Source: Scyliorhinus canicula
Taxonomy: Eukaryota
DNA: 64,000 bases
NCBI RefSeq assembly: GCF_902713615.1
Contig: NC_052157.1
Span: 61,344,146 to 61,408,145, forward strand
Direction: 5' to 3'
The position numbers and the translations under genes were made by a program. Of this stretch, positions 1-64,000 are shown one piece after another. Every line of letters starts with the position of its first letter. The first letter of the stretch is position 1. Under the pieces are notes generated by a model. That model searched no databases and was not told the DNA's origin. It worked only from the letters and a program-made list of their open reading frames with translations.

Positions 1-531
1 GCGATGCTCCGGCCCGCGATGGGCCTATTGGCCGCCCGTTTTCGGCCGGTCCCGCCGGCATATGTTACGACAGGTACTTACCGGCAGGACCTGGCTCCGC
101 GGGCGGCCTCGGGGAGGGGGGGGGCCGCGGGGGGATCTGGCCCTGGGTGTTCCCACATGGTGGCCTGGCCCGCGAGCGGAACCCACCGATCTACGGGTGG
201 GCCTGTGCCGTGGTGGCACTCTATTCCTCCGCTTCGGGCGCTATAACAGTCCGCGATGGCCGATGCGGAGATGACCCCCTTGGCACACGCGCTGGGATGA
301 CACCAGCACACCCTGGTGCTCCTGCGCAGGCGCCAACTCGCACCGGTCAGCGGAGGCCCTTCGGCGCAGGTTGGCGTGGCGCCAAGCCCCTTCCTTGCCG
401 GCCGGCGCAGCTCAAACCACTCCCGCGCTTCTGGATTCCGCATCTTCAGGGTGGCCCGACCCCGGAGTGGTAACACGCCATTTCTTCGCGCCAGAGTTGC
501 CCGTCTCGCCGGTTTTTGAAGAATCCCACCT
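1..531. mobile_element. Harbinger-type MITE, cut by window start; duplicate of 19115-19752
   Basis: Near-identical to 19222-19752; ends in TIR AGAATCCCACCT followed by CAG. Confidence 0.8.
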
Positions 532-1310
532 CAGATTGTACATGGATTATGTGATGAGTGCCTCCGAGAATCATTGTTAAAACAGCAAGATTTAAAGCTG
601 AAAATCTGAATTCAAACGTGTTCATCTCACGAACAAAGTGAAAACCAATATAATGAGTTTTACGACCATGAAAAGGGCCCACAAGTCCACCACGAGGTTG
701 AGGCTGTTAAAATGGTGTCGCAGGCAGCCAAGAAGCACATTTCAAACGACAGCTGTCCTGTGTGTGCACACTCCATCCGGGACATATGCACTTTGCACAA
801 AAATGCGAGACTGAAGAAAAGGCGTCTGCGCATGCGCGAACTTGTTTAATGCATCAGAGAGACGATGTCATGACATGCCACCAATGTGGCAACGCCCACT
901 TAAAAGGGTAATGTCCGACTCAAGGCAAACAATGTTTAAAGTGTGTAAAACTCAATCACTATGCCTCACAATGCAGATCTGCAGTGCAATTTAAAACTCC
1001 GAAACCAAAACAAAGGAACATCAACGTTCGCAGTGTGGATTCATCGGAGCATAAAAAATCCGAATACAATTATTCTTCAGAAGAGGACAATTACTCATTA
1101 GAAAACAAGCCTTTTGTGGGAAAAATTGAAAAAAGTGAGGAACTTAAAGCAACGACCAGCACTCCCCAATGATCGACTCTAGCAATGAATGGACTTCAAC
1201 AATGCAAGTTAACCATTTTCCAATACTGTTCAAGCTTGACACTGTGGCTTCAGCCAACCTGCTAACAAGCAAAGTTCTCCACTATATTCCAGGAGAACAT
1301 GAGAACATAT

Positions 1311-1737
1311 AGCAGCGGGAGTTCAGAGACAGACAGCCCAGAAAGCGGTGGGAGTTCAGAGACAGAGGGAGCCCATAAAGCAGCGGGAGTTCAGAGACAA
1401 AGAGCCCAGAAAGCGGCGGGAGTTCAGAGACAGAGGGAGCCCATAAAGCAGCGGGAGTTCAGAGACAGAGAGCCCAGAAAGCGGCGGGAGTTCAGAGACA
1501 GAGGGAGCCCATAAAGCAGCGGGAGTTCAGAGACAGAGAGCCCAGAAAGCGGCGGGAGTTCAGAGACAGAGGGAGCCCATAAAGCAGCGGGAGTTCAGAG
1601 ACAGAGAGCCCAGAAAGCGGCGGGAGTTCAGAGACAGAGAGCCCAGAAAGCGGCGGGAGTTCAGAGACAGAGGGAGCCCATAAAGCAGCGGGAGTTCAGA
1701 GACAGAGGGAGCCCATAAAGCAGCGGGAGTTCAGAGG
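1311..1737 (+). repeat. Tandem array of 13 monomers of ~33/35 bp in the CR1 5' UTR
   Basis: Core GGGAGTTCAGAG recurs 13 times, mostly alternating GAGCCCAGAAAGCGGC and GGGAGCCCATAAAGCAGC variants. Confidence 0.95.
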
Positions 1738-2072
1738 GACACAGGATAAAAGAGCGCGAGGAGAGCGGCAGTGAGTCAGTGAAAGAGCGCGAGGGGACAC
1801 ATTGAGAGCGGCGGGGTGCCAGTGGGAGCAAAGATAATATAAGGCGGGAACCGGAAGTACGACCCGCGGACTTCTGGGAAGGATTTTCTCCTAGCCAATA
1901 AATTCTGGTGGAGAGGATACCCGAGACACTACACGTGTAGTGTCTCCCACCCGCCCTCCTCCTCTAACCTAATAATAAGACCCATTGGTGTGAGCAGGTA
2001 AGTGCTATATTATATTATTATTTTTTATTTGTTTTATATTTGTTTACCAGAACTTGGTTGAAATTAAGTGGG

Positions 2073-2995
2073 ATGGCAGGGAAGGCAGTGCAATGTTCCT
2101 CCTGCAGGGTGTTTGAGGTGAGGGATGCCATTAGTGTCCCTGCTGATTTTACCTGCAGGAAGTGCAGCCAGCTCCAGCTCCTACAAGACCAAGTTACTGG
2201 AGCTGGAGTTGGATGAACTTCGGATCATTCGGGAGGCAGAGGTGGTCATAGATAGGAGCTTCAGGGAAGTAGTTACACCAAAGACTGGAGATAGATGGGT
2301 AACTGTAAGAGGGACTGGGAAGAAGCAGTCAGTGCAGGGACCCCCTGCGGTCGTTCCCCTGAGTAACAAGTATACCGTTTTGGATACTTGTGGGGGGGGA
2401 CGACTTACCAGGGGTAAGCCATGGGGTGCGGGACTCTAGCACGGAGTCTGTCCCTGTTGCTCAGAAGGGAAGGGGGGAGAGGAGCAGAGCATTAGTAATT
2501 GGGGACTCAATAGTCAGGGGCACAGATAGGAGATTTTGTGGGAGCGAGAGAGACTCACGTTTGGTATGTTGCCTCCCAGGTGCAAGGGTAAGTGATGTCT
2601 CAGATCGTGTTTGTCGGGTCCTTAAGGGGGAGGGGGATCAGCCCCAAGTCGTAGTCCACATTGGCACTAATGACATAGGTAGGAAAGGGGACAAGGATGT
2701 CAGGCAGGCCTTTAGGGAGCTAGGATGGAAGCTCAGAGCGAGAACAAACAGAGTTGTTATCTCTGGGTTGTTGCCCGTGCCACGTGATAGTGAGACTAGG
2801 AATAGGGAGAGAGAGCAATTAAACACGTGGCTACAGGGATGGTGCAGGCGGGAGGGATTCAGATTTCTGGATAACTGGGGCTCTTTCTGGGGAAGGTGGG
2901 ACCTCTATAGACAGGATGGTCTACATCTGAACCTAAGGGGCACCAATATCCTGGGGGGGAGATTTGTTAGTACTCTTTGGGGGGGTTTAAACTAA
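2073..2995 (+). pseudogene. CR1 ORF1 (Cys-rich N-terminus, coiled coil, SGNH esterase), two frameshifts
   Basis: MAGKAVQCSSCRVF..CRKC start; GDSIVRG, HIGTNDI and DGLHLN SGNH motifs; frameshifts near 2197 and in the G-run at ~2392-2400. Confidence 0.85.
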
Positions 2996-5879
2996 TTCAG
3001 CAGGGGCATGGGAACCTGGATTGTAGTTTTTGGGTGCGAGAGATTGAGAGTAGAGAGGTCAGGAGCACAGATTTGACTTCGCAGGAGGGCGGCAGTGTTC
3101 AGGTCGGTGGTTTGAAGTGTGTCTATTTCAATGCCAGGAGTATACGAAATAAGGTAGGGGAACTGGCAGCATGGGTTGGTACCTGGGACTTCGATGTTGT
3201 GGCCATTTCAGAGACATGGATAGAGCAGGGACAGGAATGGTCGTTTCAGGTTCCGGGGTTTAGGTGCTTTAGTAAGGTCAGAGAAGGGGGCAAAAGAGGG
3301 GGAGGTGTGGCGCTGCTAGTCAAGGACAGTATTACGGTGGCAGAAAGGATGCAAGATGGGGACTCTTCTTCCGAGGTAGTATGGGCTGAGGTTAGAAACA
3401 GGAAAGGAGAGGTCACACTGCTGGGAGTTTTCTGTAGGCCACCTAATAGTTCTAGAGATGTAGAGGAAAGGATGGCGAAGATGATTCTGGAAAAGAGCGA
3501 AAGTAACAGGGTAGTTGTTATGGGAGACTTTAACTTTCCTAATATTGACTGGAAAAGATATAGTTCGAGTACATTGGATGGGTCGTTCTTTGTACAATGT
3601 GTGCAGGAGGGTTTTCTGACACAATATGTTGACAGGCCAACAAGAGGTGAGGCCACTTTGGATTTGGTTTTGGGTAATGAACCAGGCCAGGTGTTAGATC
3701 TGGAGGTAGGTGAACACTTTGGAGACAGTGACCACAATTCGGTGACCTTTACATTAGTGATGGAAAGGGATAAGTATACCCCGCAGGGCAAGAGTTATAG
3801 CTGGGGGAAGGGCAATTATGATGCCATTAGACATGACTTAGGATGTGTAGGTTGGAGAAGTAGGCTGCAAGGGTTGGGCACACTGGATATGTGGAGCTTG
3901 TTCAAGGAACAGCTATTGCGTGTTCTTGATCAGTACGTACCAGTCCGACAGGGAGGAAAGGGTAGAGCGAGGGAACCGTGGTTTACCAAAGAAGTGGAAT
4001 CTCTTGTTAAGAGGAAGAAGGAGGCCTATGTGAAGATGAGGAGTGAAGTTTCAGTTGGGGCGCTTGATAGTTACAAGGAAGCGAGGAAGGATCGAAAGAG
4101 AGAGCTAAGACGAGCAAGGAGGGGACATGAGAAGTCTTTGGCAGGTAGTATCAAGGAAAACCCAAAAGCTTTCTATAGGTATGTCAGGAATAAAAGAATG
4201 ACAAGGGTAAGAGTAGGGCCAGTCAAGGACAGTGGTGGGAAGTTGTGTGTGGAGGCTGAGGAGATAAGCGAGATACTAAATGAATACTTTTCGTCAGTAT
4301 TCACTCAGGAAAAAGATAATATTGTGGAGGAGAATGCTGAGACCCAGGCTATTAGAATAGATGGCATTGAGGTGCGTAGGGAAGAAGTGTTGGCAATTCT
4401 GGACAAGGTGAAAATAGATAAGTCCCCGGGGCCGGATGGGATTTATCCTAGGATTCTCTGGGAAGCCAGGGAAGAGATTGCTGAGCCTTTGGCTTTGATT
4501 TTTAGGTCATCATTGGCTACAGGAATAGTGCCAGAGGACTGGAGGATAGCAAATGTGGTCCCTTTGTTCAAGAAGGGGAGTAGAGATAACCCCGGTAACT
4601 ATAGGCCGGTGAGCCTAACATCTGTGGTGGGTAAAGTCTTGGAGAGGATTATAAAAGATACGATTTATAATCATCTAGATAGGAATAATATGATTAGGGA
4701 TAGTCAGCATGGTTTTGTGAAGGGTAGGTCATGCCTCACAAACCTTATCGAGTTCTTTGAGAAGGTGACTGAACAGGTGGATGAGGGTAAAGCAGTTGAT
4801 GGGGTGTATATGGATTTCAGTAAAGCGTTTGATAAGGTTCCCCACGGTCGGCTATTGCAGAAAATACGGAGGCTGGGGATTGAGGGTGATTTAGAGATGT
4901 GGATCAGAAATTGGCTAATTGAAAGAAGACAGAGAGTGGTGGTTGATGGGAAATGTTCAGAATGGAGTTCAGTTACGAGTGGCGTACCACAAGGATCTGT
5001 TCTGGGGCCATTGCTGTTTGTCATTTTTATAAATGACCTAGAGGAGGGCGCAGAAGGATGGGTAAGTAAATTTGCAGACGACACTAAAGTCGGTGGAGTT
5101 GTAGACAGTGCGGAAGGATGTTGCAGGTTACAGAGGGACACAGATAAGCTGCAGAGCTGGGCTGAGAGGTGGCAAATGGAGTTTAATGTGGAGAAGTGTG
5201 AGGTGATTCACTTTGGAAAGAATAACAGGAATAAGGAATATTTGGCTAATGGTAAAATTCTTGGTAGTGTGGATGAGCAGAGGGATCTCGGTGTCCATGT
5301 ACATAGATCCCTGAAAGTTGCCACCCAGGTTGATAGGGTTGTGAAGAAGGCCTATGGTGTGATGGCCTTTATTGGTAGAGGGATTGAGTTCCGGAGCCAT
5401 GAGGTCATGTTGCAGTTGTACAAAACTCTAGTACGGCCGCATTTGGAGTATTGCGTACAGTTCTGGTCGCCTCATTATAGGAAGGACGTGGAAGCTTTGG
5501 AACGGGTGCAGAGGAGATTTACCAGGTTGTTGCCTGGTATGGAGGGAAAACCTTATGAGGAAAGGCTGATGGACTTGAGGTTGTTTTCGTTAGAGAGAAG
5601 AAGGTTAAGAGGTGACCTAATAGAGGCATACAAATGATCAGAGGGTTAGATAGGGTGGACAGCGAGAGCCTTCTCCCGCGGATGGAGGTGGCTAGCACGA
5701 GGGGACATAGCCTTAAATTGAGGGGTAATAGATATAGGACAGAGGTCAGAGGTGGGTTTTTTTACGCAAGAGTGGTGAGGCTGTGGAATGCCCTACCTGC
5801 AACAGTAGTGAACTCGCCAACATTGAGGGCATTTAAAAGTTTATTGGATAAGCATATGGATGATAAGGGCATAGTGTAG
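2977..5879 (+). CDS. CR1 ORF2, APE endonuclease + reverse transcriptase; open for 886 codons, one frameshift at ~5634
   Basis: YFNARS, ETW, GDFN and SDH endonuclease motifs; PGPDG, YRPVSLTS, DFSKAFD, GVPQGSVLGP and FADD RT motifs; C-terminus continues in 5634..5879. Confidence 0.93.
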
Positions 5880-6976
5880 GTTAGATGGCCTTTAGTTTTT
5901 TCCATGTCGGTGCAACATTGAGGGCCGAAGGGCCTGTACTGCGCTGTATCGTTCTATGTTCTATGTTCTATGAGATAATACCTGCTGCATGTAGGCTGAA
6001 AGACTACAATGGTAATCAGATCACATCAATGGGATTGTGCCATCTTCAAGTCAAAAACTTTAATTTGTGGAAAACGACAAATCATCACTGTTAGGTGCTC
6101 AGGCTTGCAAAGATTTGCGGCTTGTTCAACAAATTTTTATGAATACTCAGGATACATCACGCATGGAAGATGAAAACCAGCAGATGCATCAAGAATACCC
6201 TGACGTATTTAAAGTTATGGGCACTTTACCTGACCAGTACAAGATTTTGCTAAAAAGAGATGCAACACCTGTAATTCATCTGCCTAGGAAGGTTCCAGCT
6301 CCTTTGCGAGAGAGGTTGAAATTAGCATTTGAAAGGCTGCAGTCACAAGGAATCATCTCTCGAGTCACGCAGCCGACTGACTGGGTCAATCCTCTAGTAT
6401 GTGTTCAGAAACCATCTGGAGATCTTCGAATCTGTTAGATCCAAAGGATTACTGAACAAAAACATTTGTAGGAAACATTACCCTATCCCCAAGCATGAAG
6501 AGATCACATGCGAGATGGCGAATGCTCACATCTTCACTAAACTCGATGCTTCGCAGGGATTCTGGCAGATGGAGCTTGATGTCTTCAGCAGATTGGTGTG
6601 CACATTCAATACTCTATTTGGATGCTTCTGCTTTAACCGCATGTCCTTGGGAATAATCTCCGCCTCAGAGATTTTCCATAGGATAATGGAGCAGATGACT
6701 GAGGGCATCGATGGTGTAAAAGTCTATGTCGACGACAATTATATGGTCCACAACATATTATCGTTTGAAGAAGCTGTTTCAAAGAATCCATCAATATGGA
6801 TTTAAACTGGCAGGTCAGCAAGCGGAGCGGTCGGAAGGCGAGGGGCTCCCGTAGCGGTGGAGAACAGGGAAGGGAAGGCTCCCGTAGCGGTGGAGAACAG
6901 GGAAGGGAAGGGAAAGGACGCGCACCCCCCCCCCCCCCCCCAACAAACCGAAGGATCCTTGGCAGCGGCGGCAGCA

Positions 6977-7150
6977 NNNNNNNNNNNNNNNNNNNNNNNN
7001 NNNNNNNNNNNNNNNNNNNNNNNNNNNNNNNNNNNNNNNNNNNNNNNNNNNNNNNNNNNNNNNNNNNNNNNNNNNNNNNNNNNNNNNNNNNNNNNNNNNN
7101 NNNNNNNNNNNNNNNNNNNNNNNNNNNNNNNNNNNNNNNNNNNNNNNNNN
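6977..7150. other. Assembly gap (174 N) inside the GC-rich repetitive L1 5' UTR
   Basis: Run of N flanked by GCA/GCG repeats. Confidence 1.
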
Positions 7151-7906
7151 GCGGCAGCGGCGGCAGCAGCAGCAGCAGGAGAGGCCCAAGCGGCGGCGGC
7201 GGCGGCAGCAGCAGCAGCAGGAGAGGCCCAAGCGGCGGCAGAGCGGAGCGGCATCTACATCCCCCCCCCCCCCCCCGGCAAGGAGCGGAACGGAGCGGCG
7301 TCCATACCCCCCCCCAAAGGCCGGAGCGGAGCAGCGTCCATACCCCCCCCCCCAAGGGCCGGAGCGGAGTCTACCCCCCCCCCCAAGGAGCGGAGCGGCG
7401 CCTACCCCCCCCCCCCCCCCCCAGGGCCGGAGCGGCGTCTACCCCCCCCCTCCAAAGGGCCGGAGCGGAGTCTCTCTCCCCCCCCCCCAAACAGGCCCGG
7501 AGCGGCGTCTCCCCCCCCCCAACAGGCCCGGAGCGGAGTCTCCACATACCCCCCCCCCCCCAAAAAAAAAACCGGCAGCAGCCACCACGTGGCTTGAACA
7601 AAGGACTGGACAGACTCCTCTCACTCTCTCTCTCTCTCTCCTGCATGAGAGAGGTAGGGGAAAAGTGAGGGGGGGGGGGGGAAAAAAAAGAAGGACTTTT
7701 ATTTTTTAAAAAAGAACACTATTAAAGAGAAAGGGGGAAGGATATATATATTATTTTCTCTTTTTCTACACCCACTCCCATCAAAGCAAGCCCACCTGAG
7801 GGGAGTTGCATAAAAGGAGGTGGGAGAAAATAATTAATAAACAAATAAATAAAATAAAATCGGGCATCGAAAAAGGGGGAACAGAAAAACAAGGGGAGAA
7901 GAAAAG

Positions 7907-8932
7907 ATGAAAGGGAAGGGGGAGAAAAAAACGCCAGAAGGGAGCCAAGGGAAAGGGGGCACCAAAAGCAGGCGGGACAAAAGGCAAGCCAGCTCACGCG
8001 AGCGGATTAGCACACGAAGCGGCGGGACGGATGTACCGCCGCATCAAAAAGAGCCGGACAGACAGGTGCCCTCTCCCCTGGGGTTAGAGGGGGGCGTGAA
8101 TTGGAAGGAAGCCTTTACTGAGGTGGTGAGGGAGCAGCTGCAGGCAATCAAGGCAGAGTTGAAAGCAGACGCAGAGGCCGCAGCACAGGCAGCAGTGGCC
8201 AGGGCCATGTCAGGGGTGCAGCAGGCTCTGACCAGATTGGAGGAGAAAGTGGAAGCTCAAGGGAAGAAACTGGAAGCTCAAGGGAGGAAACTGGAAGCCC
8301 ATGAGGCAACCATTAAGGAGCTAGAGAAAGCAGCGACAGACATGAGCGACCGGGTCACGGCCCTAGAAAGGGAAGTGGCGAGACTGGGCGCAACACAGGG
8401 GAGCCTGAAGGGCAGGGTAGACGACCAAGAAAACAGCTCGAGAAGGCAAAATGTTAGGATAGTGGGCCTGCCAGAGGGGACCGAGGGTAGAAACCCCACA
8501 AAATACGTGGCTGCAATGCTGGGCAACTTAGTGGGCAGGAAAGCTTTCCCCACCCCACCGGATCTGGACAGAGCACATCGGTCGCTGCGCCCGAAGCCCA
8601 AGGAAGGGGATCAACCGAGAGCAGTCATAGCCAAACTGCACCGGTACCGGGATAGGGAGGCAATCCTGCGCTGGGCCAAGGAAAATAGAGCCAGCAAATG
8701 GGACGGGCACACCATCCGAATATATGAAGACCTTGGAGTGGATATATCTAAGAAACGGGCTGAGTTTAACAGAGCGAAAGCGGCTCTCTACAGGAACAAA
8801 GTGCGTTTTGGTATGCTGTACCCAGCGAAGCTCTGGGTCACATACCAAAACAAGGAATATTTCTTTACAGCCCCTGCTGAGGTGAATAGATTCGTCGAGG
8901 AGCACGGGCTGGAAGAACAGCAGGGGGGGTAG
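7907..8932 (+). CDS. L1 ORF1p, intact, 341 aa
   Basis: Coiled coil then ENSSRRQNVRIVGLPEG, DRAHRS and IRIYEDL; RRM/CTD layout typical of L1 ORF1. Confidence 0.9.
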   Translation: MKGKGEKKTPEGSQGKGGTKSRRDKRQASSRERISTRSGGTDVPPHQKEPDRQVPSPLGLEGGVNWKEAFTEVVREQLQAIKAELKADAEAAAQAAVARAMSGVQQALTRLEEKVEAQGKKLEAQGRKLEAHEATIKELEKAATDMSDRVTALEREVARLGATQGSLKGRVDDQENSSRRQNVRIVGLPEGTEGRNPTKYVAAMLGNLVGRKAFPTPPDLDRAHRSLRPKPKEGDQPRAVIAKLHRYRDREAILRWAKENRASKWDGHTIRIYEDLGVDISKKRAEFNRAKAALYRNKVRFGMLYPAKLWVTYQNKEYFFTAPAEVNRFVEEHGLEEQQGG

Positions 8933-9588
8933 GGACGAGGGGCCCCTGGCAAGGAGCAACGACACGCCAATGGGTAGGATGGGGGAAGAGCAGGCAGAAA
9001 ACCGTAGAGGCCAGGTAGAGGAGAAGCGAGACAACAACCTCCGAGAGGGGAGCCACCGTAATAGCAGGAAAGCTAGCGCCGGGGGCACGCAACAAAGCAG
9101 GGCCGCTGCGCACCCCCAACAGGGGGGGAGGCGCCAGGCAGGGGCGGGGGGAGATCACCCACCAAAGTCGGGAGAGCAAACGGGGACAGGAATAGGGTAC
9201 AGAGGAGCAAAGGAGGGGTATACAGGGGAGGAGGGTAGAGGGAGAGACCAGGGGGGGGCACACAGGGAGGGGAAAGGTAGGGTCAAAGGGACAAACAAGG
9301 CCAGAAAAGGAACAGGGCTACAAAGTACCACAACCAAGGGCTCGGAACAAGGAACCGCTGCAAGCACCCACCCAGTACGGTCTGTGGGCAAAGGGGCCCC
9401 CCAGAGTGCAGGGGACTACCCGCGTGGCGGACACGCAGTGGACGGCCATGGCGGGTGCCCCCAAGACAAGGGGAAACCCCGGAGCGCAGAGACCCGAACG
9501 CATGGGGAGAGCAGTGGTAGCGGCCATCCTGGACGGCCCCCTAACAAAGGGAAACCCCAGAGGGCAGTGGCTCGTCCACCAGACAAAC

Positions 9589-12500
9589 ATGGTTAATCCC
9601 ACAGGAACGAGGGGGCAGAAGCCCCCCACCAGGATAATCACCTGGAACGTAAGGGGACTTAACGGCCCAGTGAAGAGATCCAGAGTCCTCACCCACCTCA
9701 GAAATATGAGGGCCGACATAGTCTTCCTCCAAGAGACGCACCTGAGGGAGCAGGACCAACTGCGGGTAAGAAAGGGCTGGGTGGGACAAACCTACCATTC
9801 CTGCTATGGGACAAGGGCCAGGGGGGTGGCGATACTGATCGGCAAGAGGACAATGTTTAGGGCGACAAAGACGGTTACAGACCCAGGGGGGCGATATGTC
9901 ATGGTCAGCGGGGCCCTGGATGGGGCGCCGGTAGTCCTAGTCAACGTGTACGCGCCCAACTGGGACGACACGAGCTTCATCCAAAAGACCATGGCAGAAA
10001 TCCCGGACATAGCGACGCATCGACTAATCATGGGGGGGACTTCAACTGTGTACAGGACCCAAAGACGGACAGATCAAACCCCAAAACGGGGAAAACCTCA
10101 AACATGGCAAGGGAACTCGGTCACTTTATGGAGCAGATGGGAGCTGTGGACCCCTGGAGGTTCGCCCACCCGGGGGAGAAAGAATTCTCCTTCTTCTCCC
10201 CAGTACACAACGTGTTCACCAGAATTGACTTTTTTGTGGTGGGGAAAACGGTGCTTCCAGGGATAGACAAGGTGGAATACTCCGCAATTGTGATATCAGA
10301 CCACGCCCCACACTACATGGACATGCGGCTGGAGACGGGAAGGGCCCAGCGCCCCACATGGAGGTTGGACGGTGCCTTACTAGCTGACAAGGCCTTCAGC
10401 GAAAGGATAGCGCGGGCCATAGCGGAGTACACGGAGAACAACCAAAACGGGGAGGTATCATCCTCCACGTTCTGGGAAGCGCTTAAGGCCGTACTAAGAG
10501 GGGAAATCATTGCCTTCAAAGCGCAAAGAGATAGGGAGGAAAGGGTGGCTGGGCAGAAGCTGGTCGACTCCATACTGGAGGTAGACCGTAAATGCTCCGA
10601 GGCCCCGACCGTAGAGCTCCTGGCGGAGAGAAAAGAATTACAAAGGAACTTTGACCTGCTCTCCACCAGGAAAGCAGTGCACCAACTCCGCCAGGCGCGC
10701 GGAACCCTGTACGAACACGGAGACAAAGCCAGCCGCCTGTTGGCACACCAGCTGAGAAAGCAGGCAGCCACCAGAGAAATGGGCAAATCAGGGGTACCAG
10801 AGGCATGTTGGAAACAGAACCAGAGAGGATTAACAAAACCTTCAAGGCCTTCTACCAAGAGCTGTACACCTCAGAGCCCCCAACGGGGAAGGCTGGGATG
10901 AACCGGTTCCTTGATGGACTGGTCATACCAGTCGTGGGAGAGGGAAGGAAACGGGACCTGGAAGCACCAATTGCACTGGGAGAGATCATGGACAGTATCA
11001 GCTCCATGCAGACGGGGAAGGCGCCGGGACCGGACGGATTCCCGGCGGACTTCTACAAAAAATTTGCGACAGCGCTGGCCCCGCACCTGCGGGAGATGTT
11101 CACAGACTCGCTAGCAAGGGGCACACTGCCACCCACGTTAGCACAGGCCTCAATCTCGCTGATACCTAAGAAAGACAAAGACCCAACGGAATGTGGGTCA
11201 TACAGACCCATATCTCTGCTGAACGCAGACGCCAAAATACTGGCCAAAATCCTAGCCAAAAGGCTAGAAGACTGTGTACCTGAGGTGGTCACAGAGGACC
11301 AGACGGGCTTCGTCAAAGGTAGACAGCTCACCTCGAACATCAGGCGCCTGCTGAACGTGATAATGACCCCCTCTGGGGAGAGAACACAAGAGGTGATCGT
11401 CTCCCTGGACGCAGAAAAGGCCTTCGACAGAGTCGAATGGAAATACCTCATAGAGGTACTGGAGCGGTTCGGGCTTGGAACAGGGTTCACCGCGTGGGTA
11501 AAACTCCTATACAACATGGCGAGTGTACGGACCAACAATACCAACTCCCAATACTTCCAGCTGCACAGGGGCACCAGACAAGGATGCCCACTGTCCCCAC
11601 TGCTGTTCGCACTAGCAATCGAACCGCTAGCAATTGCGCTCAGGGCAGCAAAAAATTGGAGGGGGATCCGAAGGGGAGGCAGAGAGCACAGAGTCTCACT
11701 CTATGCAGACGATCTGCTCCTCTACATCTCGGACCCACAAAGCAGCATGGACGGAATCATCGCGCTCCTGAAAGAGTTTGGAGCCTTCTCGGGCTACAAA
11801 CTCAACATGAGCAAAAGCGAGATCTTCCCAGTACACCAGCAAGGGGGGGGGGGGGGGGGGGCAGCACTAAAGGGGCTGCCGTTCAAACAAGCCCGACATA
11901 AATTCCGCTACCTGGGGATCCAAATAGCCCATGACTGGAAAGGGATCCACAAATGGAACCTCACCAGCCTGGCGGAGGAAGTAAAAAAGGACCTGCAAAG
12001 ATGGAACACACTCCCACTCTCCCTCGCAGGAAGAGTCCAGACGATCAAAATGAACGTATTGCCCAGGTTCCTCTTCCTGTTTAGATCCATTCCGATCTAC
12101 ATCCCCAAGGCCTTCTTCATAGCGCTGGACAAACTTATCATGGCGTTCGTATGGGGGGGTAAAAATGCTAGGATCCCAAAGAAGGTCCTACAGAAAACAA
12201 AATCCAGGGGGGGGCTAGCCCTCCCGAATCTACAATTCTACCACTGGGCGGCAACAGCCGAGCGAGTAAGGGGATGGATCCAGGAGCCAGAAGCCGAGTG
12301 GGTGCGTGCGGAGGAGGCCTCCTGCATGGGGACCTCCCTCCGGGCCCTCGCCACGGCAGCACTCCCATCCCCACCCAAAAAACACTCCAGCAGCCCAGTG
12401 GTGACAGCCACCCTCCAATCCTGGAACCAACTGCGGCAGCAATTTGGCCTGAACAAAATGTCGGACAAGGCTCCCATCTGCAACAACCATAGGTTCAAAC

Positions 12501-13402
12501 CAGCACTGACTGACGCCACCTTCAAAAGGTGGAGACAGGACGGGGGGACACTGACAGTCAGGGACCTATACACGGACGACAGGATCGCAACACTGGAGAA
12601 ATTTCAGCTAGCTGGGGGGAACGAGCTACGGTACCTGCAGCTCAAAAACTTCCTACGAAAGGAGACAAGGACGTACCCACAACCGCCACGACAGACACTA
12701 CTGGAAGACCTACTGGACGCAAGTATCCTAGAGAAAGGGAACTGTAGTGACATGTATGGCCGACTGGTAGATAGGGACGACACCGTACTGGACGCAACAA
12801 GAAGGAAATGGGAGGACGACCTGGGGATGGAGATAGGGTGGGGACTCTGGAGCGAAGCACTGCATAGGGTCAACTCCACCTCCACGTGCGCAAGGCTCAG
12901 CCTGACGCAACTAAAAGTGGTACATAGAGCCCACTTAACGAGAAACCGTATGAGTAGGTTCTTCCCGGAGGTGGAGGACAGATGTGAGCGGTGCCAAAGA
13001 GGCCCGGCCAACCACGCCCACATGTTCTGGTCTTGCCCCAGACTGTGGAGTACTGGACAGCCTTCTTCGAGGCTATGTCCAAAGTGGTGGGGGTGAGGGT
13101 GGAGCCATGCCCGATAGTGGCGGTCTTCGGGGTTTCAGACCAGCCAGATCTATCTCCTGGGGAGGAGGGCGGACGCCCTTGCCTTTGCCTCCCTGATCGC
13201 CCGCCGTAGAATCCTGTTTGGCTGGCGGTCAGCAGCACCGCCCAGAGCTGCAGACTGGCTGTCCGACCTCTCGGATTCTCTCCAAATGGAGAAAATCAAA
13301 TTCGCCATCCGAGGGTCGGACGACGGCTTCCACAGAACGTGGGAGCCATTCATGCAATTGTTCCGGGACCTGTTTGTGGCCAGCGTGCAAGAGGAAGAAT
13401 AG
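9589..13402 (+). pseudogene. L1 ORF2 (APE, RT, C-terminal Cys region), about four frameshifts
   Basis: ITWNVRGL, LQETH, SDH; GTRQGCPLSP, LYADD; CERC...H..WSC; frames change near 10035, 10790, 13045 and 13155. Confidence 0.9.
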
Positions 13403-14199
13403 TCGGGGGAAGGTAGCCAGCGGGGAGGGGGGGGGGCTACGGGCTCGTTACGGGGGTTTGATGGCTAGCTAAGGCCCTAAACCAAACTAAATAAATGCCA
13501 ATAAACATGTTGGGGAATGTAAAATATGTATGCCGGCGAAAAGGGGGAGGCCACAGTTATTACTACGAAGATGCTCACCTGTAAATATATATGTTAATTT
13601 TTACGTGTTTTTTTTTCTCTCTCTAACAATTTGTAATTTGTTCAATATAAAACATGAAAACTGAATAAAAAAACATTTATAAAATATGGATTTAAACTCA
13701 ACCACTCAAAGTGCACATTTGCACAAACATCTTTAAAATTCTTGGGAGATACAATATCATCACAAGGTGTCAGATCTGATGATGCGAAAATCTCTGCGAT
13801 CCAGAATATGAAAACACCACATGATAAAAAAGCTGTGTTAAGATTTCTGGGCTTTGTAAATTTATTGGGCACATTTATCTCAAATCAGTCCACGAGGACG
13901 TCAGCTTTACGCAATCTGATAAGGAAGACCACTGATTTTGAATGGACACAATGTCACCAAAATGAATGGGTGGATCTCAAACATCAACTGATAACTGCAC
14001 AAATTCGTACCTTTTTTGACCCAACTAGGCCGACCAAGATCTCCCAGTGACGCCAGTCAGGATGGGATAGGTGCAGTTGTTCGACAACAGAATGATTAAT
14101 CTGATTGGGTTCCAGTTGCATAAGCTTCCAGGGCTATGACTGCAACAGAGTGCAAATATGCACAGATAGAAAAGGAATGTCTCGGACTACTCACTGGGA

Positions 14200-14420
14200 A
14201 TACTGAAATTCCATGTGAAACGTTTCCTGATGTTTCAGATGGTGCTGCCTTCTTTGTTGATGGAAGGGATGTTGGCAGTAACGGGGTGGACATTCGGCGA
14301 TTTATGGGAGGATGTTGGAGGAGGGTAGAGTGTCTTTTGAGCCGGTCAAGGCCAGGTGGGAGGAGAAGCTAGAGTTGGCGCTGGAGGAGGGGTTGTGGTG
14401 TGAAGTGCTGAGAAGGGTGA
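14200..14420 (+). mobile_element. Old L1 ORF2 fragment (duplicate at ~21865-22080)
   Basis: Resembles the L1 C-terminal W..EL...W..L.RVN region and the remnant at 17840-17912. Confidence 0.6.
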
Positions 14421-14595
14421 ATAATAATAATTGCTTATTGTCACAAGTAGGTTTCAATGAAGTGACTGTGAAAAGCCCCTAGCCGCCATATTCGGCACCT
14501 GTTTGGGGAGGGCGGTACGGGAATTGAACCTGTGCTGCTGGCATCGTTCTGCATTACAAGCCAGCTGTCTTAACCCACTGTGCTAAACCAGCCCC
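14421..14595 (-). mobile_element. tRNA-derived SINE (family 2)
   Basis: Minus strand starts GGGGCTGGTTTAGCACAG with a B-box-like GGTTCAATTCC; same family at 22081, 24195, 25685 and 50075. Confidence 0.8.
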
Positions 14596-14834
14596 TGGGC
14601 AGAAGACTGGCTCTTAACTAAATAGGTTCTGAAGACCATGAGCCAACGTAGAATACACTTGTCCACTCTTGTATTCAGGATTCTCTTCTATCCATTGTAA
14701 AACTTTGGGGAGTTCCTTTTATGTCCTGTAGATTCCACACTGCAGACATGTGCACCAGTGATGGAGGGGATAGATATCGGGTTTAGTGGATCTACAAACT
14801 ATCCTGTGTTAAATGTTGATATTTCTCTCTGCAG

Positions 14835-15191
14835 TTGGACTGTCACAAGAGTGGAAAGCCAACATTCCAGAAAAGTTGACAGCGGAGAAAGGTTCCTGTG
14901 TACAGATACCATGTCATTACAGTTACCCAATGCACTTGGCAAGCCGACAGCGAGTTGGAATCTGGTATTACTATAAGCGTCGAACTACAGCCTTTCATTC
15001 CAAGGATCAGAATGTTATATCACCACAGTTCCAGCATCGGACCCGGCTGTCTGGAGACCTGAATGATGGCGACTGTTCCCTGATTATAAGCAACATCGGA
15101 CTGCAAGATGTAGGAAGATATTATTTCAGAATAGAATTTGATGCCAGTAATAAAATCACCTACAAACCTGGAACCAGGCTTCAGGTTTCTG
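14835..15191 (+). CDS. Siglec V-set exon V1, intact, phase 1-1, 357 bp
   Basis: ctctctgcag acceptor and GTAAGT donor; GSCVQIPC, GIW, DCSL (E-strand Cys) and YYFRIE (essential Arg) Siglec signature. Confidence 0.9.
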
Positions 15192-15350
15192 GTAAGTGCT
15201 GTGTTATATAATTCCTCAACAATTCACATTCAATATTCAATGGGAAATAATACATCCAAGTGTTTGATTTGCTTGTATTGTGGCTGTGTTAACCAGCGTC
15301 ACTGCTTTTAGTGATTTTCTATTTCTGCTCCCAGATCCAATGAAAATTTC

Positions 15351-16040
15351 GGGCGGGATTCTCCCGCAATTGGCTGGGCGGCCCGTACCGGCGCCAAGGG
15401 CGGCACGAACCACTCCAGTGTCGGACCACCTGGAAGTTGCGGAATCCTACGTACTTCCGGGGGCTAGGCCAGCGCTGGAGGGGTTGGCGTCGCGCCAACC
15501 AGCGCCGAAGGACCGCCACTGGCCGGCGTGAGTTGGCACACGCGCAGGACTGCCAGCGTGTTCTGGCACATGCGCAGAACCGCTTCCGTGTTTCCTGCGC
15601 ATGCGCAGGGGGTTTCTTCTCCACCCCGGCCATGGCAGAGCCTTACAGAGGCCGGCGCAGAGGGAACGAATGCCCCCGCGGCACAGACCCGCCCGCGGAT
15701 CAGTGGGCCACGCCACCGTGGCCCCCCTCCCCCCCGGGCCGGATCTTCTGCGCCCCGCTCGAGGACCCCGCTAGCCGGCCGACAAGCCAGGTCCCGCCAG
15801 GATAGACCATGTCCATTTCACGCCGGCGAGACTGGCCGAAAACGGGCGGCCGCTCGGCCCATCGGGGTCCGGAGAATTACTGGAATGGCAGCTGCCAACG
15901 GCCCACGACCAGCACGGCGTGATCTTTGCCCCCACCCGAAAAACCGCCACCGGAGAATTCGGCAGCTGGCGTCGGAGTGGCGGGGCGGGATTCACGCCGC
16001 CCCCCCGGCAATTCTCTGACCGAGCAGGGAGTCGGAACAG
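15351..16040. mobile_element. Harbinger-type MITE, apparently chimeric, right end missing
   Basis: Starts GGGCGGGATTCTCC; about 97% identical to 23012 onward up to ~15655, much less afterwards. Confidence 0.75.
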
Positions 16041-16235
16041 GCGCTGAGGACCCTGGTTCGAATCCCAGCCCTGGATCATTGTCCGCGTGGAGTTTGCACA
16101 TTGACCCCTTGTCTGCATGGGTTTCACCCCTACAACCCAAAGATGTGCAGGTTAGGTGGATAGGCCACGCTAAATTGCCCCTTAATTGATAAAAAAATGT
16201 AAAAAGTTAAAATTTAAATTTAAAAAAAGAAAGAA
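16040..16235 (+). mobile_element. HE1/V-SINE short form, 5' truncated
   Basis: GGTTCGAATCCC B-box, AAGATGTGCAGGTTAGGTGGAT V-domain, A-rich tail. Confidence 0.75.
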
Positions 16236-16239
16236 AACA

Positions 16240-17912
16240 AAAGGTGTTGCCAGTTAGGTTGGAAGAGTGTCTTCTGCAGGTGATTGGAGACGATGAGACG
16301 AGGTTCGTAAAGGATAGGCAGGTGTCTTTTAACATGCACTATTTGTTAAATATGGTGCTGTCCCCATCAGAGAGAAGGGAGCCGGAGGTGGTGGTGGCGC
16401 TGGACACGGAGAAGGCATTTGAACTTGTAGAGTGGAGTTATTTGTTTGCAATGTTGGGGAGATTTTGGATTGGGCCTAAGTTTGTGGCCTGTGTCAAGTT
16501 ATATAGGGTACCGAAGGCACAAACAAGGTGAATTCGGGGTACTTTAAGTTACATAGGGGAATGTGGTAGTCGGGGTGTGGAACGCCCTGCCTGCAACAGT
16601 AGTAGACTCGCCAACTTTAAGGGTATTTAAGTGGTCACTGGATAGACATATGGATGAAAATGGAATAGTGTAGGTCAGATAGGTTTCAGATGGTTTCACA
16701 GGTCGGCGCAACATCGAGGGCCGAAGGGCCCGTACTGCGCTGTAGTGTTCTATGTTCTATGTTCTATGTGGTCGGGGTGCCCATGTCCTCCATCCTGTCT
16801 GCGCTGGTGATAGAGCTCTTGGCCACTGTACTGAGGTGCGCAGATAAGTGGAAGATGATGGTCGGGGGAGCGGGGGTGGGGCGGGGTTCGTGGATCATAG
16901 GATGTTTCTGTAGCCTGATGATTTGTTGTTGTACATCTCCAACCCAGGTTCTACAGTGGGGATATAATGGAGCTGCTCAGGAGATTTGGGGTGTTTTCAG
17001 GTTATAAATTGAATTTGGAAAGGAGTGTTTTCTGGTGTCTTCTCCGGGAGCAGGAGCCGGTCTGGGGAGGGTTGCCATTTATGGTGGCAACAACCCACTT
17101 TAAGTACCTGGGAGTGCAGATTGCGATTGGACCCGGTTTCATAAATTGAATGTCATGAGCCTGGTGGGTAGGGTCGGGGCGGATTTATTGAATTGGGATA
17201 ACCTTCCCTATCATTGGCAGGCCGGATGCAGGCAGTGAGGTTGAACATTTTGCCACGGTTTTTATTCTTATTTCAGTGCCTGTCGGCCTTTTAGCCGAAA
17301 ACATTTTTTATGAGGGTGGCACTGTTGCTCTTTTCGTTTGTTTGGGCAGGTAAAGTAGCAAGGATTAGGAAGAGGGTGTTTCAGAGAGGATGGCAGTCAG
17401 GGAGTCTGGCCAATCCTAACCTGTTGTATTATTATTGTGCAGTGAATGCCAAGAAGTTACAGGGTTGGGGAAGGGAGACGGAGGCTTTGTAGGTGATGAT
17501 GGAAGCAGGCTCTTTTTAGGGATCGGAGTTGCGGGCACTGGTAACAGTATCGCTCCCGTTCGTCCCAGGAAAGTATTTGGGAGTCCGATGGCGGTAGCCA
17601 CGCTGAAGATATGGATATATTTTGGTCGCACATTAGGTTCATGGCGGGGTGGATGTCGATCTGACGGAATCATGTGTTTGAGCCGGAGAGGCGGGATGCT
17701 ACGCTCCAGGGATGGGATGAGCCAGTTAGGTGGCGGAGATGAAGGACTTATTTTTAGAGGGACGATTCGCGAGTATGGAGGAATTGATGGAGAAGGTTGG
17801 AATTCCGCGGTGGAGGCCTTTGGGTATGTGCAGCTATGGGAATTTGCAAAGAAAGTGTTCCCAATTTTTCAGATGGTGCCGCCTTCTTCGTTGTTGGAAG
17901 GGATGCTGACAG
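16240..17912 (+). mobile_element. Degenerate L1 ORF2 remnant containing a CR1 3' fragment (~16577-16770)
   Basis: VVVALDTEKAF, GYKLN, FKYLG and LPRFLF-like motifs; the insert ends in (GTTCTAT)n like the CR1 at 5969. Confidence 0.75.
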
Positions 17913-18114
17913 TGTAGTGATCTGCATATCTGTATGTACACAAGGGGTTAATATATAGGCATACCAGCTAAGTAATCATTAATGGGCAGCACTAGAGATG
18001 GAAAAAGACAGACTCAAGCCAAGATCCGTCTCTTCGTAAGGACAGTGACTAGTGACCAGAGGTAGAGAGAGACAGCTCAGTGCAGGGGTAGTTAATCATA
18101 GTTAATTCTTATTC

Positions 18115-18340
18115 TTTTATAAAATAAATTTAGAGCACCCAATTAATTTTTTCCAATTAAGGCGCAATTTAGCGTGGCCAATCCACTTACTCTGCACGTC
18201 TTTTGGGTTGTGGGGGAGAAGCTCACGCAGACACGGGAATGTGCAAACTCAACACGGACAGTGATCCAGAGTTGGGATCGAACCTGGGACCTGGGCGCAG
18301 TGAGGCAGCAGGGCTAACCCACTACGCCACCGTGCTGCCC
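18115..18340 (-). mobile_element. HE1/V-SINE short form inside the Gypsy LTR
   Basis: Minus strand starts GGGCAGCACGGTGG; exact 14-bp TSD GTTAATTCTTATTC at 18101-18114 and 18341-18354. Confidence 0.9.
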
Positions 18341-19114
18341 GTTAATTCTTATTCAACCTTGTTCATTTAACATCTAGTATAAGTATTGGAGAGAGACAAA
18401 ACTCACAGTTTATTTGTGAACGTTACTCAATAAAGTATTTGCTCTAATCGGAAGACTACGAGTGTTAACCAACATCGAGTTAAAGATCATTCTGGCAAGA
18501 AGCAAATAAGTAAAATATATTGCACAAAGTAATATAACATTACTACCAGGAGCAATAATATAACATGGTACCAGGGAATTACTTCAAAAAAGCTTACTAA
18601 ATAGATTAGATAAGAATTAGAAAGTAAAAAAGGAGAAATTTTGTACTGGCTTTTCGACTTTGGAAGGCTTTGCTGCATTCGGATCCCTTGAAGAACAATC
18701 GACTTGATGGACCACATTCAAGCTCCACGTCAACTAAAAACTACCGGTAATCTTAACTCAAAGTGGAAACTTTTCAAACTGCAATTCCAAATCTTTCCTG
18801 AAGCACATGATTTGATCACCACCTATGAAGCTAGAAAAATAGCTCTACTTTTATCTATAGCAGGACAGCAGGCTGCAGAAATATCCAACTCTTTCACTGA
18901 CTCTGAAAGGGAGAAAAAAAGCAAACTTGATGTAATATTTAACAAATTTGATGACCATTGCAAAATGCAGACAAATGAAATCTTTGAGAGATTCTGGTTC
19001 AGCAGACATATGTGAAAACATGGGGAATCTTTCATCAGTTTTGTCACCGATTTAAAATTACTGGCACAAACTTGCAGCTGTGCAGATTTGCACAATTCTC
19101 CAATCAGAGACCAG

Positions 19115-19752
19115 GGGTTGGATTCTCCGCCCCCGCCGGCTGCCGAGTTCTCCGGCGGCGGGGATTTGGCAGGGGGCAGAAATCGCTCCGGTTGGGGGGC
19201 CATTGGCAGCGGCCCCCTCGGCGATGCTCCGGCCCGCGATGGCCTATTGGCCGCCCGTTTTTGGCCGGTCCCGCCGGCATATGTTACGACAGGTACTTAC
19301 CGGCAGGACCTGGCTCCACGGGCGGCCTCGGGGGAGGGGGGGGGGCAGCGGGGGGATCTGGCCCTAGGTGTTCCCACATGGTGGCCTGGCCTGCGACCGG
19401 AACCCACCGATCTACGGGTGGGCCTGTGCCGTGGTGGCACTCTATTCCTCCACGTCGGGCGCTATAACAGTCCGCGATGGCCAATGCGGAGATGACCCCC
19501 TTGGCACATGCGCTGGGATGACACCAGCACACCCTGGCGCTCCTGCGCAGGCGCCAACTCGCACCGGTCAGCGGAGGCCCTTCGGCGCAGGTTGGCGTGG
19601 CGCCAAGCCCCTTCCTTGCCGGCCGGCGCAGCTCAAACCACTCCCGCGCTTCTGGATTCCGCATCTTCAGGGTGGCCCGACGCCGGAGTGGTAACACGCC
19701 ATTTCTTCACGCCAGAGTTGCCCGCCTCGCCGGTTTTTGAAGAATCCCACCT
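19115..19752. mobile_element. Harbinger-type MITE, 638 bp, in Gypsy gag
   Basis: TIRs GGGTTGGATTCT and AGAATCCCACCT, 3-bp TSD CAG; removal restores gag codons ATC AGA GAC CAG ATT GTA (IRDQIV). Confidence 0.88.
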
Positions 19753-22080
19753 CAGATTGTACATGGATTATGTGATGAGTGCCTCCGAGAATCATTGTTA
19801 AAACAGCAAGATTTAAAGCTGAAAATCTGAATTCAAACGTGTTCATCTCACGAACAAAGTGAAAACAAATATAATGAGTTTTACGACCATGAAAAGGGCC
19901 CACAAGTCCACCACGAGGTTGAGGCTGTTAAAATGGTGTCATAGGCAGCCAAGAAGCACATTTCAAACGACAGCTGTCCTGTGTGTGCACACTCCATCCG
20001 GGACATGCACACATTGCACAAAAATGCGAGACTGAAGAAAAGACGTCTGTGCATGTGCGAACGTGTTTAATGCGTCAGAGAGACGATGTCATGACATGCC
20101 ACCGATGTGGCAACGCCAACTTAAAAGGAAAATGTCCGACTCAAGGCAAACAATGTTTAAAGTGTGTAAAACTCAATCACTATGCCTCACAATGCAGATC
20201 TGCAGTGCAATTTAAAACTCCGAAACCAAAACAAAGGAACATCAACATTCGCAGTGTGGATTCATCGGAGCATAAAAAATCTGAATACAATTATTCTTCA
20301 GAAGAGGACAATTACTCATTAGAAAACACGCCTTTCGTGGGAACAATTGAAAAAAGTGAGGAACTTAAAGCAACGACCAGCACTCCCCAATGATAGACTC
20401 TAGCAATGAATGGACTTCAACAATGCAAGTTAACCATTTTCCAATCCTGTTCAAGCTTGACACTGTGGCTTCAGCCAACCTGCTAACAAGCAAAGTTCTC
20501 CACTCTATTCCAGGAGAACATGAGATAATACCTGCTGCATGTAGGCTGAAAGACTACAATGGTAATCAGATCACATCAATGGGATTGTGCCATCTTCAAG
20601 TCAAAAACTTTAATTTGTGGAAAACGACAAATCATCACTGTTAGGTGCTCAGGCTTGCAAAGATTTGCGGCTTGTTCAACAAATTTTTATGAATACTCAG
20701 AATACATCACGCATGGAAGATGAAATCCAGCAGATGCATCAAGAATACCCTGACGTATTTAAAGTTATGGGCACTTTACCTGACCAGTACAAGGTTTTGC
20801 TAAAAAGAGATGCAGCACCTGTAATTCATCCGCCTAGGAAGGTTCCAGCTCCTTTGCGAGAGAGGTTGAAATTAGCATTTGAAAGGCTGCAGTCACAAGG
20901 AATCATCTCTCGAGTCACGCAGCCGACTGACTGGGTCAATCCTCTAGTATGTGTTCAGAAACCATCTGGAGATCTTCGAATCTGTTAGATCCAAAGGATT
21001 ACTGAACAAAAACATTTGTAGGAAACATTACCCTATCCCCAAGCATGAAGAGATCACATGCGAGATGGCGAATGCTCGCATCTTCACTAAACTCGATGTT
21101 TCGCAGGGCTTCTGGTGGATGGAGCTTGACGCCTCGAGCAGATTGTTGTGCACATTCAATACTCTATTTGGATGCTTCTGCTTTAACCGCATGTCCTTGG
21201 GAATAATCTCCACCTCAGAGATTTTCCATAGGATAATGGAGCAGATGACTGAGGGCATCGATGGTGTAAAAGTCTATGTCGACGACAATTATATGGTCCA
21301 CAACATTTTGTCGTTTGAAGAAGATGTTTCAAAGAATCCATCAATATGGATTTAAACTCAACCACTCAAAGTGCACATTTGCACAAACATCTTTAAAATT
21401 CTTGGGAGATACAATATCATCTCAAGGTGTCAGATCTGATGATGCGAAAATCTCTGCGATCCAGAATATGAAAACGCCACATGATAAAAAATCTGTGTTA
21501 AGATTTCTGGGATTTGTAAATTTATTGGGCACATTTATCTCGAATCTGTCCACGAGGACGTCAGCTTTACGCAATCTGATAAGGAAGACCACTGATTTTG
21601 AATGGACACAATGTCACCAAAATGAATGGGTGGATCTCAAACATCAACTGATAACTGCACAAATTCATACCTTTTTTGACCCAACTAGGCCGACCAAGAT
21701 CTCCCAGTGACGCCAGTCAGGATGGGATAGGCGCAGTTCTTCGACAACAGAATGATTAATCTGATTGGGTTCCAGTTGCATAAGCTTCCAGGGCTATGAC
21801 TGCAACAGAGTGCAAATATGCACAGATAGAAAAGGAATGTCTCGGACTACTCACTGGCAATACTGAAATTCCACGTGAAACATTTCCTGATGTTTCAGAT
21901 GGTGCTGCCTTCTTTGTTGATGGAAGGGATGTTGGCAGTAACGGGGTGGACATTCGGCGATTTATGGGAGGATGTTGGTGGAGGGTAGAGTGTCTTTTGA
22001 GCCAGTCAAGGCCAGGTGGGAGGAGAAGCTGGAGTTGGCGCTGGAGGAGGGGTTGTGGTGTGAAGTGCTGAGAAGGGTGA

Positions 22081-22256
22081 ATAATAATAATTGCTTATTG
22101 TCACAAGTAGGTTTCAATGAAGTGACTGTAAAAAGCCCCTAGCTGCCATATCCCGGCACCTGTTTGGGGAGGGCGGTACGGGAATTGAACCTGTGCTGCT
22201 GGCATTGTTCTGCATTACAAGCCAGCTGTCTTAACCCACTGTGCTAAACCAGCCCC
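22081..22256 (-). mobile_element. tRNA-derived SINE (family 2), duplicate of 14421-14595
   Basis: Same sequence and context as in copy A. Confidence 0.8.
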
Positions 22257-22495
22257 ATGGCAGAAGACTGGCTCTTAACTAAATAGATTCTGAAGACCAT
22301 GAGCCAATGTAGAATACACTTGTCCACTCCTGTATTCAGGATTCTTTTCTATCCATTGTAAAACTTTGGGGAGTTCCTTTTATGTCCTGTAGATTCCACA
22401 CTGCAGACATGTGCACCAGTGTTGGAGCGGATAGATATCGGGTTTAGTGGATCTACAAACTATCCTGTGTTAAATATTGATATTTCTGTCTGCAG

Positions 22496-22852
22496 TTGCA
22501 CTGTCACATGAGTGGAAAGCCAACATTCTAGAAGAGTTGACAGCAGAGAACGGTTCCTGTGTACAGATTCCATGTCATTACAGTTACCCAATGCACTTGG
22601 CAAGCCGACAGCGAGTTGGAATCTGGTATTACTATAACAGTGGAACTACAGCCTTTCATTCCAAGGATCAGGATGTTATATCACCACAGTTCCAGCATCG
22701 GACCCGGCTGTCTGGAGACCTGAATGATGGCAACTGTTCCCTGATTATAAGCAACATCGGACGGCAAGATGTAGGAACATATTATTTCAGAATAGAATTT
22801 GATGGCTGTAATAAATTCACCTACAAACCTGGAACCAGGCTTCAGGTTTCTG
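22496..22852 (+). CDS. Siglec V-set exon V2, intact, phase 1-1, 357 bp
   Basis: ctgtctgcag acceptor and GTAAGT donor; GSCVQIPC, NCSL, YYFRIE, NKFTY; 17 nt differences from V1. Confidence 0.9.
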
Positions 22853-23011
22853 GTAAGTGCTGTGTTATATAATTCCTCAACAATTCACATTCAATACTCA
22901 ATGGGAAATAATACATCCAAGTGTTTGATTTGCTTGTATTGTGGCTGTGTTAACCAGCGTCCCTGTTTTTAATGATTTTCTATTTCTGCTCCCAGATCCA
23001 ATGAAAATTTC

Positions 23012-23713
23012 GGGCGGGATTCTCCCGCAATTGGCTGGGCGGCCCGTACCAGCGCCAAGGGCGGCACGAACCACTCCAGTGTCGGACCACCTGGAAGTTG
23101 TGGAATCCTACGTACTTCCGGGGGCTAGGCCGGCACTGGAGGGGTTGGCGTCGCGCCAACTAGCGCCGAAGGACCGCCACTGGCCGGCGTGAGTTGGCAC
23201 ACGCGCAGGACTGCCAGCGTGTTCTGGCACATGCGCAGAACCGCTGCCGTGTTTCCTGCGCATGCGCAGGGGGTTTCTTCTCCGCCCCGGCCATGGCAGA
23301 GCCTTACAGAGGCCGGCGTGGAGGGAAAGAGTGCCCCCACGGCACAGACCAGCCCGCAGATCGGCGGATCCCCATCGCAGGCCACCGTGGGGGCCCTCCC
23401 CGGAGCCAAATTCCCCCCACGCCCCCCTGAGGACGCCGCTAGACGGCCAACAAGCCAGATCCTGCCGGGATGGGCCATGTCCATTTCACGCCGGCGGGAC
23501 TGGCCGAAAATGGGTGGCCGCTCGGCCCATCGGGACCGGAGAATTGCCAGGGGGGGCCACTGCCAACTGCCCCCCGACCGGCGCGGCGTGATCCCCGCCC
23601 CCACCCGAAAACCGGCACCGGAGAATTCGGCAGCTGGCGTCAGAGCGGCAGCGTGGGATTCACGCATCCCCCCGTGATTCTCCAACCCAACGGGGGGTCG
23701 GAGAATCCCACCC
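23012..23713. mobile_element. Harbinger-type MITE
   Basis: TIRs GGGCGGGATTCTCC and GGAGAATCCCACCC; flanking triplets do not match (TTC versus CAT). Confidence 0.8.
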
Positions 23714-23719
23714 CATGGG

Positions 23720-25140
23720 CTTAACGGCAACCGAGCTGACGATTGATGACACTTTCCCCTTAATGAAGACTCCACTCCTCCTGGCTACATCTTCCACCAC
23801 TCGTTCCATCAAGTCCAGCTTGGTGACGGTGTGGAACTTGTCACCAAATTATACCTTGACCTGACCCCCATCCCCTACTTTCAGTCACTTTCTTCTCCTG
23901 TGAACGTCTCACGTTGTTCCACTCCCTCACATCTCTTTCAAAATCTTCATTTTCTATCACACTACCAGGTACGATAAAAAAGTTCTCCCCGAGATATCTT
24001 CACTACCTACCTCACTCATAGTCGGCACTGAATAAATTTCCATCCTCGGAGATTTCAACCTCCATCTTAACTCATCTTGCTCTCTCTCCTCTGGGTTCAC
24101 TGTCCTCCTGATGTCCACAGGGAAAACATCCACCTCAAAGAAAACTGCCTGCTGACAACTCATGGATTCTCTGTTACTAAGTTCGAGACAATCCTATCAG
24201 CTGCCTCTCACCAGGCTAACTCGCTGGCTTTTAAAGCAGACCAAGCAGGCCAGCAGCAAGGTTCGATTCCCGTATCAGCCTCCCCAGACAGGCGCCGGAA
24301 TGTGGCGACTAGGGGCTTTTCACAGTAACTTCATTGAAGCCTACCCGTGACAATAAGCGATTTTCATTTTCATTTTCAATAACCCACTGGGACAAACATC
24401 CATTGATGTCCCCCCCCCCCCCCCCCCCCCCCCCCACCACCACCACCACCCCCCACCACCCCCTCCCCTCCACCTTATCCCTGAACTCACATCTTTCTCC
24501 AGTTTCTCACCCACCTTCCCTCAGGTCCTTTCTGAACACATCTTGTCCATGAGAGCCATCTCCCCTATCCTTTGACTCTATTCCTAGCAAACTGCTGACC
24601 GCACAACTTCCAGACGATATTGTTCTCTCTTCATGTGTCACCCCTCTCTCCTTCAGATCTGCCACCATCGTCCCTCTCCTCAAAGGAACAATTCTTGACC
24701 CCACCGACCTTTAAAGTCCCATCCTATGTCCAACCTCTTTCCTCTCCAAAATCCTTGAACTTGTTTTCATTACTCAAATCTGTTCCCATCTCTCTTGGAA
24801 TTCCATATTTGAATCCCTCTGATCAGGTTTATGTTCTAGTGACTGCAATGAAATAGCTCTTATTAAAGTCATTTATTAAAGACACTTTGTGTGACTGTGA
24901 CAAAGGGAAACTTTCCATCCTCGTCCTTTCTGCAGCCTTTGACATGGTTGACCACACCATCTCCCTCCGATGCTTCTGTACAATGTTCTCCAGCTGGGCG
25001 CTCTCACCTGGTTCCAATCCTATCTAATCATAGCAGAAAATCACTTGTAATGGCTTTGCTACATCATCTAAATAAACAGTGTTAGTTTTCACATGCACAC
25101 TGACGACACCTTGATTCTCCACTGTTGTTTAATTATCTTA
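23720..25140 (+). mobile_element. Degenerate L2/CR1-group LINE remnant with a family-2 SINE at ~24195-24378
   Basis: Endonuclease-like PPGY.FHH and GDFN remnants; SAAFD.VDH and DDT RT remnants. Confidence 0.65.
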
Positions 25141-25684
25141 TCCAAAGTCCTGCAGAGTAGAAAGTGGCTCCTATAAAAATTGGGGAGACCGAATTAATTG
25201 ATTCCAGTCCGCGTTACAAACTCCATTTTCCAGCATCAATTCCAGGCTCTTTGCCTGTGAGCAAAGATGGCTACTCACCTCCTCAGCTCCCCGCAGAAGC
25301 CCTTCCACCAGGTTCACGTTTCCAAAAGGAGTACTAATCGGCACCAGCGTGATCACTTGCTGGGGAGGCTGATGAATGAAGGGAGGCCATTGGATACGGG
25401 CTGGCTCTCGTTAATTGCACGAAAATAAGACTCAAGTGATGATAATTGGTTTCTCGCCACGCTCCGCCCAGATTCCGATTGTGCCAAGGGGAGCGGGCCG
25501 GTTGCATCGCAAACTGTTTGGCGCTTGGCACGGGTCTCATTTTCAGCCTCTCCTGCTATTAAACGGCCTCAGTTCGAGCAAGAGCCCAACGAGGCCAGAG
25601 AATCGCATCCACTATTTCAAAACTCTCATCTTTATTTCCTGCTATCTCTGTAGTCTCACAGACCCACAACCCTGCAAGTTCTCA

Positions 25685-25868
25685 GGGGCTGGTTTAGTAC
25701 AGTGGGCTAAACAGCTGGCTTGTAATGCAGAACAATGCCAGCAGCATGGGTTCAATTCCCAGACCGACCTTCCCGAACAGGCACTGGAATATGGTGACTG
25801 GGGGTTTTTCTCAGTAACTTCATTGAAGCCTACTTGGAACAATAAGCAAATTATGATTATTATTATGA
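25685..25868 (+). mobile_element. tRNA-derived SINE (family 2)
   Basis: GGGGCTGGTTTAGTACAGTGGGC start, GGGTTCAATTCC, (ATT)n tail. Confidence 0.8.
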
Positions 25869-26039
25869 ATTCTCTGCACTCCTCCTATTCTGGCCTCTTG
25901 AGCATTCCTGAATTCCCATTGCGCCATCATTCGTGACCATGCCTTCAGCTGCCTGGGGTGCTAAGCTGTGGAATTGCCTCCCTAAACCTCTCCACCTCGT
26001 TCTTTCTCCCATTTCTTGCTGCCTGCCCCATTTAAACCT

Positions 26040-26174
26040 TCCTGAAAGATGGCGACTCTTCCCTGATTATAAACAATATCAGCCGGGAAGATGCAGGACC
26101 TTATTATTTCAGAATAGGATTTGACAAACGTCCCAGCCATTGTTATCACCCTGAATTCTGGCTCAATGTTTCGG
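26040..26174 (+). pseudogene. Siglec V-set exon V3, 3' fragment only
   Basis: LKDGDSSLIINNISREDAGPYYFRIGF...LNVS then GTAAGT; E-strand Cys lost; 5' part replaced by L2 sequence; downstream intron homologous to those after V1, V2 and V4. Confidence 0.8.
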
Positions 26175-28759
26175 GTAAGTGCTGGGTTATAATTATCCAA
26201 CAATTCACATTCAACACTCAATGGGAAGTAATGTAAACTGTGACATTTATAAATTGGAATCATTTCTTGTTTTCAAACTCAGACTTATAGTTTGTTCCAA
26301 GTCACAATTTAAAAGGGAACAAATTGGTGACTCATTCAAAAGGATAGTTTGCTGATAAAGGTTAATTTATTTGTCTGCATGATTACTGATATACCGCAAG
26401 CACAGATTTAAAATGATGACAGGGAAATTAAAATGGTTACTGATTGAACAGCCTGGTAAAGAAGAGAATAGCAAATAATAAAATGGAAATTGCAGTGTCA
26501 GGGTTAACAGAATGGGCATGCCAATATATGACATAGATAATGATGTATCATTGAAACCGGTCAGTTATATATTATATTCTCTCTCTCCCGAGAGGGGAAG
26601 GTCACATGTCCAGCTGAAACCCCACCACTTGAAGATGCTCGCTCCCATATCCTTCCCCCAAGAATTCCCTCATCAACATATACCATAATTTACATTACAG
26701 CACCATAAAGGAATTCGTTAGCACCGTCCATTATAAAGTCAGTCAGGGGATTTCCTCTGTTTGGAATGATGTCGCTCATGGTGAGGATGACTCAACAGCA
26801 AATTCGATTTAGTTTCCAGAAATCGAATTTCATCTTGGAAAGGTGCATCAGTGCTGATCACTTCTCCAGTTCCCACAGGAACTACAACAACATCAGTGGC
26901 AAAAATACTTGCCACGGACTGCCCCCGGTTCTCTAAATAGGTTGTTTCTTCTCAAGTGATCTCAATGTTTCTTCAGTTTTTTACCTTGAACTTCGACTTC
27001 ATACAATACCGGGCCCATCCTCCCAACTTTGACCCACCCCCAAATCGTTAGCATATACTAGATCATCCACTTTGATCGTTCTCTCAGGCTTTGGAGAATC
27101 ATGTGACTGTCTCACAGTCTAATTTGCCTCCATCCTCCCCATAAAATTTGGAAAAACGATGGGCATGATTTAACGAAAAAGTTCCAAAGGGCACGATTCA
27201 GTGGCCTCGTTGCGCTCGAGCAAGACAAGGCCGGTGAATAGTGGGACCGACCAAAAGTGAGAACCGCGCCGGGCCGCAAAACGTTTGTGATGGAACCGGC
27301 CCACTCCCGTAGGCAAAAACGGAATCATGCCAGAGCAATAAGCCCGGGGGCACTGGGCTTGCTGCCCCTGTGCTTGGAGAAGAGTGGGGCACTCTCAGCT
27401 GGGGAGATCCACCATGGGATGGGGGCGGGAGGGGGTGCTCCGCTGAGGGGGAACTGCGCGCGGCTCTGCAATGCCAAACCCTGGATCATTGGTGCCCGTT
27501 CTGGGGGCAAACCCTGCCCCTGCCTGTATGCCCCACCAACCACCCTTAACCACTGATCATGGAGGCCTCAGGCCATGTGGTTGAAGACGAGTGCGAATAA
27601 GGAATTCGCAATCGCAGTGAAGTGAGCATTCCACACAACCCAAGTGGATTCCCGTGGGTAGGCGAGCCATGTAGCAAGTTGGAGTTATTGCCCAGCATCT
27701 CAATCAGACCATGATGCCTGGTCATTCTGCCAGAACACTGCGGGAGGCAACAGCAGCCACATGCCAGAGGGTGGGTGAGTGCCATGGGGAGGGGGCCAGC
27801 ATCCGGGGATCCATCGGCAGGGCGTCCCGGCTGGGGGGGTGGTTTCAATGGGGAGGATGGAGGGTCCCGGGGCTGAGCCACCACTGTGTGTCAGTCTAGC
27901 ACCCTCTCCCAATTCCTTACAGATATTGAACTGTATGGATACTGCTCCACACCATGAGGGCCCAGCAGCCCATCAGTGTGAGACCCAATGGGGGAGGTCC
28001 AAGACAGCCCAAGTTGTACAAGTGATGCACTATCAATTACCACAAAGACGAGAGTAATCTCTAATAATCGAGGCTTTATTGAGCAAAGATATTGTGCCTC
28101 CTGTTGCTGCTACCAGAATGGCTGCAGCACCGGCGAGCACACACATTTATACACCGCCTACTGGGCAGAGCCAGCAGGCAGGGATTTACCCATGTACCTC
28201 TAGTATATGAGTCTCACCGTACTACATATAATACAGCTAGTGGTGACTGCCATACTCATCCGCTGTTAAAAAAAGAATCCGGCGGGGGTACTGGAAAAGA
28301 TTTACAAGTTCAGTCTGTCGGGGGCCTTGACCCTCCTCTGTGATCGCCTCAGTCCTGGAGGTGATGTGGGCGCCGACTTGGTCACCTGCCACTCCGGGAG
28401 CGTGTTGTCCTCATCTTCGTCACCTCTGAGTGGAACCATGAGAGGACGGATCCTCCTGGGGCTGGGGGCTGCAGTGAGGTTCGCTGGGGGGAGGGTGAGT
28501 GGCGCAGGGGTGAATGAGAAAACCGGAGGAGGGGGTGGGGTTGGTGTCGGGTTGGGGGCCACGGGTGGGGATCCAGCGGGTGCCAGGTCCCGGAGGGAGA
28601 CTGTGTCCTGGCGTCCGTCGGGGTGCGCCACGTAGGCGTACTGCGGATTCGCGTGGAGGAGGCGGACCCTTTTGACCAGAGGGTCCGACTTATGGGTCCG
28701 CACATGCTTGCGAAGGAGGACTATGTGATGAACGGTATTTACCTTTAATACCTTGCCCT

Positions 28760-31700
28760 TTTAAGAGGCTTGGAACCCTGGGGGACTCCGCCTCTGGCTA
28801 CGCCCCCAGGAAGCAGTATATAGGATAAGGCTCCATGTGGCGAGCACACTTCTCTCGAATGCTGTCCTGTTACACACACATAATTTACAGTGCAGAAGGA
28901 GGCCATTCGGCCCATCGAGTCTGCACCGGTTCTTGGAAGGAGCACCCTACCCAAGGTCAATACCTCCACCCGATCCCCATAACCCAACCCAACACTGACG
29001 CCAATTTTGGACACTAAGGGCAATTTATTATGGCCAATCCACCTAACCTGCACATCTTTGGACTGTGGGAGGAAACCGGAGCACCCGGAGGAAACCCACG
29101 CATACACGGGGAGGATGTGCAGACTCCGCACAGACAGTGACCCAAGCCGGAATCGAACCTGGGACCCTGGAGCTGTGAAGCATTTGTGCTATCCACTTGT
29201 GCTACCGTGCTGCCCTGTTCTCTGTATATTAAAGCCTTTGATTACCGACCTCGCTCTCGCGTCGTAATTGAGAATGCCTCAATTTAATCTACAGACACAT
29301 CAAGATGGACAGCGCTCTAAAACCGGAGACGCTCAACCTGGACGCCACGTCGCCGGAAGGCCCGTAAATTTTTAAATATTGGCTCCAGTGTTTCGAGGAC
29401 TATCTGGACTCCTCAACGACTGATGTCGACAGCACTCGCAAGCTGCGCTTACTACATGGCCGGGTGGGCCACCGACTCTCCGCCGTGATCAAAACCGCTA
29501 CGACCTATGAGGCGGCGGTCGAAATATTGAAGAAACGCTTCATAAAACCTACTAACGAGGTACACGCCAGACATTTGCTCTCAACCTGCAGCCAGCGTTC
29601 TGGGGAAATGATGGACGAGTTCGTGGAAAGACTCAATGCGCTCGCTAGGAACTGCGACCACAAAGCAGTGACGGCTGACGAACACAGGAACTTACATATC
29701 CGCGACGCCCTTGTGTCTGGTATCAGGTCTTCGTACATCCGGCAGCGGCTCCTAGAAGACGGGGCACAGGATCTCCAGGGCACGGTAACGCTCGCCTCTT
29801 CTCTCAAAACGGCCCACCGTAACCTCCGTACGTACTCCGCGGACCTTGCGAACCCCTCTCGATCCCCTCCAGACTGGGCCACGCTACAGGCCTGTGCCAC
29901 GCTACGATCCACTCACTCCGGGGGTTCCCCATGCTATTTCTGTGGGCAAGGCCAGCACCCACGTCAGCGTTGCCCGGCCCGATCCGCGATCTGCAACGAT
30001 TGCGGGAAGAAAGGGCACTTCGCGAAAGTCTGCCTGGCTGGGCCCAAAGGTCACAAACAAAACCCTCACCAGGCCCAGAAATCAAGCTCCCGGTCTCACA
30101 GACCCCGCAACGCGGCCGCGCTGTGGCCGGGCACGCCCACTTCCGATGCGTCATCGACCTCGTGCAAGTCATGGGAGCGGCCATCTTGGCGGCGGCCATC
30201 TTCGAAATACAACACGTTCGACCGGCGGCGGCGGCCATCTTGTGACTCCGCGCGGCCATTTTGTGAGTTCGACTCTGACGGCCCGCAACCAAAAGCGATC
30301 ACACTCGATCAATCGCGGCCGAAACACCTGCGAAACTCAATGATGCGGGTTCGAATCAACGGCCACGACACTCCCTGCCTACTCGACTCCGGGAGCACGG
30401 AGAGCTTTATCCATCCAGACACGGTAAAGCGCTGCTCCCTGCGTACCCACCCCACCTCCCAAACTATCGCCCTCGCCTCAGGGTCCCAATTGGTTCAAAT
30501 CACGGGGTATTGTATCGCTGACCTCGCAATCCATGGCGCTAAATACTCCTGTTTTAAACTTTACATCTTTCCTCAACTCTGCGCCCCCCTGCTGCTCGGC
30601 CTGGACTTTTAGTGCAGCCACCGGAGCCTGAAACTGCAGTTCGGCAGACCCCTGCCCCCACTCACGGTGTGCAGCCTGGCAACACTCAAAGTTGCGCCAC
30701 CCCGCCTCTTCGCGAACCTCACTCCCGACTGTAAGCCCATCGCCACCAAGAGTCGCCGGTACAGTACCCAAGACATGACTTTTATCAAGTCAGAGGTTCA
30801 GCGGCTACTAAAAGAGGGGGTCATAAAGGCCAGCAACAGCCCTTGGAGGACTCAAGTATTGGTAGTCCACACCGGGGAAAAGCAAGGAATGGTAGTGGAT
30901 TATAGCCAGACCATAAACCGCTTTACACAACTCGATGCTTACCCACTTCCCCGCATAGCTGAAATGGCCACTCACATCGGCCAGTATCGGGTATTCTCCA
31001 CGGTTGACCTAAAATCGGCTTATCATCAACTCCCTATCCGCTCAGAGGACCGCCCCTACACGGCTTTTGAAGCAGCCGGTCAGCTGTTTCACTTCCTCAG
31101 GGTCCCCTTTGGTGTTATGAACGGAGTCTCCGTTTTCCAGAGGGCGATGGATCAAATGGTGGACCAGTACGTCTTACGGGCTACCATCCCGTACTTGGGC
31201 AACGTCATCACCTGCAGCCATGACCAGCAGGACCTCGACGCAAACCTGAGGAAGTTCCTCCAGACTGCCCGGGCCCTCAACCTCACGTACAACAAAGAGA
31301 AATGCGTGTTCCACACAACCCGGCTAGGTCAGTCGCCTTTATGTTCGATAAAGCACAACGAGGTCGCTCCTCTGTACGGCCACGAACGAGACCCCACGAA
31401 CGAGACCCCTCACAATCGTTTGTTTGTCTTCCCCAGGAAGTCCACTTCTGGGGTCTCGCTTCCACTCTGGCGAACGACTCCGGGTCCAGTCCTACTCCGG
31501 AGGCATGTGAGGAGCCATAAAACGGATCCAATAGTCGAGAGGGTCCACCTGCTGCACGCAAACCCTCAATATGCCTACGTCGAGCACCCCGAAGGCAGGC
31601 AGGATACTGTCTCCCTGCGAGACCTGGCACCCGCTGGCTCTCCCACCGACCCCACCGACTCTCCCACCGACCCCAACGTTTTCCCCAACGACCCCCCCCC

Positions 31701-32136
31701 CCCCCCCCCCGACCCCCCCACCCCCTCTACCGACGCTCCCCGCCCCACACCGACCGCCGACTCGGACAGCGCCCCCCCCCATAGCGCCCCCCAGCCGGCG
31801 CCGGCACCGACCACCCTAATCACCCCTGATACCCCCCCTCCAAGGCGAGCAAAGGCTCAGTCAACCGTGCTCCCGGATAGACCACCATCGGAACCGACCG
31901 CATCCACGGCGCCACCACCGGAGCAGCGAAAGTCAGCACGGATGATCAGACCACCACAAAGACTGAACTTATAATTTAAAACACTTCACTCCGCCTCTGG
32001 CTACGCCCCCAGGAAACAGTATATAGGATAAGGCTCCATGTGGCGAGCACACTTCTCTCGAATGCTGTCCTGTTCTCTGTACATTAAAGCCTTTGATTAC
32101 CGACCTCGCTCTCGCGTCCGAATTGAGAGTGGCTCA
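28760..32136 (+). mobile_element. Internally deleted Gypsy element: 5' LTR to 29281, gag-PR from ATG 29305 (stop at codon 21), RT piece, integrase tail, partial 3' LTR 31988-32136
   Basis: LTR copies ~96% identical by eye; CYFCG and CNDCGKKGHF knuckles, LLDSGS protease, DLKSAYHQ RT. Confidence 0.85.
28872..29215 (-). mobile_element. HE1/V-SINE long form with CR1-like tail, inside the Gypsy 5' LTR
   Basis: GGGCAGCACGGTAG start, V-domain, GGGCCGAATGGCC tail; short TSD TGTT; absent from the 3' LTR copy. Confidence 0.9.
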
Positions 32137-33744
32137 GACTGGTTGGGGAGGACCTCCTGCCAGCGGGAGACCGGGAGATATTTAGACCACAGGGCCAGCA
32201 GGACGGCCTTCTCCACCTTCCCATTTCCCCGGGAGTTGGAGCTGGTCATCCTGCTCGATGCAATGCCACAACGCTAACCTTCTAAAATTTCTCCACACCG
32301 CCAAACTACTTAATCTCACGTACAATAAGGAGAAATGCGTGTTCTGCACCAACCGCTTAGCCATCCTTGGCTATGTTGTGGGAAAATGGAGTTCTAGGGC
32401 CCAAACCCGACCGCATGCGACCCTCATGGACTCCCCCTCCCCCACTGCACCAAACAATGCCTGGGGTTTTTCTCCTACTGTGCCCAGTGGGTACCTAACT
32501 ATGCGGACAAGGCCCGCCCACTTATTCAGACCACAGTTTTTCCCCTGACGGCTGAGCCCGCCAGGCCTTCAACCACATCAAGGCAGACATCGCCAAGGCC
32601 ATGATGCACGCGGTCGACAAGCCCCTCCCATTTCAGGTCGAGAGCGATGAATCGGACGTAGCTCTGGCCGCCACCCTCAACCAGGCGGGCAGGCCCGTGG
32701 CCTTCTTTTCCTGCACCCTCCATGCCTCCGAAATTTGGCACTCTTCTGTCGAAAAGGAGGCCCAAGGCATTGTGGAAGCTGAGCGGCATTGGAGGCATTA
32801 CCTGGCCGGCAGGAGATTCACTCTCCTCACTGACCAATGGTCGATTGCCTTCATGTTCAACACTGTAGTACACAGCGGGGCAAGATCAAAAACGATAAGA
32901 TCTTGAGATGGAGGATCGAGCTCTCTACCTATAATTATGAGATTTTGTATCACCCCGGGAAGCTCAATGAGCCCCCTGACGCCCTATCCCGCAGTACATG
33001 TGCCAGCGCACAAGTGGACCGACTCCAGGCTCAGCTAGTGGTGACTACCACAACAAATATCGCTGGTCATTTGAGCAGATGACGGACAGCACGTGCCGCA
33101 GGAGGCTCTGCCTCAACAAGGAGATGGTACGGCACCTGTGCCATGTCCTTGAGGACACAATGTGGAGCAAGAGGACACCCGCTCTCCCTCACCGTCAAGG
33201 ACACCACAGCCCTGAACATTTATGTCCTAGGATCATTCCAGGGTTCGAGCGGGGACCTGTGCGGCATCTCTCAGGCTACAGCCCACTGGGTCTGACAGGT
33301 CAAAGATGCCCTGTTTGTCCTGGCAGAAAATTCTATAAACCTTCACACGGACCAGTCCCAACAAGATGCCCAGGTCGCTGGGTTCGTTGCCATCATTGGG
33401 ATAGCCCAGGTCCAGGCGCTGATAGACTGCACGCATGTCGCCTTGCGTACCGGGAGGATGAGGAACATGTGGCCACCTTCGAGGAGAAGGAGCAGGTAGA
33501 TTATGATGAGGTGAGGGAGCAGCAGGGCTTGGATGATGATCCTGGAGACGAACAGGAGGACCAGCCAGAGACTGCAGGACTGGCAGCAGCGGCGAGGGTT
33601 CGGCGAGCCTGGAGTGCCATGGAGGCCATCATACTCACCAACTTCACATTGGACGTTGTCCGGTCAACGCTACCCTCAACCCCTGATGGGCCGGCCCCAT
33701 TGGTTGGAGGAGCTGCGGGAGAATAGCTATGTGGATAATGCAAG

Positions 33745-34335
33745 GAATGGGTCTTACAGTCTGGCTGGCATTAACAACTTACGTTTCACAGTCCATCTGG
33801 GTGGGGCCCGATGTATCCTCACCTCTGCAACATCCTCGGTCATCCCCATAAACTCCAGGGCTTGGTCCTCGAAAATGGTGAGGATTCTAATGTCCTGCAC
33901 CCTTCCACCAGCCTGGGCCCTCTCACAATGGTTGTGGGGCAGCTTCTCTTGCGGAGACACAGAGAGGGCATCAATAGCCTCACACGTAGTTCAGCGGGAG
34001 TGGGGAGGTTTGGGGGGGAGGTCATGGTTGGGGAGGGGACTTGGGATGTGGGGGGGATAACATTTTGTGGAGGGGACAGCATGGGCAAACCAGGGCACGT
34101 CATGGTGCTGGGCGGTAATGGTGCCAGGTGCAGGCTCGTGGGAGGGGCAGTGATGGCAACTCACCCGTACAGCCCAGTAGAGACCGTTGACCTTTCGGCA
34201 CTGGGCGCCGGTCCTCTTGCTCACGCCATCCGAGCTGACAGCCGCTGCAGCTTCATCCCTGGCCTCGACCGCCTCCAGGAGCCTCCCCAGGTCTGCATCT
34301 CCAAATCCTGGGGCCGGACATCTTGGCGCCATAGC
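33745..34335 (-). pseudogene. Harbinger Myb/SANT-like ORF remnant
   Basis: MAPRCPAPGFGDADLGRLLEAVEAR...RTGAQCRK and HN..ERAQAGG...DIRILT.FED.ALE, matching Harbinger ORF1/NAIF1-like proteins. Confidence 0.7.
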
Positions 34336-34586
34336 TGCAAGATGGGGTTGGCTGTGCAAGTGCAGTTTGAGTGCACCTGATACTCCTTCTAATCCCACTT
34401 TCCTACACCCGGTCTACAGTCCTGTAATTACGGCACTTAAGATGCAGATCCAGCTACTTTTTAAATAATAAATTTAGAGTACCCAATAATTTTTTCCAAT
34501 TAAGGGGCAATTTGGCATGGCCATTCCACCTACCCTGCACAACTTTGTGGGGGTTGTGGGGGTAAGACCCATGCAAACATGGGGAG

Positions 34587-37500
34587 TGTTGTGTTATGTA
34601 ATTTGCAATAACATGTGCTGCCCTTTGATGCAGTTTTGAGTAAAAGACGCTTCAGACTTTGAAGTGAGTTCAATGTGTTTTTTTAAAAATAATTTTTATT
34701 GGAATTTTTTACAGAAAATATAACAACAAACAATGAAATGCAACAAATTAACCCCATAATAACTGTAACACCCCCAAGACCGTATCAACGCATGTATCAC
34801 ATCCCCCCCACCCCCCCAAACCCAGTGAACAACCAGAGAACTTAAAAATAAATTAAAATTAAATAAACAAACATAGTCATCGTACCCACTTCCCCCCCGG
34901 GTTGCTGCTGCTGCTGTCCCAGTACCCTATCGTTGAGCCAGAAAGTCGAGGAAAGGTTGCCACCGCCTAAAGAACCCTTGTACCAATCCTCTCAGGGCGA
35001 ATTTGACCTTCTCTAGCTTAATGAAACCCGCCATGTCATTGATCCAGGTCTCCACGCTTGGGGGCCTTGCATCCTTTATTGTAGCAAGATCCTCCGCCGG
35101 GCTACTAGGGACGCAAAGGCCAGCACACCGGCCTCTTTCGCCTCCTGCACTCCCGGCTCCACCCCAACCCCAAAGATCGCGGGTCCCCAGCCTGGCTTGA
35201 CCCTGGATCCTACCACCCTTGACACCGTCCTCGCCACCCCCTTCCAGAACTCCTCCAGTGCCGGGCATGCCCAGAACATATGGGCATGGTTCGCTGGACT
35301 CCCCGAACACCTGACACACCTGTCTTCGCCCCCAAAGAACCTACTCATCCTAGACCCGGACATGTGGGCCCGGTGCAGCACCTTGAATTGGATGAGGCTA
35401 AGCCGCGCACATGAGGAGGAAGAGTTAACCCTCTCCAGGGCATCAGCCCATGTCCCGTCTTCGATTTGTTCCCCCAGTTCCCCCTCCCACTTAGCTTTCA
35501 GCTCCTCTACTGACGCCTCCTCCACCTCCTGCATTACCTTGTAGATATCAGATATCTTCCCCTCTCCGACCCAGATCCCCGAAAGCACCCTGTCGTTCAC
35601 CCCACTCGCGGGAAGCGAAGGGAATCCCTCCACCTGCCGCCTAGCAAACACCTTTACCTGCAGATACCTGAACATGTTCCCCGGGGGGAGCCCAAATTTC
35701 TCCTCCAACTCCCCCATGCTCGCAAACCTCCCATCAATGAACAGGTCCCTCAGCTGTCTGATGCCCGCTCTGTGCCAACCCTGGAATCCCCCATCAATGT
35801 TCCCCGGGACGAACCGATGGTTCCCCCTTAACGGAGCCTCCATCGAGCCCCCCACTTCTTCCCTATGTCGCCTCCACTGCCCCCAAATCTTGAGGGTAGC
35901 CGCCACCACCGGACTCGTGGTATACCTCGTAGGAGGGAGCGGCCATGGCACCGTTACCAGGGCCCCCAAGCTTGTATCTCCACAGGACGCCCTCTCCATC
36001 CGTTTCCATGCTGCCCCCTCCCCCTCCATCACCCACTTGCGCACCATCGACACATTGGCCGCCCAATAATACCCCGAGAGATTGGGTAACGCCAGCCCCC
36101 CCCCCCCCCATCTCTACCCCACTCCAAGAAGACCCTCTTCACCCTCGGGGTCCCATACGCCCAAAGAAAGCTCATGATGCTGCTAGTCACCCTTCTAAAA
36201 AAGGCCCTATGGATAAAGATGGGCAAACACTGAAAGAGGAACAAGAACCTCGGGAGAACCGTCATTTTGACGGACTGCACTCTACCCGCCAGCGATAGCG
36301 GCACCATATCCCACCTTTTAAATTCCTCCTCCATCTGCTCCACCAGCCTGGTAAAATTAAGCTTATGGAGAGTCCCCCAACTCCTGGCCACCTGCACCCC
36401 CAGGTATCTGAAACTCTTCATTGCCCTCTTAAACGGGAGCCTCCCAATTCCCTCCTCCTGATCACCCGGGTGCACTACAAATACCTCACTCTTGCCTAAA
36501 TTTAACTTATAGCCCGAGAAGCCCCCAAACTCCGCTAACAGCTCCATCACCCCCGGCATTCCCCCTTCTGGGTCCGCCACATTCAACAGCAGGTCGTCCG
36601 CATACAGCGATACCCGATGTTCCTCCCCACCCTGCACCAGACCCCTCCACCTCCCTGACTCCCTCAACGCCATAGCCAGAGGTTCAATCGCCAATGCAAA
36701 GAGCAAGGGGGACAGGGGGCACCCCTGCCTGGTCCCACGGTAGAGCCTAAAGTACTCCGATCTCCTTCCATTGGTAACTACACTCGCCATCGGAGCCACA
36801 TAGAGCAACCTCACCCATTTGATGAACCCCTCCCCGAATCCGAACCGCTCCAGCACCTCCCACAGGTACCCCCACTCAACTCTATCAAACGCTTTCTCTG
36901 CATCCAGCGCCACCACTATCTCCGCCTCCCCCTCCACCGCCGGCATCATAATAACATTTAGCAATCTCCGCACATTCGTGTTGAGCTGCCGTCCCTTGAC
37001 AAATACTGTCTGATCCTCGTGTATCACCCCTGGCACACAGTCCTCTATCCTGGTGGCCAGGATCTTCGCCAGCAACTTAGCATCAACATTGAAGAGCGAG
37101 ATAGGCCTGTATGATCCACACTGCAAGGGGTCCTTATCCCGCTTCAGGATCAGAGAGATCAGTGCCCGCGACATCGTCGGGGGCAAAGCCCCCCCCCCTC
37201 CCATGCCTTATTGAAGGCTCGCACCAACAGGGGGCCCACCAGATCCGCATACTTTTTATAAAATTCCACCGGGAACCGATCCGGCCCCGGCGCCTTACCT
37301 GACTGCATTTGACCAATCCCCCTGACTAACTCCTCCAACTCTATCCGCGCCACCAGCCCCTGTACCAGCTCCTCTTGAACCTTTGGGAAACATAGTCTGT
37401 TCATGAAGCTCTCCATCCCCCCATCCCCATCGGAGGCTCCGACCGGTACAGTTCCTCGTAGAAGTCCCTAAAGACCCCATTTACCTCTGCCCCCTTCTGC

Positions 37501-40500
37501 ACCACATTCCCACCCCCATCCGTCACTCCACCAATTTCCCTAGCCGCATCTCGCCTATGGAGCTGATGCGCCAACATCCTGCTCGCCTTCTTCCCATACT
37601 CATATACCGCACCCTGCGCCCTCCTCCACTGTGTCTCCGCCTTTCTAGTGGTCAACAAGTCGAACTTGGCCTGGAAACTACACCGATCCCCCAGCAACCC
37701 CTCCTCCGGTGCCTCCGAGTACCTCCTATCCACATCCAGGAGCTCCCCCACCAGTCTCTCCCTCTCCTTCCTCTCCCTCCTTTCCCTATGGGCCCGGATA
37801 GAGATCAGCTCCCCCCGGATCACTGCTTTCAGAGCCTCCCAGACCATCCCCACCCGGACCTCCCCTGTGTCGTTGGTATCAAGATACCCCTCAATACTTC
37901 CCCGGACCCTCCTACACACCTCCTAATCAGCCAGCATCCCCACATCCAGGCGCCATAGCGGACGCTGGTCCCGCGCTTCCGCCATTTCCAGATCAACCCA
38001 GTGCAGAGCATGGTCTGATATTGCTATGGCCAAATACTCGGCATCCTGAACCTTCGGGATCAATCGCCTGCTCAGGATGAAAAAAATCTATTCGGGAATA
38101 AACCCTATGGGCATGAGAGAAAAAGGAATACTCCCTCGCCCTCGCCCTCGCCCTCCCAAACCTCCAGGGATCCACCCCTCCCATCTGGTCCATAGACCCC
38201 CTCAGCACTTTGGCCGCCGCCAGTCTCCTACCCGTCCTTGAACTGGACCGGTCCAGTGGGGGATCCAGCACTGTGTTAAAGTCTCCCCCCCCATGATCAG
38301 GCCCCCTGCCTCCAGGTCCGGAATGCGGCCCAACAAGCGCCTCATGAAGCCAGCATCATCCCAATTCGGGGCATACACATTAACCAGCACCACCTTCTCT
38401 CCCTGCAGCCTACCCTTCACCATAATATATCTGCCCTCCTTGTCCAATACCACCTCAGCCGCCTCGAACGCCACCCTCTTCCCCACTAGAATCGTCACCC
38501 CCCGGTTCTTCGCGTCCAATCCTGAGTGAAAAACCTGCCCCACCCACCCCTTCCTCAGACGAACCTGGTCCGCCACCTTCAAATGGGTCTCCTGGAGCAT
38601 AGCCACGTCCGCCTTCAGCCCCTTCAGATAAGAAAATACCCTAGTTCTCTTAAACGGCCCATTCAGCCCCCTCACGTTCCAGGTGATCAGCCGGATCAGA
38701 GGGCAACCCGCCCCCCTCCCCCGCCGGCTAGCCATAGCTTATCGTCTGCTCGCCCCAGGCCAGCGCGCCCCGCCCGACCCGTTCCCCATGGCGATGACGC
38801 CTCTCCTCTACCCCTCCGGCCCACACCAGCTCCTTTATGGCCATTCCAGCAGCAACCTGGTATCCCCCCCCCCACCCCCTCCCCCCCAGGCTAGGGCCCC
38901 TCCTAGCCGCGACGCACCCTCCATGGTACTTCCGTGAGTCAGCTGACTTCTGCTGACCCCAGCAGCTCCCGCCAAAACCCATCCCTCCCGACATGGGGTC
39001 ACCCCCCTCTTGCCACACCTCCTTGGCACCGCTTCAGCGCGGAAAAGAAAACCAGTAGAGGCCACGCCCCGACCGCCAGTTCCACCCCCCCTGCCCCGCA
39101 GCGCGGGAAACCAGAGGAAAGCCCGCGCTTTCATACTGCCACACCCCATCCTTCTGACGCAGCTCCCCAAAATCCAGTTTCACCCCAACCCCCAGCCCCG
39201 TACAGAAGGGAACATAAAAAACACAAACCCCCAACGTTCCCCACATACCCCACACCCATACCCAACAGACAGACCCACCCGGAAACAGAGCAAAAAAACA
39301 AACCAGCATAAAAAACACATGTCAAAATTGCAAAACAGCAACAGCGAAAACAGCAACGGCCATAGTGTGTCCCCAGACCCTAGTTCGAGTCCAGCTTCTC
39401 CACCTGTACAAAGGCCCACGCCTCCTCCGGGGACTCGAAGTAGTGGTGCCGGTCCTTATATGTCACCCACAGACGCGCAGGCTGCAGCATTCCACATTTG
39501 ACCTGCCTGGCATGCAGCACCGCCTTCGTCCGGTTGAACCCGGCCCGCCGCTTAGCCACCTCGCACTCCAGTCCTAGTAGATTCACACTACTGAGTTCTC
39601 CCACTTGCTGCTCCTCTCTTTCTTGGCCCAACGCAGCACACACTCCCGGTCGCTGAATCGATGGAACCGCACCAGCACCGCCCGCGGGGGTTCATTTGTC
39701 TTGGGACTCCTGGCCAGCACTCTGTGAGCTCCCTCAAGCTCCAGGGGTAAATGGAAGGATCCCACTCACATCAACAAGCTCAACATCGTGGTCACATAAG
39801 ACGGAAGATCCGACCCCTCCAGCCCCTCCGCCAGGCCCAGGATCCTCAAATCCTTTCGCCTTGTGCGAACGTCGAGCTCCTCCAAGCGGTCTTGCCACTT
39901 TTTGTGAAGTGCCTCGTGCAACTCCACTTTCCCCACGAGGACCACAGCCTCCTCCTCCCGCTCAGCGGCCTGCTGCTGCAACTCCCGGATGGACACCTCC
40001 TTGGCCGCCTGGGTCTCAAGCAGCCTGTTGGTAGTCGCATTCAAGGAGTCCAGCAACTCAGCCTTCAGCTCCGCAAAACAGCGCAGAAGAGAAGCTTGCT
40101 GCTCCTGCGCCCACTTCCACCAGTACTCGGGTGTTCCGCCGGCCGCCATTTTGTCCTTCTTCCCCCGCTTTTCTTGGAGAGCTGCTGCTGCCTTTTCCCT
40201 TGCCCCACTCCAGGTCAGCACCATAAATTGCGGGGAATGCTCCTCCGGACACCTTCCCCCACCGGGATTTGTCGAGACAGCGCCGTTTGGGGCCCTCAAA
40301 TAGGCCCAAAAGTCCTTAGGTAGCGGGAGCTGTCGAACGTGCGGCTTAGCTCCGCATAGCCGCAACCGGAAGTGTGTTCAATGTGTTTTATTGAACTATT
40401 AGCACAGTTCTCAATGAGTTTGACTCTGCTGATTTAAATGTAGTAACTCAGTCTAACTGAACCAGTATTGGTCTCAGCCACGTGCTGGGGTGTGATTCTG

Positions 40501-43500
40501 AGGATACACCATGTCTCACTCTGTAGATGTTGCCCTGTGGAAAGAGGCGGGATGTGAGTGCCTCATCCCTTTTACAGTGCAATACCACCTCCGAGTGTCC
40601 TGACTGCTCATTGGTCGTGTCCTGTTCTATGTGTTCATCAGCTGCATGTTTGCATATCATGACATTTCCCCCTTTTTTTTGTTTTGTTGGTGTATGTGAA
40701 TGTATTTACATGTAAATGAGTCTGTCTAATATGACTGATGGAGGACAACAGAACAGAGCAAACAAAACAAACAGTCACAAGTCCAATCTTTGGGGCTTGC
40801 GTCTGATCCTGGTTGACCGCCGGAGAGGTGGCAGAGGGGACGACGGCGCCTTGACAGGCGGGATGGCAGCCTGACTGGTGGCCTCGCGGTGCAAGGTATC
40901 AGGAGGTGGCAATTCAACATATGGAAATGGAGGAGAAAGTGGTTGTGGGCAAGCAACTTTGTGCAGTGCCCATTGATTCCTTTGCAAGATGGAGCCATCA
41001 GCCATACGGATAACATAAGAGCGGGACGCGGCCTGTCGAACAACGACAGCCGGGGCAGACCATACTGTGGTAAACCACTGTTGCACCTCTATTAGAGGAT
41101 GTATGGTAGGACCTGTACTACAGGAACGTTGGTAGTCCCTGAGTATAAATATGTGTGTCCTCCATGCTGCAGCCATTACGCCAGTTGCTGTGGGAGGCCA
41201 TACATCGTAGAGCAGTAAAGCCTCAGTTGTATCCAACTCAAGACTTTGTGCAATTGATCGTGCATCACACCCACCATCCGGTATCTTGATCCTGACAGTG
41301 TCTGCCGGGAATAGCACAGCCAGATCGGTGGTATGGGCATCATAGCCCTGCTTTTGACGGTCTCTGAGCTGCTGCATCTTCTGCAGCACCGGGAGGTGAT
41401 CCAGGTTGGGCAGGTGTATGGCTGGAAGTGTCGTCCGCAGGTCCCTGTTCATCAGGAGTTGAGCCGGCGACATGCCATTGGACAATGGAGTCGCCCTGTA
41501 AGCGAGCAGTGCAATGTGTATGTCGGAAGCAGAGTCCACGGCCTTGCAGATGAGCTGTTTCACAATGTGCACCCCTTTCTCGACCTTTCCATTGGACTGT
41601 GGATAGTGCGGACTGGAGCTGACATGCTGGAAATTGTATGACCTGTCAAACGAGGACCATTCTCGACTGGTAAAGCACGGGCCATTGCCGCTCATGACGG
41701 TGATTAGGATGCCATGTCTTGAGAACGTCTCCTTACAGGCCTTGATGACGCTCCGAGAGGTGAGGTCCGGGGCTTCAGCACCTCAAGGTAATTCGAGAAA
41801 TAGTTGATGATGAATACGTCGTCGCGACCATTCGCATGAAAGAGGTCGATGCCAACCTTGGAGCACGGAGAGGTCACTATGTCATGCTGTTGGAGCGTCT
41901 CCTTGCTCTGCGCTGGCTGGAACTGCTGACAGGTAACACAGTTCAGGGCCATGATCGTGATGTCCTGGCTGATGCCGGGCCAGTAGACAGCTTGCCAGGC
42001 TCTGCGTCTTCACTTCTCGATGCCCAGGTGTCCCTCATTAATCTGGTGCCGCACCAAACTCTGGAGACTGAGCGGAATGACAATCCTGTCCAGCTTGAGG
42101 AGGATACCATCAATCACCGTCAGGTCATCCTTCACAGTGTTAAATTGTGGGCACTGCCCTTTCTGCCAGCCATTGATGAGGTTGTGGATGACCCGCTGCA
42201 AGAGTGGGACCTTGGCTGTCTCATCACAGATGAGAACTACCTTCTCGTCTGTTGCCGGGAGAGTGCTAGCACACAGCTGCACCTGTGTTTCGATGTGCTG
42301 GATGATCACCAGCAGCTCACTGGGCGAGGTGATGGAGCGGGACAATGCATCAGCGATGATGAGCTCCTTGCCAGGTGTGTACACCAAGTTGAAGTCATAC
42401 CTCCTCAGTTTAATCAGGATTCTCTGCAACCGAGGCATCATGTCGTTCAGGTCCTTGTGGATGATGTGGCCCAGAGGCCTATGATCCGTCTCGACAGTGA
42501 ATGTCGGCAGGCCGGCGACATAATCATAAAATTTGAGGATGCTGGTGAGAAGACCCAGGCACTCCTTTTGAATCTGAGCATAACTGGTTTCAGTGGGCGT
42601 CATCGCCCCTGATGCGTAGGCTACTGGTGCCCAGGATGATGTGTCATCTCGTTGAAGCAACACCGCACCGATGCCATCCTGACTCGCATCTGTGGATATC
42701 TTTGTCTCCCAGTCCGGATTGAAGAATGCCAGGAGTGGTGCAGCAGTGAGCTTGGCTTTCAGCTCCGGCCTCTCTGTCTGGTGTGCCGCCTTCCACTCAA
42801 AGGCAATTGACTTTTTCACCAGGTTGCGTAGGGTTGTGGTGTGTGTGGCCATGTTTGAAATGAACTTGCCCAGAAAATTACTCAAGAAGCTCAGCACCAC
42901 CTTTTTGTCCTCGGGGACCTTCATCGCCTCGATGGCCTTGTTTTTGTCTGTGTCCGGGTGCACACAATGCTGTGAGATCTGGTCGCTTAGAAACTTGAGC
43001 GTCGGTGTGCCAAATCAACATTTGGACCTGTTTAACTTTAGGCCGTTGGCATGTACACGGCGGAATACCTTCTGGAGGCGGGACACATGTTCTTCAGGGG
43101 TTGTGGCCCATATGATGATGTCGTCCACGTACACACAAACCCCTTCAATGCCTTCCATCCTCTGCTCCATGATGCGATGGAATATCTCCGATGCCGAGAT
43201 CATGCCAAATGGCATGCGATTGTAGCAGTGTCTGCCAAAAGGAGTGTTGAAGGTGCAGAGCCTTCTGCTGGACTCTTCCAGTTGGATTTGCCAAAATCCC
43301 TGTGATGCATCCAATTTGGTGAAGAAGCGCACGTGTGCCATCTCACACTTGAGTTCCTCCCGCTTCGGGGTGGGGTAGTGTTCCCGCATGATATTCTTAT
43401 TGAGATCCTTGGGATCAATGCAGATGCGCAGGTCCCCCGAAGGCTTCTTTATGCACACCATCGAGCTGACCCAGTCAGTTCGGTGACCTTGGATATGATG

Positions 43501-44242
43501 CCTTTTTGCTGAAGGTCCTTGAACTGTGCCTTCAGGCGCTCTCTCAGTGGAGCAGGGACACATCGTGGTGCGTGGACCACTGGCTTGGCATCAGGTCGTA
43601 GCAGAATCTTGTATCGATATGGCAGCATGCCCATCCCGTTGAACACATCTGGATACTGGGCGAGGATGTCGTCGATCCCGGCCAGATGATCCACATGGGA
43701 GGATGGCGTGGTGTAAACCCTTTGAATGAGGTTCAGCTGCTTGCAGGCATGCGCACCTAGGATGGACGCCCTGTCTGGCTTCACAATTTCAAAGCGTAAC
43801 CGTGCTTGTGTGGGTTGGTTGGATACATGCAGATGGCAGGATCCCAGTGCCGTGATGGCATTCCCGCTGTAATCCAGGAGCTTGCAGGCAGCTGGAAGGA
43901 GCGTGGGGGACTTCTTAATTCGCTTGAAGTCTGCCTGTGAGAGGAGGTTGGCAGAGACACCTGTGTCCAACTTGAACTGGATGGGGCAGTGGTTAACCTT
44001 CATCACTGCTCGCTATTCGTCCTTAAAATCCACAGCTAGGATTGACTGGACTTGCGATGAGTCTGGGGTGTGATGCTGAGGAGACACCATGTCTCACTCC
44101 GTAGATGTTGGTCTGTGGAAAGAGGCGGGGTGTGAGTGCCTCATCCCTTTTATAGTGAGATACCACCCCTGAGTGTCCTGACTGCACATTGGTCGTGTCC
44201 TACTCTATCTGTTCATTAGCTGTATGTTTGCATATCATGACA
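34587..44242 (-). mobile_element. Gypsy element with gag deleted: 5' LTR remnant ~44063-44242, pol ~40775-44006, PPT 40665-40686, 3' LTR 34587-40664 split by an L1
   Basis: 5-bp TSD GGGAG; LTR starts TGTCATGATATGCAAAC at both ends; KLDTG, YVDD, TDASQ..GA, and integrase SSPHYPQSNG motifs. Confidence 0.9.
34682..40375 (-). mobile_element. Full-length L1 (family 2): ORF1 ~40185-39380, ORF2 ~38735-34927, both frameshifted
   Basis: TSD GTTCAATGTGTTT at ~34668 and 40376; 5' end CACTTCCGGTTGCGG; ITWNVRGL, GTRQGCPLSP and LYADD motifs. Confidence 0.92.
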
Positions 44243-44759
44243 GGGAGAATGTGCAAACTCCACATGGACAGTGACCCAGAGCCGGGATGAAACCTGGGAC
44301 CTCGGCGCTGTGAGGCAGCAGTGCTAACCACTGCTGCCATAGATCCAGGTATTTTTAAAAAGAGATTAGGGTCTCTGCCTCCAAACCGACTTCCAGACTC
44401 CCACTATCCTCTATGTAAAAAAGTTCTCCCTCATGTCCCTTCCACACCTTCTGCCATTTATCTTGAATCTATGGCCCTTTGTTATTCCCTGAAGCCAATC
44501 TTACCCCATTAAACTTGACTCTTAACCCTCAACTACAATTAAAGGCAGTTGGGCAACTGCTGCCTGTAACTGACAGGTGTTATAGTTAGTCCCAAAATCC
44601 GTTTTGCCTCCCCTGTCTAGGTCACCAGCCTGGTTGTTGTGTTTTCTAAACTCAGGAGCCAGGCCTCTCCCCTCGACGTATTGGGATGTTTATTCTCCCA
44701 CTACTGAGGCGGGGGGGGGCTCCTGTGTCGGCCTCCATTTTGAGCAGACGTGATAGGAG

Positions 44760-45790
44760 CCACTTTGCGCGCTTTCATGTTGTGCACTGGAGCCAGAATT
44801 ATTTTTTTCTCGAGCGCCGGGCAGGTCCTGTTTAGCCGTGCACTTGTTTGTTACATGCACTTAACACCAACTCACATCTTCCCTAAATCTACACTTCTCC
44901 ACATCTTTATTTGTAGACTGATTCTCCAATACCTATGCACTATCTGGTTGAGTACTTTTTTGTTCTTAAAGTTTGTGCCCAACTGCAGTTACCCTCCAAA
45001 CTTGGTGAACCTCACCAGCTTGCACACTTTGAAGCTCCATTGTGCGATTTTCTGCACTTTCCATAGCAAGGGCAATTTCTAACAATTTCTTTAGAGTTAT
45101 TTCTGTTTCTGCCAAGTTTCTTCAGTCTGACAGTATTATTCAATCCACACACTAACCCGTCTCTCAACATCTCATCAAGGGCAGGGCAAAATTCACAATG
45201 TTCCATTCTTTGCCTCAACCTCGCCACAAAAGCTCCTGGCACACCCCCGGGCATTCTTGTCATTGAAATAAATTTATATCTCGGCATAGTCACCAAGGAC
45301 TTAGGGTGATAATGCTGTTATACTATTTCTATGAGACCTTCCAAAGTCATAGTGTTCGGGGCGTCTGGAAAAGGCAAACTCCTCCCCCTCCAGTTTGTTT
45401 GCTTCGGGGAAATACCTCAGGAGTTCAATGTAGCGAACCCAATCCTCCGAATAAGGGTGGAATGGCTCAAGATTTGCTAATTGAGGCATTATAACTCACT
45501 GACTACTGAATAGACAGGCATCTAATGGCTTGCACACGGGGTCTGCTTTGCCATGGGGCCTCCGTGGCTAATGAAAAGCACTCTGATGATCCTAGTTGCT
45601 AAATGTAATATTTGTGAAGGAATGGCAACCACCAGAGTGAATATAGAACTATTTATTAACAGAATAATAATGTACAGTGAAGGATAATCAAGCTACCGAT
45701 CACATTGACCCCAGTTTGTAGCCTGCCTGGATAGACTGCACTCAGCCCCAGGATTCATTCTCTTCAGCCTGATTGGCTGAACATGACTCT
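44760..45790 (-). mobile_element. Old Gypsy LTR/gag remnant
   Basis: MPQLANLEPFHPYSEDWVRYIE.. and LDEMLRDGLVCG gag remnants. Confidence 0.6.
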
Positions 45791-45799
45791 TCAAAACCC

Positions 45800-46845
45800 A
45801 GCCCTTAAAAGGGTTCGTTACCACAGTGGGACTGCTCTCTCCTGGTTCCATTCCTTTCTATCTAATCATTACCAGCGAATCATTTGCATAGCTTTGCAAC
45901 ATCAAATGAAAAGTGTTAGTTATCGCATGTATACTGACGACACCCAGCTCTACCTCACCCCCACCTCTCTTGACTCTTCCACTGTTGTTTAATTATCAGA
46001 CCTCTTATCCAGCGTGCTACAGAAGATAAACATAGATTACTTCCAAATAAATATTGGGAAGACTGAAGCGATTGTTTTCAGTCCCCATTCCAAGCTCCGT
46101 TCACCAGTGACCGACTCCATCCCTCTCGCTGGCAAGTCTCTGTGATAAACCAAACTTTTGACAAGTTTGGCGTCACATTTGATTCTGAGATGAGTTTCCG
46201 AACTCATATCCCAGCATCCCTAAAACCGCCTATTTCCACCTTCATAACATTTTATGACTTCACCCAGTATCAGTTTGTCTGCTGCTGACACTCTCATCTA
46301 TGCCTTCTCTCCACGCTCAACTATTCCAGCAGACATTCTACCCTGCATAAACTAGAGGTCTTCCAAATATCTGCTGCCCGTGTCTTAACTTGCACCAATT
46401 CCACTGACCTCTCACCTCTGTGCTCACTGACCTAGACTAGCTCCTGGTCAAGCAAAGACTTAATTTCAAAATTCTCGTCCTTATTTCCTAAAGTTTGAAA
46501 TCTCCTCCAGCCCTACAACCTTCCGACATCTCTGTGCTCCTTCCATTCCCGACTCTTGAGCATGCCCCAAATTCCCACCATTGGCGACTGTGCCTGGGGC
46601 CCTCAGCTCTGGAATTGACACCTTAAGTCTCTCCACCTCCCTTTCTTTCTCCTTCTATTTCTCTCGCACTGTTCCTTTTAAATGCTCCTTAAAAACTTAC
46701 CTCTTTGACTGAGCTTTTGACCACCTGTCCCAATATCTCGGTCTGTGCCTGGCTGTCACTCTTTGTTTTATGATGCTCCTGTGCAGCACCTTGGGATATT
46801 TAAATATGTTAACATTAGTCTGTAAATATCAGTTGTTGTTGTTCT
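45800..46845 (+). mobile_element. L2-type LINE 3' remnant
   Basis: YTDDTQLYL motif, NIGKTEAIVF, (GTT)n tail. Confidence 0.7.
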
Positions 46846-47233
46846 TTCCCCCTCTACCCCAGTTCGAGTCTTCTTTCTGAGGTAATATACAACCTCCTTA
46901 TTTTTCTTTCCCAAATAACGTTTTTAATTTGAATTTAGCGAATGCCAATCCCCAAGTCCAAGCATTAATCTCCTCATTTACTGAGTTTACTCTGTAGAGG
47001 GGACGTTCCTTCATAATGTGTTGTATTGTTTGTCATTCCACAATTGCAAAAGGGGTTTGAGGCCCCAGCTGTTGGAGGTTTGCTGCACAGGGTGCTGCCG
47101 AATCCTGACCTCTCCTGAACATGTTTAGCAAGGCACACATTTACCTGAGAACTTCAAGTACTCGAGCCTGCTCCGTCATGAAAACTCTGTCTAACTCAGC
47201 CTTGAATACATTCAATGTCCCACAGCCTCCACA

Positions 47234-47513
47234 ACAGTTATCAATCGTGTCTGGGAAATCAATCGAGAGGCGGAGTCTGGTTTAATGAGCAATAGGGAAG
47301 ATCGCAGCTAGCCTTTCACTCCAAGAATCACAATCACGAGTTGCCACGGTTCCGCCACCGGACCAGGCTGCCTGGAGACCTGAAAGATGGCGAATGTTCC
47401 CTGATAATAAACAATATCAGGCAGGAAGATGCAGGACCTTATTATTTCAGAATAGAATTTTGACAATGGCCTCAGCCTTAGTCATCAACCTGTTACCCGG
47501 CTTCATGTTTCTG
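47234..47513 (+). pseudogene. Siglec V-set exon V4, pseudo-exon
   Basis: ..GGVWFNEQ*GRSQLAFHSK..GDLKDGECSLIINNIRQEDAGPYYFRIEF; TAG stop, +1 T frameshift, 5' end and acceptor missing, GTAAGT donor kept. Confidence 0.85.
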
Positions 47514-49527
47514 GTAAGTGCTGGGTTATAATTCCTCAACAATTCACATTCGGCACTCAAGGGAAAAGAACAAAAATTGTGATGTTTACAAATTGTAATC
47601 ATGTCTTGTTTTCAAACTCAAACTTATAGTTTGTTCCAAGGCACAATTTTCAAGGGAACAAATTGATGACTCATTCAAAAGGCTGGTTTGCTGATAAAAG
47701 TTAATTTATTTGTATGCATGATTACTGATATACAGCAAGCACAGATTTAAAATGATAACAGGGAAATTTAAATGGTTACTGATTGAGACTGGGAAAGAAG
47801 AGAATAGCAAATAATAATATGGAAATTGCAGTGTAAGGGTTAACAGAATGGACATGTCAACATATGATGGAGATGATGATGTGTCACTGACATCGATCGG
47901 TCATGTATCAGACTCCCGAGACAGAGGGGTTGAAAACATTACAGGAGCAACATGCTCACTCTGTAACCTGTGTAGAGAGACAGTTGTAATAAGTGTTAAG
48001 CAAGTACCAGAGTATGATGACAGTCTGTCCGATAACCTAGAACCTCGCCAAGAATCCACAGACCATCCAAAACAAAAGCAACAAATCTGCTTTGTTTCTC
48101 TCCTCCAAAAAGGTACATTTCTCAATAATTATCTCAAATTTAAATGATGAAATATGTTACAGGAGCCTCATTCGCTCAGTCACTGAAGTGGTCAGCTCCT
48201 GTTGATTGGAGGTTAATACTTCTGAGACTCAAGTTAATTTTCCCCCTTCCTTCGACAGCAGTGCTGGTCCCTTGGGTTTGAAGTAAAAGCTTCTGCTGTG
48301 TTCAAACATTTAAACATTTTTCAGGGGATGGGTTTAACATAGTGAGAAGCCGGACCATCCTCTGGTGATATAAATATAAAAATGCTAAAATCAAAGTGCC
48401 CAATAACATTTTTAGTCCTTTGTTTTTCCCATAGAGTTTGAACCTGTCCAGAAACGTGCTAATCATTATTTCCCTATATCCAATAATTTTCCGTGAGGTG
48501 AAGACCCTTGCAGCCCACCATCCAAAAAATGAGGTTTGCATTTTGGAGGTACACTGTGTCATCTGATTTAAGTTTGACTGCACCACATCTTTGTCATAAA
48601 TTTAAACATCAGTGTCCCTCGCTTGCCTGCGCTGTCTTTGTTGTTTCTAATGATGACATTTGTTTGGGTCTCACAGCTCAGGAAATTAAGCAGGTTTATT
48701 TTAGAAAGGCTGAAATTTCTGGAAGAGAATCTCTTTTCAAGCCAGTTTAGTTTATTGCAGAACATGATGGGGAATATGGCTAAATGCTTTGCCCTGATTT
48801 CAATTCAGAATTGTTTCACTTTGTTCCACAATATTAGCCAAAAGCGTAGCATGTGAGAATACTGTATCAGTAACCTGGTGATAGCTTCCAATAGAGACAT
48901 AAAACAATCTCTAATACTCACTTTGGTATCAATGATTAAATGTATTCAGTGCCCATCAATGTTATCAGGTTACCCATTCCCCTCAATCTCTCTAATCCTG
49001 TTTAAAACTCTTACAAATCAATAAAATAAACATTCACATTTCTATGGCATCTTTCACCACCTCAACATGTCCCAAATAGATTCATAGACAATTAAATCAT
49101 TTCTGAAATGTGGCCCCTGCTTTGATGTTCATTTTCAGCAGCCAATTTGTGCACAGCAAGCTCCCACAAACAGCAAGATGATCAATAGCCTGATAATCTG
49201 TATTAGGTACTCGTTCACAGATTGTTTCAAATTGTTTCTGTTCAGATGGAGACAGGATAGAATTTAAATTTGTCAAATTGTTGTGAACATAATGAATCAT
49301 TTCACCATGAGCTGTGAGCAGCTCCTCCTCCCTCACCCAAGATTGTCAATTGGAGTGAAAGTGTATTAAGCTGATTGACAGACACTCCACTAGGTCTGAA
49401 CGTAGGAAATAATTTCTCAGTGCTGTATTACCCTTCCAAAAGAGCTTTCTCTTGTGGGACTGTGATTTCTATTTGAACTGATGCTTCACGTTATATTTAT
49501 CTGAAAGTATCATTCTGTGTTTGTCAG

Positions 49528-49821
49528 ATTTCACAGATAAACCCAGGATATTTCCGGCTGAAATTATTGCAGGAAAGCGTGTGGACATAAGCTGCACCTT
49601 CAACACAACGTGCAGTGGAATAGCACCTGTCTTAACCTGGGACACTCCCACTGACGTACCTGGATCAGTCTCAAAGACAGTAACTCAGCATGGCGTCGCT
49701 CTGACCTATACTTCTGTTCTGACCCTGATCCCATCACTCAGACACCACGGACAAAATCTCACCTGTGGACTGAGATATCCATCTGTTTCATCGGAGCGGA
49801 CCCTCGTACTAACTGTGCAAT
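49528..49821 (+). CDS. Siglec domain 2 C2-set exon, 294 bp, phase 1-1
   Basis: ttgtcag and GTAAGT sites; SCTFNTTCSG..P.LTW carries the extra Cys expected to bond the V domain; NLTC. Confidence 0.9.
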
Positions 49822-51830
49822 GTAAGTACAGACATCCTTTATTCGCCATTAGGTTTAATGATCCAGTTTGTGCTCAGCAAGATCCCACAAACATCACTGT
49901 GCTGAAGACAAAAATTGTCCGTTGTCATTGAGAAAAATAGATGAGGGTGAACTATCCCTTGTCTAGTGCAGGCTTTTTCAAAGTGCGGGTCGTGACCCGT
50001 AGGTGGGTTGCGAGCGGGTGTCAGAAGGGTTGTGGAGTTAAGGGTCTCACTCCGCACTTTTGTCAAATAGGGAAGTGTGGGGGATTCCCGTAACAGCCTC
50101 CCCGAACAGGCGCCGGAATGTGGCGACTAGGGGCTTTTCACAGTAACTTCATTTGAAGCCTACTCGTGACAATAAGCGATTTTCATTTTCACATGGACAC
50201 ACATACCTATCCTTTGAACAATTCAGTGAAAGTAAGTGAGAGACAGAACTGTGACAGAAGAGATGAGGAAAATAGTGAAATAAAGCAGAGTCACAGAGTT
50301 TACTTATTCAACCATGTGCAGTGAATATTTTGTGCTGCCTGTGTGCCGTATCTCTCGCTTCCCTTCGCCCCACTCCTGATTTGTGCAACTGCTCAGTGTT
50401 GGGAGTAAGCTGCTGTCACCAGAATCCATTCACCTGGTGTTTTATTTTGACCCACTCTAAAGTACTGACCCCTCAGCACTTTGACACATACCAGAAGTGG
50501 AGGCTAGAAATACTCCTTGTTAACACAGCGTCCCATTATTCTTAATGTGTTATAATCCTCATGGTTATGGGAGGGGAGCGCTTTTTTGTCATCCCTTATC
50601 TCGATTATAATTGATGAGTGGAGCCAGGGCCGGTGTGGGGTGGATGGCTGGGGTGGAGTTGGATGGTAGGGTTAATCAAACCGAATGGAGATTGACGATA
50701 GCCCTCCTCCCTCCCCAACCCAAGTTAGAGCTAGCCGTATGCAGTTTTTATTTTGAATTTTTCTGTTATTTCAAATTTAAGAATCCGTGCCTTTCTCCTT
50801 TGATGGCCTAGGCAGACTGTGTATTCTGGGGAGGACTGGGTTCCTTCTGACTCTGCTTGAGGTTGTAGCTTTTTCTTTGGGCCTCTTATTTCTCTTTTTG
50901 AGCTATTAGACTGAGAGGATGTGAGTAATGGCGCACACTGTAGTGTTGTTGGTTAATCTGTTATTGGTCTATTGAACAGAGGGATTGTTTTTTATATCCT
51001 ATCTGTGATGGCGGATATTTTGGGCAGTGGTTGATATTTTTGGGTCAGTTCGAGCGTCCTTCCCTTTGTTTTTTTTTACTTCTCTTCATCTCGGAGAACA
51101 GGGGGCTGTTTATCATCCTGGCCGGGTCCATTGGTTTAGAGGAGGTTCCCTTGGTTGTACCGGAGGGGAGGGAATCGGCCTTCCCTCCGAGGGTGTCTAA
51201 TTGTTGGGTGACTTTAGGATTTTTCATCTCTTCAGCTCACTTTGGCTGGTGCTGGCCATGTTCATCCTTTTTACTTAGTGTAAGTGGGGATGGTGCACTG
51301 CCCAGGGTGTGGTTGGAGAGGTGCACGTTGACTGGGGTGTAGGTTTTGAGGCGCGCTAGAGGTCATGGGGTATTGATTCATATGTGTCGGGATGTGCTGA
51401 GCTAGGTCAGGTCCGGTGCTTTGGCTGGTATCCTGTTGCCCCATGGGACTTGAGGCTCTTATTAGGGACATCCTTAGAGGTTGGGTTTTGCTTCTTTCGA
51501 GCATGGTGTAAGCCGAGTCCTGTACTTTAGTTGATATCCTGTTGCCCCCTTCAGGGGTGGGACACTCTCTTGATTGAATGAACAGCCTGTTCTCTTCCTC
51601 ATTAATGAGTGTTCAGCATGCACCAGGGGATACATGGAACCAGGGTTGGCTCCTGATCCCTGGTTAGCCTGTGGTTTACTTCTGGTCTTCCCGAATATGT
51701 TGCAGAGATAGGAACCTGTATTGAGGAACGGAGTCTGGAAATGCATACAAACATCAGATAAAGAGAGGTGAAGTGCAGAGTCTTGTTGCACACAGTGCTT
51801 GCTCACAAGAAATTCTTCCTTTGTTTTTAG

Positions 51831-52112
51831 TCTCACCACAGAATCTCTCAATGACTTCTCTTGATATGATTAACGCTTCATGGATCAATATAATTGAGGG
51901 GAATTCTACAGTGATAATCTGCTCTGTCGAGAGCTTCCCAGCTTCTAACCTGACGTGGAGACATCTTAATGTCACAATGAACAGAACAAGTTCCAACAAT
52001 GAGCTGTGGTTGGTGATTCCTCAAGTTACATCCAGGGACACTGGAGACTATGAGTGTGCGGCAGAGAATGAACATGGAGCAATGGAGGGGTCCATAGCCA
52101 TCACTGTGGAAT
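51831..52112 (+). CDS. Siglec domain 3 Ig exon, 282 bp, phase 1-1
   Basis: tttttag and GTGAGT sites; ICSVESFPASNLTW..DTGDYECAAENEHG. Confidence 0.9.
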
Positions 52113-52834
52113 GTGAGTGTACACAGACCTCAACATCGCACATACACATATGCACACAGACAAATACACAGATGATCAGCGACCCATTCACAGCATCTTA
52201 ATCATTCATTCATTATCACCACAGTCTTAGCGGAGCCATTGGCATTGTCTTGTTTCTTCACTGGTTATCTTCAATTCGCCAACAATCCATGTCCCTATGT
52301 TATCCGCCCATCCAATTTTTCTTCTCCTCTTCTGATTTTTTCTCTCAGTTTCTCCTTCAATTGGTGTCAAGACAAGGCTGTCAGGTCTTTTCTCACCTTC
52401 GTACTTGACTATCTTTCTCTCTCTGACTGTACTGAGAAACCCTTTAAATTCCTGAACTTCTCGTTTTGATCGAAGACACTCATGGGTCTTTCTGCCCATT
52501 CAGCTGATTCCCAGCATCCTCCTCCAAACCCACATTTCAAAAGTTGTTCTCCTCTGTCCAACTCTCGCATTCACAGAGTGGAACACTCCACACTAGTGAC
52601 TGGGCTAGAGCTTTATTCAGCTTTGTGCTGATCCTTTTGCACTTCAGTTAGTGGTTGTGCCTCTTGCCGTGTCTAATTAACTGGGATTTCATTCTTGGAT
52701 GTAATTTTGGTCTTATCATCAAGTTATTAGATGCCGTTACGTCTTTCTCAGTGCAAACAGATGTATCTCCAAGAGACTGTGGGATTTACAATGTCTATTT
52801 CATGCAGTTGAATGGACAGGATCACAGATGCACT

Positions 52835-53045
52835 TAAAAAAAAATTAGACTGCCCAATTATTTTTGTTCCAATTAAGGGGCAATTTGGTGTGGCCAATCA
52901 ACTTCCCTGCAGATCTTTGGGTTGTGGGGGTGAGACCCATGCAGACATGGGGAGAATGTGCGAACTATACACAGACAGTGACCTGGGGCTGGTTTCGAAC
53001 CCGGGTCCTCGGCGCCGTGAGGCAGCGGTGCTAATCACTGTGCGA
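52835..53045 (-). mobile_element. HE1/V-SINE short form
   Basis: Same body as 18115-18340. Confidence 0.75.
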
Positions 53046-53073
53046 CTGAAGTGCTGCCTGTCACAGACACATA

Positions 53074-53691
53074 GCGCTGGATTCTCCGCTCCCGATGCCG
53101 AAATCACGTTCGGCATGAGGGCGGAGAATTCCCGATGATGCAAAATCGGGGACGGCGCCACTTTTGCGCTGCTCGGCCCCCTGAATAGCTCTGCACTCTA
53201 GGAATATGTCGCGCCACGTTGCCGCGCGATGCTCTGTCCCCGACCGGTTGAGTTCCCGAAGGCGTGGGACACATCTGGTCTCATCCGTCGTGAACTTAGC
53301 GTGGTGGCTGCGGACTCAGTACAGAACCGCTACAGTCGGGGGAGGGCCGATCCGCGGGTAGGGGGACTTCATTTGGGGCTATGGGCACTGTGGGCGGGTG
53401 GTCTGGGGCATGCGAGTGGCCGAAGGGGGGTACTATTTTTGTGGTCCGGGTCCACGGGCTGAGTCCGCCATGAAGCACGTGGCGGCCGCTGCCATGCGCA
53501 TGCACGGCCACGGATCCGGAAATGCTCAGGGCTGTATTGGCAGCAAGAGCTAGGATGTCTATGCTGCCTCCCTGCTAGCTCCCAGCAAAACAACAAATTG
53601 GTGGCCATTTTACCCCAGTTTTCCTGGCGTAAGCCACCACTGTTTTCACACTGGCGAGGGGACTGAGACTCCCAAACAGAGAATCCAGCCC
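53074..53691. mobile_element. Harbinger-type MITE, 618 bp
   Basis: TIRs GCGCTGGATTCTC and GAGAATCCAGCCC, 3-bp TSD ATA. Confidence 0.8.
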
Positions 53692-53845
53692 ATAATCTCC
53701 AACTCTCTCACAACCTGTAGGACGCTCCTTAAAACTTTGAGATTGGGGTCAACTGTTCTAATATCTCCGATGTGACGGTGTCAGATTTTCTTCTGAGGAG
53801 ATGAGAAATGAGGGAGCGATTTCCAAAGCTTAGGGTCCAGGCAGC

Positions 53846-54481
53846 TGTCATGTGAGAGTACCTTTAAGAAATGGATGCTTAAGCAATGTACCGTTAAGAA
53901 ATGGAGCAGCTCATATTACTGAGGTGATGTCAGAGGGAGGGGGAGCTGAGCTCACTTCTGCTTTTAGTTTCAGTTTGAGCGAGAGCAGCTGAAAAGTGCC
54001 TGGCTGGTTTTCTGTGAGTTGTTTGAAAGGAGAAAGCCAGTTTTGAGGAAAAGAGCTTGGGTGTGTCTGTGTTTGCAGTGAGCTGTATCTGCTGTGATCT
54101 CTGCCATGAAAGACTATCTCTGAGTCATTTGGGTGATTTAAACTCATAATAGTTAATGTCTTTAACCTGATGTGTTTCTGTTGTTAAAGGTGAAGTCTTT
54201 TGGAGGTTTGAAGGAACATTCTGAGGGATTATTTAGTGTTGTATTATTTTCGGGGTTATCTTTGAAGTAAGGGAGTGTTAAGTGATCAAATGTTTATTCA
54301 AAAGGTTAAGTTGAATTCATGGAATAAACATTGTTTCGTGTTTAAAAACCCATGTGTCCATATTGTAACACCACACCCGGAGAACAAGCCGTGTGCTTCA
54401 AAAGCAACAATCCATTAAAGGGAGAGATTGTTTGAACTCCATGATACATTTTGGGGTTCTGAAAACGGCACTCCCATAACA
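53846..54481 (+). mobile_element. Solo LTR, 636 bp, inserted in an L2 remnant
   Basis: TGTCATG...CATAACA ends, 4-bp TSD CAGC, AATAAA at ~54324. Confidence 0.75.
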
Positions 54482-54621
54482 CAGCTCTGAGCACGACTGC
54501 CATTGGTGGGGCAACAGAAACATGAGGATGGCCAAGAGGCTGGAATTGGAGGAGCATGGAGATCTTGGAGGGTTGTGGGATGTGGGGATGAGCTTCTGAT
54601 TCTCCTCTGTTCCTGTTCCAG

Positions 54622-54897
54622 ATCCCCCACAGGAGACGATGGTGTCCATCAGCAGACCCTCAAGTGGAATAAGGGAGGGAAACAGTATCACATTAACCTG
54701 CTCTAGTGAAAGTGTCCCACCGATATCCCATTACACCTGGTTCAGGATCGAGGGGAACACCAGCATCCAGTTAAACACAAGTAGCCGCACTCTCTCCTTC
54801 ACTTCTGTAACACGGGAGAATGATGGAAGTTTCTACTGCACAGTGAGGAACCCACTGGGTAACAGCACCTCCAACATTACCCACCTGGATGTGGAAT
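54622..54897 (+). CDS. Siglec domain 4 Ig exon, 276 bp, phase 1-1
   Basis: ctgttccag and GTAAGC sites; EGNSITLTCSSESVPP..YTWF..DGSFYCTVRNPLG. Confidence 0.9.
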
Positions 54898-56808
54898 GTA
54901 AGCATTTAACACCATCTGTCTCTTACTTGCTGTAGTTTAGCATAACTAGTATAATCCTTGTTGCTTTTTTGACCTTGTGCCTTTCAGAGATACATAAGGA
55001 GTTATTATAACAGTGAAGCTCAGAGGATATGTTAGATTTTTGAAGAAGTACCCTAAAGGAGGAGAGCGATATAAGTTGACAGATTTATCTGGGCATGGGT
55101 GCCCAGGGGGTGGAGGGGGGAGAGGAGGAAGGGAGATTAGGGTTTACGGCCCCAGTTAGCTGAAAGGATGCTTACGAAGCTGGAATTGGATGAGGTTCGG
55201 GTCTGGGAGTAGGTTACAGAGAAACGGAGGATTCAAGGGGCTGGATGAGGAGCATAAATGTTAAGAGTTGTCAGGAAAGGTGAACGTTAAAGAGATCAAG
55301 ACTGTTGAAGGGGCTGAATTAGGCTGCAGAGGTATCAAGTGTTATTGGGCTGGAGCAAGTCACAGAGACAGAGAGAGTAGTAGAGCCTGAAGGTGATGAC
55401 AGAGAAACAGAGGATGTTTAAGTGCTGGAGTGGGTTACAGACATAGGTGTGGTGATCGTAGATCTGAGTAGATGCAATACAACTGAGCAAGCACTAGAGG
55501 GAGCACAGGAGAGCTATATATACACAGGGACAGGAAGTGACGACACACTTCACGGAAGGCAGAACTCATAGCAGGACAGACACACAAACAGGCAGCATTT
55601 GAGGTAGCCGTAAGTTAAGGTCTGAAGGGAGAACAAATTCACAATAAAGCATCTTCTCCACATTTGAGACTACGAGCTTTATTCAGACACGAGGAACAAC
55701 ACATGGTACCAAGGAGTGACTTCAGACGCTTACTACAGGACAACTCAGCTGCAGATACAGAAAGAACAAAATGGCATGGAAATCTCCTACTGGACATTCG
55801 ACTTGGGAAGACATCGCTAATTCGAGGATGTAGCTTGGATACCCACCTCAGCTGGACATGACTGGCAATGTAAGAAATGTCTGGAAAATGTTTAAACAAT
55901 GGTTCGATTTATATATCATAGCTAATGATGTAGCAGCAGCCTGAGACGAAATTAAAATAGCAAAGCTCATCGCAGGACATGAAGCTAGGAAAGTATATAA
56001 TGGATTTAAATACTCAAAAGATGAAGACAGCAACAGCTTACAAACAATACTAAACAAATTTGAAGAGTACTGTAAGAAATTTGAACAGCACGGTATGCTC
56101 AGAGGCCAAACTGCACAGAGACTGAGTGATGCAAAACTCAAACAATCAAAATCAGAACAGAAAGGGTTCAGTCAAGAAAAGTAAAGATCAAAAAGAAGAA
56201 ATAACTTGAATTTTTCACAAAGCCAAAATGCTGAAATCCAGTCCAAATCGAAAGGAAAAGGTAACTTACAACTTTCAGAAAGAAAAAACGCTGAAATCCA
56301 CGATAAAATGGCGTCGGACCACATTTTGCAGTCTCGGGCAGACAAAGAACTACAAACTGCGTCTGCGCATGCGCAGGACACGGAAGCCGCGCATGCGCAG
56401 TTACAATCACCCGTTTTGCGTTCTGCGCATGCGCAAGCTGCGCATGCGCAGTTTAAAAAAGTTTGCATTGCTGATCGTTATGCACATGCGCAAGCCGCGC
56501 ATGCACAGTGCACACAAAACCGCACAGTGAAGGAAGGTCGATTTGCGCATGCGCAGTTGATTCATACGCATGATGTCACGAGCGTCATGACGTCTGAACA
56601 TCCGGACCACGCCTACTTAAAAGGGAAATGCCCGGAAATTGAAAACAAAATACTTAAAGCTGTAAAACCAAATTTTCTTGCCTCAGAACACAAAAAAACG
56701 CCTGAACTTAAACCAGCAGTTAAAAACAACTCGCACAACACCCTGGAAAAAGCAGTCTGCACCACCCAAAGTGAAGAGATCAAAAAGAAATCAAAAACAA
56801 CAAAAGAT

Positions 56809-57180
56809 GATTTGTTTTTCGAAGAATACTACTCAGACATGGCTGAGTTATTCGGATATGCTTATCACAGCATCAGCGACACGGTCGCAACGTTCAACAC
56901 AAATCTACTCGTGGTAGATTAATCCAACCAAGGTGATTTGGTTTTCGAAGAATACTACTCAGACATGGCTGAGTTATTCGGATATGCTGATCACAGCATC
57001 AGCGACGCGGTCGCAAAGCATAACACGAATCAACTCGTGGTAGATGAATCCAACCAAGATGATTTGGTATTGGAAGAATACTACTCAGACATGGCTGAGT
57101 TATTCAGATATGCTGATCACAGCATCAGCGACACGGCCGCAAAGCTCAACACGAATCTACTTGTGGTAGATGAATCCAAC
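56809..57180 (+). repeat. Three tandem 126-bp (42-aa) units
   Basis: GATTTG..GAAGAATACTACTCAGACATGGCTGAG at 56809, 56935 and 57061. Confidence 0.92.
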
Positions 57181-57579
57181 ACCATGGTGCCATAGCAGAT
57201 CGTCGATACATTGGATGACAGCAATGCCCAAGAAGAAGACGACGCCACGCAGAGAGCACAGAAAGACTCCACACAGAGAGCGATGACAGGCTCCACAGTG
57301 CGAGTGATGAAAGACTCCAAAAGGGAAGCAAGCAAACACTCCCTGGCGAACACCATGCATGAACAAGACCATGAAGGTCAACCCGCTGTATCTGAGCAAC
57401 CGCAAGCAGACTATGAAAGTCTACCAAGCTCACATAATCAAAAAGAAGACACTGTACATCTACCCACTGCATGCGAAAACAGTGACAAGGTGATCACACT
57501 CGACATACAGGAGGTACAGGATCAGAGCGAGACTGACAGTTCGCAGCTTGTCTGTACAGAAGCACAGAGTCAGGCCACC

Positions 57580-57965
57580 CAAGAATCCAGAGAGACAACG
57601 CCAATGGAAACCATGCAGACTTTGACTCCAGAAGAGGAGCACCAAGAGTCCAGTGAGACCACGCCAAAAGAAAGCATGCAGATTTTGACTCCAGAAGAGG
57701 AGCACCAAGAGTCCAGTGAGACAACATCAACAGAAACCATGAAGATTTTGACTCCAGAAGAGGAGCGCCAAGAGTCCAGAGAGACCACGTCAAGTGAAAT
57801 CATGCAGATTTTGACTCCAGAAGAGGAGCACCAAGAGTCCAGAGAGACCACGTCAATTGTAATCATGAAGATTTTGACTCCGGAAGAGGAGCACCAAGAA
57901 TCCAGAGAGACCGCGTCAAATGAAATCGCAAAGAATTTGACTCCAGAAGAGGAGCACCAAGAAAG
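57580..57965 (+). repeat. Six tandem 63-bp (21-aa) units, LTPEEEHQES..
   Basis: TTGACTCCAGAAGAGGAGC at 57622, 57685, 57748, 57811, 57874 and 57937. Confidence 0.95.
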
Positions 57966-59514
57966 CAAAGACAAGGAATCAAATCCTCGACAAATGACTG
58001 ATGTCACCAGCATCGATGCAACATCAGATCATTCTCACCATTCTCGAGACGAAACGTTCAATGCAACAGATTCCACAAAGGACACTCGCACCAATAACTG
58101 TGACAATGACTCAAATTATCTACACGGGACACTCATTGAGCATAACAAGAAAAACAAAAGCCAAAAGAAGCACAGCAGAAACGAGAACAACAACAGCAAG
58201 AACAAAAGCAACATGCAGCGCGACAAGAACAACAAAAATCGCAAGAAGCACTGCAGAAACAAGAACAACAACAGCACCAACAAAAACTACAAGCACAACG
58301 ACAAAAACTACAAGAAGAACAACAAAACCAACAAGAAGCATAACAAAGATAGCGACAACAACAAAGACAGAAACGACAAAAACAGCAACAAGAACGGCAA
58401 CGAAAACAACAAAGACAGGAACGACAGAAACAACAGCAATGAAACAACGACTTGTACAAAATGGTACAACTCTGCACATGAAGGACAATGCCACAGCACA
58501 CTGCAAAACAATGACAAGACTACAAACATGCCATGGGATGACAATGAATCGCACAAACTCACATCTGCTCCAGAACAAGCAAGCACACCAGCTTTCAAGG
58601 CAGATGACATAATAAATCAATACCACAAGCACAGAAAAAAGTCCATGTCAGTCAACATCAGTGGTTCGACCATGCAAACATCTCGGGATGACGCATTGGG
58701 TACTTAAAATAACAAGGAACACCAACAACATTCACAACGGAGTTGCAATATCAATATCACCACGTCAACAACAACAAAAGAAAAAAACTCTGAACAAATT
58801 CATCAAGTTTCGACTCATAAATGTTTTTACTGAGTGGACTCATAAATATAAATTGGATTTGTAAAATATGCAATAGCACCATCACTTGTATAGATCCACA
58901 TATCATAAGTAACTGTTTTGTACAATTTTCCTTAACGATGTACAAAAAATATGTAAAGCAAAAACGGGGGATGTGGTGATCATAGATCTGAATAGATGCA
59001 ATACAACTGAGCAAGCAGTAGAGGGAGCACAGGAGAGCTATATATACACAGGGACAGGAAGTGATGACACATTTCACGGAAGGCAGAACTCGTAGCAGGA
59101 CACAGACACACAAGCAGGCAGCATTTGAGGTAGCCGTGAATTAAGCTCTGAAGGGAGAACAAATTCACAATAAAGCATCTTCTCCACATTTGAGACTACG
59201 AGCTTTATTAAGACTCGAGGAACAACACAATAGGGAGGGGACAAAGAGGGATATTGTAATGGGAGCAAATGCTGTTCAGTGAACAACAGGGTGTGATGAG
59301 TAAACGGGACTTGGTATGAGTTAGGAAACGGGCAACAGAGTTTGGGATGTGCTAAAGTTCATGGAGGTTGGAAGATGGGAGACCGGGCAGGAGAATATTG
59401 GAATATTCCAATCTGGAAGTAACAAATGCACCAATGAGTGTTTCAGTGTCAATTTTCTATCGTACACTCTTAACTTTGTTACTAAGTGTCCCATTGTTGT
59501 CATTTCCTCCTTAG

Positions 59515-59808
59515 ATGAGCCAGATATTTCCCAGGAGTCAAAGTGCTATCAGCAGTCAGAAGGGGTCACCTGCTTTTGTGTGTCCAATTCCAATCCACCT
59601 GGAGTCCTCACCTGGCACCTGCCTGCTGCCAACATTAGTGATGACCAAACACACAAACATGTTGTGTCACGTTCGGTCAGAGATGGGCATCTGGTGAATG
59701 GCTCCCTGATCCTGACGGGACTCCACAATGAGGAGGAAGTGACGGCATCCTGCTTGGTTCGAAACCCACATGGGGAAGCCATGTTCAAGGTGTATCTGTG
59801 GGCCAAAG
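59515..59808 (+). CDS. Siglec membrane-proximal domain 5 exon (MAG D5-like), 294 bp, phase 1-1
   Basis: cctccttag and GTGAGA sites; ESKC....VTCFCVSNSNP and SCLVRNPHG resemble the extra-Cys pattern of MAG D5. Confidence 0.88.
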
Positions 59809-59983
59809 GTGAGAGAATTGTTTGGGATTGATCTCCGCTCAGCTAGCTTGATCCTTAAACTCGAGAATTTCCTCCCTCACTCACTCCACCAGCACCTTTA
59901 AAATATACTTTACAACTAATCTCTTTGACCAAGCTTTTAATCATGTCAACACCTTGGTCAAATTCAATGGTGAGATCAAGATA

Positions 59984-60275
59984 CAAGGGGAGGTGGTGGA
60001 GTAGTGGCATTGACATTCAACTGGTGATCCAGGCACCCAGGGTAATGCTAAGGGGACTGGGGTTCAAATTCCATCACACCAGATAGTAACATTTGAATTC
60101 AATGAATATCTGGAAATAAAGTGTAGAGATAATCTGAAACCATTGTTGTGTTGTAAAGTGCCCTTTACGGAAGGAAATCTGCCATCTTTACCTGGCTTGT
60201 CCTATTGTGACTCCAGATATTGATTCTTAAATTCTGGCCCAGCCAGTGATGCCCACAACCGATGAATGGATTTTT
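59984..60275 (+). mobile_element. tRNA-like SINE (family 3), degenerate
   Basis: GGTGGTGGAGTAGTGG A-box-like and GGTTCAAATTCC B-box-like motifs. Confidence 0.55.
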
Positions 60276-60699
60276 TAAAAAGCATTTCTTCACACAAAGG
60301 CAAATGGAAATCTGGTAATCTCTCCCATCCCAAAACAGCTATTGCATTGAAAACGACTATTTTCAAAGTAGGATTTAATCCCCTGGGCTTTCAAGGGTTA
60401 ACAAGTAATTGGATCACATTTTCAAGATATTAATGAGAACAGATAGGGGTTGATTGAGAGAAAGTATTTCTTCAGGGAGTCTTGGACGAAAAAGCTGAAA
60501 CTAAAAATGTGAGGCATATTTTTCAGGCGGGAAATCAGGAAAACCTTTGACACTCAAAGGGTGGGAGAAATCTGGAACTTCTTTATCCAAACTAAAATCA
60601 ATATTCGATCAAATAGTTAATTTTAAATCTGAGTTTGTCAGATTTTTTTGGAAACAGAAGACAGTAAGGGAAATTTGGCCATTGGTGATTCTTGGAATC

Positions 60700-60970
60700 C
60701 CCACAGTGCAGGAGTCAATTCAGCCCATTGAGTCTGCATCAACTTTCCGAAAGAGCACTCTATCTAGATCCACTCGCCCGCCATATCTCCACATATTGAT
60801 CATGGCCAATCCACCTATCCTGCACATCTTTGGACTGTGGGGGGAAACCGGAAAGCCTGGAGGAAAATCACGCAGGCATGGGAAGCACGTGCAAACTCAA
60901 CACAGCCACCCAAGGCCAGAATCGAACCTGCATACCTCTCACTGTGAGGCAGCAGTACGAACCACTGTGC
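60700..60970 (-). mobile_element. HE1/V-SINE, degenerate, among CR1 3' scraps (~60280-61080)
   Basis: CATGGCCAATCCACCTATCCTGCACATCTTTGGACTG V-domain. Confidence 0.7.
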
Positions 60971-61702
60971 CATCAATCACAGAATAAGGTGATAGATCAG
61001 CCATGATCTCAATGAATAGTAAATCCAGTAATGGCAGAGGGGCTGAATGGCCTCTTCCTGTCCTGTGATCCTTCCTATGGTCCAATGTGTTAAGGGTCAA
61101 TCTTTTTACAGAGTGGACAGTGATAAACTGGAGCTTGACTTGATATTACATCGAAAAATATTATATATATAAATGTTACATATATTACATTGAGATGGAA
61201 GATTTCAATTCATAAATTGCTTAGACAGTCTCGAAACACTCCACAGTCAATTACATCATTTCAAAATGTGGTCACTGCTGTAATTTAGGAAACACAGCTA
61301 ATGATTTTTGCACAGCAAGATCCCACAAACAACAGTGCGATTGTGATCTGATCATTATTTTAATGAGATTGGTTGATGCATCCCGAGAGATTCCATACAT
61401 TTGGTCATCATTGCCCCTTCAGCAAAGCAAACTTTCCATCTTTTCCCGATCTGGGATGTATCCGTGACTCCAGTCTGAAATAGCAACATGGTTATTTTTT
61501 AACTCCCCTCCAAACTGGTCTCTAAGTGGTTCAGGAGGAAGGTCGCCCTCCAGATTCACAAGGAGAAACTGGGATTGGACAACAAATATAGGCATTGCTC
61601 GTGAATGAGTATTTACAAAATTGAGTGGAGGCATTGTTGCTCGAGATACATTGTAGCATCATTCTAAAAGTGCAGTGCAGTAATTAAAGGCTGTTTTTAC
61701 AG

Positions 61703-61799
61703 GTAGAAACTCTAATAAATGGACAGTAGGATTGCTCACAGCTGGGATCATACTGAGTGTATTTGTGGTTGGAATCTTAATCTTCTTGAATGTGAGGAA
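61703..61799 (+). CDS. Transmembrane exon, 97 bp, phase 1-2 (not in ORF track)
   Basis: gtttttacag and GTAAGT sites; (G)RNSNKWTVGLLTAGIILSVFVVGILIFLNVRK. Confidence 0.88.
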
Positions 61800-62218
61800 G
61801 TAAGTATGAAAGTTAAACTTGATATATTTTGAAATATTTACTTCAACATTTGTTCCTCAAGTCAGTGATTCTATCCTTTGAGGTTAGAGTCATACAGCTC
61901 TCCTATAAGCAGTTTATTTGTCCCTCATGATCTGGAGTGCATCTTTCATTGTCCTGTATTCAAACAAATACTAATAAGCTGTTCAAATCTGAAGGCGTTG
62001 CCTGACAGAGTGATAGAAGCAAATTAATTCTGAACTTTCAAAAGGGAATTGGATAAATATTTGAAAGGGAAAAAATTGCAGGGTTATGGGGGAAAAAGCA
62101 GGACTGGAGAGGAAGAAATGTTGCAATATTGTGGTGAGATAATACATGGATTTATGCACTGTACTAGAAACAAGGCACCAATAACTTGTGGTGAATTGGG
62201 AAACACATTGTGGATTCA

Positions 62219-64000
62219 TTTTTTTAAAAAATAATTTTTATTGAAAAATGTTGTATTTATATAACAACGAACAGCAATAAAATACCAACAATAACAATAA
62301 CAATAACAATCATAAACATTCGCCCAACCTCAATGAACAACAAAACATATTAACAACAAAGTAAATTAACACAATATTAAGTTAAATAACCATAGAAAAA
62401 ATAGAAAAAATAAAGAACAACCCCCGGTTGCTGCTGCTATTGACCAAGATACTTATCTTTGAGTCAGAAAGTCCAGAAAAGGCTGCCATCGTTTATAGAA
62501 CCCTTGTACTGATCCTCTCAGGGCAAGTTTGACCCTCTCCAATTTTATAAATCCCGCCATGTCACTGATCCAGGACTCCACACTTGGGGGCCTCGCATCC
62601 TTCCACTGCAGCAAGATCCTCCGCCGGGCTACTAGGGACGCAAAGGCCAAAACACCGGCCTCTTTCGCCTCCTGCACTCCCGGCTCCGCTGCAACACCAA
62701 AAATCGCGAGTCCCCAACCTGGTTTGACCCTGGATCCAACCACCCTCGACACCGTCCCCGCCACCCCCTTCCAGAATTCTTCCAGTGCCGGGCATGCCCA
62801 GAGCATATGGGCATGATTCGCTGGACTCCCCAAACACCTGGTGCACCTGTCCTCACCCCCAAAGAACCTACTCATCAGAGTCACAGACATATGGGCCCGA
62901 TGCAGCACCGTAAATTGGATGAGACTAAGCCTTGCACATGAAGAGGAAGAGTTAACCCTCTCCAAGCCATCCGCCCAAGTCCCATCTTCTATCTGCTCCC
63001 CTAGCTCCCCCTCCCATTTAGCCTTCAGCTCCTCCACTGACGACTCCTCCACCTCCTGCATTACCTTATAAATGTCAGACACCTTCCCCTCTCCGACCCA
63101 CACCCCCGAAAGCACTCTGTCCATCGTCCCCCACGAGGGCAGCAAAGGAAATTCCTCCACCTGTCGCTTAGCAAACGCCTTTACCTGCAAGTATCTGAAC
63201 ATGTTCCCTTGGGGGAGCCCAAATTTATCTTCCAATTCCCCCAGGCCCGCAAACCTCCCGCCAATAAACAGGTCCCTCAATTTGCTGATGCCCACCCTAT
63301 ACCACCCCCTAAATCCTCCATCAGTGTTCCCCGGGATGAACCGATGATTTCCACCTAATGGAGCCTCCATCGAGCCCCCCGTTTCCCCCCTATGTCGTCT
63401 CCACTGTCCCCAGATTCTTAGGGTCGCCGCCACCACCGGGCTCGTGGTATACCTCTTAGGAGAGAGTGGCAACGGCGCCGTTACCAAGGCACCCAGGCTC
63501 GTACCTCTACAAGACGCCATCTCCATTCTTTTCCACCCCCCCCCCCCCCCCCCCCCACCTCCATCACCCATTTATGCACCATTGACACATTGGCCGCCCA
63601 ATAGTACCCCAAAAGGTTGGGCAGCGCCAGCCCGCCTCTATCCCTCCCTCGCTCCAGGAAAACCCTCTTCACTCTCGGAGTCCCATGTGCCCACACAAAG
63701 CTCAAAATACTGCTAGTCACCCTCCTAAAGAAGGCCCTGGGGACGAAGATGGGCAGGCACTGAAAGAGGAACAAGAACCTCGGAAGCACCGTCATTTTGA
63801 CGGACTGCACCCTCCCCGCCAACGACAATGGCAACATGTCCCACCTTTTGAACTCCTCCTCCATCTGATCCACAAGCCTGGCGAAATTACGCTTGTGAAG
63901 AGTCCCCCAGTCCCTGGCCACCTGCACCCCCAGGTACCTAAAACTCTCACCTGCCCTCTTAAGCGGGAGCCTACAAATTCCCTCCTCCTGGTCCCCAGGG
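62219..64000 (-). mobile_element. L1 (family 2) 3' portion, continues beyond the window
   Basis: Closely related to 34682-36460; LPRFLFLFQCLP and CARLSLIQF motifs; A-rich tail at 62219. Confidence 0.9.

What the first reader, a model, noticed from the sequence alone, without database searches (positions are those of the whole stretch)
14835..61799. Siglec gene with an array of four V-set (ligand-binding) exons feeding one C2x4-TM constant region
Seen: four V-set copies lie in tandem with no C2 exon or recognisable leader exon between them, followed by one intact D2-D5-TM set. V1 and V2 have canonical splice sites and are phase 1-1; joining either to D2 gives an open frame of about 533 aa. Known: Siglecs normally have one N-terminal V domain, and its extra Cys bonds D2. 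Inference: one upstream leader could choose V1 or V2 as alternative cassettes, or include both, diversifying glycan recognition on a shared stalk. This variable-exon/constant-region design is not one I know of for Siglecs.
Basis: partly seen in the sequence, partly recalled or inferred. Interest (0 to 1): 0.85.

Follow-up and report, generated by a model that had tools for sequence, protein, structure and literature searches.

The report
Catshark Siglec gene with spare V exons
A catshark immune sugar-sensor gene carries two working copies and two dead remnants of the exon for its sugar-binding head, and RNA shows that the first copy can be skipped, so one gene probably makes receptors with different heads.

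Summary
The sequence observation holds, but only two of the four V copies are usable exons. V1 (14835-15191) and V2 (22496-22852) are intact, phase 1-1, with AG/GT sites. V3 is a 150-nt fragment. V4 lacks its first 27 codons and has a TAG and a frameshift. D2-D5 and TM are intact, and no other Ig exon or leader lies in the window.

The locus is already a RefSeq gene of Scyliorhinus canicula (XP_038670875, 775 aa, 82 kb). Its model strings leader-V1-V2-D2-D5-TM and an ITIM tail. The leader and tail lie outside the window.

RNA contigs cover only the exon, not the flanking introns. A V2-exact contig begins with leader sequence (SYFLLSLL), so V1 is skipped in those transcripts. A 136-nt V1-exact contig is also present. 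No V1-to-V2 joint was seen.

V1 and V2 differ by 15 replacement and 2 silent changes, about twice the divergence of the flanks. Models with 2-5 V domains are common in sharks and rays, and a V-to-V joint is seen in RNA, apparently from the neighbouring gene.

Verdict: alternative V-exon use is partly supported, and the tandem V1-V2 form is not excluded. Human Siglec-12 is a two-V precedent. The scan noted similar tandem-V Siglec loci elsewhere in this genome.

The parts
14835..15191 (+). V1: intact Siglec V-set exon of the Va type, 357 nt, phase 1-1. It keeps the essential Arg (YYFRIEF) and three Cys.
   Evidence: 100% match to residues 14-132 of RefSeq protein P0155. A 136-nt exact RNA contig covers 14909-15044 in X2.
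22496..22852 (+). V2: intact duplicate of V1, with 17 nt differences (15 replacement, 2 silent). It carries a private extra Cys (S104C).
   Evidence: RNA contigs match V2 exactly at the 5' end (7/7 diagnostic letters, preceded by leader letters) and at the 3' end (6/6) in X2 and X3.
26042..26191 (+). V3: relic of a Vb-type V exon. Only the last ~44 codons plus the donor remain, and the E-strand Cys is lost.
   Evidence: Its flank 26041-26572 is 86% identical to 47379-47908.
47230..47513 (+). V4: Vb-type pseudo-exon 2 kb upstream of D2. The first 27 codons and the acceptor are missing. It has a TAG at 47293-47295 and a +1 frameshift near 47459. The donor GTAAGT is kept.
   Evidence: 83% identical to the Vb2 domain of P0151.
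49528..49821 (+). D2: C2-set exon with the extra Cys (TTC) expected for the V-D2 disulfide.
   Evidence: The D2-D3 joint 49821>51831 is seen in RNA contigs of X2 and X3.
51831..52112 (+). D3: Ig exon (Ig_3 / I-set).
54622..54897 (+). D4: Ig exon.
59515..59808 (+). D5: membrane-proximal Ig exon.
61703..61799 (+). Transmembrane exon. The membrane span has no charged residue.
13683..16036 (+). Copy A of the duplicated block around V1. Its upstream parts are 1-1304 and 5970-6808, split by later transposon insertions that include the LINE at 9406-13096.
19221..23702 (+). Copy B of the duplicated block around V2: a Gypsy-like element piece plus the V exon and 850 nt of intron. It is 94-97.7% identical to copy A.

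Best explanation
This is one inhibitory-type Siglec-family receptor gene of the small-spotted catshark (RefSeq XP_038670875/6, 82 kb).

Its first-domain V exon was duplicated recently together with a transposon-rich flank, about 2.7% divergence ago. That gave V1 and V2. Both remain intact, both are transcribed, and they have diverged mainly by amino-acid changes.

A single leader exon upstream of the window is spliced onto either V exon. V1 and V2 therefore act as alternative cassette exons that place different glycan-binding heads on one D2-D5-TM-ITIM stalk. A tandem V1-V2 form may exist as a minor or tissue-specific product.

V3 and V4 are dead remnants of a second V subtype (Vb). In paralogues, Vb forms a second V domain.

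Shown: the exon anatomy, the duplication, the leader-to-V2 joint, the presence of V1-specific RNA, and the excess of replacement changes.

Inferred: that V1 is joined to the same leader and to D2, and that the two heads differ in ligand specificity.
For: Anatomy:
- V1 and V2 are intact with strong, near-identical splice sites.
- Either V joined to D2 reads open for 533 codons.
- The RefSeq protein P0155 maps at 100% to V1, V2, D2-D5 and TM. Its leader MIGKSYFLLSLLQ is not in the window.

RNA:
- Depth is zero in both flanking introns and is confined to 14834-15191.
- A V2-exact contig carries the leader letters ATCTTACTTCCTCCTGTCACTTCTCCA (SYFLLSLL) without a break (X2, X3).
- A V1-exact 136-nt contig includes the private KRR codons (X2).
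- X2 holds 53% of the V1 words.
- Contigs that begin with the last 30 letters of the V exon run on into D2-like sequence.
- The D2-D3 joint is present in RNA contigs.

Selection:
- There are 15 replacement and 2 silent differences, giving dN/dS 2.2.
- Replacement sites diverged 5.4% against 2.7% in 1643 nt of flanks (p about 0.01-0.02).
- The changes are split 6 to 5 between the two lineages.

Relatives:
- Related 5-Ig genes in Carcharodon, Pristiophorus and Heterodontus have a single V.
- The neighbouring gene has RefSeq isoforms that use different V exons behind one leader.
Against: - No leader-V1, V1-D2 or V1-V2 joint was seen, so V1's partners are unknown.
- V1's 3' third was not found as exact RNA.
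- The V1-like 5' contig differs at 4 clustered letters, so it may be an allele or a paralogue.
- The evidence is from assembled contigs of one sample. Such contigs pop bubbles and drop minor forms.
- The tool's coordinates leave a one-letter ambiguity at the leader-V2 joint.
- RefSeq models only the tandem form.
- V2's private extra Cys would be unpaired in a V2-only protein but could pair with V1's spare Cys in a tandem protein.
- Nothing in the window enforces mutual exclusion, because including both exons stays in frame.
Confidence: 0.5

Rival explanations
1. The gene is a constitutive double-V receptor, as in the RefSeq model. The main product is leader-V1-V2-D2-D5-TM, and the leader-to-V2 transcript is a minor exon-skipping by-product.
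For: - The RefSeq model XP_038670875/6 includes both V exons.
- V-to-V joints exist in RNA, apparently from the neighbouring gene (X25).
- Tandem-V models occur in many sharks and rays.
- V domains that follow another V carry an extra Cys in 50 of 59 cases, against 11 of 41 for first V domains. V2 has a private extra Cys and V1 has none.
- Human Siglec-12 has two V-set domains (PMC7876704).
Against: - The V2 5' contig runs unbroken from the leader into V2. A comparably abundant V1-end to V2 joint would have split that contig.
- No loose end at either exon edge reads as a V1-V2 joint.
- The closest 5-Ig relatives in other sharks have a single V.
- V2 is a Va-type copy and lacks the conserved BC-loop Cys of true second-position V domains.
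Confidence: 0.25
2. The gene is a canonical single-V Siglec that uses only V2. V1 is an unused or rarely used recent duplicate that has not yet decayed.
For: - Only the leader-V2 joint was seen directly.
- V1-exact RNA is limited to one 136-nt contig in one run.
- V1's exact 5' patch and 3' third were not seen.
- Copy A has taken several transposon insertions that push V1 further from both the leader and D2.
Against: - V1 keeps its frame, splice sites, Cys and essential Arg.
- The excess of replacement changes is shared by both lineages, 6 to 5.
- The V1-specific KRR contig has depth similar to the V2 pieces, and no intron is covered.
Confidence: 0.15
3. V1 and V2 are two alleles of one exon that the assembly placed in tandem by mistake (uncollapsed haplotypes).
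For: - Each V would then be spliced straight to the leader, as seen for V2.
- An assembly gap (6977-7150) lies inside copy A.
Against: - V1 and V2 lie 7.3 kb apart in gap-free sequence from 7151 to 64000.
- The copies differ by 2.5-5%, by several kb-scale insertions, and in their outer flanks, which are not collinear.
- Another individual's RNA carries both V1-type and V2-type letters.
Confidence: 0.05

Closest known systems
Human/primate SIGLEC12 (Siglec-XII, S2V)
   Same: A Siglec with two N-terminal V-set domains that arose by exon duplication, followed by C2 domains and an inhibitory tail. An alternatively spliced truncated form and two splice variants are reported (PMC7876704 and its references 9, 10 and 16).
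   Different: - It arose independently, in mammals.
- Its standard product contains both V domains.
- Here the leader is seen joined directly to the second V.
- The two V exons here are only about 5% apart.
- Shark and ray paralogues carry up to 4-5 V domains.
CD33-related Siglecs
   Same: V-set domain with the essential Arg, C2-set domains, an uncharged TM, and a tail with an ITIM (LLYANI) plus a distal TEYAQI motif. The gene lies in a large rapidly evolving cluster.
   Different: Published surveys say fish lack CD33-related Siglecs (PMC7226832, a teleost-focused study). Orthology to the mammalian group was not tested here. This gene has four C2 domains.
Myelin-associated glycoprotein (Siglec-4)
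   Same: Best solved-structure match for V1 (E 1.6e-16), and the same V plus four C2 layout. RefSeq names the gene MAG-like.
   Different: Sialoadhesin matches V1 equally well. D2 matches CD33 better. The tail motifs and the multigene cluster do not fit a conserved single-copy MAG orthologue.
Alternative ligand-binding exons such as FGFR2 IIIb/IIIc (from general knowledge)
   Same: This compares how it works, not family membership. Duplicated internal exons encode alternative versions of a ligand-binding Ig module on a constant receptor body, and the choice is made by splicing.
   Different: FGFR2 swaps half a domain, and mutual exclusion is enforced. Here whole V domains are swapped, and inclusion of both stays in frame. 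Unlike the protocadherin or UGT1A variable exons, these V exons have no promoter or leader of their own in the window.

Membership tests
Siglec family | N-terminal V-set Ig domain with the conserved F-strand arginine that binds sialic acid | tested here: met
   Pfam V-set and Ig_CD22 hits. The R of YYFRIEF aligns with the Arg of MAG (YYFRGDL) and sialoadhesin (YNFRFEI). It is present in both V1 and V2.
Siglec family | Unusual Cys pattern: an intrasheet B-E disulfide plus a spare Cys in V matched by a spare Cys in D2 | tested here: met
   GSC, IPC and DCS in V1 and V2; ISC, TTC and LTC in D2. This is sequence pattern only, and the bonds were not shown.
Siglec family | C2-set Ig domains, a single TM and a tyrosine-motif tail | tested here: met
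   Pfam hits for D2-D5. TM exon. Tail motifs LLYANI and TEYAQI are in RefSeq protein P0155, encoded beyond the window.
Siglec family | Binding of sialylated glycans | not testable with these tools
   Needs recombinant V1-Fc and V2-Fc on glycan arrays.
Two-V Siglec (Siglec-12-like architecture) | Both V domains present in one mature transcript or protein | tested here: inconclusive
   Modelled so by RefSeq. No V1-V2 joint appeared in RNA contigs of 4 runs, and the leader-V2 joint was present. Contigs cannot prove absence.
Variable-exon / constant-region locus with alternative exon choice | Two or more functional variable exons, each joined alone to the same upstream and downstream exons | tested here: inconclusive
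   The leader-V2 joint is shown, as are joints from a V1/V2-type exon end (last 30 letters shared with at least one paralogous V exon) into D2-like sequence. Leader-V1 and V1-D2 joints were not seen. No leader lies between V1 and V2.

The most novel reading that the evidence does not exclude
Shark and ray Siglec-like genes may hold arrays of phase-1 V-set exons that are spliced in different sets behind one leader onto a constant C2-TM-ITIM stalk, some alone and some in tandem. One germline gene would then display a small repertoire of glycan-binding heads. A conserved extra Cys would lock stacked V domains together. This would be a splicing-based diversification of an innate immune lectin, and it has not been described for Siglecs.
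Probability: 0.3. Interest if true: 0.8.

Novelty: new variant of a known kind. Interest (0 to 1): 0.55.

Why it matters
Reviews describe Siglecs as having a single sialic-acid-binding V domain, with Siglec-12 as the lone exception. Fish are said to have only four conserved Siglecs.

This locus and its relatives show a different picture in cartilaginous fish. They have a large cluster of inhibitory Siglec-like genes whose V exons have multiplied. At least one gene can skip a V exon, and its two V copies are diverging by amino-acid change.

If the two heads bind different glycans, one receptor gene could tune self/non-self sugar sensing by splicing. The conserved extra Cys in second-position V domains also gives a testable structural rule for stacked V domains.

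Tried and rejected
- Leader search in the window by signal-peptide-like ORFs. The only good-looking candidate (17310) is a LINE ORF2 fragment. Searches by leader peptide and leader DNA found none.
- The in-frame ATG just before V1 (MLIFLSAV). It is absent before V2 and too short, so I rejected it as a start.
- Fetching the genomic locus for the upstream leader and for a great white shark relative. No DNA was served.
- Protein searches for transcript-derived fragments across the V1-V2 joint. There were no close catshark fragments and no candidates.
- Rfam scan of the window: no hits.
- A simple Ig-motif scan was too strict, so I replaced it with tblastn using 285 family proteins.
- Literature searches found nothing on shark Siglec V arrays.
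- I did not predict structures, because the tool returns no coordinates and so could not test the proposed disulfide.
Full report
**What is in the sequence**

The window is vertebrate DNA, 50% G+C, with one 174-N gap at 6977-7150. tblastn with the V and C2 translations finds four V-type copies and one copy each of D2-D5.

V1 (14835-15191) and V2 (22496-22852) are each 357 nt. Both are bounded by AG and GT, are in phase 1-1, and have no stop. D2 (49528-49821), D3 (51831-52112), D4 (54622-54897), D5 (59515-59808) and the TM exon (61703-61799) are likewise intact. V1+V2 gives 652.

V3 (26042-26191) holds only the last ~44 codons of a V exon, and its E-strand Cys is changed to Ser. V4 (47230-47513) lacks the first 27 codons and its acceptor. 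It has a TAG at 47293-47295 and a +1 frameshift near 47459. So two of the four copies are dead.

tblastn with 285 Siglec-family proteins finds no further Ig exon in the window.

**Family**

V1 matches V-set and the CD22-like first Ig domain in Pfam. Its best solved-structure matches are MAG (1.6e-16) and sialoadhesin (2.2e-16). The essential Arg and the N-terminal Trp align with these. D2 matches the second domains of CD33 and MAG. The Siglec Cys pattern is present in V1, V2 and D2.

**The duplication**

Self-comparison shows that copy B (19221-23702) equals copy A in three pieces: 1-1304, 5970-6808 and 13683-16036. Copy A has been broken by later insertions, including a LINE at 9406-13096. 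Most of the unit is a Gypsy-like element, followed by about 400 nt, the V exon, and 850 nt of intron.

Identity is 97.5% upstream of the exon, 95.2% in the exon, and about 96.7% in the next 490 nt. The exon has 15 replacement and 2 silent differences, giving dN/dS 2.2. This is not significant within the exon alone (p 0.38). However, replacement sites diverged 5.4% against 2.7% in 1643 nt of flank (p 0.01-0.02). With paralogues as outgroups, the changes fall 6 on V1 and 5 on V2, so neither copy looks like the decaying one.

V3 and V4 share an 86% identical flank. They belong to a second subtype, Vb (GNQSRGGVWFNE...). V4 is 83% identical to a Vb domain of the neighbouring gene.

**The gene is already annotated**

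An exhaustive HMMER search with V1 and a follow-up search identify the genome as Scyliorhinus canicula. Protein P0155 (XP_038670875/6, "myelin-associated glycoprotein-like", 775 aa) maps at 100% onto V1, V2, D2-D5 and TM.

P0155 reads leader MIGKSYFLLSLLQ, then V1, V2, D2-D5 and TM, then a tail with LLYANI and TEYAQI. The gene spans 81.7 kb. The leader and tail exons lie outside the window. Neither the leader peptide nor its DNA occurs in the window. RefSeq therefore strings both V exons in tandem.

**RNA evidence**

The RNA runs of this species that hold these exons are kept only as assembled contigs. Contigs laid on 46800-52600 show the D2-D3 joint 49821>51831 in X2 and X3. The D2 contigs keep this gene's private SGIAP codons, but elsewhere they carry the family-consensus letters. 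They are therefore alleles or mosaics produced by bubble popping.

Contigs laid on 14600-15290 at 90% likeness gave the following.
- Depth is zero in both flanking introns and is confined to 14834-15191. The signal is therefore spliced RNA.
- A 131-nt contig in X2 and X3 (one sample) carries all 7 V2-diagnostic letters of the first 105 nt. It is preceded by ATCTTACTTCCTCCTGTCACTTCTCCA, which reads SYFLLSLL plus CA. That is the leader of P0155.
- Because this leader is not in the window, it lies upstream of V1, and V1 is skipped in these transcripts. The contig is unbroken, so a competing V1-end to V2 joint is at most minor in that sample. The tool's coordinates leave a one-letter ambiguity at the joint.
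- A 153-nt contig matches V2's 3' part at 6 of 6 diagnostic letters.
- A 136-nt contig in X2 (14909-15044, depth 35) matches V1 exactly, including its private KRR codons. The sister run X3 keeps the V2-type letters there. This is what bubble popping does when two forms have similar depth.
- The 5' V1-like contig differs at four clustered letters (14873-14879). V1's exact 3' third was not seen.
- X2's 53% share of V1 words matches this picture.
- Contigs that begin with the last 30 letters of the V exon continue into D2-like sequence (...AAACCCAGGATATTTCCGG).
- No loose end reads as V2's start after a V end.
- In X25, a contig runs from a Va-type exon end into CACAAGAGTGGAAAGGTGAGACTCCACGAC (AQEWKGETPR), the start of a Vb exon in the neighbouring gene's protein P0001. 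V-to-V splicing is therefore real in this family.

**Family context**

Among 258 fetched proteins with Siglec-type V domains, 98 have two or more. Tandem-V models occur in Scyliorhinus, Carcharodon, Cetorhinus, Mustelus, Pristiophorus, Hemiscyllium, Rhincodon, Chiloscyllium, Hypanus and Mobula.

The neighbouring catshark gene has RefSeq isoforms that share the leader and the constant part but use different V sets. X1 has Va1-Vb1-Vb2-Vb3, and X3 has Va2-Vb'-Vb3.

V domains directly preceded by another V carry an extra Cys in 50 of 59 cases, 32 of them at one BC-loop column (YPSC). The figures are 11 of 41 for the first V of a tandem and 65 of 296 for other V domains. These counts are not phylogenetically independent. 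The pattern still spans sharks and rays, and it fits a disulfide to the spare Cys of the preceding V. That is an inference and was not tested.

V2 is a Va-type copy without that Cys, but it has a private Cys at S104C. V1 has none.

The relatives closest in the constant region have a single V (Carcharodon P0162, Pristiophorus P0176, Heterodontus P0179).

**Reading**

The gene probably once had leader-Va-(Vb)-D2-D5. The Vb exon decayed, leaving V4, with V3 as a stray fragment. Va was then duplicated.

The direct evidence favours V2 being used as the first and only V in many transcripts, with V1 also expressed. I therefore rate alternative cassette use from one leader as most likely (0.5). A mainly tandem V1-V2 product is next (0.25), then an unused V1 (0.15), then an assembly artefact (0.05). 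The artefact is unlikely because both copies sit in gap-free sequence and differ by insertions and 2.5-5% substitutions.

**Comparison and novelty**

Siglec-12 is described as the only Siglec with two V-set domains, and splice variants of it are reported (PMC7876704, PMC6288428). Fish are said to have four conserved Siglecs and to lack CD33-related ones (PMC7226832). I found no paper on shark Siglec V arrays.

The gene model itself is public, so the anatomy is not new. Three things are not described: the skipping of V1, the replacement-biased divergence of V1 and V2, and the Cys rule across elasmobranch multi-V models. Other first-stage notes of this scan flag similar tandem-V Siglec loci in the same genome. 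I did not test those.

**Limits**

- Contigs show presence, not absence.
- Close paralogues blur assignment of RNA contigs to this gene.
- The leader and tail DNA could not be fetched.

Noticed in passing
window 55448-59229: An LTR-bounded element lies in the D4-D5 intron. Its LTRs 55448-55703 and 58972-59229 are 94.6% identical. It carries a 498-codon ORF (57211-58707) full of ~21-residue repeats (ILTPEEEHQESRETT...) and a basic Asn/Lys-rich tail.
   Followed up: no
window 9406-13096: A LINE with long open frames (286, 265 and 763 aa) is inserted in copy A of the duplication and absent from copy B, so it inserted after the duplication.
   Followed up: partly
window 19983-20644; protein P0003: The S. 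torazame RefSeq model P0003 begins with the same Gypsy-like element ORF that lies upstream of V1 and V2 here, fused to a Va exon. The model looks like a transposon fusion artefact. It also shows that the element-plus-V unit predates the split of the two Scyliorhinus species.
   Followed up: partly
window 49528-49821: The reference D2 has five private residues (K, A, T, I, G) where all paralogues have N, T, S, T, R, and the RNA contigs of X2, X3 and X4 carry those consensus letters where they cover these positions. The X2/X3 contigs keep this gene's private SGIAP. This may be an allele, gene conversion or a contig mosaic.
   Followed up: partly
RNA contig of run X25 laid on window 14984-15191: A contig with a Va1-type body (IWHYDKSGTV, as in isoform X1 of the neighbouring gene) runs into the start of Vb' (AQEWKGETPR, as in isoform X3). 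Neither RefSeq isoform has this V-V combination. It could reflect combinatorial splicing or a contig mosaic.
   Followed up: no
window 50084-50190: A SINE-like piece (GGCGACTAGGGGCTTTTCACAGTAACTTCATTTGAAGCCTAC...) in the D2-D3 intron has RNA contig depth up to 5e5, so it is a very abundant repeat in transcripts. It has no Rfam match.
   Followed up: partly
proteins P0001-P0285 (HMM column 33 of the V domain): Second and later V domains of tandem-V Siglec-like models in sharks and rays almost always carry an extra BC-loop Cys (YPSC). First and single V domains lack it.
   Followed up: partly
window 34895-36470 and 62421-64000 (minus strand): Two copies of another LINE family, 83.7% identical. 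One lies in the V2-D2 intron and one lies after the TM exon.
   Followed up: no
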